Below are positions 1-52,890 of a DNA stretch of 52,890 bases, piece by piece. Location: positions 1 through 52,890 of the forward strand of contig DASVGF010000082.1 in the NCBI GenBank assembly GCA_036379675.1. Reading direction: 5' to 3'. How positions within the stretch are numbered: position 1 is the first letter of the stretch; each line of letters begins with the position of its first letter. A program made the translations under genes and the position numbers. Origin of the DNA: Gemmatimonadales bacterium (GTDB taxonomy: Bacteria; Gemmatimonadota; Gemmatimonadetes; Gemmatimonadales; GWC2-71-9). Below the pieces are notes generated by a model. That model had not been told where the DNA came from, made no database searches, and saw only the letters and a program-made list of their open reading frames with translations.

Positions 1-528
1 GTCGCCCTCGTCGGCCGGCCCCAGGATGACCGCCCCCGCGCCATCGGCAAAGATGACGGCGACGTGGCGCCCGGCGCTCGACACCTCCAGCCCGGTGGAC
101 TGGATCTCCGAGCCGACGACCAGGACTCGCCGGAACTGGCCGGTGCGGATCCACGCATCGGCCACGGAGAGGGCGTAGATGAAGCCGCTGCACTGGGCAC
201 GGATGTCGAGCGCGGGAATGGTGGATATCTGGAGGAGGCGCTGGAGGTAGACCCCGTTGCCGGGCGCGAAGTGGTCGGGGCTCGAAGTGGCGTAGACGAT
301 GGCGTCGAGGTCGCCCGGCTCGAGGCCGGCCATCTCGAGCGCCTGGAGGGTGGCCTGATGGGCCATGTCCACCCCGGTTTCCCCCTCCCTTACCCAGCGC
401 CGCTCCTGGATGCCGGTGCGGGTACGGATCCACTCGTCGGTGGTGTCCATGACCTGGGAGAGCTCCTCGTTGGTCACCACCCGCTGGGGAACCGCCAGGC
501 CGGTTCCCAGGAATCGAGATCGCTTCAT
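1..528 (-). CDS. fabH: 3-oxoacyl-ACP synthase III (KAS III), N-terminal ~176 aa; the gene runs off the left edge of the window
   Basis: Open-ended, so absent from the ORF track. Reverse-strand translation from ATG 528-526 gives MKRSRFLGTGLAVPQRVVTNEELSQVMDTTDEWIRTRTGIQERRW...DIRAQCSGFIYALSVADAWIRTG. This is the FabH N-terminus with the active-site Cys motif. The ATG overlaps the upstream stop (ATGA). Confidence 0.85.
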   Translation of the reverse strand, partial: MKRSRFLGTGLAVPQRVVTNEELSQVMDTTDEWIRTRTGIQERRWVREGETGVDMAHQATLQALEMAGLEPGDLDAIVYATSSPDHFAPGNGVYLQRLLQISTIPALDIRAQCSGFIYALSVADAWIRTGQFRRVLVVGSEIQSTGLEVSSAGRHVAVIFADGAGAVILGPADEGD

Positions 529-1736
529 CGGCGTATCTTGGTCCGGCCTAAAGATGTGCGCAAGGAGATTGCCCATATCCAGACGAGCCACGAAGCCGCC
601 AGCGCCCATCCCATGCTGCGCCATTCCTCCCATACCACGCCCACCGGCGTGAGCCACAGGGGCCACCACGCATCGGGACGGAGGCGATGCCGCTCGATGA
701 CGCGAACGGCCGTAAACCCTGCGTGCAGCCGGTTGAGCACCGTGGCGCACACATCTTCGGCCCGAGGGTCCGCCGCTCCCCGGACCAGGTTCCAGACCAT
801 GCTGGTGGCGCCCCACCCGTGGCTGTCACTCACGCCCACCACGAAGCGATTCTGAGCGCGAGCCAGCGCGATGACGGTATCTCGTTCCGCTTGCGTTATC
901 TCATTCGCCTTGGGCGACGCGTTGACGATCTCGAACCCGTCGAGACCAGCGCGCGTGAGCGCATCGAGCCGCCCCCAGTGATTGCGCCGGTATTCGGGGA
1001 GGGACGCGACCGACAGCGAGCCGTAGGCCGAGTCGCTGGTCTGGAGCAGCGCCAGCAGGGCGTCGAAGGACCCGTTGTATCGCCGGCGATCCACCGGCAG
1101 CGTGTCGCCCAGGAGCACGATGTGCGCCCTCCAGGCGCTGACCTCTATGCCCGGACACAGAACTGTGGGGTCGCTCCCGACTCCCGACTCCCGACTCACC
1201 AGATTGTGGTCCGTAATGAATGCGACATCGAACCCCGCCCGGGCATGCCACCGCCGGTTGGCCTCGGCGTCGAACCCCCGCATCAAGGTCCCTCGCACGT
1301 CGTGGGAGAGGTTGGTGTGGCTGTGGAAGTCCACCACCAGGTCGTCCCGGCCGGTGCCGGCCAGGGCGAGCATGGGACGATGCCACAGCGCGCCCGCGGC
1401 CAGGAAGGCGAGCAGGAGCGCCAGCGCACCAACCAGAGTCCCGACCTCCCTCAGAGCCGAAAACGGGCGGTGGCCCCCGAAGAGCCGCCATATCAGGTAC
1501 AATACCGCCAGGCCGGCAAGGAACCCTTTCAGCCGGCTGATGCTCAGCATCGAGATCGCGTCCCACAGCGTGAACACCGGGGCAAAGACCAGATAGAGCC
1601 AGGGGGCCTCGAGCTGCAGCCCCGCCGGTGATACGCCGGCCACAGGGTCGGAGAGTGCCGGAACCGATGCCACCCGGGCAATCACTACAAAGGCAGTCAG
1701 CGCGGCCGGAACGCGAATGCGCGAGATCCGGTTCAT
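525..1736 (-). CDS. Membrane-anchored PHP-domain metal-dependent phosphoesterase
   Basis: ORF 525..1748, trimmed to ATG 1736 (GTG 1748 is an alternative). Hydrophobic N-terminal helices are followed by PHP motifs DFHSHTNLSHD, FITDHN and GVSDSHGW. Confidence 0.7.
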   Translation of the reverse strand: MNRISRIRVPAALTAFVVIARVASVPALSDPVAGVSPAGLQLEAPWLYLVFAPVFTLWDAISMLSISRLKGFLAGLAVLYLIWRLFGGHRPFSALREVGTLVGALALLLAFLAAGALWHRPMLALAGTGRDDLVVDFHSHTNLSHDVRGTLMRGFDAEANRRWHARAGFDVAFITDHNLVSRESGVGSDPTVLCPGIEVSAWRAHIVLLGDTLPVDRRRYNGSFDALLALLQTSDSAYGSLSVASLPEYRRNHWGRLDALTRAGLDGFEIVNASPKANEITQAERDTVIALARAQNRFVVGVSDSHGWGATSMVWNLVRGAADPRAEDVCATVLNRLHAGFTAVRVIERHRLRPDAWWPLWLTPVGVVWEEWRSMGWALAASWLVWIWAISLRTSLGRTKIRR

Positions 1737-1765
1737 CGAGCGAAGCACCTGAGAGGCGGAAGACG

Positions 1766-2011
1766 ATGACCCCGCAAGGCGATAGTCTGGATGAGGAGTT
1801 TCCTCTGGGTGACGGGACGGCCGAAACCGAGGCCGCGGTACGCTGTCCCTACTGCGGCGAAATCAACGAGATAGCCCTGGACCCCGGAAGTGGCGCCAGC
1901 CAGGAGTATGTGGAGGACTGTCAGGTGTGCTGCCGGGCCTGGACGGTACGGGTGCACTACCAGGCCGACGGGGCGGCGGACGTGGTCCTGGAGCCGGAGG
2001 ACCTGGCCTAG
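1766..2011 (+). CDS. CPXCG-motif cysteine-rich small protein
   Basis: ORF 1628..2011, trimmed to ATG 1766, which is preceded by the purine-rich GAGAGGCGGAAG. It has the CPYCGE ... CQVCC four-Cys arrangement. Confidence 0.65.
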   Translation: MTPQGDSLDEEFPLGDGTAETEAAVRCPYCGEINEIALDPGSGASQEYVEDCQVCCRAWTVRVHYQADGAADVVLEPEDLA

Positions 2012-2023
2012 GCGCCAGGCCGC

Positions 2024-3238
2024 CTACTCGTACCGCAGCGCCACGATCGGGTCGAGCCTGGCGGCCCGGCGTGCCGGCCAGATTCCGAAGAACAGGCCGA
2101 CGGCCGCGCTGAAGGCAAACGCGATGCCCACCGCCGTGGGCGAAATCAGCGTGTTCCACTGGAACACCTTCGAGAGCAGTATCGCGGTGCCGATCCCGAG
2201 GAGGATGCCGATCACTCCGCCCAGCAGGCAGAGGGTCAGCGCCTCGATCAGAAACTGCAGGAGGATGTTGAGCCGGGTGGCGCCGAGGGCCTTCCGCACC
2301 CCGATCTCGCGGGTGCGCTCGGTCACCGAGACCAGCATGATGTTCATGATCCCGATGCCTCCCACCAGCAGGCTCACCGCGGCGATGCTGGCCAGCAGGC
2401 TGGTGAAGACCTGGGTGGCCTGCTGCTGGGTGGCCAGCACGTCCTGCTGGTTCCGGATGGCGAAGTCGTTGTCGGCCCCCGGGCGCAGCTTGTGCTCCCG
2501 CCGCAGCACCCGCTCCAGGTCCACCATGCCCTGCTCGATCGGCACGCTGTCGGCCACCTGGATCGAGAACGAGCGCAGCCGGTTGCTTCCGAATACCCGG
2601 TAGCGCGCCGTGTTGAGGGGGATCAGGATCTGCTCGTCCGGGTTCCCGAACCCCCCGGCCGAGCCCTTTTCGCTGAGCACCCCGATGATTTCGAAGGGGA
2701 TGCCGCGGATCGTCAGGCTCTGGTTGATCATGGCCGCCGGGTTGCCCCCGAGCATGCGGGGCACGGAGGCGCCCAGCACGGCGTAGCGCTGCCGGGCCTC
2801 GTCCTCCCCTGCGGTAAACATCCGCCCATACGGCACCGTGTAATTCCGCACATCGACGTAGTTGGAGGTGGTGCCCACGACGTTCACACTGCTGTTCTGG
2901 TTGCCGTACTTGACCTGGAGCGGCTGCTGCATCTCGGGAACGACCGCCGCGAGCAGGCGGGCGTCACGCCGGAGCGCGTCGTAGTCGTCGGTGCTCAGAA
3001 TGGTGCGGTCCGTGATCATGATTCCGCCGTGCCTTGCCTGGCCGGCGAACACGGTGAACACGTTGGCGCCCAGCGCGGCAATCCGGTCCTGCACCGCCTT
3101 CTGCGCTCCGCTGCCGAGCGCCACCATGGTAATCACCGCGCCGACCCCAATGATGATGCCCAGCATGGTGAGCGCCGACCGGAGCATGTTGGCCCGGATG
3201 GATTGCAGCGCCACGGCCAGCGTTTCGCCCAGCAGCAC
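2024..3238 (-). CDS. ABC transporter permease, MacB/FtsX type
   Basis: 404 aa. N-terminal LRSALTMLGIIIGVGAVI helix, a large periplasmic domain, and a C-terminal FtsX region with REIGVRKALGA. The GTG start lies 1 nt after the adaptor stop. Confidence 0.9.
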   Translation of the reverse strand: MLLGETLAVALQSIRANMLRSALTMLGIIIGVGAVITMVALGSGAQKAVQDRIAALGANVFTVFAGQARHGGIMITDRTILSTDDYDALRRDARLLAAVVPEMQQPLQVKYGNQNSSVNVVGTTSNYVDVRNYTVPYGRMFTAGEDEARQRYAVLGASVPRMLGGNPAAMINQSLTIRGIPFEIIGVLSEKGSAGGFGNPDEQILIPLNTARYRVFGSNRLRSFSIQVADSVPIEQGMVDLERVLRREHKLRPGADNDFAIRNQQDVLATQQQATQVFTSLLASIAAVSLLVGGIGIMNIMLVSVTERTREIGVRKALGATRLNILLQFLIEALTLCLLGGVIGILLGIGTAILLSKVFQWNTLISPTAVGIAFAFSAAVGLFFGIWPARRAARLDPIVALRYE

Positions 3239-3239
3239 G

Positions 3240-4565
3240 CTAGGGCCTCGTACCCGGCGCGGGCTGAGTGGTTTGCTGGCGCATGCCCGGTACCGCCCCG
3301 CCGCCGGTGATCCGATTCATCCGATCGCGCATGTCCTGCTGCGATTGCACCAGGCTGGCACTGGGCAATACCAGCACCGAGTCCGACGCGGTCAGACCGT
3401 CCAGCACCTCGCTGTAGTCCATGTCGGTGAGGCCGGTGCGGATCCACACCGGGGTGGGTTGACCACTGCGTTTGACGAAGACGATGTAGCGGGAACCCAC
3501 CCGCTGAGGGGCTCCGCGCTGCGATCTGGCGCCGTCCCGAGGCCGGTCGCCGCTGCTCACCGCCGGTGAGGCCCCCAGGGAGGTTTGGGTGGCCGAATCC
3601 CGGGCCGGCCTGGCCGCGGTCAGCTGCTGCTGCACCGTTTCCGGCGACAGGCCCAGCACCGACGCCGCGGAACTGACGTCCCGCAGGGTGCGGAGGGCTG
3701 CGTTCGGTACCGCGAGCACATTGTCCCGCCGGCCCACGTGAATCTCCACCTCCGAGTTCATGCCCGGACGGAGCAGCCCCTCCTTGTTGTCGATCCGTAC
3801 CAGGACCGGGAACATGGTGACGTTCTGCTCCGTCTGCGCCTGCGGCTCGATCTTGAGCACGGTCCCGTCGAAAGGGCGATTCGGGAATGCGTCGACGGTG
3901 ACGGTGGCGCGCTGACCCGGCTGGACCTTCCCGATGTCGGTCTCGTCCACCAGCGTGCGAACCTGCACCAGGTTGAGGTCGGCCATCTTGAGCAGCACGG
4001 TGCCCCCGCCCACATCGTTGGTCGGTGACGAGATCACCTGACCCCGCTCTACCTGCTTTTCGATGATGGTGCCGTTGATCGGAGCCCGCACGTTGGTGTC
4101 GTCCAGCTGGTCCTTCGCGTTGTCGAGCGCCACCCGGGCCCGGATGACCTCCGCGTTGGCGTTGGCATAGTCGAGCAGCGCTTGCTCGTGCTCCTGCTCG
4201 GTGATGGATTGCGACTTGAAGAGCTCGTCGGCCCGGCGCTTCTGGGAGTTGGCATTGGCCAGGCGCGCCTGGGCCACCTCGAGGTCGGCCTGGGCCTGGG
4301 CCACCGCGTTCCGGGGAATCCGCGGATCCACCCGCACCATCAGTTCGCCCCGCTTGACCACCTGGCCGGTCTCGACGGCGAGGTCGAGGATTTCGCCGGA
4401 AGCCTTCGACTTCACTTCCACCGTGGTGTCGGGCTGGAGGGCACCCGAGGCCTGGGCCGACACCACGATGTCGCGGCGTTCGACCGGCAGCGCCTGGTAG
4501 GGAACCGGCGGCGCTTCCTTCTTGCACGCCGCGACCAGGATTGCCGGTACGATGAGGCACCTCAT
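3240..4565 (-). CDS. Efflux periplasmic adaptor subunit (HlyD/MacA family), lipoprotein
   Basis: ORF 3240..4661. A lipobox start MRCLIVPAILVAAC lies at 4565. Coiled-coil AQAQADLEVAQARLANANSQ plus barrel domains. The longer start at 4661 (TAATG overlap with the ATPase stop) cannot be excluded. Confidence 0.85.
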   Translation of the reverse strand: MRCLIVPAILVAACKKEAPPVPYQALPVERRDIVVSAQASGALQPDTTVEVKSKASGEILDLAVETGQVVKRGELMVRVDPRIPRNAVAQAQADLEVAQARLANANSQKRRADELFKSQSITEQEHEQALLDYANANAEVIRARVALDNAKDQLDDTNVRAPINGTIIEKQVERGQVISSPTNDVGGGTVLLKMADLNLVQVRTLVDETDIGKVQPGQRATVTVDAFPNRPFDGTVLKIEPQAQTEQNVTMFPVLVRIDNKEGLLRPGMNSEVEIHVGRRDNVLAVPNAALRTLRDVSSAASVLGLSPETVQQQLTAARPARDSATQTSLGASPAVSSGDRPRDGARSQRGAPQRVGSRYIVFVKRSGQPTPVWIRTGLTDMDYSEVLDGLTASDSVLVLPSASLVQSQQDMRDRMNRITGGGAVPGMRQQTTQPAPGTRP

Positions 4566-4660
4566 CCCGAGCAGAGCGAGGGACCTACTCCGAGAGTTCC
4601 GGAAAGCGGCTGGCAAGTTCCCTCGGTCGCTACACTCCCTCGGGATGAGGTGCTCACCCA

Positions 4661-5416
4661 TTACGCCCGCCTCCCGGTCTCGAAATCCCGCTCGACTCTC
4701 CCGTCCTTCAGATGCACCTGCCGCCGGGCGTGCTCCGCGATGTCGTGCTCGTGAGTGACCAGGACGATGGTCTGGCCATTGTCATGCAGCCCCTCGAACA
4801 GGGCCATGATCTCCTCGCCGGTGGCGCTGTCCAGGTTGCCGGTGGGCTCATCGGCCAGCAGAATGCTCGGCTTGTTCACCAGCGCGCGGGCAATCGCCAC
4901 CCGTTGGCGCTGGCCGCCGGACAGCTCGTTGGGCCGGTGGTTCATGCGGTCGGCCAGCCCCACCCGCTTCAGCGCCTCGCTCGCCAGATCGCGCCGCTCC
5001 CGGGACCCGATCCCGGCGTACACCAGGGGAAGCTCCACGTTGTGGAGGCTGGTGGCGCGCGGCAGCAGGTTGAAGGTCTGGAACACGAACCCGATTTCCT
5101 TGTTGCGGATCCGGGCCAGCTCGTCGTCTTCCAGCTCGGAGACCCGGTAGCCGTTGAGCCAGTATTCGCCGCCGGTCGGGCTGTCGAGGCAGCCGACCAG
5201 GTTCATGAGCGTGGATTTGCCCGAGCCGGAGGGCCCCATCACCGCCACGAACTCGTTCTTCCGGATGGTGAGGTCCACCCCCCGAAGCGCCCGGACGATC
5301 TCGCCGCCCATATCGTACTCGCGCTGAAGATTGCGGGTGACGATCACCGCGTCCCGGGGGACGTCGGCCGGCAGCATGGCCATGCGCTCTTCGGTGTTCG
5401 GCAGGGTGCTGGTCAC
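4661..5416 (-). CDS. ABC transporter ATP-binding protein (MacB/LolD-like)
   Basis: Walker [10 protein letters not shown], signature [15 protein letters not shown], Walker B ILLADEPT. The GTG start overlaps the TolC stop (GTGA). Confidence 0.9.
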
Positions 5417-6717
5417 AGATTCCGTCCGATCAGCGCTTCGATCTGCGCCTTGGCGCGGAGGTAATCGAAACGGGCATTCACCACGTCCACCTCCGCCTGG
5501 TTGAGGGCTTCCTGGGAAGTCAGCAAGTCCACGATGGTCGAGACGCCGAGACGGTACCGCTGCTGCTGCACCCGCATGTCCTCACCGGCGGCCGCGACGC
5601 TGGTCTGGGTAATCTCGATCCTGGTCCGGGCGGCGTCCAATTCGGCCAGGCGCGTAGTGAGGTCCGCCTCGATCTGGCGGCGGGAGTCAGCCGCCGTGGC
5701 CTCGGCCAGGTCCACCTCAGCTTCGCGCTGCGTCACGGTAAGCTCGCGGCTGAACCCGTCGAAGACGTTCCACCGAAGCGCCAGGCTGATCTGGCGCTGG
5801 TTGAGCAAATCGTAGTCGTTGATCCGGCTGCCGTTCCAGCCGGTGTTCGCGTTCAGCGTCAGTGACGGCCAGTACGACGAGCGCGACGCGCGGGCCGATG
5901 CCCGGGCCGCGGCTGCGTTGGCCAGCGCGCTCTGGATCCGGGGCGATTTCGACTCGGCCTCTATCCGCAGCGCCTGGGTATCGATGGCAGGCAGCACGCG
6001 GTAGAAAGCGGAGTCGTCCGCGGCTCGCACCCGGCCCGCCTCGCCAATGAGCCGCGCCAGGTTTGCCTCCGCTGAAGCGAGCAGGGCCTGGGTGGTGATC
6101 TGCTCCAGGCGCGCGTTGCCCAGAGTTACCAGCGAACGAAGCGAATCTGAGCGGGTAGCGGAGCCCGCCCGCAGCTTGGCAACCGACACCTTGAGCTGCT
6201 CCTCCGCGCGGCGCACGCTGGTCTCCCGGACCTTGAGCAGCTGGGCGGCAGCCAGGGCGTCGAGAAACTGATTGGTGGTGGCTAACGCCTGCCCGAACCT
6301 CGCGTCTACCCACGAAGCCTCAGCCGCGCTCTGACTGGCTTTGGCCGCCCGCATCTCAGCTCCCCGGCGGAAGCCGGTAAACAGATCGAGGCTGGCCGAC
6401 AGTGACGTGCTGATGCTGCGATTGCTGGAGTTCCCGCCCGCCAGCTCGCCCGTCACGGGGTCGATCCTGGTTGCGCCCTCGGAGAAGAAATCGCTGGCGG
6501 AGCTGCCGGCTGAAAGTGTGGGCAGGTAGGCCCCGAGGGCGCTCCTCCGCCGGGCGTCGGCCGTGCGCACGTCCGACGCGGCGCGCACCACCGCGGGCTG
6601 GACCCTTTCGGCCCGGCGGATGGCCTCAGCCAGCGTGATCTCCCGTGCCTGGCCCGACGCAGCTCGCGCGTTGGCCAGAGCCAGGACAACCATCAGCAGG
6701 CAACCGCGCTGGATCAT
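5413..6717 (-). CDS. TolC-family outer membrane efflux protein
   Basis: ORF 5413..7008, trimmed to ATG 6717, which gives the signal peptide [23 protein letters not shown]. Long repetitive alpha-helical/OEP-like sequence. First gene of the efflux operon. Confidence 0.85.
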
Positions 6718-6844
6718 GGGCACCACGCGTGAGATCGGCGGTTCGAGGCGATAGTTGAATGAACGGGGCGTTTGCCGGAAAGTTTCACGCAGAAACGCGA
6801 GCCCATGGGACAAGGATTCGCCAGGCGAGGGCCTGGTCGCAGGG

Positions 6845-8242
6845 TCAGCGGTCCACCCGGCGGCGAAACGCCTCCCGGCCAGCGCCGAGCGCAAACCAGG
6901 CGCAGAGGCCGGCAAGGACATACGCCGACTCCCGGGGCAGCGCCACGAAGAGCAGCCCCAGGGCAATGAAGATGGCGCTGATCGGTCCGAACACCGACCG
7001 GCGAGCATGGCCGACGATTGCCCGGAGGGCCAGCACGGTCCGGCGGCGCCGCTCGAGCGGGCTCCGGCGATGGGCCGTTCCCTCTACTTCGGGATCCTGG
7101 TGAGTCAGGACCGCCGGCAGCGCCTGGCTGATTCGCCTCGGCCCCCGAACCGGCCGGCTGGCCACCTCTCGGCTTCGCGCCACATCGCGGCGGAACTGAC
7201 CCTGCATGGCGTCGGCCAGCGCCCGGTCGTCGATCAGAACGTCCAGCTCGTAATTGCCCAGGAGACTCGAGGGATTCAGGTTGCTCGAGCCGATCCGCAC
7301 CCAGCGTTCGTCGCTCACGATGGTTTTGGCATGCAGCATGGGCCCTTCCCACTCGTAGATGCGGACTCCGCTCCGGAGGAGATCCCGGTAGCCGATCCTC
7401 GAGATGTTCCGGATCAAGGGGAGGTCGCTGGAGCCCGGAACGAGGAGGCGGACATCAACGCCGTCCCGCGCGGAATCACGGAGCGCCTGAAACAGACGTG
7501 GCGGCGCCATGAGATAGGCGTCGGTGATCCAGAGTCGCTCGACGCTGCCCGCGGCCAGCAGCTCGATGACCCGATAGGCGCGCTCTCTGCCGGGCTCGCC
7601 GCTGATGACCCGGATGTCGGCGCTCCCCTGCGGCGCCACCACGCCGGCTACCTGATCGGAGGGCACCCGGCCGCCGGCGACCTGCCACGCCGCCCCGAAG
7701 GTCTGGTCCAGCACCGCCGCCGCGGGCCCGGCGACGTCGACCGCCGTGTCGCGCCACGGCTGGCCGCCCGCGGTGCCCTCCCCGGTCCATTCGCAGCCGA
7801 TGCACAGCCCGCCGAGAACGGCGCGGGCTCCGTCGGCCACCACGAGCTTCCGGTGATTGCGGGACAGATTGGTGACGGCATCCATCAGCTGGGGCGGATG
7901 AAAGGCCCGCACTTCGACGCCGGCGTCGCGCAGGTGGCGCCAGAACTTGCGGCTGGTACCGAGCGAGCCGAACCAGTCATACAGCACTCGCACGTGGACT
8001 CCCTCCCGCGCCCGCTGGGCCAGCAGCTCTGCAAACCGCCAGCCGGCGTCATCGCTCCGGATGATGTAATTCTCGAAGTGGACCCAGCGGGTGGCCTGCG
8101 TGATCAGGTCGAGCATGGCCCGGTAGGTATTGGGCCCGTCGATGAGGAGGTGCACCTCGTTGCCCGGCACCGGACGGCCGCCCGCGGCCCGGTTGATGGC
8201 GGCTGCGACGGTCGGATCGGGCTCGGAGCGGACTGCCGTCAC
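6845..8242 (-). CDS. Phospholipase D / cardiolipin synthase family protein (ClsB-like) with C-terminal TM segments
   Basis: Two HKD motifs (NHRKLVVADG and LHAKTIVSDERWVRIGSSNLN). The GTG start overlaps the HD-gene stop (GTGA). Confidence 0.85.
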   Translation of the reverse strand: MTAVRSEPDPTVAAAINRAAGGRPVPGNEVHLLIDGPNTYRAMLDLITQATRWVHFENYIIRSDDAGWRFAELLAQRAREGVHVRVLYDWFGSLGTSRKFWRHLRDAGVEVRAFHPPQLMDAVTNLSRNHRKLVVADGARAVLGGLCIGCEWTGEGTAGGQPWRDTAVDVAGPAAAVLDQTFGAAWQVAGGRVPSDQVAGVVAPQGSADIRVISGEPGRERAYRVIELLAAGSVERLWITDAYLMAPPRLFQALRDSARDGVDVRLLVPGSSDLPLIRNISRIGYRDLLRSGVRIYEWEGPMLHAKTIVSDERWVRIGSSNLNPSSLLGNYELDVLIDDRALADAMQGQFRRDVARSREVASRPVRGPRRISQALPAVLTHQDPEVEGTAHRRSPLERRRRTVLALRAIVGHARRSVFGPISAIFIALGLLFVALPRESAYVLAGLCAWFALGAGREAFRRRVDR

Positions 8243-8820
8243 GGGGAGCCGAGCCCGAGCGCGCGCTCATGTGGCCGCAGCGCCCCGAGCACGAAGCCGA
8301 TGTGGTCGTCGAGCGAGACTCCCAACTCCTCGGCACCACGGGTCACGTCCTCACGGCTGACCCCGCGGGCAAACGCCTTGTCCTTGAGCTTCTTCTTGAC
8401 GCTGGAGACCTCGAGATCCTGCAGGCTGCGGGAGGGCCGTACCAGCGCGCAGGCCACCAGGAAGCCGGCCAGCTCATCCACGGCAAAGAGGGCCCGGGCC
8501 ATAGGGGTGTCGCGGGGGACGCCGCTGTAGTTGGCGTGCCCCAGAATCGCGCGCTGCATGGGCTCCGGGAGGCCCTGCGACGCCAGCACCCGCACGCCCT
8601 CGGCCGGATGCCCTTCGGTGGCCGAGTGTTCTGGGTTGGGGAAGCGCTCGTAATCGAAATCGTGCAGCAGCCCTACCAGGCCCCACGTCTCGGGGTCTTC
8701 GCCGGCCCGCTGCGCCATCGCGCGCATCGCAATCTCGACGGCGTACATGTGCTTCCGCAGCGCATCGGACACGGTGTACTCGTGCATGAGTGCCAGGGCG
8801 CGGTCGCGGCTCCAACTCAT
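8239..8820 (-). CDS. HD-domain (HDIG-like) phosphohydrolase
   Basis: ORF 8239..9096, trimmed to ATG 8820 behind GAGAGGGAAG. MSWSRDRALALMHEYT... with the HD motif GLLHDFDY. Confidence 0.8.
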   Translation of the reverse strand: MSWSRDRALALMHEYTVSDALRKHMYAVEIAMRAMAQRAGEDPETWGLVGLLHDFDYERFPNPEHSATEGHPAEGVRVLASQGLPEPMQRAILGHANYSGVPRDTPMARALFAVDELAGFLVACALVRPSRSLQDLEVSSVKKKLKDKAFARGVSREDVTRGAEELGVSLDDHIGFVLGALRPHERALGLGSP

Positions 8821-8830
8821 GGCTTCCCTC

Positions 8831-9175
8831 TCACTTCTCACCTTGCAGTTGAGGGTACCCGGCCGAGAGCGTGACGCGATTGGCCACCTCGCCATCGAGG
8901 CTGATCTCGAAGGCGTACTGGCCCGGGCGGGGGAGGGGCACGTCGAACACCAGTACGGCTCCGGCCTCGACGTCCACCACCCCGGCCGGAGGCTCGCCAA
9001 ACTGGACCGTGCCTTCTCCGCCCAGGAGCTCGGTTCCGGCTTCATCCACGAAACGAATGCGAATGGTATGGATCCCGATCTCGGTCCGGCGCCCACGCAC
9101 CCGTAGCACGAGGTGGGTGCGAGGGTAGACCGCGGGAAAGTTGGAGAGCCAGACGTGCTGAAACATGCCGAGCAC
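8831..9175 (-). CDS. Small conserved hypothetical protein (resembles the DUF6941-type fold family); the true N-terminus is probably upstream of the listed GTG
   Basis: ORF 8831..9175 starts at GTG. The 22 in-frame codons upstream (to 9241) read PLHLDFAVVADYALIDQQGKLS and look like genuine protein. See the finding on this region. Confidence 0.55.
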   Translation of the reverse strand: MLGMFQHVWLSNFPAVYPRTHLVLRVRGRRTEIGIHTIRIRFVDEAGTELLGGEGTVQFGEPPAGVVDVEAGAVLVFDVPLPRPGQYAFEISLDGEVANRVTLSAGYPQLQGEK

Positions 9176-9241
9176 GCTGAGCTTTCCCTGCTGGTCGATC
9201 AGGGCATAGTCGGCGACGACCGCGAAATCGAGGTGCAGGGG

Positions 9242-9691
9242 TCAGGTGACTCGGATGGATGTAATGACGTCGTTCTGCTTGATCTTGTTAACAACGTCCA
9301 TGCCTTCGGTGACCTGTCCGAAGACCGTGTGTACCTGGTCGAGATGCGGCTGCGGCGAGTGGGTAATGAAGAACTGGCTGCCACCGGTATCCTTGCCGGC
9401 ATGCGCCATCGAGAGCGTTCCCGTGGTGTGCTTATGAGTGTTCAGGTGGGTCTCGCATTTGATTTTGTAGCCGGGGCCGCCGGTGCCCACCCGGGGGTTT
9501 CCCGGCTCCTTGGAAAGCGGGTCGCCCCCCTGGATCATGAAGTTCGGGATGACGCGATGAAAGCGGGTGCCGTCATAGAACTCGCTGTTCGCCAGCTTCT
9601 CGAAGTTCCCGACTGTTCCCGGCACTTCGGTGTCGAAGAGGTCGGCCTTGATGGTGCCCTTGCTGGTCTCGATGGTTGCGCGCTTGGCCAC
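9242..9691 (-). CDS. Peptidyl-prolyl cis-trans isomerase, cyclophilin type
   Basis: [15 protein letters not shown] and [15 protein letters not shown] motifs. The likely GTG start at 9691 is 2 nt after the upstream stop. The ORF-track start 9736 would overlap the upstream gene by 43 nt. Confidence 0.9.
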
Positions 9692-9693
9692 GG

Positions 9694-11772
9694 TCAATCC
9701 TCGCAGAGAGAAAGTGCGGTCAAAGTGGCGGCCCACGCTGCCGGATCCTCGGCTGGCGGGCTGCAGGTAAATCCGGAGCAGGCGTATCCCCGGGGGGCCG
9801 TACCCGCTCCTACCATGCCCTCCAAGGCCGGAGGGAGCCGCCGCTCGCCCGCCTGCCGCGGCTCGATTCTCTGGACCGCGCGCCGTGGCAGGAACCCGGC
9901 CAACGCCTGGCGGTGCATGGTGTCCGCTGCCGGATCGTCGGCATTGCCCACCACCACGAGATGGGTGGCCGGATTGAGGTGCCAGTCCACTCCCAACAGA
10001 TAGGTGGCGGCGTAGAGCCCGAGCTCGCGGGCCCGGCCGGCAAAGGCTCGCAGCAGCTCTTCGCCGCGCTCCTGCCAGCGTACCTCGCCGGTGAGCTCAT
10101 GGAGCCGGGCGCAGACGATGCCCGCGACGCCGTTGGGTGATGGCGTCGGGGTGTCCTGCACCGGCTTGGCCCTGGTGGGCAGCAGGCCCTCGGCCTCCGG
10201 CCGGCCCCTGGCGGTGTCGAACAGGCCTCCGCCATCGGGGTCGCGGTAGTCGCTCGACACTCGCTCCATCAGCCGCTCGCTCCACTCGAGCCAGGACCGA
10301 TCCCCCGTGGCTTCGTACGCGTCCAGCGCGGCGGAAGCGGCCTGGACCTGGTCGTCGAGCAGGCCGGAGATGCCGCCTGGCGTATGGGCGACGGCGTCGG
10401 GCTCGCGGCTCTCGCGGCGGAGGCGGTCCAGCGTCTTCAGCGCGTGAGTGCGACTCCAGTCGTCACCCAGCACCGCGCCCGCGCGCAGCAGGGCGGAGGC
10501 CATCATCGCATTCCAGTTGGTGTACCTCGTCCGATCGATGAAGGGCGCCTGCCGGCGTGCCCGCTCGGCGCGCAGCTTCTCCTGCGCTGAACGCAGCAGC
10601 GCCTCCGTGGCTTCCTCGGTGCGGCCGCTCCGCAGGGATATGGCCGGCACCGTGGCCGAGACGAAGAGGACGTTCTTCCCGGGGTGGTGCTGCATTTCCC
10701 CGGCCGTCCCGATGTCGTAGTACGCGCCGGCGACTTCCATCTCTTCGGAACTCAGCACGGCTGCCGCCTCTTCCCGGGTCCAGGTGAAGTAGTCGCCGTC
10801 ATCCTCCAACCCCACGTCGGCATCCTGGCTGGCGGCGTAGCCTCCCTGGCGATCGGCCATCACCTCGCGGACCCAGCGGACGATCCCTCGCGCTACCTCG
10901 GCGTATTCCTCGGTGCCGAACAGCGCAAAGGCATCCAGATACACCTTCAGGAGCTCCGAGTTGTCGTAGGACATCTTCTCGAAGTGGGGAACGATCCACT
11001 TGGCGTCCACGCTGTAGCGGTGAAAGCCGCCGGCGAGCTGGTCGTACACGCCACCCCGCGCCATGCCCTGGAGGGTCCGGTCGATGATGGTGCGGACCGG
11101 TTCGGAGGGCTGATCGTGCCAGCGACTCAGCAGCAGACTGATTGCCCCGGGATGGGGAAACTTCGGTTGGCTTCCAAAGCCACCGTTGACTGGGTCGAAG
11201 ACCCGCGTCATCTGATCCACGGCTTCGTCGAGCAATTCGGACGAGAGGTCTCCGGGTGAGGCCTCGTTGAGATCCTCCTCCAGAACCCTCCGGATGGCTT
11301 GCGCCTGGGCCTGGATCTGGTCCCGACGCCCCCGATATGCCTCGAGCACTCCCGCCAGGACGGAGCGGAAGCCGGGCCGGCCGTACTTCCCGTCAGGGGG
11401 GAAATAGGTTCCCCCGAAGAAGACTTCACCCTCGGGCGTAAGAAAGGCCGTGAGCGGCCAGCCACCCTGCCGGGTCAGGGCCTGTACTGCCCGCTGATAG
11501 CGGGCATCCACGTCGGGTCGCTCGTCCCGGTCAACCTTGATGCACACGAAGTGCTGGTTGAGGAACTCGGCCAGCTCCGGATTCTCGTACGACTCGCCGT
11601 CCATGACATGGCACCAGTGGCACCAGACCGCACCGATGTCGAGCAACACCGGCTTGTCGGCTGCCGCCGCCGCCGCAAAGGCGGCTTCTCCCCAGGGATA
11701 CCAGTGAATCGGCTGATGAGCCGCGGACTGGAGATAGGCTGAGCCGGCCTCGGCCAGACGGTTGGTTGCCAT
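9694..11772 (-). CDS. Thioredoxin-domain protein (DUF255/YyaL family; N-acylglucosamine 2-epimerase-like C-terminal domain)
   Basis: 692 aa. N-terminal [19 protein letters not shown] thioredoxin-like CxxC, then a long alpha/alpha-toroid-like region. Confidence 0.9.
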
Positions 11773-11863
11773 TGGGGAAAGTTACCAAGAGTGGGTGCTG
11801 CCGGCGTGACTTTCGACCAGCAGGAGGTATTCTTCGGCCTGGATTTTTGCCGGAGGATGGCGG

Positions 11864-12625
11864 ATGCTCGGACTGGAAGAATGGCTGGGCCGGGTCTTGG
11901 GCAGCAGCGGGATGCCGCTGACGGTGGCGGCCATCCTGGGCCTCCGCCACGCCACCGATCCGGACCACCTGACGGCGGTATCCACCCTGATTTTGGGGAA
12001 CCCCGGGAACGGTGCAAGGCGAGCGGGAACGCTGGGTCTGGCGTGGGGTCTCGGGCATGCCATGACGTTGCTGATCTTCGGCTTGCCGGCCGTGCTGTTT
12101 CGCCAGTACCTCCCGGCCGGCCTGCTCAGGGCCGCGGAGGTAGCCATCGGGGTGGCGATCACTTTCCTGGCCGGCCGGCTGCTGTTGCGCTGGGTGCGCG
12201 GGTCCTTCCACAGCCATTCGCACAGCCATAACGGCTTGGAGCACTCGCACCCGCATGTCCATGAGGCCGCCCACCACATGGCTGGGCACTCCCATTCGCA
12301 CGCCGAGAGCCTGGGGCGCTCACCGCTCGCCGCGTTCGGGATCGGCCTGGTTCACGGACTCGGCGGGTCTGCGGGGTGGGGAATTCTGGTGGTTGGCGCG
12401 GCGCCCTCCCAGTCTCACGCAGTTGCGGCGCTGGTTCTCTTTGCGGGCGGGACAGCGCTCTCGATGGCGCTGGTCTCCTGGACGTTCGGGTATGCCCTGG
12501 GGCGCCGGCCGGTGGCACGACGGATCACGTCCGTCGTGCCTCTCCTGGCCGGTGTGAGTCTGTTGTTCGGGGCCTGGTATGCGCTGGACGCGCTGGGTGG
12601 CTTGCCGCTACTTCTGCCGCAGTGA
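11864..12625 (+). CDS. Nickel/cobalt-type transporter family membrane protein with a His-rich loop
   Basis: ATG 11864 behind GGAGGA. LGLRHATDPDHL signature helix. Loop HSHSHSHNGLEHSHPHVHEAAHHMAGHSHSH. Multiple TM segments. Confidence 0.7.
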   Translation: MLGLEEWLGRVLGSSGMPLTVAAILGLRHATDPDHLTAVSTLILGNPGNGARRAGTLGLAWGLGHAMTLLIFGLPAVLFRQYLPAGLLRAAEVAIGVAITFLAGRLLLRWVRGSFHSHSHSHNGLEHSHPHVHEAAHHMAGHSHSHAESLGRSPLAAFGIGLVHGLGGSAGWGILVVGAAPSQSHAVAALVLFAGGTALSMALVSWTFGYALGRRPVARRITSVVPLLAGVSLLFGAWYALDALGGLPLLLPQ

Positions 12626-13048
12626 ATAGACGTACGCCGCCACTGCCTTCACGTCGTCATCGGTAAGCGCAGCGCCGCCTTTCGGTGGCATCGCGATGCC
12701 GCTCTTCGACTCTTCTTTCGGCACGCCGTGGATGACCTGGGCGGTGATCTCCTCCAGGGTCCCCTTGCTGTGGATCCAGGTGTCGTCGGCGAGACTCGGG
12801 GCTATGGAGCCCGCGCCCTTTGACCCGTGGCAGGCGTAACAGTTTCCCGGCCCGTTGAAGACGGCCTCTCCGCGGGCGACCAGAGCGCTGGCCGGCGACC
12901 CCGCATCCGTCGGGGCAGGTGCCGTGGTGTCCGACGCCTGCTTGGGCTGGCTGGTGGTCGAGGGGTCCGAAGTAGACTGGGCGGCCAGAGGTGCCGCTCC
13001 GGCCATCGCCAGCAAGGCGACGAGACCGAACTGAGACCGCATGTCCAT
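12608..13048 (-). CDS. Class I c-type cytochrome, secreted
   Basis: Signal peptide MDMRSQFGLVALLAMAGAAPLAAQ, heme motif CYACHG, and a distal Met region (GIAMPPKG). GGAG lies 7 nt before the ATG. The 3' end overlaps the convergent transporter gene by 18 bp. Confidence 0.8.
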   Translation of the reverse strand: MDMRSQFGLVALLAMAGAAPLAAQSTSDPSTTSQPKQASDTTAPAPTDAGSPASALVARGEAVFNGPGNCYACHGSKGAGSIAPSLADDTWIHSKGTLEEITAQVIHGVPKEESKSGIAMPPKGGAALTDDDVKAVAAYVYSLRQK

Positions 13049-13079
13049 CGAAAGCTCCTGAGGGGTAAACGACCCATCA

Positions 13080-13107
13080 GATATACCCCGGGAGCGGGAT
13101 TGGTCAA
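13080..13107 (-). promoter_or_regulatory. Putative sigma70-type promoter for the cytochrome c gene
   Basis: On the minus strand: TTGACC (13107-13102), 16 nt, TATATC (13085-13080), about 32 nt upstream of the ATG. Confidence 0.3.
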
Positions 13108-13112
13108 GCCTG

Positions 13113-14633
13113 CTACAAGCCCGGTGGCAATGGCCGGATCTCTACCCGGCGGTTCAGCGCCCGGCCACGCGGACTGTTATCCGGTGTGCGAGGCATGGCG
13201 GCGCCATATCCTCGCGCCACCACCTGCTGGAACGGGACTCCCTTGGCCAGCAGATAATTGCGGACCGCCTCCGCCCTCAGGGTGGAGAGATGCTGGTTGT
13301 CGGCCGGTGACCCCGCGTTGTCGGTATGCCCGCCGATCTCGACTCGGAGATTCGGGTTTGCCAGGAGGACCTTTGCGATCGAGTCGAGCTCCACATAGGA
13401 GCCCGGCTGAAGACGCGCGCTGCCGGTTGCGAACGACACGCCCTCCAGCACCATCGGAGCCCCGTACGAGGGGGCCGGCGCGGGAGCGGGGGCTGGTGGC
13501 TCTGCCGCGCGTTGCGGAGCGGTATCCGCCGGGGCCGGGGCCGGTGCCGCTCTTCCGGTCTGGCCGCGGGGACATCCGTTCGGGCCCACGGTGACGCCGG
13601 CGGGACTGCGGGGGCAGCGGTCGAGACCGTCGAGGACGCCGTCCCCGTCCTCGTCGCCTGGGCATCCCAGCGCATCGACGGTGGCGCCGCGCGGCGTGTC
13701 GGAGCAGCGGTCGAGCCCGTCCGGAATCTTGTCGCCATCGCTGTCCCGGGGACAGCCGGTCGAGTCCACCAGCACGCCCGCCGGGGTATCGGGGCACCGG
13801 TCCACTCCATCGGCGATGTTGTCGCCATCGCCATCGCTCGGACATCCGCGGGTGTCCACGGTGGCGCCGAGCGGCGTGTTGGGACAGCGGTCCACCCCGT
13901 TGGCCACGCCGTCGCTGTCGTTGTCTACCGGGCAGCCCCGGCTGTCCACCTGCGCGCCTGACGAGGTGTTGGCGCAGCGATCGCGCTTGTTGGGGACGCC
14001 ATCGGCATCGCTGTCGGGAAGCGGCTTGCTTCCCAGCATGTAGCTCAGCCCGATGTTCAGCCCGTAGTTGGTAAAGTTCACTTCGCCTGGTACGCCGCCT
14101 ACGGACGTGCTGCCCTTGTTGGGATAGATGGCAACTTCACCGCGAGCCAGTAGCTCGGGTGTCAGCCCGACGCGCACGCCGAGGCCGACTACATAGGAGG
14201 TGGTGTTGCCACAGATGATGGCGCCCACGCAGTTGCCGGGATCGGCGTAGCGAGTTCCTCCGTAGCCCAGCTTCCCATACCCCCAGCTGCGTGCGCCCAG
14301 CGGAATATTGTACAGCAGCGAGCCGTAGCCTGACTTTACGCTTACTCCCGTGTCGGTGCTTTTAGTCTTTGGCTTGCCGGTCCAGCCCTCAGCCTCCAGC
14401 GACAGATTGAATGGGAGCCAGACGGCGATCCGGCCCAGTGCTCCGAGTGCTCCGCCGAGATCGGTAACCAGCGAGTCGCCGAATGCCTGGTAGGCCCCAG
14501 CGGCGCCGATCTCGATGAGATACTTCCGCTCCTGCGACACGGCGGGCGTCTGGTAAATAAGGCTCAACACAACAATGCCCAGGAGCCGCAGCGCCCGGGC
14601 CTTTTCCCCGGCGGGGAACCAGTAGGTTCGCAT
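13113..14633 (-). CDS. OmpA-family outer membrane protein with a thrombospondin type-3 (Ca-binding) repeat region
   Basis: Signal peptide, an N-terminal beta-barrel-like region, six DxDxDG...DRCP repeats, a Pro/Ala linker, and a C-terminal OmpA domain (GHTDNAGSPADNQHLSTLRAEAV). Confidence 0.85.
   Translation of the reverse strand: MRTYWFPAGEKARALRLLGIVVLSLIYQTPAVSQERKYLIEIGAAGAYQAFGDSLVTDLGGALGALGRIAVWLPFNLSLEAEGWTGKPKTKSTDTGVSVKSGYGSLLYNIPLGARSWGYGKLGYGGTRYADPGNCVGAIICGNTTSYVVGLGVRVGLTPELLARGEVAIYPNKGSTSVGGVPGEVNFTNYGLNIGLSYMLGSKPLPDSDADGVPNKRDRCANTSSGAQVDSRGCPVDNDSDGVANGVDRCPNTPLGATVDTRGCPSDGDGDNIADGVDRCPDTPAGVLVDSTGCPRDSDGDKIPDGLDRCSDTPRGATVDALGCPGDEDGDGVLDGLDRCPRSPAGVTVGPNGCPRGQTGRAAPAPAPADTAPQRAAEPPAPAPAPAPSYGAPMVLEGVSFATGSARLQPGSYVELDSIAKVLLANPNLRVEIGGHTDNAGSPADNQHLSTLRAEAVRNYLLAKGVPFQQVVARGYGAAMPRTPDNSPRGRALNRRVEIRPLPPGL
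13572..14015 (-). repeat. Six tandem ~23-24 codon TSP3-like coding repeats inside the OmpA-family gene
   Basis: Protein repeats: DSDADGVPNKRDRCANTSSGAQVDSRGCP / DNDSDGVANGVDRCPNTPLGATVDTRGCP / DGDGDNIADGVDRCPDTPAGVLVDSTGCP / DSDGDKIPDGLDRCSDTPRGATVDALGCP / DEDGDGVLDGLDRCPRSPAGVTVGPNGCP. Confidence 0.8.
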
Positions 14634-14698
14634 GGGTCAAATAGATACGGCGGACTGCACAGCCTGACAAGGAGCGCCGTCACATCGGGCCGGTCCCC

Positions 14699-14727
14699 TT
14701 GGCATCTTCCGAGGGGCACACTACGAT
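14699..14727 (+). promoter_or_regulatory. Putative sigma70-type promoter for the selenoprotein-pfk unit
   Basis: TTGGCA (14699-14704), 17 nt, TACGAT (14722-14727), about 43 nt before ATG 14770. Confidence 0.3.
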
Positions 14728-14769
14728 TCGCGGCGGTTCCCTGTCGCCCTCGAACAAGGTGCTAGCCGG

Positions 14770-15006
14770 ATGCATGTGATTATCCAGTACTGCGTTGTCT
14801 GAAACTACCTTCCTCGAGCCACCGGTCTGGCGGCGGAGCTGAAGCAGGCTTATCCGGAGGCTGAGATCAAGCTGATCCAGTCGTCCGGGGGAGTGTTCGA
14901 CGTGACGGTGGACGGCAAACTGGTGTTCTCCAAGAAGGCCGCGCGGCGGCACGCCGAGCCGGGAGAGGTCCTGAAAGCAATCCAGCAGGCGATAGGCGGT
15001 CAGTGA
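14770..15006 (+). CDS. SelW/SelT/SelH (Rdx) family selenoprotein, 78 aa, with in-frame UGA (Sec) at 14800-14802
   Basis: Hand translation: MHVIIQYCVV[U]NYLPRATGLAAELKQAYPEAEIKLIQSSGGVFDVTVDGKLVFSKKAARRHAEPGEVLKAIQQAIGGQ*. The CxxU sits in the family's redox motif position, and GGVFDVTVDGKLVFSK matches the family core. Missed by the ORF track because of the TGA. The stop is 3 nt before the pfk ATG. Confidence 0.8.
14809..14844 (+). promoter_or_regulatory. Candidate bacterial SECIS stem-loop
   Basis: It begins 7 nt after the UGA. Paired segments are CUUC/GAAG, CUC/GAG and GCCA/UGGC. The apical loop CCGGUC carries GGU about 22-24 nt downstream of the UGA. Confidence 0.5.
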
Positions 15007-15009
15007 CCG

Positions 15010-16089
15010 ATGCGTATTGCCATCTCCACCGGAGGCGGTGACGCCCCCGGCCTGAACGCCGTCATACGCGCCGTGGTACTGTCGGCCCATAATCGCGGCT
15101 GGCAGACGTACGGTATCCAACGCGGCTACGAAGGCCTGCTCAACTTCAATGGGGTGGTGCCCCTGGGGCCGGCCCAGGTTCGCGGCATCACCCACCTCGG
15201 CGGCACCATTCTCGGCACGACCAATCGGGGCAACCCCTTCCGCTACGTAATGAAAAACGAGGCGGGGGAGGAGTACGAGATCGACCGCTCGGACGACCTC
15301 GTCGCGGCGTTCCAGGCGAGCGGGTTCGATGCGCTGGTCTCGATCGGCGGGGACGGCAGCTTGCAGATCTCGTACGAGCTCTGGAAAAAGGGCCTGCCGG
15401 TGGTCTGCGTTCCCAAGACCATCGACAATGACGTCAGTGGCACCCAGCGCACCTTCGGCTTCGACACCGCCGTCAGTACGGCCACCGAGGCCATCGACCG
15501 GCTGCACTCGACGGCGGAAAGCCACGACCGGGTGATGGTGGTCGAGCTGATGGGCCGCTACGCGGGATGGATTGCCCTGTACAGCGGCCTGTCCGGTAGC
15601 GCCGATGTCATCCTGCTGCCCGAGATTCCGTTCGACATCGAAAAGGTTGTGGCCAAGATCCGGAGCCGCGAGGCTCAGGGTCGGCGCTTCAGCATCGTGG
15701 TGGTGGCTGAGGGTGCGCGGTCAAAGGACGGCGCCATCGAGCTGGTCGAGCGGCGCGGAGTCGGTACGGTGGACCGTCTGGGGGGAATCGGCAGCAAGGT
15801 GGCGCGGGCCATTGAGTACCACACCGGCAAGGAAACCCGGACACTGGTGCTCGGCCACCTGCAGCGGGGGGGCTCACCCACCACCTACGACCGGCTCCTC
15901 GCGCTTCGTTTTGGCGCCGCCGCGGTGCGCGCTGTGGGCGAAGGAGCCTTCGGCGTCATGGTGGGGCTCAAGGGACCGGGCATCGAGCAGATCCCGCTGG
16001 AGGAGGTAGTAGGCAAGCCCAGAAACGTTCCGCTCGACTCCGACACCATCGCCACCGCGCGTGAGCTCGGAATCAGCCTGGGGGACTGA
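15010..16089 (+). CDS. pfkA: ATP-dependent 6-phosphofructokinase
   Basis: MRIAISTGGGDAPGLNAVIRAVV, IGGDGSLQ, VPKTIDND and MGRYAGWIAL motifs. 359 aa. Confidence 0.9.
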   Translation: MRIAISTGGGDAPGLNAVIRAVVLSAHNRGWQTYGIQRGYEGLLNFNGVVPLGPAQVRGITHLGGTILGTTNRGNPFRYVMKNEAGEEYEIDRSDDLVAAFQASGFDALVSIGGDGSLQISYELWKKGLPVVCVPKTIDNDVSGTQRTFGFDTAVSTATEAIDRLHSTAESHDRVMVVELMGRYAGWIALYSGLSGSADVILLPEIPFDIEKVVAKIRSREAQGRRFSIVVVAEGARSKDGAIELVERRGVGTVDRLGGIGSKVARAIEYHTGKETRTLVLGHLQRGGSPTTYDRLLALRFGAAAVRAVGEGAFGVMVGLKGPGIEQIPLEEVVGKPRNVPLDSDTIATARELGISLGD

Positions 16090-16114
16090 TCTCCCCGTGG
16101 CGAACTCCCTTCCT

Positions 16115-18154
16115 ATGCGCGCGTACCCAGAAACTCCCGCTTACGACCTCGAGGATGTGCTGCATGGGGAGACCATCGCCGACCCATATCGCTGGCTGGA
16201 GGACGGAGACGCGCCCGAGACCCGGCGCTGGACCGAGGAGCAGAATGCGCTCACCCAGGCGCACCTGGCCGCTGTCCCGGGGCGCGAGCGCATTCGGGCA
16301 CGGCTGGAACAGCTGCTTTCGATCGGCGTCCTGGGTGCGCCGACCCCGGTGCGCGGGCGCTACTTCTATCTCCGCCGCGAAGGCCGCCAGAACCAGCCGG
16401 TTCTCTACTGGCGCGACGGCGTGGCCGGCGACGACCGGGTGGCCGTGGACCCCAACACCCTCAACGAGTCAGGCACCACCGCCCTCGACTGGCATTATCC
16501 GAGCACGGATGGACGGTTCCTGGCCTTTGGGCTCTCCGAGAACGGCAACGAGCAGAGCGTGCTCCATGTGATGGACCTGGAGAGCGGGCGGGAGCTGCCC
16601 GACCAGATTACCCGGATGCGGGCCGCGTCCCTGGCGTGGCTCCCCGACAGCAGCGGCTTCTACTACACCCGCTATCCCGCTGCCGATCTGGTTCCCGCCG
16701 GCGAGGATCAGTACCACCGGGCAGTCTACTTTCACCGTCTGGGCACCGATCCGGAGCAGGATCCCCTGGTCTTCAAGCCGGCGGAGAAAGAGCACTGGCC
16801 GGGGATAAGCCTCTCACCCGACGGCCGCTGGCTCGTAGTGAGTGTCGCGCGCACGTTCGATCAAACCGATCTGTATCTGCGGGATCTCGCTTCGAATGGC
16901 GAGCTGGTGGCCGTGGCTCGCGACCTGGCGGCCTCCTTCGAGGGCGAGGTGGCCCATGGCAGGCTCTTCCTGCGCACCAACCTCGGCGCCCCGACCTACC
17001 GGCTGTATGTCGTGGATCCGGAGCGCTCTGACCAGAGCGCCTGGCGAGAGATCGTGCCACCTCGGAAAGAGGCGGTGCTGGAGGGAGCGGCCATAGCGCA
17101 GGACCGGCTGGCCCTCAGCTACCTCGAGCGTGCCTCCTCGCGCCTCCGCCTGACCGATCTGGACGGCCGTCTGATTCAGGATGTCGCACTCCCCACGCTC
17201 GGCAGCGTGTTCGGCACCGGCGCCGAGTGGAACGGGCGCGAGCTGTTCTACGGCTTCTCGTCGTACACGGTGCCTCCCAGCGTCTATCGCATCGATCTCA
17301 CCACCGGCGACACGATCCTCTGGCGGGGTGTCGAGGCCGGCGTGGACTCGAGCGAGCTCGAGGTCCGTCAGGTGAGCTACCCCTCCAGAGACGGAACCCC
17401 GATCTCGATGTTCCTGGTCCATCGCCGGGGGCTGGCCAGGGACGGTGCCAACCCCACCTACCTCACTGGATACGGCGGCTTCAACATCAGCATGACGCCG
17501 GCGTTTTCCCGATCCCTGCTTCTGTGGTTGGAGCATGGTGGTGTGGTGGCCGTCCCCAACATCCGTGGAGGAGGCGAGTATGGCGAGAGCTGGCATCAGG
17601 CGGGCATCCTGGGGAGCAAGCAGAACAGCTTCGACGACTTCATCGGTGCAGCCGAGTGGCTGATCCGGGAAGGGTATACCCGGTCCGACCGGCTGGCGGC
17701 TGCCGGCGGATCCAATGGCGGACTGCTGGTCGGCGCGGTCCTGACCCAGCGGCCTGAGCTGTTCCGCGCCGTCCTGGTTCAGGTCCCGCTCCTCGACATG
17801 CTTCGGTACCACCGGTTCCTGATCGCGCGCCTGTGGATTCCGGAGTACGGCTCCGCCGACGATCCTGAGCAGTTTCGCTGGCTGAAGGCCTACTCGCCCT
17901 ACCACCATGTGCGTCAGGGAGTGGCCTACCCGGCGGTCCTGCTCGCCACCGCGGAGAGCGATACCAGGGTGGACCCGATGCACGCCCGGAAAATGGCGGC
18001 TCGGCTTCAGGCCGCCACCTCCGGTGACCGTCCGGTACTGCTTCGCCTGGAGTCCCGGGCAGGGCATGGAGCCGGCAAACCGCTGTCCAAAGTGCTCGAC
18101 GAGCTGACGGACAGCTGGACCTTTGTATTTTCGGAGCTGGGGGTTGAGGTTTGA
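16115..18154 (+). CDS. Prolyl oligopeptidase (S9A serine peptidase)
   Basis: ORF 16061..18154. The likely start is ATG 16115 (GTG 16097 is an alternative). DPYRWLED N-terminal motif, beta-propeller region, catalytic GGSNGGLL Ser motif, and C-terminal GHG. Confidence 0.9.
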   Translation: MRAYPETPAYDLEDVLHGETIADPYRWLEDGDAPETRRWTEEQNALTQAHLAAVPGRERIRARLEQLLSIGVLGAPTPVRGRYFYLRREGRQNQPVLYWRDGVAGDDRVAVDPNTLNESGTTALDWHYPSTDGRFLAFGLSENGNEQSVLHVMDLESGRELPDQITRMRAASLAWLPDSSGFYYTRYPAADLVPAGEDQYHRAVYFHRLGTDPEQDPLVFKPAEKEHWPGISLSPDGRWLVVSVARTFDQTDLYLRDLASNGELVAVARDLAASFEGEVAHGRLFLRTNLGAPTYRLYVVDPERSDQSAWREIVPPRKEAVLEGAAIAQDRLALSYLERASSRLRLTDLDGRLIQDVALPTLGSVFGTGAEWNGRELFYGFSSYTVPPSVYRIDLTTGDTILWRGVEAGVDSSELEVRQVSYPSRDGTPISMFLVHRRGLARDGANPTYLTGYGGFNISMTPAFSRSLLLWLEHGGVVAVPNIRGGGEYGESWHQAGILGSKQNSFDDFIGAAEWLIREGYTRSDRLAAAGGSNGGLLVGAVLTQRPELFRAVLVQVPLLDMLRYHRFLIARLWIPEYGSADDPEQFRWLKAYSPYHHVRQGVAYPAVLLATAESDTRVDPMHARKMAARLQAATSGDRPVLLRLESRAGHGAGKPLSKVLDELTDSWTFVFSELGVEV

Positions 18155-18183
18155 GGCAGCTCTCCAGAAAGGAACCGGCACCG

Positions 18184-18729
18184 ATGAGCTATCCATCCCG
18201 ACCTGTCACCGTGAGCATGAGCCATCCCGCTGAATGGCTCGCGGTCCTGCGCATCGTCGTAGGACTGTATTTCGTCAAATCGCTGGTGACCAAAATGACG
18301 GTGGTCATGGTGGGGGGAGTACTGCCCATTCCGGCGGTCTCGGAGCGCTGGCTCACCGTCATGCCCAAGATCGTGAGCAAGCAGGCCTCCGACAATCCCA
18401 TCGCCTTCTACAAGAATTTCCTGGAGGGAACGGTACTCACCCAGAGCTCCACCTTCGCCCAGCTGACCGCGTGGGGTGAGACGGTCGTGGGAATCGGGCT
18501 GACGCTCGGCCTGCTGACTGGATTGGCGTCGCTGGTGGGGCTGTTTCTGGTGGCCAACTACGGGCTGGCAACACAGTGGATGTCCCCCGGGCAGCAGGGC
18601 TTTCACCTGGTGCTGTTCTTCCTGATGCTGGCGTTCTTCCTTGCCCGGGCGGGGCGAACCTGGGGTCTCGACGGCTGGCTGGCCCGCCGGAGGCCCCGGT
18701 CACTGCTGGCTCGGCGGCCGATGTCTTGA
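18184..18729 (+). CDS. DoxX-like integral membrane protein
   Basis: ORF 18151..18729. Four hydrophobic helices (LAVLRIVVGLYFV..., GETVVGIGLTLGLL...) resemble the DoxX/DoxD family. The start is uncertain (18151 or 18184). Confidence 0.5.
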   Translation: MSYPSRPVTVSMSHPAEWLAVLRIVVGLYFVKSLVTKMTVVMVGGVLPIPAVSERWLTVMPKIVSKQASDNPIAFYKNFLEGTVLTQSSTFAQLTAWGETVVGIGLTLGLLTGLASLVGLFLVANYGLATQWMSPGQQGFHLVLFFLMLAFFLARAGRTWGLDGWLARRRPRSLLARRPMS

Positions 18730-18732
18730 GCC

Positions 18733-19359
18733 TTACCGCACCAACCTGGGGCTCGCTCGCATTCCACCTACCACTCCGTCCGCCTCGCAGTGTGCGTCGT
18801 CCTCGCTGTAAACCACGCAGAACACCCCGTCAGCATGCCAGCGATCATACCAGAGTCGCATGGCAATCCGGTCCTGAGCGGAGAACCGGGTGGAGGGCCG
18901 GTCATCGGTGTACATGGCGATGTGGCTGTGGACGGTACCGGACCACTGAGGCGGGCCGCACGTGTCCACCGACGCGACGGCGGAGATGCCCATCGAGTCC
19001 GCGTCCTCGGGAGGGAGCGGCGCAATGGCGGTGACGAACACCGTGTCATTGCGGATCGTGGCGGCGAGGCAGGCCACGCGCTCCTCCCGCGCCGCCAGAC
19101 TGGCATACCAGAGCTCCCGGAGCGCGTGCCCCGCTTCCTTGCTGAACCGGAACTTGGCCCGGGACGTAGCCGCCTGATGCTGGGCCGCGAGCGGCGCGGT
19201 CCACCCCGCCAGCAGGAGCAGGAACAGCGTGCCGTGCCGCAGGAGCGCGGGGGTCAGTAGCGCGAGCGGGGAAAGAGTACCGCGCCGCGGGGGCCTTCGA
19301 TCTCGCAGATGACCTCCTGAGCGGTATACAGCAGACAGAAGATCCCGTCCACCTTCCAT
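18733..19359 (-). CDS. Secreted Cys-containing JAB/MPN-like protein, paralog 2 (last gene of the xox operon)
   Basis: This is the C-terminal part of ORF 18733..20112. The first canonical in-frame ATG is at 19359. A signal-peptide-like TPALLRHGTLFLLLLAGWTAPLAAQ begins at a CTG (19257) overlapping the paralog-1 stop (CTGA). Core: ERVACLA...DSMGISA...CGPPQWSGTVHSH...FSAQDR...DGVFC...CE. Confidence 0.55.
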   Translation of the reverse strand: MEGGRDLLSAVYRSGGHLRDRRPPRRGTLSPLALLTPALLRHGTLFLLLLAGWTAPLAAQHQAATSRAKFRFSKEAGHALRELWYASLAAREERVACLAATIRNDTVFVTAIAPLPPEDADSMGISAVASVDTCGPPQWSGTVHSHIAMYTDDRPSTRFSAQDRIAMRLWYDRWHADGVFCVVYSEDDAHCEADGVVGGMRASPRLVR

Positions 19360-19754
19360 CGTCTCCACCAGAGCATCATGATGCCCCGGTCGGCCCCCGA
19401 GAAGAGCGAATAGGGCTGCCGTCCATCGCGGAGAGCCACGTGCGTGTGCACGGTTCCCCGCCAGGCCGGCGGCCGGCACAGCTCCAGGGACGTACCCGCC
19501 GATATGCCGAGCGAGTCGGAATACCCGGGCTGGAGCGCATACACGCCGGTGATCCGGACGGTATCGCTTTCGATTTCGCCGGCCAGGCAGGCCACCCGCT
19601 CGGCCTTGGCCTCCATGCTCTCGTCCCACAGCCGGTGCAGCTCGGGTGTGGCCGCCGGCTCGAATTGAAAGGCGCGCGGGATTCTCCCTGCACTCGCCGT
19701 AACCAGCAGCAGGGCCATCCCCGCGATCGGTATCCATCGCCACCGTCGTGTCAT
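19254..19754 (-). CDS. Secreted Cys-containing JAB/MPN-like protein, paralog 1
   Basis: 166 aa. Signal peptide MTRRWRWIPIAGMALLLVTASAG. Core: ERVACLAGEI...DSLGISA...CRPPAWRGTVHTH...FSGADR...DGIFC...CE. Clearly paralogous to the next gene. Confidence 0.6.
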   Translation of the reverse strand: MTRRWRWIPIAGMALLLVTASAGRIPRAFQFEPAATPELHRLWDESMEAKAERVACLAGEIESDTVRITGVYALQPGYSDSLGISAGTSLELCRPPAWRGTVHTHVALRDGRQPYSLFSGADRGIMMLWWRRWKVDGIFCLLYTAQEVICEIEGPRGAVLFPRSRY

Positions 19755-19760
19755 GGGACG

Positions 19761-20858
19761 CTACGAGCCCGAAGGCCCGACCGCCACGCCCCAGGGGATC
19801 GTGCCTGCCGGAATCTTCTTGAGCACTTTCATAGTCTCGGTATCCACCACGGAAACATCGTTCGACGGGCCATTTGCCGTGTACAGCTTCCGTCCGTCCG
19901 AGGTGAGCCCGATTCCCCAGGGACGCTGTCCCACCGGCGTGGTGGACGTGACGGTGTTGGTCGAGGCATCGATGACAGACACGGTGCCGCCGCGTCCGTT
20001 GGCGACATACACCCGCTTCCCGTCGGGCGACACCACCACTCCCATGGGCTTGGACCCCTCCGGCAGCTTGATCACCCTGGTGGTCTTGCGGGTGGGCACG
20101 TCGATCACCCACACCGTGCCGTCGACCTCGGCGGTGACGTAGGCATGACTTCCATCGGGCGAGAACGCCAGATCGCGCGGGCGCTTTCCTACCGGGATAG
20201 AGCCTACCACCTTCCGGGTTTTCGTGTCGATCAGCGTCAGGTTGTGGTCGGTCTCGCCGGTGACGTACACCAACGCGCCGTCCGGCTGAAGTCGTACACC
20301 CTCGGGCTCCCGTCCAACCGTCAGCGTCGACTGCACCTTCCCGCTCTCTACGTCCACGATGGAGGCGGTGTGGGCATCCTCGTTGGACACGAAGAGCGTC
20401 TTGCCGTCCCGGCTGATGTCGAAGGCCTCCGGATCTGATCCGCCCGGGAGGACCCGGACCGTCTTCCGGGTGCCGACGTCAACCACGGCAATGCCGTCCT
20501 TGCTCTTGTCCGACTTGAGCTTCTCACACTCCTCGTCCGGCATGGTCGGCGGGCACTTGGGCGACCCGCTCAAGGCCACAAACACTGTCTTGCCGTCGGG
20601 CGAAAGCCGCACACCGCGCGGGCGGGTGCCCACCGGAATAGTGGCTACTACACTATCCGTACGGGTGTCGATGACGGTGAGTTCCTGGGAGTCCTCGTTG
20701 GTAATGTAGGCCAGTTCGCCCGATGGCAGCGCCCTGGCTTCGGCTGCGGGTGCGGTGTCCGTGCGGCCGCCGAGTGAGGGCTGGTCGGTCCCGCACGACG
20801 CCAGCAGCACCGGAAGGGCACGGGAGGCGAGGGCACGAATGGAAGCGCTAGCGAGCAT
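19761..20858 (-). CDS. YVTN-family beta-propeller repeat lipoprotein (the type associated with PQQ-dependent catabolism)
   Basis: ORF 19761..20921, trimmed to ATG 20858, which gives the lipobox MLASASIRALASRALPVLLASC. Repeated ~40-aa units (YVTNEDS..., VFVSNEDA..., VYVTGETD..., AYVTAEVD..., VYVANGRG..., LYTANGPS...). Confidence 0.85.
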   Translation of the reverse strand: MLASASIRALASRALPVLLASCGTDQPSLGGRTDTAPAAEARALPSGELAYITNEDSQELTVIDTRTDSVVATIPVGTRPRGVRLSPDGKTVFVALSGSPKCPPTMPDEECEKLKSDKSKDGIAVVDVGTRKTVRVLPGGSDPEAFDISRDGKTLFVSNEDAHTASIVDVESGKVQSTLTVGREPEGVRLQPDGALVYVTGETDHNLTLIDTKTRKVVGSIPVGKRPRDLAFSPDGSHAYVTAEVDGTVWVIDVPTRKTTRVIKLPEGSKPMGVVVSPDGKRVYVANGRGGTVSVIDASTNTVTSTTPVGQRPWGIGLTSDGRKLYTANGPSNDVSVVDTETMKVLKKIPAGTIPWGVAVGPSGS

Positions 20859-21693
20859 CGAAAATCGCCTTGTCACGGTTACGGGCCTGGTCCAATCCCA
20901 CGATCTGCTCGCGACCCACAATCCCGGTGAGCACGGCCCCGGCCAGATCGGCCTTGTCCAGCTTCGCCCCGGTGAGGTCGGCGCCGGACAGATCGGCCTG
21001 AATCAACTCGGTATTTCTCAGGTCGGTACCGCGCAGCTTGGCCCGGCTCAGGTTGGCGTGCGAGAGGTCGGCCTTGAAGAGGTTGGCGCCTGACAGGTCG
21101 GCCCCGCTCAGGTCGGCGCCCACGAACGTGGCGCGCATGACACCCATCGACTGGTTGCCCGGGTCCGCGCCCATGTTGGCGTTCCGCAGGTTGGCGCCGG
21201 CCAACTTGGCGGAGCGGAGATACCCGATGATGCGTGTGTCCGGCAGCTGGGCCCCGCGCAGGTCGGCGGCCTCGATGATGGTGGCGAAGAGGCTGGCGCC
21301 GGCCAGATTGGCTCCTGCGAGGTTGGCGCGGCGCAGCACCGACCCGTCCAGGTTGGCCTTGGACAGGTCGGCCCCGGGCAGCACCGCATCGGTAAGGTCG
21401 CAGGTGAAGAGGTTGGCCCCGGCCAGCCGGGCATTACTCAGCCGGGCACCGGTGAGGTTGGCCCGCTTGAAGTCCACGCCGCCCAGATCCAGACCGCTGA
21501 GGTCGGTGCGCGAAAGATCGGGAGGGTTGGACTCCGTACCTGAGGCCAGCCGGGCCTTCGTCTGGGCGAGTGTCAGCCGAACAGTGGGAGAATCAACCGC
21601 GGTCTGGGGCAAACGCCGGGCGCCCGACGCGGATGCATCGGGCGCGGTCAGCGCTACCAGGGCGAGGAAGGTGAGAGCCGGCCGGGTCCGCAT
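20848..21693 (-). CDS. Secreted pentapeptide-repeat protein
   Basis: Signal peptide MRTRPALTFLALVALTAPDASASG, then about 40 A(D/N)LxG pentapeptide units (ANLTGARLSNARLAGANLFTCDLTDA...). Confidence 0.85.
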   Translation of the reverse strand: MRTRPALTFLALVALTAPDASASGARRLPQTAVDSPTVRLTLAQTKARLASGTESNPPDLSRTDLSGLDLGGVDFKRANLTGARLSNARLAGANLFTCDLTDAVLPGADLSKANLDGSVLRRANLAGANLAGASLFATIIEAADLRGAQLPDTRIIGYLRSAKLAGANLRNANMGADPGNQSMGVMRATFVGADLSGADLSGANLFKADLSHANLSRAKLRGTDLRNTELIQADLSGADLTGAKLDKADLAGAVLTGIVGREQIVGLDQARNRDKAIFDAR

Positions 21694-21731
21694 TCCCGGA
21701 ATCTACCACCATCCCGCGGCAAGAACCGGGT

Positions 21732-22175
21732 CTACGCTCCCGGCTTCCGTGCCGGGCGGCCGGGCGACAGCTTGGCGTCGCTCCGTCCCTTCACGTAGGC
21801 GTAGATCTTCTCTATGGTGGGAAGCTCCATGCCGAGGGCGCACCATGACGGCATGCCGTTGGCGGGGCGGCCGGCACATACGGTCTGGACGAACAGCTCT
21901 TTGGTATTGACCGGCCCCTCGGGCTTGAGGGACAGGATCAGATGGGGGGCAATGGTGGTGCCCAGGACGTCCTCGCCGTGGCACCGGGCGCAGTTCAGGT
22001 TGTACTGCTTCCATCCGTCGTACACTTCCTGGGAGACGGTGTCACGAGGCGCCGAATGGTACTGGTCCCGGAGCTCCTGGGCGCCGGCGGCCGGCGCCGT
22101 GGCGCTCCCCAGACCCAGCAGGATGACGGTTGCCAGCAGGACATGCCGGACGGTGATCGGGAGGGGCGTACGCAT
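21732..22175 (-). CDS. xoxG: Methanol-metabolism-type c-type cytochrome (XoxG/cytochrome cL-like; four-Cys type)
   Basis: Signal peptide, heme motif CARCHG, and two extra conserved Cys (VCAGRPANGMPSWC). It sits directly downstream of xoxJ. Confidence 0.8.
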   Translation of the reverse strand: MRTPLPITVRHVLLATVILLGLGSATAPAAGAQELRDQYHSAPRDTVSQEVYDGWKQYNLNCARCHGEDVLGTTIAPHLILSLKPEGPVNTKELFVQTVCAGRPANGMPSWCALGMELPTIEKIYAYVKGRSDAKLSPGRPARKPGA

Positions 22176-22247
22176 GCTCGCAGCGCGATCCTTTCGGGCA
22201 GAACGAAGTGGTTGGAGAACTGATGCAGGTTGACCAGCAGGTTGTTA

Positions 22248-23162
22248 CTAGCGCGTAGCTCGTCCCGAGTCGGATACCGGCGGAGACGCCGCCCCGGTCT
22301 GCTTCGGCCCATCGTCCTCCTTGGCCGGGGCGACAATCGGAAACATGGGCACACTGTATTCCTTGAGAATCGCCTGAATCTCGGGGCCCTTGCGGTCCAG
22401 CACCGTCTGCAGGCTGTCCCGCAGCGCTCGATCCCGGCGCCGTACGCCCATACCGATGCTGAAGCGAAACGGAAAATCGGTGACTGAGTCCCGTTCGGCC
22501 AGTGGCTGCAGCGTCAGGGGCACCGGCGATCGTTTGGCGAAGTAGCCTGCCAGCGGACCCCAGGCGATCGCCACGTCGATCTCCTTGTTCGCCACCGCAT
22601 TCACGATGTCTTCCGGGCGGATGCTGTCGGTATAGAACGTGGGGTACCCGGTGAGGTTGCCCACCACGCCGTATTGGCTCAGGGCCATGGCCGGGGGCGT
22701 GTTCTCCGCGTCGGAGTTCAGGATGTTGACCCCGATCTTGAGCTTCTTCAGCCGAGGGTCGGCCAGCGACCGGATATCCAGCCCCCGGTCCTTGCGGGTG
22801 ACGAATACGTAGCCGGAGCGGAAGTAGGGCTTGGTGACTCCGGCCATGTCGAATTCGGCCGGCGCCTGGATGGCGATGTCGCAGTAGCGGCCGTTCAACG
22901 CCCGGGCAAAGAAGCCCCGCCTGACCGGCCACCAGGCATACTCGATTTTCGCGTTCCATTCCCGGGCCACCAGCTCGGCGATCTTCTGCTCGAAGCCCTC
23001 ACCCTTCTGGTTGGACAGCGGCATGTTGTCGGGATCGGCGCAGACGCGCATGACCCCGGGCTTGGCCAGGTTGGGGCGCAACTGCGCTGGGGCCCGCCGC
23101 GGGGCGGCCAGAGCGGTGACGAGGATCAGGCCGGTGACACTCAGGAACAATCGCTGCTTCAT
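22248..23162 (-). CDS. xoxJ: Quinoprotein-dehydrogenase-associated periplasmic binding protein (MxaJ/XoxJ family)
   Basis: ORF 22248..23228, trimmed to ATG 23162 (signal peptide MKQRLFLSVTGLILVTALAAPRRAPAQ; GGAG upstream). MRVCADPDNMPLSN plus an SBP type-3 fold pattern. Confidence 0.85.
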   Translation of the reverse strand: MKQRLFLSVTGLILVTALAAPRRAPAQLRPNLAKPGVMRVCADPDNMPLSNQKGEGFEQKIAELVAREWNAKIEYAWWPVRRGFFARALNGRYCDIAIQAPAEFDMAGVTKPYFRSGYVFVTRKDRGLDIRSLADPRLKKLKIGVNILNSDAENTPPAMALSQYGVVGNLTGYPTFYTDSIRPEDIVNAVANKEIDVAIAWGPLAGYFAKRSPVPLTLQPLAERDSVTDFPFRFSIGMGVRRRDRALRDSLQTVLDRKGPEIQAILKEYSVPMFPIVAPAKEDDGPKQTGAASPPVSDSGRATR

Positions 23163-23180
23163 GACCAGGCTCCATGGAAC

Positions 23181-23264
23181 GAACGGCGCCGGAGCGAGCA
23201 GCACCCCGGCGCCGTTCTCATTCTTCAATTTACTGCCCTTTGGACCGGAGGCTATACCCTCCGG
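23181..23264 (-). promoter_or_regulatory. Two intercistronic stem-loops between xoxF and xoxJ
   Basis: A perfect 12-bp stem GAACGGCGCCGG/CCGGCGCCGTTC (23181-23192 / 23206-23217, 13-nt loop). A perfect 7-bp stem CCGGAGG/CCTCCGG (23245-23251 / 23258-23264). Neither is followed by a U-tract on the minus strand. Confidence 0.5.
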
Positions 23265-23282
23265 CCCGAGGGTTCTACCGCA

Positions 23283-25100
23283 TTACTTGCCCGCGGCCCA
23301 GGGGTTCTTGAGCGCGAACACGGTCAAGACGCCACCCTGATTGCTGAAGTTCCCCGCGTCGCCGAACGCGCCGAGCGCGCCCAGACCGGCAGTGGGATCT
23401 TCCGCGCCGATGCCGGCGGCGACGCCGATACCGGCCCAGCCACCGATGCCCGAGAGCACGGCCACATACTGCTGGCCATCGGGTCCGTTGTAGGTCATCG
23501 GGTTGCCGATGATGCCCGACGGGGTCTTGTACTGCCACAAGGTCTTGCCGGTCTTCTGGTCAAGCGCCTTGAGCCAGCCTTCCATGGTGCCGTAGAAGAC
23601 CACGCCGCCCGCCGTGGTGAGCGCCCCGCCGTACGCCGCGAGGTTCTCCTTGTTCGACCACACCGCCTTGCCCTTCATCGGGTCCCAGGCGATGAAGTTG
23701 CCACGGTGCCCACCGGGGCCCGGGAACATCCGCACGATCGCGCCGACGTACGGCTGACCGGCGGTGTACTTCACCTCGACGCCTTCATAGTCCATGCAGA
23801 TGTGGTTGGCGGGGACGTAGAAGAGGCCGGTGATCGGCGAATACGCCGACGGCTGCTGATCCTTGAAGCCGATCGCCGCGGGGCAGATGCCCTCGGTGTT
23901 CTTCTTCGAGGTGGTGCCGTACTTCGGATCCCGCTCCGGCACGCCCGTGGTCAGATCCACCCGCTTGGCCCAGTTGACCGGACCGTAGGGCTGCGCCACA
24001 ATCAGCTTGCCGTTGGTGCGGTCGAGCGTGTAGCCGAAGCCGTTACGGTCGAAGTGCGCCAGCAGCTTCTTGCCGCCGCTCTCGAAGAGGATGTTCTCGT
24101 TCACGCCGTCGTAGTCCCACTCATCGTGCGGCGTCATCTGGTAGGCCCACTTCACCTTCCCGTTGTCCGGGTTGCGGGCGAAGATGGTCATGGACCACTT
24201 GTTGTCGCCCGGCCGCTGATCGGGGTTCCAGCTGCCCGGGTTCCCGGTGCTGTAGTAGAAGAGGTTCAGCTCGGGGTCGTAGGAGTACCAGCCCCAGGTG
24301 GTGCCGCCGCCCCGCTTCCACTCGTCACCCTGCCAGGTCGACACGCCGAGGTCCTTGCCCTTGTGGGAAGGATAGTTGGCGTTGGCGTCGCCCTCGATCA
24401 GGACTTCGCTGTCGGGACCGGTGCTGTAGCCCCGCCAGACTTCCTTGCCGTCGTTGACGTTGTACGCCGTGACGCGGCCGCGGACGCCGAACTCACCGCC
24501 CGAGATACCGGCGATGACGATGTCCTTGATCACGATCGGGGCGTTCGTCATGGTGCTGCCCTGCTTGTAGTCGGCGTTCTTCACCTTCCACAACTCTTTG
24601 CCGGACTTGGCATCGAGGGCGAGCAGCTCACCCTGCAGCAGCTGGATGAAGATCTTGCCGCTGGGGTGATACGCGGTCCCACGGTTGACCAGGTCGCAGC
24701 ACGCGATTGGAATCGCGTCCGGCGACTGATTGGGCACGTGCTTCCAGATCAACGGCGCGCCGGGCTTCGACAGATCGAGCGCGTACACGATGTTCGGGAA
24801 GGACGTGTGGACGTACATCACGTTGCCGATGACGAGCGGGTTGCCCTCGTGCCCCCGAAGCGTCCCGGTCGAGAACGACCAGACGGGCCGGAGCTCGGCC
24901 ACGTTCGACGTCGTGATCTGCTTCAGCGGGCTGAACCGCTGGAGACTGAAATCACGACCAGTCATGTGCCATTCGCCCTCGGGTGCGTTCTGGGTCCAAG
25001 CCCCAGACCGCGCCTGCTGGGCGTCGGCTGACAGCGCTACGGCTAGCGAAAGACCCGCAGCGAGCCCGCCGGACACCACCTTCTGCGCAACACGGTTCAT
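23283..25100 (-). CDS. xoxF: PQQ-dependent methanol/ethanol dehydrogenase, XoxF (lanthanide-dependent) type
   Basis: ORF 23283..25427, trimmed to ATG 25100 (GAGG upstream; signal peptide MNRVAQKVVSGGLAAGLSLAVALSADAQQ). Vicinal disulfide PIACCDLVNRG, tryptophan-docking propeller pattern, and HDEWDYDGVNE with the extra Asp (DYD). Confidence 0.95.
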   Translation of the reverse strand: MNRVAQKVVSGGLAAGLSLAVALSADAQQARSGAWTQNAPEGEWHMTGRDFSLQRFSPLKQITTSNVAELRPVWSFSTGTLRGHEGNPLVIGNVMYVHTSFPNIVYALDLSKPGAPLIWKHVPNQSPDAIPIACCDLVNRGTAYHPSGKIFIQLLQGELLALDAKSGKELWKVKNADYKQGSTMTNAPIVIKDIVIAGISGGEFGVRGRVTAYNVNDGKEVWRGYSTGPDSEVLIEGDANANYPSHKGKDLGVSTWQGDEWKRGGGTTWGWYSYDPELNLFYYSTGNPGSWNPDQRPGDNKWSMTIFARNPDNGKVKWAYQMTPHDEWDYDGVNENILFESGGKKLLAHFDRNGFGYTLDRTNGKLIVAQPYGPVNWAKRVDLTTGVPERDPKYGTTSKKNTEGICPAAIGFKDQQPSAYSPITGLFYVPANHICMDYEGVEVKYTAGQPYVGAIVRMFPGPGGHRGNFIAWDPMKGKAVWSNKENLAAYGGALTTAGGVVFYGTMEGWLKALDQKTGKTLWQYKTPSGIIGNPMTYNGPDGQQYVAVLSGIGGWAGIGVAAGIGAEDPTAGLGALGAFGDAGNFSNQGGVLTVFALKNPWAAGK

Positions 25101-25678
25101 AACTAACCTCAGGGAAAAGGGTGATTCTCCTGCTCTACTGCCATTCGTGTCATGACGCGGAAACACTGACTGCTCGCTACAGGGCTGCCACCTGCGCCGG
25201 ACGCCCCACCGGAGGACTGCGCTCGACCATCGGGAGCATCCACCGCCGCAGCGCCGCTCTGGCGCGGCCAGCCGGCCGATGGGAGCTCGCGCGAGGATGA
25301 GACAGGGACCGATGATGGGTGAGGCGGGAGAAGGCCGACAATTGGAGCGCGGGGACAGACCTGCAGAGGTGCATCGCCAAGGCGGAGCGCCGCCAGTATT
25401 CCTCTGGCCAGCGGCCACACGCCGCATTGACTCGCGACGGGTTCAGCATCGATGAAATAGTTCCACCGAACGGGAACAAGCCCATTTCATCCCTCAGCGA
25501 CGCCACTGAACTACATGATGTATCAGTAATGGACCAGACTCGAGGAGGCGGCCGCCATCGCGTGCTTCAGACCGCCGTGGGGTTCTCAGGTTCCTCCCCG
25601 AAAGGGGAGCGGGCCAGCGCGATGGGCTTGCCTCTCAAAAACCTGCCAGTTCGCCGATTACGGGAGACTAGGGGGGTC

Positions 25679-25707
25679 AGTATACACCCCGAAAAATGAA
25701 CTGTCAA
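25679..25707 (-). promoter_or_regulatory. Near-consensus sigma70-type promoter directed toward xoxF
   Basis: On the minus strand: TTGACA (25707-25702), 17 nt, TATACT (25684-25679). It lies in an AT-rich pocket 19 nt past the mptG stop and about 580 nt upstream of the xoxF ATG. Confidence 0.45.
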
Positions 25708-25726
25708 TTAGGGACAGGGCGCGGAT

Positions 25727-26683
25727 TTACCCCCTCCAGACCCGGGCTCCGGTCGGGGCAAACCCCCCCTCAAAAACCACCCCCCCCGGGCCCATGGCTT
25801 CCCGGACCCGGGTGGCCAGCTCCCGGGCCTCCTCCTGGCTCGCAACCAGGCCATAGACCGCCGGCCCCCAGGAGCTCTGCCCCACGCCGGCGGCTCCCCA
25901 GGCTGCCATGCGCTCCACCAGCCGTTCCGAGGGCCCTGGGGCGAAAACCCCGCCCTGCTCCTGGGCAAACCAGCCGCCGGTGATGCGCTGGACCGCGGAA
26001 AGCGCCTGGCCGAAGCTCGCCAGATCTCCCTCCACGAGCGCGGGCAGGAGCTGCATCAGCACCAGATGGGATACCCGCTCCGGGTCGCCGGCGGGCGGCG
26101 GCGGGAGCTGGTCGAAGGCGCGGGCTTCGGCGGCTCCGCTCAACCCCCGGGCTCCGTGAGGCACCGCCACCACGTATCGCCAGCTTTCGGGAATGGCGAA
26201 CCGCGCGAGCAGCGGCGCCATATCTTCGCTGCCGAGCCGCCGCCCCCCTTCTACGATGAAGCCTCCCAGCGCAAACGTCCACGTCCCAATGGCCGAGCGC
26301 TTGCCCCGGCCCACGGCGCCGGCCAGCTCCACGGGATCCGCGGGAATTCCGTGAAGCTCAGCCAGGGCGCGGGCGACCCCGAGCCCAAGCTGGGTTCCCG
26401 AGCCGAGTCCGGTGTGGCTCGGGATGGCCCGGTGCACCACCAGCTGGGCCGCCCCGGGCAGTCCTCTGGCATCCAGAAACCGGCGGGCAAACTCGGCCGC
26501 ACGGCCCCCGTCGGGCCCCTCAAACGACATCCGCTGCGCCGGCGTGACCTCGAGCAGAAGGGATGGGCAGGGGATGGCTGCGCCGAGGCCGCCGAAGCTC
26601 CGCCCCAGGCCGCCGGTGAGATCGAGGACCCCGAAGTGCAGGCGCGCGGGCGCCTCGACGAAGACGCTACCGCGACTGGACAT
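25727..26683 (-). CDS. mptG: Beta-ribofuranosylaminobenzene 5'-phosphate synthase (H4MPT biosynthesis; GHMP-kinase fold)
   Basis: ORF 25727..26917, trimmed to ATG 26683. MSSRGSVFVEAPARLHFGVLDLTGGLGRSFGGLGAAI and HTGLGSGTQLGL motifs. Confidence 0.85.
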   Translation of the reverse strand: MSSRGSVFVEAPARLHFGVLDLTGGLGRSFGGLGAAIPCPSLLLEVTPAQRMSFEGPDGGRAAEFARRFLDARGLPGAAQLVVHRAIPSHTGLGSGTQLGLGVARALAELHGIPADPVELAGAVGRGKRSAIGTWTFALGGFIVEGGRRLGSEDMAPLLARFAIPESWRYVVAVPHGARGLSGAAEARAFDQLPPPPAGDPERVSHLVLMQLLPALVEGDLASFGQALSAVQRITGGWFAQEQGGVFAPGPSERLVERMAAWGAAGVGQSSWGPAVYGLVASQEEARELATRVREAMGPGGVVFEGGFAPTGARVWRG

Positions 26684-27212
26684 AGCGGGTGAGCATCTCC
26701 ATGGCTTCTCGCTCGCGGGGGCCGGCGGTCTTGTCCACCAGCACCTGGAGCCGGGCAAACTCCTCCCTGATCTGTTCGGGCGGCAGCAGGTGGGTGCGGG
26801 TGGCGAGGATGGCGGCCTCGAGCACGGCGTGCTTGGCGCGGTTGAAGCCGATGAACTCGCGCTTGAGCCCGCGGTGAACCACCCGAGCCTCGATGCGGGA
26901 TCGCGGTGGAGTGGCATCGATGGTCAGCACCTCCAGCTCTCGCCACGAGCAGGCTGCCTCGAGCACCACGCCCCGGACGACCGTGGCCGGAACCGATGGG
27001 AATTGGGGACTGGAAATGGCGCCCTGGGCAAGGAGCATCGCGTCGTCGGTGAGATTCACGACCGCCGTGCGGGTGGCGCTCACGTTGCGGAAGGTGGTGG
27101 TCTCCAGAAAGGGCTTGAGGACGATGATCTCGTGCCCCCACTCCACTCCCATGGGAGCGAAATTTATCGCCCCGGTTTGGTCCATGGACGTCACGATCGC
27201 CTCGACGATCAC
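26667..27212 (-). CDS. DUF447 family protein (flavin-reductase-like fold; associated with H4MPT clusters)
   Basis: C-terminal 181 aa of ORF 26667..27650. The GTG at 27212 overlaps the pabA stop (GTGA). VIVEAIVTSMDQTGAINFAPMGV... Confidence 0.8.
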   Translation of the reverse strand: MIVEAIVTSMDQTGAINFAPMGVEWGHEIIVLKPFLETTTFRNVSATRTAVVNLTDDAMLLAQGAISSPQFPSVPATVVRGVVLEAACSWRELEVLTIDATPPRSRIEARVVHRGLKREFIGFNRAKHAVLEAAILATRTHLLPPEQIREEFARLQVLVDKTAGPREREAMEMLTRYVQSR

Positions 27213-27883
27213 CGGACCAGATGGACCGGCGGCGGCGCCGAGGCAAGGGTGCTCGGCTCGGGCACGAGCGGATTCACCGCACCGTCCGCCGCCTGGGGCA
27301 GCGGCCGGGGCGCCGAGGGAACGCCGTGAAGGAAGTGATCGAGCAGCCGGTAGCCGTGCTCCGTCAGCACCGATTCCGGATGGAATTGAACGCCGTGCAC
27401 CGGATGCTCCGTATGTTGGACGGCCATGATCTCTCCGTCCTCGGAGGTCGCGGTTACCCTGAGCCACGGCGGAACCGAGGCGGGCGCGATCACCAGCGAG
27501 TGATAGCGGGTGGCCGAGAACGGGCTGGGCAGTCCGGCGAACAGCCCGGCACCGGTGTGATGGATGCGGGACACCTTGCCGTGCATCGGCGCGCCGGCCC
27601 GGACGATCTCTCCCCCGTAGGCGGCGCCGATACACTGGTGCCCGAGGCACACCCCCAGAATGGGAATGGTGCCCCCCACCTGACGCACCAGCTCGGTCGA
27701 GATACCGGCTTCCTTGGGAGAGCAGGGGCCGGGCGAGATGATGATGTGGGAGGGCGCAAGGGCGACTACCTCGTCCACGCTCACGGCGTCGTGGCGCCGA
27801 ACCAGCGGAGTCTCGCCCAGCTCGCGTACGTAGCGCGCGAGGTTGTAGACGAAGGAGTCGTAGTTGTCGATGAGGAGAATCAC
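27209..27883 (-). CDS. pabA: Aminodeoxychorismate/anthranilate synthase component II (glutamine amidotransferase)
   Basis: MILLIDNYDSFVYNLARY, GVCLGHQ (catalytic Cys), and HPES. The GTG overlaps the pabB stop (GTGA). Confidence 0.85.
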   Translation of the reverse strand: MILLIDNYDSFVYNLARYVRELGETPLVRRHDAVSVDEVVALAPSHIIISPGPCSPKEAGISTELVRQVGGTIPILGVCLGHQCIGAAYGGEIVRAGAPMHGKVSRIHHTGAGLFAGLPSPFSATRYHSLVIAPASVPPWLRVTATSEDGEIMAVQHTEHPVHGVQFHPESVLTEHGYRLLDHFLHGVPSAPRPLPQAADGAVNPLVPEPSTLASAPPPVHLVR

Positions 27884-29370
27884 GACTCGCGACTCTCGAC
27901 TAACGTCTCAATCAATCCGCGCGCCTTGTCCAGCGTCTCCCGGTATTCCAGCTCGGGATCCGAATCGGCCACGATGCCCCCGCCTGCCTGGAAGTATATC
28001 TGCCCGCGGAGAGCCAGATAGGTGCGGATGACGATGCTGGTGTCCATGGCGCCGGTGGCGCTGATGTAGCCGATAGACCCGCAGTACACGCCCCGCTGGG
28101 TAGGCTCGAGCTCCGCGATGATCTCCATGGCGCGCACCTTCGGCGCGCCGGTGATCGAGCCACCCGGGAAGGCGGCGCGGATCACGTCCGCCGCATCGGC
28201 ACCCGGCTCCAGCTCCCCTATGACGGTCGAGACCAGGTGATGCACCGTCGGGTGATGCTCCAGGGCAAAGAGCTCGGGGACCCTGACGGTGCCCGGCCGG
28301 CACACGCGGGAGAGGTCGTTCCGCAGGAGATCCACGATCATCACGTTCTCGGCCCGATCCTTTTGACTCTCAGCCAGGGCCCGGCCCAGCGCCGCGTCGT
28401 GCATGGGGCCGAGTCCCCGGGGCCGGGTGCCCTTGATGGGACGGGTCTCGATGCTGCGCCGGTCTCCATCCAGCCGGAGGAACCGCTCGGGTGAGGCGCT
28501 CACCACCGCCATGTCAGCGAAATCGAGATAGGCGGCAAACGGCGCCGGGTTGTGTCGCCGGAGCCGGCGATACAGGTCGAACGGCGGCTCATCGAGACGC
28601 CCTTCGAACCGCTGGGACAGGTTGGCCTGAAAGATGTCGCCGGCGACGATGTAGTCGCGCACCCGGGCGACGGCGTCGAGATATCCGCGATGGGTAAAGG
28701 TGGAGCGCAGTCCGATCTTTTCTGCCGCTTCGATCCCGGCAACAGGGTAGGAGGGCGCCAGCCCGGTCGGGGGCAATCCCGGTATGCCTCCCCGCTTCCC
28801 CGCTTCCCCTCCTACCCGCTTACCCCTCAGGCGCTCCCGGACCATGGCCAGCCGCTCTCGCGCCCGGGCCTCCTGGGACGCCCCGGTCTCGGGGAGTCCG
28901 GTTGAGATCACCCATGCCTGGCCGGCCCGGTGGTCCCACGCGATCACCCAGTCGTACAGACCGAGCACGACGTCGGGTATGGCGAGGTCATCGTACCGCG
29001 GACGGGGCAGCCGTTCGAGCACCGCGCCCCAGTCGTAGCCGATGTATCCCGCAAGGCCGCCCTGAAATGGCGGAAGGCCAGGCAGCGGGGCCGCCGGCTC
29101 GGCCGGCAACACGCCCCGGGCGACCGCGAGCGCGTCACCAGTGACGCCGGCCCATACTCCGTTCTGAAGAACTTCGGTGCTGGCGCCTTTGCTCCGTACC
29201 ACCCGCACCGGGTCTGCGGCGAGAAAGGAGTACTGGGCATCGGGGTGCTGCTGCATGGCGGCGCTGTCGAGCAACAGCACGTAGGGAAGATCGAGGAACT
29301 GAGCGCACACCTGCACTGGATCCAGCATCCCGCCAAGGGGCTCGGCCAGCGGTCGGGAGCCGGTGCTCAT
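27880..29370 (-). CDS. pabB: Aminodeoxychorismate synthase component I (chorismate-binding enzyme)
   Basis: SPERFL, PIKGTRPRG, FPGGSITGAPK and YCGSIGY motifs. The ATG overlaps the upstream stop (ATGA). Confidence 0.85.
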   Translation of the reverse strand: MSTGSRPLAEPLGGMLDPVQVCAQFLDLPYVLLLDSAAMQQHPDAQYSFLAADPVRVVRSKGASTEVLQNGVWAGVTGDALAVARGVLPAEPAAPLPGLPPFQGGLAGYIGYDWGAVLERLPRPRYDDLAIPDVVLGLYDWVIAWDHRAGQAWVISTGLPETGASQEARARERLAMVRERLRGKRVGGEAGKRGGIPGLPPTGLAPSYPVAGIEAAEKIGLRSTFTHRGYLDAVARVRDYIVAGDIFQANLSQRFEGRLDEPPFDLYRRLRRHNPAPFAAYLDFADMAVVSASPERFLRLDGDRRSIETRPIKGTRPRGLGPMHDAALGRALAESQKDRAENVMIVDLLRNDLSRVCRPGTVRVPELFALEHHPTVHHLVSTVIGELEPGADAADVIRAAFPGGSITGAPKVRAMEIIAELEPTQRGVYCGSIGYISATGAMDTSIVIRTYLALRGQIYFQAGGGIVADSDPELEYRETLDKARGLIETLVESRES

Positions 29371-30878
29371 CCTCCCGAGGCCTTGCTGCCCCGGCGCCCC
29401 GCTGCCCCCTGGCTCGATGGCTCCGGGCCGGCTCCGCCGCCCCGCTTCCTCGACCGCTGCGTCAGCTTGACGTGCTCCGACTTGACGTCGTCCGGCGGGG
29501 TGAGATACCCCCAGCTCAGGGCGCCTTCCTGCCGATAGGTCTTGCCCAGCGTGATGGCCAGCCGGGCCTTCATCAGCTCACGCCCGAGATAGAAGGCGTG
29601 GGTTGCCTCCTCGACGCCGAGCCGGCCGAAAATCTCCTGGATGTCGGTGCCGCGGATGAACAGCTCGTTGTTGAAGACCGTGATGGTGTGCCGGTCGGTG
29701 AAGATCCGGAAGTTCGGGTCTGTCACCTCCGCGTGCAGCCGCCGGAGCTCGGCCTCGTCGTATTCCAGGACCGCCGGATCCTTCACGGTCAGGAGCCGAT
29801 CATCCACGCCTTTCGGAAGAGTGCGATGAGTCACCGCGTGGTGCATGAGGCGGCGGGCGATGTCCACCTCCTTCACCGCCCCGCGAGCCCAGGGGATCAC
29901 CTCGGTGGTGAGCACGGCCCGCACCCCGGTCTCCTCGCACAGGGCCAGCAGCAACGCGTTCACCCCGGTGGTATCGGCGCTGGTAAGCTCGGTGATGTTG
30001 CCGATGCCCATGAGCTGCGCCGCCTCCGGATAGCGGCGGTGTACTTCGGCGTAGCGCTCGAGCGACGCCATGAAGCCGAAGCCGATCGGCTCGATGACCG
30101 GGTCGATGAGATAGGGGACCCGCCATTGCTCCAGCTGCGCGATGTTGCGGCCGAGCGACTCCAGCCCTTCGCCGAAGTCGGGAATGACCACGACGCGGGC
30201 TCCGGTGCCCGGGAGCTCCCGGGCTGCCTCCAGGTTGCTGCCGTTCACACTCAGCACCAGCTCGGCGCCTGCGGCCACCGCGGTGCGGATCTCGGCCGGA
30301 TCGAAGCTGTCCACGCTGACCCGCATGCCGGCCTGGCGCAGCTCCCGCACCACGTCGGCCAGCTCGGGAAAGGGAACTCCCGGCGTGCAGCCGATATCGA
30401 TCAGGTCGGCCCCGCTCGACTGGAAGTAGTCGGCGGCGGCCCGGATCTCGGCTCGCGAGAGCTTGGGCGCGTTGTTGATCTCGGCCAGGATCTCGATGGA
30501 ATAGGCGCCGTAGTCGGGAGCTGCCGCCTGCTGGCCGAAATAGCGGGGAATCTCCCGCAGATCCTTGGGCCCCTTCTCCACCCTCACGCCGAATCGATCC
30601 CTCAGCACCGCCGTGTCGCCCTCGCAGAGACCGGGAATCAGCACCAGGTCGGTGTCGGGAGGAACCTCGAGGAACCGGGCGATCCAGGGTGTGGTCATCA
30701 GCGCCGCCACGGTGATCTTCATGACGGCGACATCGGGCTCGAACGGCGGCTGCATCTCGCGAAGCACCCGGCGCAGTGCCGGCTCCGCCAGCTTGCCGGT
30801 AACGAAGAGGACACGGCGGTAAGGCGGTAAGGCGGTAGGACGGCCAGACTCCGAGCCGGCATCGGCCGTTGTGCCCAC
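29367..30878 (-). CDS. Dihydropteroate-synthase-like protein of H4MPT biosynthesis (DUF6513 N-domain plus pterin-binding domain)
   Basis: 503 aa, GTG start 30878. RRVLFVTGKLAEPALRRVL N-domain, then a pterin-binding TIM-barrel-like region (ADLIDIGC..., SVDSF...). Low-complexity basic tail. Confidence 0.85.
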   Translation of the reverse strand: MGTTADAGSESGRPTALPPYRRVLFVTGKLAEPALRRVLREMQPPFEPDVAVMKITVAALMTTPWIARFLEVPPDTDLVLIPGLCEGDTAVLRDRFGVRVEKGPKDLREIPRYFGQQAAAPDYGAYSIEILAEINNAPKLSRAEIRAAADYFQSSGADLIDIGCTPGVPFPELADVVRELRQAGMRVSVDSFDPAEIRTAVAAGAELVLSVNGSNLEAARELPGTGARVVVIPDFGEGLESLGRNIAQLEQWRVPYLIDPVIEPIGFGFMASLERYAEVHRRYPEAAQLMGIGNITELTSADTTGVNALLLALCEETGVRAVLTTEVIPWARGAVKEVDIARRLMHHAVTHRTLPKGVDDRLLTVKDPAVLEYDEAELRRLHAEVTDPNFRIFTDRHTITVFNNELFIRGTDIQEIFGRLGVEEATHAFYLGRELMKARLAITLGKTYRQEGALSWGYLTPPDDVKSEHVKLTQRSRKRGGGAGPEPSSQGAAGRRGSKASGG

Positions 30879-30908
30879 GCTTGCTTACCGCCTTTCCGCC
30901 TTACCGCC
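30815..30908. repeat. Imperfect 25-bp inverted repeat built from tandem octamers (GGCGGTAA x3) bracketing the DHPS-like start codon
   Basis: Left arm 30815-30839 is ggcggtaaggcggtaaggcggtagg. The reverse complement of the right arm 30884-30908 is ggcggtaaggcggaaaggcggtaag (23/25 match). The 44-nt spacer contains the GTG start (30878-30876). Confidence 0.6.
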
Positions 30909-31271
30909 CTACCTCGGATCCCCCGACCGCACCCACTTGTTGGGCGTGCCCTCGAGCGCGCCACCTTCGGGCTTCCAGAGGATGGCGTCCTCGATCTTGC
31001 GGGCCAGCTCGAAGTCCTTGTCGGTGATGCCCCCGGCGGCATGGTTCTGCAGCTTCACGGTGACCCTGCCCCAGGTAACGGTCAGGTCGGGATGGTGGTA
31101 CGCGGCTTCGGCCAGGTAGCCCACCGCATTGACCAGCATGAGGGTGGTGGGCCAGCCATCGGTCTTGTAGACCCGGCGAATCCAGCCGTCCTCGTAGTAC
31201 CAGCCGGGGAGCTCCTTGAGCCGCTCGGCGATCTCGGTGTCGTTGTAAGTGCGCTCTTTGGTTGCGGGCAT
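30909..31271 (-). CDS. phhB: 4a-hydroxytetrahydrobiopterin (pterin-4a-carbinolamine) dehydratase
   Basis: C-terminal 120 aa of ORF 30909..32105. ATG 31271 behind GGAGG. LKELPGWYYEDGWIRRVYKT...EAAYHHPDLTVTWGRVTVKLQNH. Confidence 0.9.
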   Translation of the reverse strand: MPATKERTYNDTEIAERLKELPGWYYEDGWIRRVYKTDGWPTTLMLVNAVGYLAEAAYHHPDLTVTWGRVTVKLQNHAAGGITDKDFELARKIEDAILWKPEGGALEGTPNKWVRSGDPR

Positions 31272-31303
31272 TGTGCCTCCTTGTTTTATGAGCTGGGAGC
31301 TAG

Positions 31304-32053
31304 CTACATCACCACTCCCCCATTTACCGCCAGCATCTGTCCAGTGATAAACGCCGCGTCGTCGGATGCGAGAAAAACAGCCGCGGCAGCCACATCGTCT
31401 GGCGTTCCCCAGCGCTGGAGCGGCGTCATCCCGATCACCTTGTCGCGGAATCGCGGGTTGGCCCCCTCGCCGAAGGCCGTCTCGATGAATCCGGGGGCAA
31501 GGATGTTTACCCGGATGCTGGGGGCAACATCGCGCGCCAGCGATTTGCTGAAGCTGGCGATCCCACCCTTGGCGGCGGAGTAGAGGCCCGGGTTTTCGCC
31601 CTCCATTCCCAAGGTGACGTGGTCCCAGGACATATTGATAATCACCCCGCCTCCCTGGGCCCGCATCAGGTCCACCGCGGCCCACGAGGCGAGCACCGTC
31701 CCCCGGAGATCCACCTGCAACACCAGGTCGAGCTTTTCCAGACGGGACAGAGTGCCGCCCTGGCCGGTCAGGATGTCCGCCCCGGCGTTGTTGATCCACA
31801 CATCCACCCGGTCGAACGTTCGCTTGAGCCGGTGTGTCAGCGACTCGATTTCTTCCCGCTGGCTGATATCGGCGCGGACGACTTCCACCCGCCGGCCCAG
31901 GGCCCGGACTTGCTCTGCGGTCGCCTCGGCGCCGCTCTGGTTCTGTCGGTAAGTAATGGCGAGATCGGCCCCGGCCCGGGCGCACCGGAGGGCGATGGCT
32001 TGACCGATACCGCTCGACGCTCCGGTTACCAGCACGACCTTGTGGTCCAGCAA
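31304..32053 (-). CDS. Short-chain dehydrogenase/reductase (FabG/pteridine-reductase-like)
   Basis: TTG start 32053, 7 nt after GGAGG. VLVTGASSGIGQAIA (TGxxxGxG), NNAG, and YSAAK catalytic motif. Confidence 0.85.
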   Translation of the reverse strand: MLDHKVVLVTGASSGIGQAIALRCARAGADLAITYRQNQSGAEATAEQVRALGRRVEVVRADISQREEIESLTHRLKRTFDRVDVWINNAGADILTGQGGTLSRLEKLDLVLQVDLRGTVLASWAAVDLMRAQGGGVIINMSWDHVTLGMEGENPGLYSAAKGGIASFSKSLARDVAPSIRVNILAPGFIETAFGEGANPRFRDKVIGMTPLQRWGTPDDVAAAAVFLASDDAAFITGQMLAVNGGVVM

Positions 32054-32138
32054 TCCGCCGCCTCCCCTTCGTACCCTGCCGGTGTAACTTCTTAACTGCT
32101 AACATATCAGTAGTTTAGCATCTAACAAGGGAGCGGGT

Positions 32139-32891
32139 GTGCAGCTGCTCGTCAGTGTCAGGTCGGCCGCGGAGGTAGCACCCGCCCTGGCGGGGGGCGC
32201 CGACATCATCGATGCCAAGGAGCCTGCCCGAGGGCCGCTTGGAGCGGTGGCCGCGGATGTCATGGCCGAAGTACTCGCCCGGGTGCCGGAGGATCGCCGG
32301 TTCAGCGCGGCTCTGGGCGACCTCTCCACTGAGGAGGACGTCCTCCGCGCGTTCGGCTCGGTGCGGTTGGCCCCCAGGCGCGCCGCGGTGTATCTGAAGG
32401 CAGGATTCGGAGGAGTCTCGTCGGCCACCGTGCTGAGCCGGCTGCTCGACTGCGCGATCGAGGCGGCGGCGCGTCATCCCGGGTACCCGCGTCTGGTGGC
32501 GGTGGCCTACGCCGACCGGGCCGGCTTTCTCCCTCCGGCGGACCTGGCCCAGCGGGCAGCCTACGCCGGCGCGGCCGGAGTGCTGCTCGACACGTACCAC
32601 AAGGACGGGCGCGGGTTGTTCGGGTCGATGACTCCTGATGCCGTAGCCGCGTGGGTGGCGGGGGTCCGAAGGTTGGGCCTCCTTGCAGCCGTGGCGGGTG
32701 AGATCGGGCTGGCCGACATGGAAACGGTGCAGGCACTGGGGGTGGATATCGTGGGGGTACGAGGTGCCGCGTGCGAGGGGGGTAGGGGAGGCACGGTATC
32801 CGCTCAGCGGGTGACGGAGCTCCGCCTGCGGATGACCCCCAACGCTTTCGGGCTGTCTTCGATTGGGGGCAAGGCCGAGGGGTTGTCCTGA
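32139..32891 (+). CDS. mfnB: (5-formylfuran-3-yl)methyl phosphate synthase (methanofuran biosynthesis)
   Basis: GTG start behind AAGGGAG. MQLLVSVRSAAEVAPALAGGADIIDAKEPARGPLGA, typical of the MfnB/DUF556 family. Confidence 0.8.
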   Translation: MQLLVSVRSAAEVAPALAGGADIIDAKEPARGPLGAVAADVMAEVLARVPEDRRFSAALGDLSTEEDVLRAFGSVRLAPRRAAVYLKAGFGGVSSATVLSRLLDCAIEAAARHPGYPRLVAVAYADRAGFLPPADLAQRAAYAGAAGVLLDTYHKDGRGLFGSMTPDAVAAWVAGVRRLGLLAAVAGEIGLADMETVQALGVDIVGVRGAACEGGRGGTVSAQRVTELRLRMTPNAFGLSSIGGKAEGLS

Positions 32892-32993
32892 GGAGTTGGC
32901 GAAACGCGGGAACCGGGGCGCATTCTTCCGATGAAAAACGCGCTAAGTTCCGCTAAATCAAAGGCTAGAGCCCTATTCAAGGGGGCATAACAC

Positions 32994-35900
32994 TTGCTCG
33001 GCAGGAGCCAGACTACGCCGACGTTTCAGGCTGGCTTCACCCACGCCCCGAGCACGAATTTGACTCTTCCGTCCACACCCCTGCGGAGCAAGTTTGGCCG
33101 CCGGCTGCTCGTCTTGTTCGTGGGCTGCGCACTGGTACCGATGGCGGTGCTCGCCAGTCTGTCGTACCGCCACGTCAAACAGCAACTCTACCGGCAGAGT
33201 GAGCATCAGCTGCAGCAGGCCAACCTGGCCCTGAGCCAGGCGATCTTCGAGCGCCTCCTGCTGCTGGACGCCACGCTCAAGAGCATTCCTCCCAAGGCCA
33301 TCCTCCAGCTGAATGCAGCCAAGCTGGGGCCCAAGGCTCCGCGACCGCCTGCGCCGCGTCCCAAGCCGAAGCTCGGGAATCAGACCCAGACCGGGAACAC
33401 CGATGGCCGGGTGGCCATGGGTGGCGTCCTCCTGAATGGCTTGCCTCGGCCGGCCGTGCCGGCCCGGCAGGGACCCTCCCGGGCCGAATTGATCGCCGCC
33501 AGTCAGGCGCTCATCGCGGGGCTCGATCTACTCGCCCGCCAGCGGTTCGTGGCCGTCGAGTTCGTGGGTGACGATGGCAACCGGATCGAGGTCTTCGGCC
33601 GGCTCAGCCGGCGTCCGCGCCTCACGTCGCGGGACAGCTCTGATCTGAGGCTGGGACTGCCCCTGATCATCACCGAGTATCCGCCGGGAAAGCCTTCTCG
33701 CGTCTTTCTGCTGCGCCGGATGATCCACCGCGGGGAAGTGCGCGGCACGTTGTTGGGAGAGGCGAGCCCGGAATACCTGTGGAGTACCCTGGAACAGAGC
33801 CTGCCCTCCCACACCAGCCGTCTGGTAGTGACGGATGACTCCGCCCGCGTGATCTTCAGCCTGGCCCGCAGTCCTGGGAGCCTGGCGCCGGGTGCGCCGG
33901 ATAGCTCGACCAGGCAGCCCGCGGACACGGCGCGGATGGCGGCATCGGCCGATGACTCCTACCTGTCCTCGTCCACCGAGATCCGGCTCCCGGAAGCGTT
34001 TGCCGCCCAGATGTGGCACGTGGTGCTGACCGAGCCCAAGGCCGCCGTGCTGGAGCCGATGGTGGAGTTCACCAACACGTTCCTCATCGTCATCGGGCTC
34101 TCCAGCCTGGCTGTGCTCCTGCTCAGCGTCAGCCAGATCCGCCGGAGCGTTCTGCCCCTCGAGGAGCTGCAGAAGGGCACCCGCCGAATCGCCCAGCGGG
34201 ATTTCACCAGCCGCGTCACCGTCACCAGCCGCGACGAATTCGAGCAGCTGGCCTCGTCCTTCAACACCATGGCGATGCAGCTCGGGCGGCAATTCAACGC
34301 CCTGGCCACCGCCGCCGAGATCGACCGGGCCGTGTTGTCCGCCACCGATGCCACCACCATCGTGGACACCATCCTGGCCCGGATCAGAGACGTCTTCCCG
34401 TGCAGCGTGGTCAGTGTGACGCTCGGCGTCCCTGACGGCGCCAATTCGCTTACCAGCGTCATCCAGGACTACGAGTCCGGCCAGCGTCATGTCGCCCGGG
34501 TGGGAATGCGCTCCACCGACGTGCAGACCATTCTCACCGGCCCCGAGGTGGTGGAGCTGCGCACCGGGGCCGGCGCCCCGTCCTACCTGGAGCCGCTGGT
34601 CGAGCTGGGCGCGGTGTCGTTCGTCATCCTCCCGCTCTCCTATCAGCGGCAGCTGTCCGGCATCATCGCCCTGGGCGAGCGGTTCGAGCTGGTGCCCAGC
34701 GAAGAAGACCGGGTCCAGATGCGGCGCCTGGCCGACCAGGCGGCCGTGGCCCTCGCCAACGCGCGCATGCTCGATCAGGTGCGGGAGCTGGCCTACTACG
34801 ACAGTCTCACCGGGCTGCCGAACCGGCTGTCGTACAAGGAGCGTCTGGCCTATGCCCTGGAGCAGGCCAGCCGGAACCAGAAGCTGGTGGCCGCCTTCTT
34901 CATCGACCTGGACCACTTCAGCCGCATCAACGACACGCTGGGTCACGAGGTGGGCGACCAGCTGCTGCGTCACGTCGCGGCGCGCCTGCGATCCTGCTGC
35001 CGGGAGCGGGAAGACGAAGTCGGCCCTGCCTTCGCCACGCTGGCGCCCGAGGTGGCGCGACTGGGGGGCGACGAATTCACGGTCATCATGCCGGGGCTGC
35101 ACGACCCGCAGGACGCCGCCAAGCTCGCGCGCCGGATCATCTCGAGCTTTGCCCAGCCCATGCGAGTCGGCACCCACGAGATCTTCATCAACGCGAGCAT
35201 CGGGATCGCCATCTATCCCTACGACGGCGAGGACCTGGACACGCTGCTGATGCACGCCGACACCGCCATGTACAAGGCCAAGGAACAGGGCGGCAACAGC
35301 TACCAGACCTACTCCAAGTCCATGACCACGACCGCGCTCCAGCGGCTCACCCTGGAGAACGATCTCCGGCGGGCGCTCGACCGGAACGAGTTCGAGGTCC
35401 ATTACCAGCCGATCGTGGATGCCTACACCGGAACCGTGGTGGGGGCCGAGGCGCTGCTCCGCTGGCGCCACCCGGAGCTGGGCCTGCTGCTTCCCTCGGA
35501 GTTCATTCCCATCGCCGAGGAGAATGGGCTGATCGTGCCCATGGGCGAGTGGATTCTTCAGACGGCCTGCGTGCAGAACCGCGCCTGGCAGGATGCCGGA
35601 CTGCCGCGGATTCGCGTAGGGGTGAATCTCTCCAGCCGCCAGCTCAAGCGCCGCCTGTCGGAGACGGTGAGCAAAGCCCTCCAGCTGAGCGGTCTCGAGC
35701 CCCGTTACCTGAGCCTCGAGCTTACCGAGAGCGTGCTGGTCAACCACCACAAGGAAGGCACCGAAGCGCTGCATGCTCTGCGCGCCATGGGCCTCCACCT
35801 CTCGGTGGACGATTTCGGCACCGGTTACTCCTCCTTCAGCTATCTGAAGCACTTCCCGCTGGATACGCTGAAGATCGACCGGTCGTTCATCCGTGAGATC

Positions 35901-36152
35901 GCCATCCACCCGGATGATGCGGCCATCACGACCGCGATCATCGCCATGGGTCATGCGCTGGGTCTCAGGGTCATCGCGGAGGGGGTGGAGACCGAGGCTC
36001 ACCTTAGCCTGCTGCAGAAGCAGGGCTGCGACGAGGTCCAGGGCTATCTGGTAGGCCGCCCGGTGCCGGCCGATCGTTTCGAGGAACACCTGGCCCGCAA
36101 GCGGGGTCCCAACTCGGCGGCGGCGCGGCGCCAGCGCTCCACTACTCGCTGA
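32994..36152 (+). CDS. Membrane sensor with HAMP, GAF-like, GGDEF and EAL domains (c-di-GMP turnover)
   Basis: 1052 aa. Two TM helices flank a ~330-aa extracytoplasmic region. RLGGDEFTVI (GGDEF), GAEALLRWRHPELG (EAL) and DDFGTGYSS. The start is uncertain (TTG 32994 or TTG 33060; no ATG before the first TM). Confidence 0.9.
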   Translation: MLGRSQTTPTFQAGFTHAPSTNLTLPSTPLRSKFGRRLLVLFVGCALVPMAVLASLSYRHVKQQLYRQSEHQLQQANLALSQAIFERLLLLDATLKSIPPKAILQLNAAKLGPKAPRPPAPRPKPKLGNQTQTGNTDGRVAMGGVLLNGLPRPAVPARQGPSRAELIAASQALIAGLDLLARQRFVAVEFVGDDGNRIEVFGRLSRRPRLTSRDSSDLRLGLPLIITEYPPGKPSRVFLLRRMIHRGEVRGTLLGEASPEYLWSTLEQSLPSHTSRLVVTDDSARVIFSLARSPGSLAPGAPDSSTRQPADTARMAASADDSYLSSSTEIRLPEAFAAQMWHVVLTEPKAAVLEPMVEFTNTFLIVIGLSSLAVLLLSVSQIRRSVLPLEELQKGTRRIAQRDFTSRVTVTSRDEFEQLASSFNTMAMQLGRQFNALATAAEIDRAVLSATDATTIVDTILARIRDVFPCSVVSVTLGVPDGANSLTSVIQDYESGQRHVARVGMRSTDVQTILTGPEVVELRTGAGAPSYLEPLVELGAVSFVILPLSYQRQLSGIIALGERFELVPSEEDRVQMRRLADQAAVALANARMLDQVRELAYYDSLTGLPNRLSYKERLAYALEQASRNQKLVAAFFIDLDHFSRINDTLGHEVGDQLLRHVAARLRSCCREREDEVGPAFATLAPEVARLGGDEFTVIMPGLHDPQDAAKLARRIISSFAQPMRVGTHEIFINASIGIAIYPYDGEDLDTLLMHADTAMYKAKEQGGNSYQTYSKSMTTTALQRLTLENDLRRALDRNEFEVHYQPIVDAYTGTVVGAEALLRWRHPELGLLLPSEFIPIAEENGLIVPMGEWILQTACVQNRAWQDAGLPRIRVGVNLSSRQLKRRLSETVSKALQLSGLEPRYLSLELTESVLVNHHKEGTEALHALRAMGLHLSVDDFGTGYSSFSYLKHFPLDTLKIDRSFIREIAIHPDDAAITTAIIAMGHALGLRVIAEGVETEAHLSLLQKQGCDEVQGYLVGRPVPADRFEEHLARKRGPNSAAARRQRSTTR

Positions 36153-36696
36153 GCCGCTGCCCCAGCTCCTCCAGCCGGTCGCAGCCCACTATGTGGTAGG
36201 GCATTCCGCTCGGCAGGGCAATGGCAAAGTAGGAATCCACCGGCACGGCGGGTGCCGCCACCGGCTTGATGAGGACCAGACGCGCCGCATCCACCGCTCC
36301 CGCCACGAACGCTGCCACGCTGTCGCTGGTGACGTCCCAGGTGTGGGGGAGGACATCCGCCGACCGCATCCAGCGTGAAGGAGCCAGCACCACCACGCTC
36401 CCCAGCCGCAACGCCTCCAGAATAGCGCCGGGCTCCTCCACCATCACGGCACCCGGTATCCGCTCCGAGAGCACATGGGCATACTGGTCCATCGCCAGGA
36501 CCGCCATCCAGTGGGCGGCATCGGGCGACAGGCCTACCGACCGGGCGAGCTCACGCACCGCATCCGCCAGGGGACCGCCTCCCGGCACCACGAGAACCCT
36601 GCGGCCGCGCGCGGCATCGGCCACGGCCGAGCACACCCGATCGAGCGCGCCGGGGATGCGGAGAAGCCCCCCGCCGATCTTGATGACACTGATCAT
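36142..36696 (-). CDS. Amino-acid-kinase-fold protein of the H4MPT/methanofuran cluster (MfnE-like candidate)
   Basis: ORF 36142..36810, trimmed to ATG 36696, which overlaps the upstream stop (ATGA). MISVIKIGGGLLRIPGALDRV...VLVVPGGGPLAD. The 3' end overlaps the convergent GGDEF-EAL gene by 11 bp. Confidence 0.75.
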   Translation of the reverse strand: MISVIKIGGGLLRIPGALDRVCSAVADAARGRRVLVVPGGGPLADAVRELARSVGLSPDAAHWMAVLAMDQYAHVLSERIPGAVMVEEPGAILEALRLGSVVVLAPSRWMRSADVLPHTWDVTSDSVAAFVAGAVDAARLVLIKPVAAPAVPVDSYFAIALPSGMPYHIVGCDRLEELGQRLSE

Positions 36697-37730
36697 GGGC
36701 CGGACTGGAGCTGATGCCGGAGCAGCCAGCCCACTGCGGCGGCAGGCGCGATTCGGGCTGCCCGGCCCAGCGACTCGGCCAGCCGAACCACGCTCAAGCC
36801 GGCCCGGCACGCGGCTGCCTCGGCGATGAAGTCACCCAGACCCGCTACCACTGCGGTCGTGATCCCGGGCCAGCGTTCCCGGATCCGCATCACGGACTCG
36901 ACCACGCTGCCGAGCTGGGCCTCGGCCAATGCCGTTGCGAGAGCGTCGATGTCGGATTCGCTGAGCATCTCGGCGTCCCCGCATACCATTCGCGCCAGCC
37001 GTTCGCCGGCAAACTCCCGACTCGCCGGGCGCCCGTCGAGTGTCGGACAGGTGTAGTCTTCGGGCTGGAGCTGTCCCCGCCAGAGGTGCACGTCGCCGCT
37101 CAGGGCAAACCCGTCCGCGGCTATACCGGCACTTCCGCCCCACAGTGGTAAACGCCGCGCCACCGCTTCAGCCGGAGTCCTCAGCGCCCCGGTGTATACC
37201 AGCTCACCGCTGAGCAGTCTCTCAGGGTCGGTTGATCCCAGCGCCACCACACGCCCCTCCACAACCGGGATGAGGTCGGCGCTGGTGCTGCCGATGTCGA
37301 TGAGGAGGCAGTCGGGGTACCATCGGGCGACGAGGTTGGCGGTGGCGGCCCAATTCGCGGCGGCCACGGCGAGCGGCGCTGCCCGGGCCTCGGTGGGACT
37401 GACGAACCGGCCCTTCACCGTATATACGTGGAAGTCGCTGCCGGGGAGTCCGGACGCCAGCGCGTCAAGCACAAACCCGACACCTTCCCGCTTGGTCCGA
37501 AAGGCCTGCGACAGCTCTGCCGTCATGGTGACCGCGTGCAGATCGGAGCCCGCGACTCCCAGCTCACGGGCCGCGGCGGCAATGGTGGAGGCCAGGTCCT
37601 GCGGCCGCCGCTGCACCTCGAGCGCGCGGCACACGCTCCGCATGTCGGACCAGCCGATGCCCCTCAGGCGCACGGCTTTGGTGTTGACCCCACCAATGTC
37701 CCACCCGACCACGGCCGAGGGTTGCGCCAT
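36693..37730 (-). CDS. H4MPT-linked C1 transfer pathway protein (hydantoinase/oxoprolinase-like ASKHA fold; MfnF-like candidate)
   Basis: 345 aa. MAQPSAVVGWDIGGVNTKAVRL and LIDIGSTSADLIPV motifs. Confidence 0.8.
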   Translation of the reverse strand: MAQPSAVVGWDIGGVNTKAVRLRGIGWSDMRSVCRALEVQRRPQDLASTIAAAARELGVAGSDLHAVTMTAELSQAFRTKREGVGFVLDALASGLPGSDFHVYTVKGRFVSPTEARAAPLAVAAANWAATANLVARWYPDCLLIDIGSTSADLIPVVEGRVVALGSTDPERLLSGELVYTGALRTPAEAVARRLPLWGGSAGIAADGFALSGDVHLWRGQLQPEDYTCPTLDGRPASREFAGERLARMVCGDAEMLSESDIDALATALAEAQLGSVVESVMRIRERWPGITTAVVAGLGDFIAEAAACRAGLSVVRLAESLGRAARIAPAAAVGWLLRHQLQSGP

Positions 37731-37755
37731 TCAAACCGTGGGCTGAGGTTCGCGC

Positions 37756-38559
37756 ATGCAGATCATTCCGGTGTTGGACCTGTCGCGGGGAATTGCGGTC
37801 CACGCCCAGGCGGGTGACCGATCCCGCTATGCCCCGCTCAAGTCAGGCCTGACGCCGGGCCAGGACGGGGACCCGGTGGCGTTGCTCCGCGCCTTCCATT
37901 CCGAGCTCGGAGTGCACGAGTGCTATGTGGCGGATCTCGACGCGATCCAGGGTGGCGCCGTCCAGCGAGGGCTGATCCGGCAGCTCGCCGAGTTCCATAC
38001 CGGGTTTGCCGGTGCATTGCTGGTGGATGCCGGCACCAACTCACCGAACGGGGCGCTGGAGGTGCTTTCCTGTGGCGCCAGCGACGTGGTGGTGGGTCTC
38101 GAAACCCTCCAGGCCTTTGCGGACCTGAGTGCCGTGATTGGGCTGGTCGGTCCGTCCCGCATAGTGTTCAGCCTCGACCTGCGGCTCGGCAACCCCATCC
38201 TCCACCCGGCGATGCAGGACGCGGTCGGTCCCGTGGCCGATCCCCTCATCCTCGCCGCGCAGGCCAGAGACGCCGGCGTCTCGACACTCCTGCTCCTGGA
38301 TGTGGGTCGGGTGGGAACCGGATGCGGAGTGGACCTCGGGCTGCTCGAACTGCTGCGGCGGCGGTTTCCCGAGATCCGCCTTCTGGCCGGAGGCGGGGTG
38401 CTTACCCGGCGGGACCTCGACCGGATGCGGGACACGGGGTGCGACGGCGCCCTGATTGCAAGCGCGCTCCATACTGGACGGGTGACGGCGGCTGACCTGG
38501 CCGACCTGGCCGGCCCCGGTTCATGGCCCGGTCAATCGGGAACCAGCCCCTCACGGTAA
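37756..38559 (+). CDS. HisA/HisF-family TIM-barrel protein of H4MPT clusters
   Basis: MQIIPVLDLSRGIAVHAQAG..., VADLDAI and GGGV motifs. ATG 37756 behind GAGG. Only 25 bp separate it from the divergent gene. Confidence 0.8.
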   Translation: MQIIPVLDLSRGIAVHAQAGDRSRYAPLKSGLTPGQDGDPVALLRAFHSELGVHECYVADLDAIQGGAVQRGLIRQLAEFHTGFAGALLVDAGTNSPNGALEVLSCGASDVVVGLETLQAFADLSAVIGLVGPSRIVFSLDLRLGNPILHPAMQDAVGPVADPLILAAQARDAGVSTLLLLDVGRVGTGCGVDLGLLELLRRRFPEIRLLAGGGVLTRRDLDRMRDTGCDGALIASALHTGRVTAADLADLAGPGSWPGQSGTSPSR

Positions 38560-39035
38560 GTGGCCGACTGCCCGTAATTCTCCTCCACCTCGACCTCCAT
38601 CAACGTCAGATGGGTATAGCCGCCCGCCGCCAGCTCCTGGCGCAGCTGGGTACCCAGGTGTTGTGCCAGCATCTCCGCCGTGCTGTTCGGTATGGGCAGA
38701 AGGGCGCAGTCCCGCCGGGGAAAGACGTAGGTGGGTTTCCCGAAGTAGTCCACCGCCAGACGGTCTCCGTCTTCCCGGTAGCTGAGCTTGGGGTTCTGGG
38801 TAGGGAGGATCACCTTGTGGTCGATGGCATCGACCAGGCGACGAGTGATCTGCTTCAGGACGCTGAAGTCCAGCACGAACAGCGTCTCCGAGTCCACCGA
38901 ACCCTCCACCGCCACCCCGACCCGGTAATTGTGCCCGTGGAGAGTCTCGCATTGGTGGCCCTTGAAGGTGATGAAGTGGGCCGACGCGAAGACCAGATAA
39001 TCCTTGCTGACCTGGACCCGGAAGTTGCTTTGCAC
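38532..39035 (-). CDS. 6-pyruvoyl-tetrahydropterin synthase / QueD-family protein
   Basis: ORF 38532..39092. The likely GTG at 39035 is preceded by GAGGAG and lies 11 nt after the upstream stop. SAHFITFKGHQCETLHGHNYRV motif. The 3' end overlaps the convergent HisA/F-like gene by 28 bp. Confidence 0.8.
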   Translation of the reverse strand: MQSNFRVQVSKDYLVFASAHFITFKGHQCETLHGHNYRVGVAVEGSVDSETLFVLDFSVLKQITRRLVDAIDHKVILPTQNPKLSYREDGDRLAVDYFGKPTYVFPRRDCALLPIPNSTAEMLAQHLGTQLRQELAAGGYTHLTLMEVEVEENYGQSATYREGLVPD

Positions 39036-39045
39036 GCCACTCTCC

Positions 39046-39894
39046 TCAGCGATCCCATCCGCCTTCAAGTATAACAACGAACAATGCGGCACATGTCAGG
39101 TCCGCGGTGGTGCCGGGATTGCGCCGGTTGCGTGGATCGCGGAGCTCCGCATCGAGCGCGAGCAGCCCTTTCCGGCCTTTTACGGAGCGGGTCCCACCGC
39201 TCGCTCTGATCTCGCGCGCCCGCTGCGATACCTTTTCGGCCTCGGCCGGACCGAGCTTCCGCGCGATGTGGGTATCCACCGACGCGTCCAGCAGCGCCAG
39301 GTACGCGTCGATGGCGGCTTCGGTCCACGCCAGCCCTTCCTGCCGCGCCGCACGAATGGCCGGTACCCCGACCTCGAAGGTCAACCGGAAGTCGTTGGTA
39401 TACTCCCGCGCGACGGCGTCTCGCCGGGCCGCGAGCGCCATGGCTTCGCGCAGGGTGACGCTCGGCGCGGCTGACACGTCCTCCTCGGCGGATTGCCCGA
39501 GCCCACCAGGGTTGGCCCCCCGGATGGCGGCGTACACATTCGACGCATCCTCGACCGTGGTCTCCGCCAGCACCCGCGAGAGCCGCTCCCGCAGGCTGCC
39601 GCCGGAGCCGAGCGCGGCCCGGGCCAGGGGTGCCAGCAGGAGGACGATGCCGAGATTGGTATTCGACCGGGTCCACCGCAAGGTGGCGTCCACCGCCGTG
39701 CGGATCGTAGCCCCCAGCGGGTTCTCGGCGGCGCCGGCCAGTGCGGGTCCGATGGCCACCGCGCTCGCCAGGAAATCCTCGTACCGGGTGTCGTGAAAGT
39801 GGCGCTCGGGCGACACGTTCCCGGGCTTGGGTGCGCTCACCTCCAGCAGGCACGCCAGCTGGCCGGCGGCGGCCACTTCGGCCGGCGTGGTCAC
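39046..39894 (-). CDS. Triphosphoribosyl-dephospho-CoA synthase (CitG/MdcB) family protein of H4MPT clusters
   Basis: C-terminal 282 aa of ORF 39046..40728. The GTG at 39894 overlaps the mptN stop (GTGA). LACLLEVSAPKPGNVSP...TNLGIVLLLAPL...NPGTTADL. Confidence 0.8.
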   Translation of the reverse strand: MTTPAEVAAAGQLACLLEVSAPKPGNVSPERHFHDTRYEDFLASAVAIGPALAGAAENPLGATIRTAVDATLRWTRSNTNLGIVLLLAPLARAALGSGGSLRERLSRVLAETTVEDASNVYAAIRGANPGGLGQSAEEDVSAAPSVTLREAMALAARRDAVAREYTNDFRLTFEVGVPAIRAARQEGLAWTEAAIDAYLALLDASVDTHIARKLGPAEAEKVSQRAREIRASGGTRSVKGRKGLLALDAELRDPRNRRNPGTTADLTCAALFVVILEGGWDR

Positions 39895-40760
39895 CGACGC
39901 CGGCTGGCGACGAAATCGAGGAGCCGGCCGGCCACGTCCAGACCGGTCGCCTCCTGGAGCCCCTTCCACCCGGGTATGCCGTTTACCTCGAGCACATACA
40001 TCGTTCCACTCTGGTCCGCCAGCAGATCCACGCCGGCGTAGTCTGCACCCACGGCGGCCGCGGCACGCACCGCCAGCGCACAGGACTCGTCCGGCAGAGC
40101 GATGCTTCGGGCGGTGCCGCCCCGGGCGAGATTCGTGCGCCACCCGGTTGAGCGCCGCTCGATGGCGCCCAGCACCCGGCCGCCGACCACGAAGGCGCGG
40201 ATATCCACTCCGCCATGGTCGATGACTTGCTGGAGGTAGTACACGCCGCGGATCTGCTCGATCGTCTTGAAGACCCGAAACGCCATTTCCTCGTCGCTGA
40301 CCCGAACCATGCCGAGTCCCATGGAGCCGAAGAGCGGCTTGACGATCACGTCGCCCAGGGCGCGAAAGGCGGCGAACGCCTCCTCGGGGTTCTCGCAGAT
40401 CACCGTCGCGGGCGTGGGGATGCCGCACTGCTCCAGCAGGGCCGAGGTCCAGAACTTGTCCACCGTCCGCTCGATGGCGCGGGGTGAGTTGATCACCGGC
40501 ACACCCCGGTCCTCCAGCCGGTGCAAAGCATCCACCCGGAAAATGATCTGCTCCAGCGACCCGGACGGAATGATCCTGGCGAGCACGGCATCTACCCCGT
40601 CCAGCTCGATGCTGCGGCTGCGAAGGCCTGAGGCCGGTCCGATAGACGCCGCCAACCCCTCGTACGGGAGCACAATGGCTTCGTGCCCCCGTTCCCCCGC
40701 GGCCCTTTCGAGCTCCCGGGTGTGCCACCCGGGTCGGGCGGCCAGGACGGCGACGCGCAA
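39891..40760 (-). CDS. mptN: RimK-type ATP-grasp ligase (tetrahydromethanopterin:alpha-L-glutamate ligase-like)
   Basis: 289 aa. MRVAVLAARPGWHTRELERAA..., VIVKPLFGSMGLGM, and GADYAGVDLL...YVLEVNGIPGW. Confidence 0.85.
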   Translation of the reverse strand: MRVAVLAARPGWHTRELERAAGERGHEAIVLPYEGLAASIGPASGLRSRSIELDGVDAVLARIIPSGSLEQIIFRVDALHRLEDRGVPVINSPRAIERTVDKFWTSALLEQCGIPTPATVICENPEEAFAAFRALGDVIVKPLFGSMGLGMVRVSDEEMAFRVFKTIEQIRGVYYLQQVIDHGGVDIRAFVVGGRVLGAIERRSTGWRTNLARGGTARSIALPDESCALAVRAAAAVGADYAGVDLLADQSGTMYVLEVNGIPGWKGLQEATGLDVAGRLLDFVASRRR

Positions 40761-41537
40761 CTACTTCGTCTCCTCTCCCAGCAGGGCGTCGAGCCCGCCG
40801 TCGGCAAATTTCGGCAGGTCATCGGCGACACGCTTGAACGCCGGTGTGGCCATGCCCTTCTGCGCGGCGTCGGCCGAAGGGAAATAGAGCTCGGCCTGCC
40901 GGTAGCGCGCCGGAGGCGTCCCATCGAGGTTCGAGTTGAACCGGGTGAGCTCGGCCCTGGTGAACCCGATCTCATCCTGGCTTGCTCCCACCAGCGGAAT
41001 GTGGGTTTCGGCATAGTACTTCTCGAAGGCCGCGGTGTCTTTGGGCGCCTTGTAGATGACCGTCACGATGGCGCCGGCCTCGGCTGATCCGGTCTCGTGC
41101 TCGTTGGTGGTCGTGGCGACCATACCGATGAGGCCGCCGCTGGCGAAATTCTTGAGGTCGTCGGCCACCTTCTTGAACCCCGGCGTGGCCACGCCCTTCT
41201 GCAGATCGTCCATGGAGTCGAAGTAGAGCTCCGCCTGGCGGTAGAAGGTTGGCTTCTTCCCGTCCAGGGTGGAGCGGAACTTGGTGAGATCGGCGCGTTT
41301 GAACCCGATCTCCTGCTGGTTGGCCACGACCAGCGGCAGGTGGGTCGCCGCGTAGTACTTCTCGAACGCGGCGGCGTCCTTCGGCGTGTTATAGAGCACC
41401 GTCACGATGGCCGTTGGCTGGGCCGGCGCGGCGGCGGCGGCCGTGTCGGCGGAGGGTGTGTCTGCCTTCTTGTCCCCCGGCTTGCAGGAAGCGGCGAGCA
41501 CAAACGCGGGAACCAGCAGCCAACTCGAGCGACGCAT
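40761..41537 (-). CDS. Lipoprotein with two tandem EthD-like (TIGR02118-type) domains
   Basis: Lipobox MRRSSWLLVPAFVLAASC. Domain 1: IVTVLYNTPKDAAAFEKYYAATHLPLV...YRQAELYFDSMDDLQKGVATPGFKKVADDLKNFA. Domain 2: IVTVIYKAPKDTAAFEKYYAETHIPLV...YRQAELYFPSADAAQKGMATPAFKRVADDLPKFA. Its stop directly abuts the mptN start. Confidence 0.75.
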   Translation of the reverse strand: MRRSSWLLVPAFVLAASCKPGDKKADTPSADTAAAAAPAQPTAIVTVLYNTPKDAAAFEKYYAATHLPLVVANQQEIGFKRADLTKFRSTLDGKKPTFYRQAELYFDSMDDLQKGVATPGFKKVADDLKNFASGGLIGMVATTTNEHETGSAEAGAIVTVIYKAPKDTAAFEKYYAETHIPLVGASQDEIGFTRAELTRFNSNLDGTPPARYRQAELYFPSADAAQKGMATPAFKRVADDLPKFADGGLDALLGEETK

Positions 41538-41551
41538 AGGGTCTCCGGGGG

Positions 41552-42532
41552 TTAGGTGTACAGCGATGCTTCAAGCACTTCGGGGTTGAGGTGTCCCGCA
41601 TGGAACGTTCTGCCGGTCTCGGTACTGGTGAGCCAGACCTCGGCCGGGCTGAACAGCAGCGGATCGATCTTGTAGAAATCTCCGCCGTAGCGCTGAAAGA
41701 TCTCGTAGAACGGGGTGCCGTAGTCCCGTGAGGCGCTGGCCGGAACCTTCTCGGCCAGCTGCTCCAGCTCGGCGTCGCCGGCGCGAATGGTAAAGCGGGC
41801 CTGGCCGCCGTACAGTATGCAGTCGTTGGTGCGGCCGATCGCCCGAAGATCGTTCTTGGCCACGGGAGGCAACGGGGCCGTTCCCATGGCGCTGATGACC
41901 CGCCGCACATCGAATCCCAGCGTTTCCATCTTGTGCAGGCCGGTCTCGACGATGCGGGCGGAAATCTGCACCCCTCCCGCCAGGCTGGCGGTGGGCGCCA
42001 CAACGAAGGTGATCTGCATTGGCTGCAATCGCGCCTTGTCGGCCACCCACTGGGCCACCTCATCGGTGGGGAGGGTACGGCCCTCGAGCACCAGCACGCC
42101 TTCGTCGGCCTGTTCTTCGTAGCCCAGCTTCTCGAAGAGCTCGCGCTCCACCCGGGCGTGCGCCCGAAGGGGCCCGGAGCCCATCGCGAAGAATTTGCCT
42201 ACCGAGATTGCCCACCCCGCGTACTGGGATGCCATGCACGCCACGGCGGGATGGTCGGTCCAGACAATCAGGCCGGGGTGAGAGTTACCTCCGATCTGCA
42301 CCGGCGTGCAGCTGACGTTGCCGAGGCCGCCCAGGCAGATTTCGGCCAGCGCCAGCCCGGCCTCGATGCCCCCCTCCACTTCCACCCCCGCGTCGATGAC
42401 CCGCGCGCCGCTGGGCAGCCGGTGGGTCTGGGCCCGAAGCATGTCCGACTCATCGGCCATGTGGTCGGCGATTTCCACTGCCGCTTCGTTCATTCGAAGT
42501 GCGGTCATTCGGAGTGCGGTCACGCTGTCCAT
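41552..42532 (-). CDS. mch: Methenyl-tetrahydromethanopterin cyclohydrolase
   Basis: 326 aa. ATG 42532 behind AAGGGAGAG, overlapping the fhcC 3' end by 13 nt. Typical Mch sequence (GARVIDAGVEVEGGIEAGLALAEICLGGLG...). Confidence 0.9.
   Translation of the reverse strand: MDSVTALRMTALRMNEAAVEIADHMADESDMLRAQTHRLPSGARVIDAGVEVEGGIEAGLALAEICLGGLGNVSCTPVQIGGNSHPGLIVWTDHPAVACMASQYAGWAISVGKFFAMGSGPLRAHARVERELFEKLGYEEQADEGVLVLEGRTLPTDEVAQWVADKARLQPMQITFVVAPTASLAGGVQISARIVETGLHKMETLGFDVRRVISAMGTAPLPPVAKNDLRAIGRTNDCILYGGQARFTIRAGDAELEQLAEKVPASASRDYGTPFYEIFQRYGGDFYKIDPLLFSPAEVWLTSTETGRTFHAGHLNPEVLEASLYT
42491..42520 (-). repeat. 15-bp tandem duplication at the mch 5' end
   Basis: cattcgaagtgcggt / cattcggagtgcggt (one mismatch). 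It encodes TALRM-TALRM and creates two additional in-frame ATGs. Confidence 0.7.
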
Positions 42533-43281
42533 GCGAGAATCTCTCCCTTTCCCAGCTCAGCCATGTCGCCGCTGTAGCGGCGGTAAGTGCCGGTCAGATG
42601 CCGGCGCCGGACAGGCAGGCCGTAGTGGTCCTGCAGGCGGGTCAGCAGCAGCCGAAGATGCACCGGCTGATAGGTGCAGGCATAGGCGTAGGTCACCGGC
42701 GGAGTAATCGCTCCGAGGGCGACCACCGTACCCCGTTTGGACCAGAGCCCGGTGTCGGCGCCGGCTGCGCCGAACACCACGACCGTCCCCGCTATCATGC
42801 CCAGCCCGGCCTGACTCCCTGCGTGTCCGCCAATGGCGAGCAGGCCTCGGCGCATGCCGGCCCCGGCCTCGGGTCCTGCCGAGCCGCGCACGATCAGCTC
42901 ACCGCCGGCCATGCCTCTCTTATGACCCAGCGGCGCGGCCCCCGCGCGCGGGCCGGCATCGCCGTGGATATCCAGAACGCCGCCGGCGAGGCCCATTCCT
43001 GCCTCCTGGCCAACGTTCCCCTCCACCGTGACCCTGCCTTCGGCAAGCCCCGCGCCCAGGCGGTCGGCGTGGGCCAGGTCGCCGCTCAAGCGGATCCGCC
43101 CGTCCGGGGCTCCCGTGATCTCGAAGAGATCGCCGAAGGAAACCTTTCCGTCGCGGATGAGGTAGACCGGCCGTGCGGCCATCTCCGTGGCCGACAGGGT
43201 GCTCCAGGGAGCGGCCAGGACTTCCGAGAAATCACCCCGCTGGAGCAGCGGCATGCGCAAGCTGGCAACGAGGCCGCTCAC
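42520..43281 (-). CDS. fhcC: Formyltransferase/hydrolase complex subunit C (formylmethanofuran dehydrogenase subunit C homolog)
   Basis: C-terminal 253 aa of ORF 42520..43872. The GTG at 43281 overlaps the fhcD stop (GTGA). Gly-rich beta-helix repeats (GNVGQEAGMGLAGGVLDIHGDAGPRAG...). Confidence 0.85.
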   Translation of the reverse strand: MSGLVASLRMPLLQRGDFSEVLAAPWSTLSATEMAARPVYLIRDGKVSFGDLFEITGAPDGRIRLSGDLAHADRLGAGLAEGRVTVEGNVGQEAGMGLAGGVLDIHGDAGPRAGAAPLGHKRGMAGGELIVRGSAGPEAGAGMRRGLLAIGGHAGSQAGLGMIAGTVVVFGAAGADTGLWSKRGTVVALGAITPPVTYAYACTYQPVHLRLLLTRLQDHYGLPVRRRHLTGTYRRYSGDMAELGKGEILAWTA

Positions 43282-44180
43282 CCGCCGGCTCCGTCCATGA
43301 TCCTGCGCAGGTGAAAGTGGTGGGGGCCGAGCTTGCCCCCGTAATTGCCGGCGCTGATGGACACCACCCCGTCCCGGCACGCGGCATCGATGCCGGTACG
43401 CATGGCCCCCGCGATGGAGGGCGCATCCACGCCGTTGATGACGATCTCGAGCACCGAGTTGACGCCTTCCGGCAGGGCCGATTTGGTAATCGCGCGCAGG
43501 GTGGGACAGAAGGCGTCGTTGGTGGACGCAATCATGGACTTGATCCGCCGGGAGCCGACCTTGCTTCCGCTCCGGACCACGCCGCCGGGAAAGGGCAGGA
43601 TCACATCGGGCAGCGAGGCCATGGCATCGGCGGCGGCTTCGGCCGCGCCGAGGGCGGCGTCGGCGCTGCGGGCGAGGATCAGGAAATTTCCGCCGCCGAC
43701 ACCCTTTACCATGCCGAACTTTTCCTGGACCAGAAACTCCCCTTCCATGACCGGGATTCTCCAGAACCGTTCGCCGGCCACCACCTTGCTGATCTGGAAC
43801 CCGTCGCCGAAGAACCGGAGGGCCGACCCTACGCCCACGCGGTCGGGAGCGCCGGGCAGCCCGTCGTAGCATGCCGTCGTGGGGCAGGTGAGCACGGTTT
43901 GCCCGATACGCTCGATCAGGCGCTTGGGCAGGTCGTCCTTGCCCATCGTCATCAACAAAATGCTGGCTCCGGGGCGGCCGTCGGGCGTGTCTGCCGGCGG
44001 AAGCTCCCGCTCGACACCGGCCTCGACCTTGCAGCCGATCACCGACGTCGCAAACCCGGTGAGCTTGAGCGCGGCCGCCCGCACCCAGCGAAGGCTCCGG
44101 CCGGTGATGATGATGCGCGCGACGCGCATCGTAAACGCCTCGGCAAAGGTGTCTTCGATCAGCACGCCACGAATCTTCAT
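43278..44180 (-). CDS. fhcD: Formylmethanofuran:tetrahydromethanopterin formyltransferase (Fhc subunit D)
   Basis: 300 aa. MKIRGVLIEDTFAEAFTMRVARIIITG..., Ftr family. Confidence 0.9.
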   Translation of the reverse strand: MKIRGVLIEDTFAEAFTMRVARIIITGRSLRWVRAAALKLTGFATSVIGCKVEAGVERELPPADTPDGRPGASILLMTMGKDDLPKRLIERIGQTVLTCPTTACYDGLPGAPDRVGVGSALRFFGDGFQISKVVAGERFWRIPVMEGEFLVQEKFGMVKGVGGGNFLILARSADAALGAAEAAADAMASLPDVILPFPGGVVRSGSKVGSRRIKSMIASTNDAFCPTLRAITKSALPEGVNSVLEIVINGVDAPSIAGAMRTGIDAACRDGVVSISAGNYGGKLGPHHFHLRRIMDGAGG

Positions 44181-45796
44181 AGGCCCTGCACCGGATAGTT
44201 CTCGAACGACACGGTCGAATACGCTTCGAAGTAGCGTCGAAGATCGGGCAGCAGCGCTGGATCGTAGCCCGGTCGCACCTGGAGCCGGCGTCCGGCCGGC
44301 GCCCGCCGGAGCTGTCCCTCTTCCACCACCAGCGATCCGGCTTTGATCACGTACCGGGGTGTGGCGAACATCCGGGCGATGTCGGCATCGCGGGCGTAGA
44401 TGGTCACATCGGCATCGGCCCCGACCCCCAGGTGGCCCTTCTGGCGGAGCCCGAGCAGGCGGGCCGGGCCGGCGCGGGTGATGATCGCGATCTCGTTCAG
44501 CGTGTACTCCCGGGAGAGCCCGTCGGCCAGGGCGGACCCGGCGAGCAGCTTGGGGTTCACCTGCTTGAGCCGTTCATCGCGGACACTCCGGTCCATCAAC
44601 AGCTGAATCAGCGCCGGATAGGAGAGAAAAGAGCCGCCGTTGGGGTGGTCGGTGGAGAGCACTACCCGCCACGGGTCTTTGCTGAGCAGAAAGAGCTCCA
44701 GGCCAATGGCCCATTGCAGGGAAGCGACCGCCGCCTTGTCCTTGTACATGAAGGGAACGATGCCGCAGCCGGTCTCCAGCTCGATGTCGATGTTCACCCA
44801 TTTCCGCCCGGTGCTCTTGTGCAGGAGGTACTCGACCGGCCCATCGGCCGTGATCGTCGCCGCCGGGCCGAACATCACCTGGCCCACGTCCACGCTGAGC
44901 TCCGGATGGTCGTTCACGTATTCGGTCAGCGGCACCGCCCCGGAACTCCAGGCGGGCCCCCCATAGGCATGAAACTGCAGGTGGGTGAAGTGAGCGCGCC
45001 GGCCGGAGAGCGCCTGCATGGTGGCCAGCGTGGTGGTCACGTTGCCCGGCTGGCCGAGGTTGTTGCAATGGATGTGGACCGGATGCGGCAGCTCGAGACG
45101 GTTGGCCGCGTCGGCCAGGGTTTCCAGGATGGCTCGGGGCGTCACCCCGGTCGTGGCCAGAGGCTCGTCCAGGTCCTTCAGATTGCGCTGGCCCGACTTC
45201 CACGCCTCGATGCCGCCCGGATTGACGATCTTGATGGCATACCCGCCGGTTACTCCGAGGAGCCAGGCGGCATAGTCGCGTGCCCGCTCCCGCTCGCCCG
45301 CCGCCACCTGGCGGAGCAGATACTCGTCGTTCCCCATCAGCACGAACATCCCGCCATCCACGCAGGGAGTGTCATCCATCTCCGCGTGGCTGTGGCGCGC
45401 CATGAGGGGAGCCACCGCGGCGTCGAACACGGTGGTGTACCCCAGGCCGGCGTAGCGGTACCCGGTGGTAAAGGTGGTGGGGACCGTGCCACCCGTGCCC
45501 GACCGCGGGGGACCGTCGCTCTCTTCGAGTGCGGGCGCCGGCGCGGGATCCGCCGAGTGTTCCTCCGGGAGAAGGCGGCGGGCGTGATTGCAGCTCGAGC
45601 TGGCAAAATGGGAGTGGATATCCACCCCCCCAGGCATGACGATCATCCCGCGCGCGTCGAGCGCCGGCGCTCCATCGGGCACACTCGCTACCACGCGGCC
45701 GTCCTCGATGCAGATGTCGCGCACCTCCCCATCCACCCCGTTGGCGGGGTCGTGCACGGTCCCACCGGTTATGCGAAGGCGGCTCGGCGCACTCAT
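44177..45796 (-). CDS. fhcA: Fhc subunit A (formylmethanofuran dehydrogenase subunit A homolog, amidohydrolase fold)
   Basis: 539 aa. GMIVMPGGVDIHSHF metal-binding motif. FwdA-like throughout. Confidence 0.9.
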   Translation of the reverse strand: MSAPSRLRITGGTVHDPANGVDGEVRDICIEDGRVVASVPDGAPALDARGMIVMPGGVDIHSHFASSSCNHARRLLPEEHSADPAPAPALEESDGPPRSGTGGTVPTTFTTGYRYAGLGYTTVFDAAVAPLMARHSHAEMDDTPCVDGGMFVLMGNDEYLLRQVAAGERERARDYAAWLLGVTGGYAIKIVNPGGIEAWKSGQRNLKDLDEPLATTGVTPRAILETLADAANRLELPHPVHIHCNNLGQPGNVTTTLATMQALSGRRAHFTHLQFHAYGGPAWSSGAVPLTEYVNDHPELSVDVGQVMFGPAATITADGPVEYLLHKSTGRKWVNIDIELETGCGIVPFMYKDKAAVASLQWAIGLELFLLSKDPWRVVLSTDHPNGGSFLSYPALIQLLMDRSVRDERLKQVNPKLLAGSALADGLSREYTLNEIAIITRAGPARLLGLRQKGHLGVGADADVTIYARDADIARMFATPRYVIKAGSLVVEEGQLRRAPAGRRLQVRPGYDPALLPDLRRYFEAYSTVSFENYPVQGL

Positions 45797-47070
45797 TTCC
45801 GCCTGCCTCCGATACTGGCGCGGAGCGAGTCGATCAACGCGGCCAACGTTTGGGTTGCGGTGCGCTGCGCGGCGAGTGGCGGTCGAAGCGGGAGGGGCAC
45901 TTCATCCATCCGGTAGGCGGTTCCACCTTCGTGGATGCCGGCTACACCGGTGTCGATGGCGACCTGCGGCTTGAAGCCAGCCTCGGATGCCCTGGGTCCG
46001 ATGACTACTGTCCTGATCCGGGCAAGCGCCGCGGAAGCCTGGTCACTGACCGCCGGGGCCCCCACTACGAGTGCGGCCTCGAAGCTGCCGGCCAGCAGCC
46101 GGTCCAGGCCGCGCTGGCCGGGCTCGTAGGACGGGTAGCCGCGCGAGTAATCGACGGCGAATGGGAAGCCGGTTTGCCAGGTCAGCACTGCGTCTGCTCC
46201 CGGGCGGTTACCACCCGCCCGCAGGCTGCTGAGCGCGGCGCGAGTTGGGCCGTTCAGGGCCTGCGCCAGCGCGATCAACCCCTCCACCCGGCGAGGATTC
46301 CGCTCCTCGGCGGTCGGCTCCGCGTCATGGACCAGGACGGCGTAGCGCGCGCCCGAGAGCCTGGGTGCGAGAGCCACCGCCTGCCTCAACCCGGGCGAGA
46401 GCTCACCGGCGGGCGGGGCGGACGCCAGGGCCGCACGGATGAGCGAAAGCGCCGCAATCTCCTCGCCGGGCTCGAGCGACATCGTGAGATCCGCATCTGC
46501 CGGTCCCCGGTCGGCGCCGATGGAGACCGAGATGACGAACCGCCCGGCGCGCCCCTGGGGGACATGAGTGCCGGAGGGCTCGGGCGCGTAGCGTGAGGCA
46601 TACCGGGGATAGCGTTGCCGCGGATCCACACCCCAGAAGAGCACAACGTCCGCCCGATTCCGCACTTCGCCCAGCGTTGCGGTTGCCCGGCCCCGGCGCT
46701 GCGCCGCGAGGAGACCAGCGGCGGCCGTGTCGGACGTAGCGGTGTCCACCCGAGCCCCGAGGATATCGGCGACCGTGACCGCCATCCGTTGGGCCTGGGT
46801 GCTGAGGTCAGGGCCCAGGTATACCAGGACTCGGCCCCGGGATTCGAGGAGCAGAGTGGCGGCCCCCGCCGTCGCCTCTTCGACCGCCACCGGCTGACCG
46901 GCGAGACGCACCTCCCACGGCACCGACCCGTCGCCCAGCCAGACCTTCTCCACCGGGCATGCCGGGTCGGCCTCGACGATCCTCTCATTGCGCAGCGTCA
47001 CGGTGATGTCGTCACAGCCGCAACCGCAGCCCAGGCAGGTGATCCGTTCCACCCGGTCCGGCGGAGTCAT
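45793..47070 (-). CDS. fhcB: Fhc subunit B (formylmethanofuran dehydrogenase subunit B homolog)
   Basis: ORF 45793..47142, trimmed to ATG 47070, which overlaps the upstream stop (ATGA). ITCLGCGCGCDDITV N-terminal Cys cluster. Confidence 0.85.
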   Translation of the reverse strand: MTPPDRVERITCLGCGCGCDDITVTLRNERIVEADPACPVEKVWLGDGSVPWEVRLAGQPVAVEEATAGAATLLLESRGRVLVYLGPDLSTQAQRMAVTVADILGARVDTATSDTAAAGLLAAQRRGRATATLGEVRNRADVVLFWGVDPRQRYPRYASRYAPEPSGTHVPQGRAGRFVISVSIGADRGPADADLTMSLEPGEEIAALSLIRAALASAPPAGELSPGLRQAVALAPRLSGARYAVLVHDAEPTAEERNPRRVEGLIALAQALNGPTRAALSSLRAGGNRPGADAVLTWQTGFPFAVDYSRGYPSYEPGQRGLDRLLAGSFEAALVVGAPAVSDQASAALARIRTVVIGPRASEAGFKPQVAIDTGVAGIHEGGTAYRMDEVPLPLRPPLAAQRTATQTLAALIDSLRASIGGRRK

Positions 47071-48209
47071 GCCGCCCCCCGCGCTCGCGATTCCGCGGCG
47101 TGATACACCTGGTCGGCGCGGCGTATCAGCCCACGGTAGCATGCGGCGGCGTCACCCGCCTCTTCAAATACGGTACAGACGGGATGTCCCCTGCCTATAC
47201 GCTCTCGAGGGTGGGGCACGTCTGCGACCCAGGTGCTCGCCAGCCAACGGCCCGTGTCCGCCAGGGTCACATTCCGCCGCGCGAACACGATTGCCTTGCC
47301 GAAGGCGCGGCGGACAGGACCCGGCGCTACCGGCAGGGTGCCCCGGCAGGCGCGCTCGTGGAGCCGGAACATCGAGAGGCCGTGGGCACGCTCGATCAGC
47401 TCCATGGAGGCGGAGAACCGTGGGTTCACCTCGACGGGGTAGGGGACGCCCTCGCGGGCGATGAAGTCGAGGCCGTTCAAACCAACCAGGCCGAACTCCA
47501 TGGTGACCGCCTCGGCGAGAGCGGCTGCGGTCCCGAGCAGCCGGTCCTGATCGGGAAAGAGTGCCACTTCTTCGGAGGCGAGCAGGCTACCGCAGTAGCG
47601 GAAGCCGGTGGAGCCGAAACGCGCGTCGCCCACGAGCTGGCGGGTGAGGCCAAGGAGAACCGCGTTCCGGCCGTCGGCGGCAAAAACGATCGACCCGGGC
47701 CTGCCTGCTATGCGCTCCTGCAAGTACCTGGTCCTCGGCACCGAACGGCCGCCTCGCCAGGGAACAATGTTGTGGCCTCCGCCTGAACGGCGCGGCTTCA
47801 CCAGCCAGGCGCCGCCGTCCGACGGGCAGCTTGCCCGCGTGTTCGGAGTTGGAAACCCCCGCCGCCTGAGGGCCCGCATCAGCTCGATGGGGTCACGCAC
47901 TCGCCGGAGCACCGCGGGAGGATTCCCCAGGAGGGTTCGGCCCCGGGACAAGCGCGCGACCGCGTCGGGATAGTTCTCGAAATTGGATGTGTAGGCCGCA
48001 AGATCGGCGGGCACCGAAGCGGCAGCTGCGGCGGCTGCGGACGGACTGTATCGCCGGGCGGAATCCTGCCGGAGCGTGAGAACCTCGGCGGCCCCGCGCA
48101 GATCCAGATCGCCGAAGGCGTCCACCGCCGTCACCTGGTAGCCGGCGCGGCTGGCGGATAAGGCCAGGGCCCGCGTCGTGACTCCGGCCACCACGAGTCG
48201 CTCAGTCAT
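47067..48209 (-). CDS. ATP-grasp family protein of H4MPT/methanofuran clusters (possible MfnD-like ligase)
   Basis: ORF 47067..48416, trimmed to ATG 48209 (8-nt overlap with the upstream gene). MTERLVVAGVTTRALALSASRAGYQVTAVDAFGD..., WLVKPRRSGGGHNI, and EVNPRFSASMEL. Confidence 0.75.
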   Translation of the reverse strand: MTERLVVAGVTTRALALSASRAGYQVTAVDAFGDLDLRGAAEVLTLRQDSARRYSPSAAAAAAASVPADLAAYTSNFENYPDAVARLSRGRTLLGNPPAVLRRVRDPIELMRALRRRGFPTPNTRASCPSDGGAWLVKPRRSGGGHNIVPWRGGRSVPRTRYLQERIAGRPGSIVFAADGRNAVLLGLTRQLVGDARFGSTGFRYCGSLLASEEVALFPDQDRLLGTAAALAEAVTMEFGLVGLNGLDFIAREGVPYPVEVNPRFSASMELIERAHGLSMFRLHERACRGTLPVAPGPVRRAFGKAIVFARRNVTLADTGRWLASTWVADVPHPRERIGRGHPVCTVFEEAGDAAACYRGLIRRADQVYHAAESRARGAA

Positions 48210-49254
48210 CGGCAATCCCGAGTCGGCGCCGGGCGGCCGCCGGCGAGATGAAGACCAGATGATCCAGCACGGTGCCTCGCGCGTCGCGTACCCGCAGTCG
48301 GTCCACCAGCTCACGGTTCCCGCCACCGCACAGCCCATCGGCAAGGAGGGCGGCGCCCTGAGCTCCCTGCTTCGACTTCGAGGCAAACCCCGCAAGCGCG
48401 CGGACAGGACCGACATCGGTCAGGCCGGCAGCCAGGCGCTGGCGATAGGCCGGATCGCTCGAGTTGCGGCCGGAGAGGAGCACTTCGTCGGCACTGGGCG
48501 CCGAGCACCTCAGCTGCCGGACGGTTTTCAGGGCGCCCTCGAGATAGGCCTCGATCGCGACTTCGCGGCGGGCCGGCTCCCGCTCCAGCCAGGTGGAAAC
48601 GCCGCCCTGGAAAAGCGCCGCCTTGGTCACCTCACCAGCCAGAAACGCGACTTCGGCATCGAGCGCCCCTGCCGCACGCCATCCGATCGGCCCGCTGGTT
48701 CCGCCCATGCCATCCACCACCTGTCCCCGCTCCACTGCCACTCCAGCGGTAAACGCGCCACCCAGCTCCAACAAGATGAACGACACCTCCGCGGGCGAGC
48801 GGTTGCGGCGCCTGCACTGCTCGTAAATGCCCAGCGCTGCCGCGCACAATTTGTCGGCCGTGCCCAGGTCCACCCGGTTGATCTTGCGGTGCTGGGGCAC
48901 CGTGTCGAGGTGAATCACGCCCGGAGTGTAGACGACGGGCAGGCCCGACTCCGCCAGTTTCCGGGCGAAGCTTCGAAGCCCACCGATGCCGCCTTCCTCC
49001 TGGGGACGGGCCAGAAACGCCAGCCGGAGGTCGCTTTCGGACACCTCGGCCGCACGGCGAAGAGGAAGGCCATAACCGGAAGGTCCGACGATCAAATCGG
49101 GCAGGCCCGGGGCGGTGAGCAGATCGATGAAGCCCGCGGGATCGGCAAGCGCTTCAGCGGTAGAACGGCTGGCATCGAGATACGGCCGGCCGTCCAGCAG
49201 CCCACACACGTCCACCGTGACGGTGCCCGGGTCGATCCCGACCACGCGGGTCAC
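48202..49254 (-). CDS. DUF1464-like ASKHA-fold protein
   Basis: C-terminal 350 aa of ORF 48202..49512. The GTG at 49254 is 2 nt after the mtdB stop. VVGIDPGTVTVDVCGL..., LGTADKLCAAALG. Confidence 0.7.
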   Translation of the reverse strand: MTRVVGIDPGTVTVDVCGLLDGRPYLDASRSTAEALADPAGFIDLLTAPGLPDLIVGPSGYGLPLRRAAEVSESDLRLAFLARPQEEGGIGGLRSFARKLAESGLPVVYTPGVIHLDTVPQHRKINRVDLGTADKLCAAALGIYEQCRRRNRSPAEVSFILLELGGAFTAGVAVERGQVVDGMGGTSGPIGWRAAGALDAEVAFLAGEVTKAALFQGGVSTWLEREPARREVAIEAYLEGALKTVRQLRCSAPSADEVLLSGRNSSDPAYRQRLAAGLTDVGPVRALAGFASKSKQGAQGAALLADGLCGGGNRELVDRLRVRDARGTVLDHLVFISPAAARRRLGIADD

Positions 49255-49256
49255 GG

Positions 49257-50129
49257 CTACTTCTTGACCGTGACCAGCTCCCGGGCGATCTCCGCGATGG
49301 CTTCCGCATCCAGAACCAGATCGTTGCGGGTGAACAGCCGGGCGACGCAGGCCTTGTGGAGCTTGGTCTTGAAGTTGCCGACCCCAAACGCGCCGAACAC
49401 GACGACGCCGCTTTTCTTTACCCCCGCATCGTTGACGTCGATGCCCTCGATGCCCAGCGGCGGGACGGCGTTGAGATCCACCGCGACTTTCAGCGACTTG
49501 CTGCCGGTCCACGCCGACTGGGGCACCATCTGCACCCCAGCGGGCCCCGAGTTGAGGAGGATCTCGACCCCTTGCAGCAGCTCCGGCAGCTTGGAGGGGT
49601 CGTTCAACGTGACGGCTTCCACCTGAACATTGAAGCGGGCGCTGATGAACTGGCGCGCCTTGTCGCCCTGTTCCGGTTTCCGCGAGGTGATGGTGACCTG
49701 GGCGCCGTCCTTGGCGAGGAGGCCCGCTGCCCGCTGGCCCACCGGACCGGTCCCGGCCAGGATCAACGCGTTCTTGCCCTCGAGGTTCCCCAGCGTCTCC
49801 TCGATCTTGACCACCGCCGCCACGGCAGTGGTGTTGGAGCCGTTCGAGTCCAGCATGATCGAGACCGAGAACGGCGGGAACAGGGCATCCTGCGCCATAG
49901 CCAGGAGTTGTTCGCCGGCAGACATGTTGTTGCCGCCGATCCAGACGGCGGTGTTGCGCAGGTCTTTGGGGCCGCGGGTAAAGATGCAGCCGTGAATGAG
50001 GTCGCGGACGTCACCCTCAGTGACTCCCCCGTAGCTCATGATGGCCTCGGCACCGGCGTCATAAGCCACGACCTGGTCGAAAACGCTCGGCAGCCGTGAG
50101 CTGTCGAGTTGCAGCAGAAGCTTACGCAT
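49257..50129 (-). CDS. mtdB: NAD(P)-dependent methylene-tetrahydromethanopterin dehydrogenase (MtdA/MtdB family)
   Basis: 290 aa. MRKLLLQLDSSRLPSVFDQVVAYDAGAEAIMSYGGV... and the LILAGTGPVGQRAA Rossmann motif. Confidence 0.9.
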   Translation of the reverse strand: MRKLLLQLDSSRLPSVFDQVVAYDAGAEAIMSYGGVTEGDVRDLIHGCIFTRGPKDLRNTAVWIGGNNMSAGEQLLAMAQDALFPPFSVSIMLDSNGSNTTAVAAVVKIEETLGNLEGKNALILAGTGPVGQRAAGLLAKDGAQVTITSRKPEQGDKARQFISARFNVQVEAVTLNDPSKLPELLQGVEILLNSGPAGVQMVPQSAWTGSKSLKVAVDLNAVPPLGIEGIDVNDAGVKKSGVVVFGAFGVGNFKTKLHKACVARLFTRNDLVLDAEAIAEIARELVTVKK

Positions 50130-50151
50130 CGAAACAACGTCTCCCGGTAGG

Positions 50152-50195
50152 CTGTAAAAGACGAGGGGCGCCCCAGTAGCGGGCCGCCCCTCGTC
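50152..50195 (-). terminator. Intrinsic terminator/attenuator between fae and mtdB
   Basis: On the minus strand: GACGAGGGGCG...CGCCCCTCGTC, a perfect 11-bp GC-rich stem (50195-50185 / 50170-50160) extendable to about 14 bp. It is followed immediately by TTTT (50159-50156) and lies 28 nt after the fae stop. Confidence 0.7.
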
Positions 50196-50222
50196 GGATC
50201 TCAGTTGAGCGGGACTGTACGA

Positions 50223-50735
50223 TCAGCCCTCGGCGCCGCTCGCAAACGGGTGCCGCGCCGCCTTGTACTTCTGCAGCACCTCGTCAATGCTGGGCTTGTT
50301 CTGGATGGCCCGCTGCAACGCTTCCTTGGTGGCCTGGTAGTTGTAGTCGTAAATCTTCTTGTCGCTCTCCGCCTGCCAGTGGATGAATACGCCCACCAGG
50401 ATGCACAGATCGTTGGCCTTGCTCTTGTCGATCACGCCCGACGCGACGCTGTCCATGACGGCGCGCGCAACGGCGGCCTGGGCCGGCCCGAACATCTGTA
50501 CCGCCTGCTTGGCACCCTTGATGGTGACCTTGTTGAAGAGCAGGGTGTCGGGCTTGGCCGGAAGGTTCGGGGTGACGACCGCGAGAAGGGTTGAGAAGCC
50601 ATCGGAATTGTGCGATAACGCCGAGGTAAACGCGAGACCCGCTGGTCCCGACTTGGAGCCGACGATCAGGTCGATGTGGGCGATTTCGTTGCCGTCGCCG
50701 ACCAGCGACTCACCGATGCTGAATTCCCCTGCCAT
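50223..50735 (-). CDS. fae: Formaldehyde-activating enzyme
   Basis: ORF 50223..50870, trimmed to ATG 50735 behind GGAGG. MAGEFSIGESLVGDGNEIAHIDLIVGSKSGPAG...TPNLPAKPDTLLFNKVTIKG... Confidence 0.95.
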   Translation of the reverse strand: MAGEFSIGESLVGDGNEIAHIDLIVGSKSGPAGLAFTSALSHNSDGFSTLLAVVTPNLPAKPDTLLFNKVTIKGAKQAVQMFGPAQAAVARAVMDSVASGVIDKSKANDLCILVGVFIHWQAESDKKIYDYNYQATKEALQRAIQNKPSIDEVLQKYKAARHPFASGAEG

Positions 50736-50917
50736 ACTTGCCTCCGTATCCGTTTTGTTGAAGAAGGAGAGAATTTCGCGCCACATGGTTGACTCGACGT
50801 TGGCGTAGGGTTGAGCTCGGACCAGGAGCGGCGTGCGGGAACGGACAACCCGGCTCACGCAGTCCCGCAAGGCGGGTAGCTCAGCGCACTGATTACTGTG
50901 CCGTCGTAGAGAGGCCT

Positions 50918-50946
50918 AGTATGAAACCCGTATCAGAAAGTGTCAA
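50918..50946 (-). promoter_or_regulatory. Sigma70-type promoter for fae
   Basis: On the minus strand: TTGACA (50946-50941), 17 nt, CATACT (50923-50918), about 183 nt upstream of the fae ATG. Same architecture as the xoxF promoter. Confidence 0.4.
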
Positions 50947-51055
50947 GTCGAGTTTTGCCTTGAGCATCCGGCTCCGGGACGGGTTTGCCCGAAGCAGTAC
51001 GGGAGTGGTGCTACTGCGGGGTATCTTCGGGTTGGTGGTCCAGGCGACCCGGCTG

Positions 51056-51089
51056 GAGGACACCCCGGTCGCGCCAGAGGACACCCCGG
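51056..51089. repeat. Two perfect 13-bp direct repeats with 21-bp periodicity (candidate activator site)
   Basis: GAGGACACCCCGG at 51056-51068 and again at 51077-51089, about 50-80 bp upstream of the sigma54-like element. Confidence 0.55.
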
Positions 51090-51135
51090 CACCGGCCGGG
51101 CAGCGTTCAGGTAGCTGGGACAACTACTTAGCAAC

Positions 51136-51151
51136 TGGCATGACCCTCGCA
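51136..51151 (+). promoter_or_regulatory. Sigma54 (-24/-12) type promoter
   Basis: TGGCATG-ACCC-TCGCA versus the consensus TGGCACG-N4-TTGCA. Correct GG-N10-GC spacing. 45 nt upstream of ATG 51196. Confidence 0.45.
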
Positions 51152-51195
51152 CCTTGAGCCCCGCGCCGTTCCTCCACGCCAACAACGAGGGCACC

Positions 51196-51606
51196 ATGAA
51201 GACCAGCATCTTTGCGGGGTCACTCCTGGCTAGTCTGGCGCTCATCGCGGCTCCACTCGAGGCCCAGACGGCCTCGGCTGAGATTGTCGTTCGAGCCGGC
51301 ACACCGGAAAGCTATCGGGCGCCGCGTCGGGTCATCGTCGAGCGAAATGCGCCGAGAATAGTTGTGATCGAACGGATGCGAGCGCATCACGGCAGGCACT
51401 GGCGGCGTCACGGCTATCGCCCGGTGGTGGTGTATTACGTCGAGGGCCGTTATTACGACCAGCATCCCCGGCGCCGGAGCCGGATGCGGGAAATCGTCGT
51501 CTATGAGCGCGGCGGCCGCTACTATCATTTCGCGGACGACCGGACCAACCGCGGCCGGCATCGCGGCTGGAGCCACGACGGTCGTCACGAGGAGTGGAAC
51601 GACTGA
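51196..51606 (+). CDS. Small secreted, very basic His/Arg-rich protein (hypothetical)
   Basis: ORF 51154..51606, trimmed to ATG 51196 (signal peptide MKTSIFAGSLLASLALIAAPLEAQ). Internal repeat VVVYYVEGRYYDQH / IVVYERGGRYYHF. HHGRHWRRHG and RGRHRGWSHDGRHEEW. Confidence 0.6.
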   Translation: MKTSIFAGSLLASLALIAAPLEAQTASAEIVVRAGTPESYRAPRRVIVERNAPRIVVIERMRAHHGRHWRRHGYRPVVVYYVEGRYYDQHPRRRSRMREIVVYERGGRYYHFADDRTNRGRHRGWSHDGRHEEWND

Positions 51607-51661
51607 CCTGTTCCCGCACCGTCCCGGTGCACGATCGCCTGATCCAGGTTGGTTCGTCCCG

Positions 51662-51695
51662 ACACCAGTACCCTCGCGGCTGAGGATACTGGTGT
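51662..51695 (+). terminator. Possible terminator hairpin after the small secreted protein gene
   Basis: A perfect 9-bp stem ACACCAGTA/TACTGGTGT with a 16-nt loop, followed by the T-containing TATCGTGTGTG. 56 nt after the stop. Confidence 0.35.
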
Positions 51696-51788
51696 TATCG
51701 TGTGTGCTGAGTCACGGCGAGAGCGTCTACCCGGGGGTATGTAGCTGACCTAGGGAAGGGGCCTCCCGACGCGGAGGCACGTGTGCGT

Positions 51789-52890
51789 ATGCAGCGAGAG
51801 CTTCACACCTCCGGGTTCCGCCTTCTGAGACGACTCCTTCCCGGAGCCGTCCTTCTCCTGGCCGCGCCCACCGTTGAGGCCCAGTACTTCGGGCGTAACA
51901 AGGTCCAGTACGAAAACTTCCACTTCCAGGTGCTCAAGACCGAGCACTTCGATGTGCTTTTCTACCCTCCGGAAACGGAGGCGGCGCGGCACGCGGCGCG
52001 GATGGCCGAGCGCTGGTACGCCCGGCTTTCAAGCGTCTTCGACCACGAGCTCTCCGGCCGTCAGCCTGTCATTCTCTACGCCAGCGCGGCGGAGTTCCAG
52101 CAAACCAACGCCATACTCGGCACGCTGGGTGAGGGCACCGGTGGTGTCACCGAGGCGCTCCGCCGCCGCATCGTGCTCCCCACCGGCGGCACGCTGGCCG
52201 ACCTCGATCACGTTCTTGGCCACGAGCTGGTGCACGCTTTTCAGTACGACATCACCGGCAGCGGCCGGCCCAACAGCCTCGGCGCGCTCCCCGCCGCCAG
52301 CCAGCTCCCCCTCTGGTTCATCGAGGGCATGGCAGAGTACATGTCGATCGGACCGGTGGCGCCGCATACCGCGATGTGGATGCGGGGCGCGCTGGCCGAC
52401 ACCACCAAGGACTCACTCCCTTCATACTCGCAGCTCGAGGACCCCCGTTATTTCCCCTATCGCTACGGCCATGCGTTCCTGGCGTGGATAGCCGGTCGTT
52501 GGGGCGATCACGTGATGGGACAGCTGCTGCGGGGTGCCGGCCGGCGGCGCGACGTCACCGCCGCACTTCAGCGAGTCCTGAATGCCAACCCGGATACGCT
52601 GGTCGCGCGCTGGCACGCCGAAACCCGCGCGCAGTACGACCCATTGAAAAGCGCCACGGCCCCGCCCGAGGCATTCAGTACCCGCCTCATCGCAGCCAAA
52701 GGGGACGGCCGCTACAACGTTGCTCCGGCGCTCAGCCCCGACGGTGACGAGATGATGTTCCTCTCCGACCGGGGACTTTTTTCCATTGATCTGTTTCTGG
52801 CCGACGCGCGCACCGGCAAGGTCAAGCGGCAGGTCACCAAGACGGCGGTGGATCCTCACTTCCAGAGCCTTCAGTTCATTCAGTCGGCGG
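51789..52890 (+). CDS. Secreted HExxH metallopeptidase-like protein with a C-terminal TolB/PD40-like region (partial; runs off the right edge)
   Basis: Open-ended frame not in the ORF track. ATG 51789: MQRELHTSGFRLLRRLLPGAVLLLAAPTVEAQYFGRNKVQYENFHFQVLKTEHFDV...DLDHVLGHELVHAFQYD...YNVAPALSPDGDEMMFLSDR... Confidence 0.8.
   Translation, partial: MQRELHTSGFRLLRRLLPGAVLLLAAPTVEAQYFGRNKVQYENFHFQVLKTEHFDVLFYPPETEAARHAARMAERWYARLSSVFDHELSGRQPVILYASAAEFQQTNAILGTLGEGTGGVTEALRRRIVLPTGGTLADLDHVLGHELVHAFQYDITGSGRPNSLGALPAASQLPLWFIEGMAEYMSIGPVAPHTAMWMRGALADTTKDSLPSYSQLEDPRYFPYRYGHAFLAWIAGRWGDHVMGQLLRGAGRRRDVTAALQRVLNANPDTLVARWHAETRAQYDPLKSATAPPEAFSTRLIAAKGDGRYNVAPALSPDGDEMMFLSDRGLFSIDLFLADARTGKVKRQVTKTAVDPHFQSLQFIQSA

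Follow-up and report, generated by a model that had tools for sequence, protein, structure and literature searches.

A probable SelW-like selenoprotein gene upstream of phosphofructokinase in Gemmatimonadales

Positions 14770-15006 on the plus strand of the 52,890-nucleotide stretch of Gemmatimonadales DNA analyzed here (the window) are very probably a genuine gene for a SelW-like selenoprotein of the Rdx family, in which an internal TGA codon is read as selenocysteine; this assignment draws on comparison of the sequence with its relatives and with known protein families. Translated from its start codon, the ATG at 14770, the stretch gives MHVIIQYCVV-TGA-NYLPR...GGQ-TGA, in agreement with an earlier sequence-only reading of the same DNA. 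Ten codons lead up to an in-frame TGA at 14800-14802, the putative selenocysteine codon, 67 open codons run on after it, and a second TGA at 15004-15006 forms the true stop of the gene, so that the predicted product has 78 residues. The codons TGC GTT GTC TGA at 14791-14802 spell out a C-V-V-U redox motif, with the codon for Cys8 at 14791-14793. A Shine-Dalgarno-like AAGGTG can be read at 14756-14761, 8 nt 5' of the ATG, and the divergent intergenic region further upstream contains a match to a sigma-70-like promoter, TTGGCA-17-TACGAT (14699-14727, plus strand). This is a consensus match only, and as one such site was found where 0.1 was expected from shuffled sequences, it is weak evidence for a promoter. 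The close spacing to a downstream phosphofructokinase gene that the earlier reading had described is also borne out, there being a gap of 3 nt between the TGA stop at 15004-15006 and the phosphofructokinase ATG at 15010.

In the list of open reading frames for the plus strand, the frame of the SelW-like gene is represented only by a 37-aa ORF that starts with GTG and covers 14893-15006. On the opposite strand, an ORF of 281 aa (14680-15525) was considered as a real gene and rejected, having no Pfam match and overlapping the genuine phosphofructokinase gene; it is a shadow ORF of the type typical of high-GC DNA. The GC content of the window is 67%, and its confident genes have a GC3 of ~0.8-0.9. 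In the SelW-like gene, GC3 is 0.70 before the TGA and 0.79 after it, against GC2 values of 0.10 and 0.42, so both parts of the gene agree with the coding signature of the window. A scan of the whole window for other coding frames interrupted by TGA returned only adjacent genes that share a frame by chance.

For profile searches the TGA was modelled as Cys, with U scored as C. Under this treatment, which the sequence-only reading had proposed as a check on its family assignment, residues 2-72 aligned with positions 1-73/74 of the Pfam Rdx profile (PF10262) at 77.8 bits, compared with a cutoff of 22.6 (E = 7.5e-22). The translated protein also scored 100 bits against the NCBIfam equivalog NF041051, "SelT/SelW/SelH family (seleno)protein" (cutoff 88), and 63 bits against TIGR02174 (CXXU_selWTH; cutoff 34.2). 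NF041051, we note in passing, is named after Campylobacter. Eight solved Rdx-family structures were matched by sequence, and in the residue alignments of the best three (2fa8, E = 1e-10; 2ljk; 3dex) the CxxC lies exactly on C8...U11, the motifs aligned to C8-V-V-U11 being CTQC, CEPC, and CTQC, respectively. Mouse selenoprotein W (2npb) aligns its CxxC position on C8...U11 as well, at weak similarity (E = 0.0065). The TGA therefore occupies the second residue of the CxxC of the solved Rdx structures, as had been predicted for it. All features of Rdx/SelW membership that could be checked were found in the translated sequence, and by this evidence the protein belongs to the family; from its similarity to the eight solved structures it is predicted to adopt a thioredoxin-like beta-alpha-beta-beta-beta-alpha fold and, as the CxxC/CxxU motif of the family suggests, to have a redox function.

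Relatives of the gene were collected in two ways. A protein search gave 418 relatives, the best 120 of which were examined as gene models, and a scan across species-representative genomes yielded 437, of which the best 80 loci were fetched. Apart from one 1.7-kb contig labelled Methylomirabilota, these 80 loci come from Gemmatimonadales/Gemmatimonadota MAGs, and together with the window they make up the 81 sequences counted below. The aligned codon is TGA at all 80 loci and in the window (81/81), preceded by M/V-x-V-x-I-x-Y-C-V-V and followed by N-Y-x-P-R-A in the 80 loci, and Cys8 is encoded by TGC or TGT in 81/81. Across the orthologs, the 51 nt from the TGA onward are free of indels and the next 50 codons past it contain zero further stops. 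The start codon falls at the same aligned position (ATG in 69, GTG in 12), and 61 of the 81 have a Shine-Dalgarno-like motif at -18 to -4. By the Nei-Gojobori method, at a pS of ~0.6-0.7, pN/pS comes to 0.25 over codons 2-10 (0.10 if only codons 5-10 are counted) and to 0.28 over the 50 codons after the TGA. The low pN/pS on either side of the TGA indicates that both halves are translated in frame and are under purifying selection. The comparison thus shows the conservation through and beyond the TGA that the earlier reading had expected of a selenoprotein gene, and it includes a Cys-containing version of the kind also foreseen, a paralog (P0001/L081) that is 68% identical and has TGC at the TGA-aligned codon.

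These data also bear on whether the gene is still functional. The window by itself shows a stop ten codons into an ORF, as would be seen in a former CxxC Rdx gene killed by a nonsense mutation, and in keeping with such decay the hairpin of the window (described below) is among the two weakest of 81 and relative L082 carries CGA at the TGA-aligned codon. A pN/pS of ~0.25-0.28 on both sides of the codon is, however, incompatible with neutral decay, and the 81 species-level relatives all share the same TGA with neither frameshifts nor more stops. The probability that we would still assign to a pseudogene is vanishingly small, and ortholog comparison effectively refutes that reading.

Public annotation depicts this family in a different way. 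Among the best 120 of the 418 relatives, 115 gene models are 55-64 aa long and start with L/M-A-A-E-L-K just past the TGA, and many of these short models carry the JGI name "selT/selW/selH-like putative selenoprotein". Three full-length public models (P0002-P0004) have C-V-V-W, the TGA having been translated as Trp, and the same 120 include one true Cys form and one Arg form. Taken at face value, the 115 models, which begin LAAELK or MAAELK, would mean that the TGA is a real stop, that the product is a ~59-residue C-terminal fragment starting from the Leu of L-A-A-E-L-K, and that the 10 codons preceding the TGA are a leader, either untranslated or translated separately; codon 20 is indeed CTG, TTG, or GTG in all sequences. 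But those 10 upstream codons bear the I-x-Y-C-x-x motif and are under strong in-frame purifying selection, and a fragment of this type would lose strand beta-1 and the entire redox motif from a protein whose Pfam match spans residues 2-72. In the window, moreover, codon 20 is the poorly initiating CTG, and the sole listed in-frame start, the GTG at 14893, would give a product of 37 aa, whereas the conserved ATG/GTG accompanied by a Shine-Dalgarno-like motif sits at 14770. We therefore regard the fragment as extremely unlikely and the full-length frame, read across the TGA, as the coding sequence.

The orthologs share a second feature, a SECIS-like hairpin downstream of the UGA. In the window its conserved core extends from 14817 to 14835 on the plus strand, with the 5' arm at 14817-14823, the loop GGUCU at 14824-14828, and the 3' arm at 14829-14835, and in the alignment it corresponds to a 7-bp helix of columns 18-24 with 30-36 enclosing a 5-nt loop in columns 25-29. 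The spacing from the UGA to the loop is fixed at 21 nt in 81/81 sequences; in the window the GGU of the loop, at 14824-14826, lies 22-24 nt past the A of the UGA, where the sequence-only reading had located it. Over 80 distinct sequences, 94.1% of the cells in the 7-bp helix are paired. Covariation in the helix is 0.201, compared with 0.094 ± 0.008 for shuffled alignments, with 0 of 500 shuffles reaching 0.201, and compared with at most 0.098 for controls in which the pairing partners were slid by 1-3 columns.

As the hairpin lies within a coding region, RNA-level and protein-level constraint have to be told apart, and it is the synonymous-site evidence that makes this possible. The pair formed by columns 18 and 36 links third codon positions, both synonymous, in Arg16 and Ala22, and it occurs as AU in 49 sequences, GC in 23, CG in 2, GU in 1, and UG in 1, being unpaired in 4. 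On a neighbour-joining tree of the adjacent phosphofructokinase protein, column 18 has undergone at least 6 and column 36 at least 11 independent changes, with 70 of 74 sequences on the tree still paired, a result that none of 10,000 permutations matches. Compensatory changes that alter amino acids are present in the stem as well, in L038 (GCUACC/GGUAGC) and in L041 (GCCAUC/GAUGGC), and the stem codons show a synonymous rate of 0.33, versus 0.62 elsewhere in the gene. The loop codon is GGT in 38 sequences, AGT in 39, and an Arg codon in four (AGG 3, CGG 1), and despite a GC3 of ~0.84 it is never GGC, GGG, TCN, or AGC. The loops are GGUCU in 38 cases, AGUUU in 30, and AGUCU in 9, plus three rarer variants, giving the pattern N-G-[U/G]-Y-U, in which loop position 2 is G in 81/81 and the following U is present in 77/81. 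The SECIS-like hairpin is under RNA-level constraint beyond that of protein coding.

The copy of the hairpin in the window is a poor representative of its family. It forms 5 of the 7 conserved pairs, with mismatches at A14817/G14835 and A14821/C14831, and its core folds at -7.6 kcal/mol versus a family mean of -12.4, among the two weakest of the 81. The A14821/C14831 mismatch arises from a Thr codon and is common to 23 of the 80 sequences, so it is evidently tolerated. Compared with dinucleotide shuffles, the window hairpin gives no thermodynamic signal (z = +0.8 to +1.0); the significance of the hairpin derives only from the ortholog comparison and not from its stability. The sequence-only reading had described a larger stem-loop at 14809-14844 (plus strand). 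Its account holds insofar as there is a hairpin at the distance given and one that conforms to published constraints on bacterial SECIS elements, and the extended stem does fold in the window, at -12.2 kcal/mol, but the lower half of that stem (14809-14815 paired with 14836-14844) is peculiar to the window and the core at 14817-14835 is what is conserved. The extended stem was accordingly rejected as a conserved element, columns 11-44 pairing in 1/80 sequences, 12-43 in 9/80, and 15-38 in 20/80. A 4-bp helix suggested by RNAalifold was also set aside, being weak and without covariation, in favor of the 7-bp helix, which beats both the shuffled and the slid controls. In the Cys-form copy of L081, 6 of the 7 stem pairs are still present, from which it follows that the stem is partly maintained by the peptide that it encodes, P-R-A-A-[GS]-L-A-A-E. 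An Rfam search of the window gave zero matches at the gathering thresholds and, with E values up to 10 allowed, nothing above noise; no bacterial SECIS model matched.

A published model of bacterial SECIS elements specifies a loop of 3-9 nt with a G in position 1 or 2, an upper stem of 4-16 bp, a UGA-to-loop distance of 16-37 nt, and a minimum free energy (MFE) of -7.5 kcal/mol or lower (PMC13188914). The window hairpin fits this model, with a loop of 5 nt, a stem of 7 bp in the family (5 pairs and 2 mismatches in the window), a spacing of 21 nt, G at loop positions 1-2, and an MFE of -13.9 kcal/mol when the 48 nt that follow the UGA are folded or -7.6 kcal/mol for the core alone, and 81/81 sequences satisfy the energy limit of -7.5 kcal/mol. 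Like the SECIS element of Escherichia coli fdhF (NC_000913.3), the element described here is a coding-region hairpin right after the UGA with an apical GGUCU, which in fdhF occupies +22 to +26 (G22-U26) and in the window +25 to +29, that is, one codon (3 nt) further downstream. The two differ in that the loop here has 5 nt and is closed by C-G whereas that of fdhF has 4 nt and is closed by A-U, and in that the 7-bp helix here has neither a conserved bulged U in its 5' arm nor a conserved lower stem leading back to the UGA. At the counterparts of G23 and U24 of the fdhF loop, the established SelB contacts, the SelW-like family has an invariant G and, in 77/81 sequences, a U.

These features suggest how the gene would be decoded. 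Translation would begin at the ATG at 14770, and when the ribosome arrives at the UGA at 14800-14802, the hairpin at 14817-14835, through its GGUCU loop, would be bound by SelB together with Sec-tRNA(Sec), so that selenocysteine would be inserted in place of termination; both SelB binding and selenocysteine insertion are what we infer for this UGA. The second TGA, at 15004-15006, is without such a hairpin and would terminate translation, yielding a 78-residue SelW-like thiol-selenol oxidoreductase with the predicted active site Cys8-x-x-Sec11. Within a single gene, then, TGA would be read in two ways depending on context, internally as selenocysteine and terminally as a stop.

The UGA might alternatively be read through without selenocysteine, either as Trp, Cys, or Gly through near-cognate or suppressor decoding, or following a lineage-specific change of the genetic code. 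The three public gene calls that place W at this codon (P0002-P0004) are in line with this, as is the content of the window: ARAGORN, Rfam, and Pfam searches, the last on 40 ORFs outside the selW-pfk block, found no selA, selB, selD, or tRNA-Sec in the 52.9 kb. Against a change of code, TGA ends 22 of the 35 confident genes of the window and also the SelW-like gene itself, in the window and in 68 of 80 orthologs, so the codon is read according to local context and has not been reassigned. Against accidental read-through, the codon coincides with the catalytic Cys/Sec position of a family in which selenocysteine has been proven or predicted for many members, and it is followed at a fixed distance by a hairpin that has a SelB-type G-U loop and is under RNA-level selection, something that a leaky stop does not need. 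Read-through of this kind seems very improbable, and we favor selenocysteine as the residue at position 11. The source genome would then be expected to encode the selenocysteine machinery, because an order-wide conserved UGA and a covarying SECIS are hard to explain without it. ARAGORN scans of 60 of the 80 syntenic loci found no tRNAs in them. Our literature search, which also took in supplementary material from Peng et al. 2016, did not find a published record of the selenocysteine trait or of selenoproteins in Gemmatimonadota.

In Gemmatimonadales the SelW-like gene stands first in a conserved unit, with pfk and a prolyl oligopeptidase gene as the cistrons behind it. In the window, the phosphofructokinase gene pfk occupies 15010-16089 on the plus strand (Pfam PFK, E = 2e-104), and at 77 of the 80 loci it follows the selW-like gene immediately on the same strand. 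The selW-like and pfk genes are separated by 3 nt in 26 loci and by 1 nt in 17, or they overlap. In 64 loci pfk is followed by a prolyl oligopeptidase gene, and 68 have an OmpA-like gene upstream in divergent orientation. The tight coupling to pfk is the sole unexpected feature of the locus.

Neither the gene family, known for ~20 years, nor the CxxU motif nor the recoding mechanism is new; all are long established, and the present gene brings no conceptual advance in these respects. The novelty appears to lie in the lineage and in the operon context. SelW-like proteins, with 48 genes, outnumbered every other selenoprotein family in the Sargasso Sea data (PMC1088965), and many bacterial selenoproteomes include them (PMC1794560). 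Like the bacterial SelW-like selenoproteins described by Zhang, Gladyshev, and colleagues (PMC1088965, PMC1794560), the predicted protein is single-domain, ~75-80 residues long, and has an N-terminal beta-strand followed by C-x-x-U, and its gene has an in-frame UGA with a hairpin immediately 3'; a redox role is presumed for both. Unlike the catalogued members, to which its kinship is judged by HMM score, it comes from Gemmatimonadales and has a conserved position before pfk.

The Cys-containing Rdx proteins of solved structure (Atu0228, 2fa8; SAV_2001, 3dex; and the PA/BB homologs 2oka, 2ojl, and 2obk) align with residues 3-73 and have the motif Y-C-x-x-C-x-[WY]-x-x-R-A. They differ in having Cys and not Sec, in being ~25 residues longer (103-108 aa), and in having W-x-R/K where the Gemmatimonadales clade has F-S-K-K. 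Mammalian selenoprotein W (2npb) and MIEN1/C17orf37 (2ljk) likewise belong to the Rdx fold family and have CxxU/CxxC at the same place, but selenocysteine insertion in eukaryotic SelW depends on a kink-turn SECIS in the 3'-UTR with SBP2/eEFSec and not on a coding-region hairpin.

The most immediate consequence concerns annotation. With 115 of the best 120 gene models deprived of the active site and three given a Trp, correcting the frame restores a complete redox protein in apparently most Gemmatimonadales, and the use of selenocysteine by a widespread soil order is implied. The 81 aligned sequences additionally provide an indel-free test set for bacterial SECIS elements, with covariation at synonymous sites. 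As to function, the SelW-like selenoprotein might act specifically on PFK, as its redox partner or its regulator, a proposal that we consider unlikely. If true, it would tie glycolytic flux to selenium and to the thiol redox state, and it would offer a first way into the function of the bacterial SelW-like proteins, which have long gone uncharacterised; it would also mean that this order, abundant in soil and for the most part aerobic, keeps the whole selenocysteine machinery partly or mainly for the sake of one protein.

In the window the SelW-like gene, a member of the Rdx family with a CVVU motif and an in-frame TGA inferred to encode Sec, ends 3 nt before the phosphofructokinase gene pfk. 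The junction reads TGA-CCG-ATG (15004-15012); the final TGA of the first gene is in frame with the start codon ATG of pfk, so read-through would fuse both proteins. A gap of likewise 3 nt occurs in 26 of the 80 loci of the syntenic ortholog set, but the in-frame fusion is not conserved, because other loci in the set show 1-nt gaps or overlaps between the two genes.

Further upstream, a predicted membrane protein of 253 aa with a long His-rich loop (HSHSHSHNGLEHSHPHVHEAAHHMAGHSHSH) is encoded at 11864-12625 on the plus strand, flanked by the gene for a DUF255 thioredoxin-domain protein (9694-11772) on one side and that for a c-type cytochrome (12608-13048) on the other. A Pfam search at E <= 1e-5 gave the membrane protein no match, and 19 of the syntenic loci keep it in the upstream position. 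On the minus strand, a cyclophilin-type PPIase ORF (9242-9736) ends in TGA, after which the same frame continues for 136 more codons, whose GC3 of 0.80 is coding-like (region 8834-9736); this stretch overlaps the N-terminal part of the called ORF for an HD-domain protein (8239-9096). Gene boundaries and starts around these two ORFs (8834-9736) are uncertain.

The window, apparently from a Gemmatimonadales genome, also holds a large island, mostly on the minus strand (21732-50870), of tetrahydromethanopterin-linked C1 (formaldehyde-oxidation) genes. Among its members are a PQQ dehydrogenase (23283-25427), accompanied by a c-type cytochrome (21732-22175), as well as Fae (50223-50870), an MtdB-like gene (49257-50129), Mch (41552-42532), Ftr/FhcD (43278-44180) and an FhcA-like amidohydrolase (44177-45796). 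Genes for H4MPT and methanofuran biosynthesis are present as well, namely 4-HFC-P synthase (32139-32891), RimK-like (39891-40760), CitG-like (39046-40728), DUF6513/pterin-binding (29367-30878), DUF1464 and PTPS.

Among the relatives, locus L081 (1-560, ENA metagenome contig k141_1222465) carries a tandem pair of Rdx genes ahead of pfk. Leading the pair is a Sec form (MSELVIEYCGM-TGA-GYQ...), which has a hairpin of its own, GCCGCC-GGUCU-GGCGGC. In the Cys form behind it (...EYCTA-TGC-NYY...), the nine opening residues, MSELVIEYC, are the same, and six of the seven stem pairs of the conserved SECIS-like hairpin are retained. The pair looks like a recent duplication with Sec-to-Cys conversion. 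A separate homolog, L082 (698-922, on a 1-kb contig of GCA_033612675.1), has CGA (Arg) at the codon where all other homologs carry TGA; its product reads C-V-T-R, and the redox motif is lost. This single case on a short contig may reflect an error in assembly, a copy in decay or a variant. Another short contig (JAKEHP010000462.1, 1746 nt), with an ortholog of 76% identity, is binned as 'Candidatus Methylomirabilota'; it is probably mis-binned, the remaining 79 of the 80 loci being from Gemmatimonadales or Gemmatimonadota.

Among the best 120 of 418 protein-database relatives, 115 are models of 55-64 aa without the CxxU motif, and in three models the TGA is translated as Trp; several of the 120 are nevertheless named 'putative selenoprotein'. 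Mis-annotation of the SelW-like family in public protein databases is systematic.

Follow-up and report, generated by a model that had tools for sequence, protein, structure and literature searches.

The question raised by this locus is whether one block of genes accounts for the oxidation of methanol to formate, and whether such a block is out of the ordinary for the bacterium that carries it. The window (the whole stretch of DNA analysed, 52,890 nucleotides) holds at 18733-50946 a contiguous set of genes for methanol oxidation and methanopterin-linked formaldehyde oxidation, nearly all on the minus strand (Table 1). Every class of gene named in the original prediction was recovered at its predicted position, and the gene calls support the route proposed there: methanol to formaldehyde to formate, via XoxF and H4MPT, with the cofactor genes alongside. 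Judged from sequence, the block is a real cluster for lanthanide-dependent methanol oxidation and H4MPT-dependent formaldehyde oxidation; to the reading that it is the methanol-oxidation island typical of its lineage, carried by an uncultured member of the Gemmatimonadales, we give a probability of roughly 0.85.

Table 1. Genes and promoters of the block, in order of position (scores in bits, with model cut-offs).
Feature	Position	Strand	Evidence or remark
Accessory secreted protein, second tandem paralog	18733-~19258	-	HxH...S..D motif; GC3 frame signal 0.9
Accessory secreted protein, first tandem paralog, 166 aa	19254-19754	-	Signal-like N-terminus; no Pfam or NCBIfam match
Beta-propeller protein, PQQ-dependent-catabolism type	19761-20858	-	TIGR03866 268.9, slightly below cut-off 287; Pfam YNCE and Lactonase also match
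Pentapeptide-repeat protein with signal peptide	20848-21693	-	Pfam Pentapeptide, E 9e-47
c-type cytochrome, XoxG-like	21732-22175	-	Pfam Cytochrome_CBB3; TIGR03874 match weak
XoxJ-like periplasmic binding protein	22248-23162	-	TIGR03871 270.6, cut-off 212
XoxF, lanthanide-type PQQ methanol dehydrogenase, 605 aa	23283-25100	-	TIGR03075 684.5, cut-off 480
Conserved upstream ORF, 102 aa, between mptG and xoxF	25177-25485	-	N-terminus MGLFPF, C-terminal motif ERSPP
Sigma-70-type promoter, upstream ORF-xoxF unit	25679-25707	-	TTGACA-17-TATACT, 11/12 consensus positions
MptG-like beta-RFAP synthase	25727-26758	-	Start approximate; TIGR00144 155.8, cut-off 113.5
DUF447 protein	26667-27212	-	Pfam DUF447_N and DUF447_C
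PabA, aminodeoxychorismate synthase	27209-27883	-	Pfam GATase
PabB, aminodeoxychorismate synthase	27880-29370	-	Pfam Chorismate_bind; TIGR00553 370, cut-off 328
Dihydropteroate-synthase (DHPS)-like	29367-30878	-	DUF6513 and pterin-binding domains; TIGR00284 201.8, below cut-off 256.7
Pterin-4a-carbinolamine dehydratase	30909-31271	-	Pterin_4a
Short-chain dehydrogenase (SDR)	31304-32053	-	Adjoins Pterin_4a gene
MfnB-type 4-HFC-P synthase (furan moiety of cofactor)	32139-32891	+	Pfam 4HFCP_synth, 181.7
HAMP-GAF-GGDEF-EAL signalling protein	32994-36152	+	Same position in 27/34 related loci
MfnE-like, amino-acid-kinase family	36142-~36696/36810	-	
MfnF-like TIGR03123 protein	36693-37730	-	284.5, cut-off 244
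HisA/HisF-related, Orf17-like	37756-38559	+	Pfam His_biosynth
PTPS-like	38532-39035	-	
CitG-like	39046-39894	-	
RimK-type glutamate ligase, MptN/MyfB type	39891-40760	-	
Two tandem EthD domains	40761-41537	-	Pfam EthD and TIGR02118; present in 32/34 related loci
Mch, methenyl-H4MPT cyclohydrolase	41552-42532	-	TIGR03120 416, cut-off 229
FhcC	42520-43281	-	146, cut-off 131
FhcD	43278-44180	-	438, cut-off 297
FhcA	44177-45796	-	683.5, cut-off 393
FhcB	45793-47070	-	Full-length match, E 7e-78; 262, below cut-off 327.8
ATP-grasp protein	47067-~48209	-	
DUF1464 protein	48202-49254	-	
Methylene-H4MPT dehydrogenase, Mtd family	49257-50129	-	Pfam Mpt_N, 112
Fae, formaldehyde-activating enzyme	50223-50735	-	TIGR03126 243, cut-off 118
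Sigma-70-type promoter, fae operon	50918-50946	-	TTGACA-17-CATACT, 10/12 consensus positions

Curated cut-offs were passed by XoxF, XoxJ, Fae, Mch, FhcA, FhcC, FhcD, the TIGR03123 protein, PabB and the MptG family; FhcB and the MfnE-like, MfnB, DHPS-like, HisA/F-related and RimK-type proteins scored below their NCBIfam equivalog cut-offs. The product of 49257-50129 matches MtdA structures over its full length (E 6e-78) and is called as an Mtd dehydrogenase at family level, a call that spans the MtdA, MtdB and MtdC subtypes. Successive fhc genes (42520-47070, encoding the formyltransferase/hydrolase complex) overlap by four bases. For xoxF, a start giving an ORF of 714 aa was rejected in favor of the start at 25100, while fae has an alternative in-frame start at 50786, the upstream ATG being found in many (not all) related loci. 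A 459-aa ORF at 18733-20112 was likewise rejected as a gene: the region comprises two tandem paralogs, 44% identical (E 9e-42), and near the expected start of the second there is no in-frame ATG, GTG or TTG, which leaves its start codon uncertain. Three genes of the block – those for the tandem-EthD protein, the pterin carbinolamine dehydratase and the SDR – were missing from the earlier gene list, and the GGDEF-EAL gene, formerly assigned to the flank, lies within.

Family membership, together with published proteomics of related organisms, suggests the activities of the enzymes, their dependence on lanthanides, the operon structure and a use in growth. Methanol would be oxidized to formaldehyde in the periplasm by a lanthanide-dependent PQQ enzyme, XoxF, partnered by XoxJ, the c-type cytochrome and the four secreted accessory proteins. 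Fae would condense formaldehyde with H4MPT in the cytoplasm, and the Mtd-family dehydrogenase, followed by Mch and the Fhc complex, would carry the methylene- to the methenyl- and formyl-H4MPT forms and on to formate, via a formylated furan cofactor. XoxF carries the Asp-Tyr-Asp (DYD) motif of the lanthanide type (MxaF has DYA there), and of the solved structures it matches best those of three lanthanide enzymes, 6oc5, 4mae and 6dam. It might nonetheless be a lanthanide alcohol dehydrogenase of broader range, similar to ExaF or PedH, with a main substrate other than methanol: the NCBIfam model that it passes spans the whole methanol/ethanol family, and substrate range is not revealed by sequence. 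We consider this very unlikely, given scores of 600-750 bits to XoxF and MxaF structures as against 297-382 bits to ethanol-type enzymes, the adjoining xoxJ and cytochrome c genes, and linkage to the genes for formaldehyde oxidation.

The remaining genes of the proposed methanol route would make its two cofactors, one a pterin and one a furan. To the pterin side would belong PabAB, MptG and the DHPS-like, DUF447 and PTPS-like proteins, with the CitG-like protein a tentative addition; to the furan side, MfnB, the MfnE- and MfnF-like proteins, the HisA/F-like Orf17 homolog and the ATP-grasp ligases. The bacterial furan cofactor is methylofuran, whose synthesis in Methylobacterium extorquens requires Orf17. 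The predicted cofactor families are all present, and some of their labels need revision: the furan is methylofuran, the HisA/F-like gene corresponds to Orf17, and the RimK-type gene called mptN is more likely MyfB-like.

Matched promoters on xoxF and fae had been predicted, and both are indeed near-consensus sigma-70 sequences conserved in relatives: they are the best sigma-70 matches across about 35 kb, the first has a counterpart in 41 of the 42 intergenic regions aligned, and the second is kept in related loci, 170-186 nt ahead of fae. The fae promoter would head 13 co-oriented genes, several with four-base overlaps; the other would drive a small leader ORF together with xoxF. This ORF, whose C-terminal motif reads ERGPP in most relatives and ERSPP in the window, is possibly the single new item here. 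RGPP is a published ribosome-arrest motif, the one that arrests most robustly in reporter assays, and ORFs of the RAPP/RGPP type precede genes of diverse function, metal-related genes among them (Fujiwara et al. 2024 and 2025); the ORF may therefore encode a regulatory leader peptide for xoxF. We found no published report of an arrest peptide of this type tied to xoxF. As with ApdA, ApdP, ApcA and CruR, the ORF is small, immediately upstream of and co-oriented with the gene presumed to be regulated, and it shares with RAPP/RGPP arrest peptides a conserved Arg-Gly-Pro-Pro near the C-terminus of a variable body. Unlike most of those described, it lacks an obvious signal peptide or membrane segment, and its window copy, a candidate for stalling, has RSPP in place of RGPP.

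The host had been guessed to be a non-proteobacterial, little-studied lineage, and it is an uncultured soil Gemmatimonadales bacterium. Among relatives with a source name, XoxF and Mch come closest to proteins from Gemmatimonadales or Gemmatimonadota MAGs, and the species representatives nearest to the window are 'MFD' MAGs of Gemmatimonadales from Denmark (L027, for example). A further MAG (L064, isolate AG12) carries the cluster with a XoxF 74% identical to that of the window; to judge by the name of its scaffold, it may come from a soil series stratified by depth, as in Butterfield et al. Gene identity and synteny can be read directly. In 34 of 44 full-length loci of the genome collection xoxF and mch lie ≤20 kb apart; these species-representative contigs (34/34) keep the order and orientation of the window from xoxJ to fhcC, and relatives also have the entire span from xoxJ to fae on one contig each (L009 with L084, L003 with L085).

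H4MPT genes are patchily distributed across bacterial phyla, and many of those in the window occur also in alphaproteobacterial loci, as expected of a mobile island recently acquired from a proteobacterial methylotroph. Such an origin is extremely unlikely: the arrangement is kept across many species of the order, the flanking OmpA-TSP3, PFK, prolyl oligopeptidase and DoxX genes are syntenic in relatives, alphaproteobacterial homologs are only 31-64% identical, GC content is even throughout the window (0.63-0.70), no tRNA genes were found in it, and integrase and transposase families are absent among its Pfam matches.

A lineage-typical island for methanol oxidation need not support growth. 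As predicted, none of the window ORFs scanned is a pqq, formate dehydrogenase or assimilation gene, and growth on methanol is therefore not demonstrable from the window; nor did we find in the literature a report of a member of the lineage growing on methanol in culture. The island could instead serve detoxification of methanol and formaldehyde, or auxiliary energy, through co-oxidation to formate and CO2 and with no growth on methanol carbon. The lack of assimilation and formate dehydrogenase genes accords with this, as do H4MPT clusters having no neighboring xoxF in Acidobacteriota and Alphaproteobacteria (L073, L074, L079, L080), which show the module at work in a variety of settings. Against this, dozens of species keep XoxF in close linkage with the full set of cofactor biosynthesis genes, and Butterfield et al. 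(2016, PeerJ 4:e2687) report that Gemmatimonadetes genomes encode PQQ synthesis and a tetrahydrofolate-to-serine pathway outside this neighborhood, and that their methanol dehydrogenase is very abundant in soil proteomes, where it ranks with the most abundant proteins. A role confined to detoxification or energy is thus unlikely.

Comparison with known systems bears on novelty. The fused arrangement had been put forward as unusual, yet it is collinear in all 34 contigs and, in Butterfield et al. a Gemmatimonadetes contig (Fig. S3) is described with H4MPT biosynthesis genes directly upstream of xoxF, plus fae, mtdB, fhc and mch. That contig, from a different species, shares phylum and neighborhood with the window, a likeness by description and not gene by gene; the arrangement was already well described in close relatives. 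The system is already known and its arrangement ordinary for the lineage, because it was published in 2016 and is common to dozens of related genomes.

The contrast drawn with M. extorquens, said to hold these genes in separate loci, was overstated: in strain AM1 XoxF (META1_1740), Mch (META1_1763) and Fae (META1_1766) lie near one another, within a span of some 25 locus tags, and the largest methylotrophy island of PA1 takes in the xox cluster. That species (Methylorubrum), which has serine-cycle and pqq genes in the same region (the window has neither), shares one set of 'archaeal-like' cofactor genes with the window (Orf5/MyfB, OrfY/MyfA, Orf17 and Orf22/MfnB); the window differs in that xoxF directly abuts mptG and in its GGDEF-EAL, tandem-EthD and SDR genes and small leader ORF. 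More widely, 'archaeal-like' H4MPT/methylofuran clusters of Proteobacteria and Planctomycetes have in common with the window Fae, Mtd, Mch, FhcABCD, MptG, MfnB, the ATP-grasp ligases and the DHPS-like, DUF447, PTPS-like, CitG-like, HisA/F-like and MfnE/F-like proteins. Three alphaproteobacterial loci (L073, L079, L080) hold many of these families within 20 kb; unlike the window, they have no xoxF within 10 kb and carry neither the EthD nor the SDR gene.

The block from 18733 to 50946 is a standard, published methanol-oxidation island of soil Gemmatimonadales and as such already known; the one item in it that may be new is a small ORF (here the uORF) between mptG and xoxF. Because the window is G+C-rich (67%) and contains many spurious long ORFs, genes were chosen by third-position G+C and then scanned against Pfam and NCBIfam. 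The block proved real and the predicted gene classes present, with several gene boundaries corrected. Curated equivalog thresholds were passed by Fae, Mch, FhcA, FhcC, FhcD, the TIGR03123 protein, PabB, the MptG family, XoxF and the XoxJ-like protein, while FhcB and several cofactor genes gave full-length matches with scores below the equivalog cut-offs. The original prediction's gene list otherwise stood: it had missed three genes (a gene with two EthD domains, a short-chain dehydrogenase (SDR) and a pterin-4a-carbinolamine dehydratase), and had counted as flanking a GGDEF-EAL gene that lies inside the block.

Features of the island, listed from the fae end to the xox end
Feature	Position	Strand
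Promoter, then fae, Mtd-family dehydrogenase, DUF1464, ATP-grasp gene	from 50946 downward	-
Promoter upstream of fae	50946..50918	-
fae leader, ~180 nt	50736-50946	-
Inverted repeat in fae leader	50881-50892	
In-frame ATG upstream of the called fae start	50786	
fhcB, fhcA, fhcD, fhcC, mch	next after ATP-grasp gene	-
Tandem-EthD gene, RimK-type ligase, CitG-like, PTPS-like genes	next after mch	-
Tandem-EthD gene, between RimK-type ligase and mch	40761-41537	-
HisA/F-like gene	after PTPS-like gene	+
MfnF-like TIGR03123 gene, MfnE-like kinase	after HisA/F-like gene	-
HAMP-GAF-GGDEF-EAL gene, mfnB	after MfnE-like kinase	both +
HAMP-GAF-GGDEF-EAL gene	32994-36152	+
SDR, pterin carbinolamine dehydratase, DHPS-like, pabB, pabA, DUF447, mptG	after mfnB	-
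SDR plus pterin carbinolamine dehydratase	30909-32053	-
SDR	31304-32053	-
Second promoter, small ORF, xoxF, xoxJ, c-type cytochrome gene	after mptG	-
Second promoter	25707..25679	-
Inverted repeat in xoxF leader	25494-25509	
uORF, 102 aa	25177-25485	-
xoxF start (ATG)	25100	-
Pentapeptide-repeat protein, TIGR03866-related beta-propeller protein, two tandem paralogous small secreted proteins	down to 18733	-
First tandem paralog	19254-19754	-
Second tandem paralog	18733-19258	-

Assignment of XoxF is based on several features of the protein. It belongs to the PQQ-dependent methanol/ethanol dehydrogenase propeller family (TIGR03075, 684.5 bits against a cut-off of 480; Pfam PQQ, E 4e-58), and its best matches among solved structures are three lanthanide-dependent enzymes. 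An extra Asp two residues past the catalytic Asp marks XoxF, the Ca-dependent MxaF having Ala at this position: the window protein reads DEWDYDG, the XoxF structures 6oc5, 4mae and 6dam read D-F/Y-D, and MxaF (1lrw) reads DYA. The vicinal Cys-Cys pair (PIACCDLVNRG) aligns with that of both XoxF and MxaF structures. Translation of xoxF starts at an ATG preceded by a GAGG ribosome-binding site; a longer ORF of 714 aa was rejected on account of this site and of its 109 junk-like upstream codons. Two further ORFs, of 459 aa (18733-20112) and 398 aa (30909-32105), were likewise rejected as single genes. At the far end of the xox genes the tandem paralogs (~165 aa each) share 44% identity and an HxH...S..D motif; their N-termini are signal-like, and neither Pfam nor NCBIfam gave a match. 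The second lacks an ATG, GTG or TTG start in frame, and a CTG overlaps the upstream TGA stop.

The formaldehyde-oxidation genes scored (score/cut-off) 243/118 for Fae (TIGR03126), 416/229 for Mch (TIGR03120), 683.5/393 for FhcA (TIGR03121), 146/131 for FhcC (TIGR03122) and 422/293 for FhcD (TIGR03119). FhcB matches TIGR03129 over its full length (E 7e-78) with a score of 262, below the cut-off of 327.8, and relatives keep it in the same place, between fhcA and the ATP-grasp gene. The Mtd-family dehydrogenase (Mpt_N, 112 bits; MtdA structures, E 6e-78) is assigned at family level, these scores not separating MtdA, MtdB and MtdC. Among the cofactor genes, the MptG-family beta-RFAP synthase (TIGR00144, 155.8 against 113.5), the MfnF-like protein (TIGR03123, 284.5 against 244) and MfnB (Pfam 4HFCP_synth, 181.7) are recognized, and the DHPS-like protein matches Pfam DUF6513 and Pterin_bind, with TIGR00284 at 201.8, below its cut-off of 256.7. 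Two labels stay at family level: the MfnE-like protein scores 79 against 300 for equivalog NF040622 (AA_kinase family), and the MptN candidate 261 against 350 for NF040720 (RimK family). Work on Methylobacterium extorquens – according to which the bacterial furan cofactor is methylofuran, the RimK-like Orf5 is the glutamate ligase MyfB, OrfY is MyfA, Orf22 is MfnB, and the HisA/F-like Orf17 is needed to make methylofuran – changes some of the labels in the window: by analogy, MyfB may be the better name for the RimK-type ligase. Within the putative operon for H4MPT biosynthesis lie the SDR and the pterin carbinolamine dehydratase. Pfam matches of the scanned ORFs include no DHFR-like family, and a role of the SDR as pterin reductase is speculation.

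At the level of the pathway the original prediction was correct. With steps assigned from family membership, methanol would be oxidized to formaldehyde by XoxF in the periplasm, with electrons passing to the c-type cytochrome; Fae would capture formaldehyde on H4MPT, and Mtd, Mch and Fhc would oxidize it to formate, while the other genes of the block would supply H4MPT and the furan cofactor.

Among XoxF and Mch proteins that bear a source name, the nearest belong to Gemmatimonadales or Gemmatimonadota MAGs: relatives of XoxF reach 98% identity (87% for source-named ones) and those of Mch 95% (88-89%). Gain of the block as a mobile island was considered and rejected: G+C is even along the window, there are no tRNA genes in it, and no mobility or integrase-like genes are found among the Pfam matches. 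Moreover, contigs of two relatives (L001 and L002) have in common with the window not only the xox and H4MPT-biosynthesis genes but also the flanking DoxX, prolyl oligopeptidase, phosphofructokinase and OmpA-TSP3 genes. Together these data show that the block is resident chromosome and not a recent insertion.

To determine how common the arrangement is, MfnB was used as query, since it lies mid-block and 10 kb to either side is enough to take in both xoxF and mch. Searching the genome collection gave 80 loci, nearly all from Gemmatimonadales MAGs, against which all window proteins were compared by tblastn. Both xoxF and mch are present in 34 of the 44 loci of at least 20 kb, and each of these 34 keeps the window's gene order from xoxJ through fhcC. 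In two relatives, overlapping loci on the same contig (the pairs L009/L084 and L003/L085) span xoxJ to fae, plus a large PD40/Tricorn/Omp85 gene beyond. The spacer between xoxF and mptG measures 236-799 bp (45 loci). Many of the window's H4MPT genes also occur in the loci of Alphaproteobacteria and Acidobacteriota, where xoxF is absent within 10 kb; the direct xoxF-mptG junction is thus an order-level trait rather than a universal one.

Two genes within the island merit separate mention. The GGDEF-EAL gene holds its mid-island position in 27 of the 34 relatives, which hints at a link of c-di-GMP signalling to C1 metabolism. The two-EthD-domain protein is present in 32 of the 34 and was not found by tblastn in the collected alphaproteobacterial H4MPT loci. 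L001 (ERZ25039550 contig_5111) and other 'MFD' loci contain genes that are split or frameshifted, among them pabB, prolyl oligopeptidase and, in L023 and L031, the uORF; these may stem from errors in sequencing or assembly, and absence of a gene or motif from such loci should not be over-read.

The original prediction had set the fused arrangement apart from that of model methylotrophs, allowing that a prior description in close relatives would undo the claim. Such a description exists: Fig. S3 of Butterfield et al. 2016 (PeerJ 4:e2687) depicts a contig that joins xoxF and H4MPT biosynthesis genes to fae, mtdB, fhc and mch, and passages of the same paper report Gemmatimonadetes genomes with PQQ synthesis and a tetrahydrofolate-to-serine pathway, and methanol dehydrogenase among the most abundant soil proteins. 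The features of that island – xoxF adjoining mptG and H4MPT genes, and mch, fhc and fae further along one contig of a Gemmatimonadota genome – are all found. The contrast drawn with M. extorquens, said to keep these genes in separate loci, also holds poorly: in AM1 the locus tags (as quoted in later papers) are META1_1740 for XoxF, META1_1763 for Mch and META1_1766 for Fae, and in PA1 the xox cluster belongs to the largest methylotrophy island. The window is a further record of abundant soil Gemmatimonadales with a complete module predicted for lanthanide-dependent methanol oxidation and the H4MPT route, which bears on soil methanol turnover and on lanthanide-based attempts to cultivate Gemmatimonadales; the leader ORF aside, the biology it shows is already covered by the 2016 paper and by the many publicly available MAGs.

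The run of genes that begins with fae and ends with the PTPS-like gene reads in one direction, with four-base overlaps between several neighbours, which suggests one long transcript from the promoter upstream of fae. This promoter and the one upstream of xoxF are the two best sigma-70 matches in ~35 kb and both are conserved among relatives; they are alike in consensus hexamers and 17-nt spacing only. Transcription is predicted to start near 50911 for fae and near 25672 for the uORF and xoxF. The fae leader is almost invariant across three relatives. The upstream in-frame ATG would extend Fae by MWREILSFFNKTDTEAS, and because this extension is conserved as protein (conserved amino acids, with synonymous changes, in many metagenome loci) the true start of Fae is ambiguous. 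An inverted repeat, TCAGYG(N0-6)CRCTGA, occurs once in each leader and nowhere else in the 52.9-kb window (0.19 matches expected by chance, a figure that overstates significance as both sites were already in view when the pattern was chosen); it may act as an operator common to the two leaders or form an RNA hairpin. No Rfam family reaches gathering score anywhere in the window. A riboswitch-like element in the xoxF leader finds no support: RNAalifold returns only a 4-bp CCUC:GAGG pairing for the xoxF leader, two hairpins drawn by hand in it show no covariation above shuffled controls, and the region from uORF to xoxF folds no better than shuffles (z = 0.44).

The uORF itself is conserved in dozens of Gemmatimonadales loci, where it always occupies the mptG-xoxF spacer, directly upstream of xoxF and co-oriented with it. 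From promoter to GAGG ribosome-binding site and ATG the distance is ~180-208 nt in 28 of 34 sequences with both features and 123-148 nt in the other six. Lengths vary from 40 to 157 codons, yet both ends are conserved: the N-terminus as MG(L/V)FP(F/L)A (MGLFPF in the window) and the C-terminus as a motif that is typically RRWMLPTVERGPP, while the middle varies in sequence and length. The pattern ER[GS][PQ][PL] is found in 31 of 42 sequences (ERGPP in most relatives, ERSPP in the window at 25210-25224), and at least 23 of the 31 (27 by inspection) have it in the reading frame of the conserved start. Of 54 minor-allele counts in the motif's five codons, 47 are at third positions, and Gly and Pro are each encoded by all four of their codons; this suggests that selection acts on the peptide and not on the RNA, with the qualification that sequences were picked by motif, so that non-synonymous change is excluded by construction. 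A profile built from 18 uORF peptides retrieved ~70 "hypothetical proteins", which in all three independent metagenome contexts checked lie between mptG and xoxF.

RGPP is a published ribosome-arrest motif and the most robust RAPP-like sequence (Fujiwara et al. 2025); small RAPP/RGPP ORFs precede genes of many functions, metal-related ones included, and the RSPP variant is present in published clusters of upstream ORFs with RAPP-like motifs. Fujiwara et al. 2025 make no mention of PQQ enzymes, methanol or Gemmatimonadota, and a literature search for xoxF with leader peptide, arrest peptide or uORF gave nothing relevant among the ten matches listed. We consider it possible, at a probability of about three in ten, that the uORF encodes a regulatory nascent peptide that stalls the ribosome at Arg-Gly/Ser-Pro-Pro and tunes xoxF translation or transcript fate. 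Three observations count against this reading: the window copy has RSPP, no conserved RNA structure for a stalled ribosome to open was found, and no signal peptide is evident. Indeed, described RAPP/RGPP arrest peptides typically have an N-terminal signal peptide or membrane segment, whereas the N-terminus of the uORF (MGLFPFGGTISSMLNPSRV) lacks, on inspection, a charged n-region with a long run of hydrophobic residues after it. The RGPP-type leader ORF is the sole lead with some discovery value, and offers a testable hypothesis on methanol dehydrogenase regulation: if it is true, a lanthanide enzyme would be under the control of an arrest peptide that may respond to a metal, methanol-derived or secretion signal, and regulation of xoxF would be unrelated to the two-component systems known from Proteobacteria.
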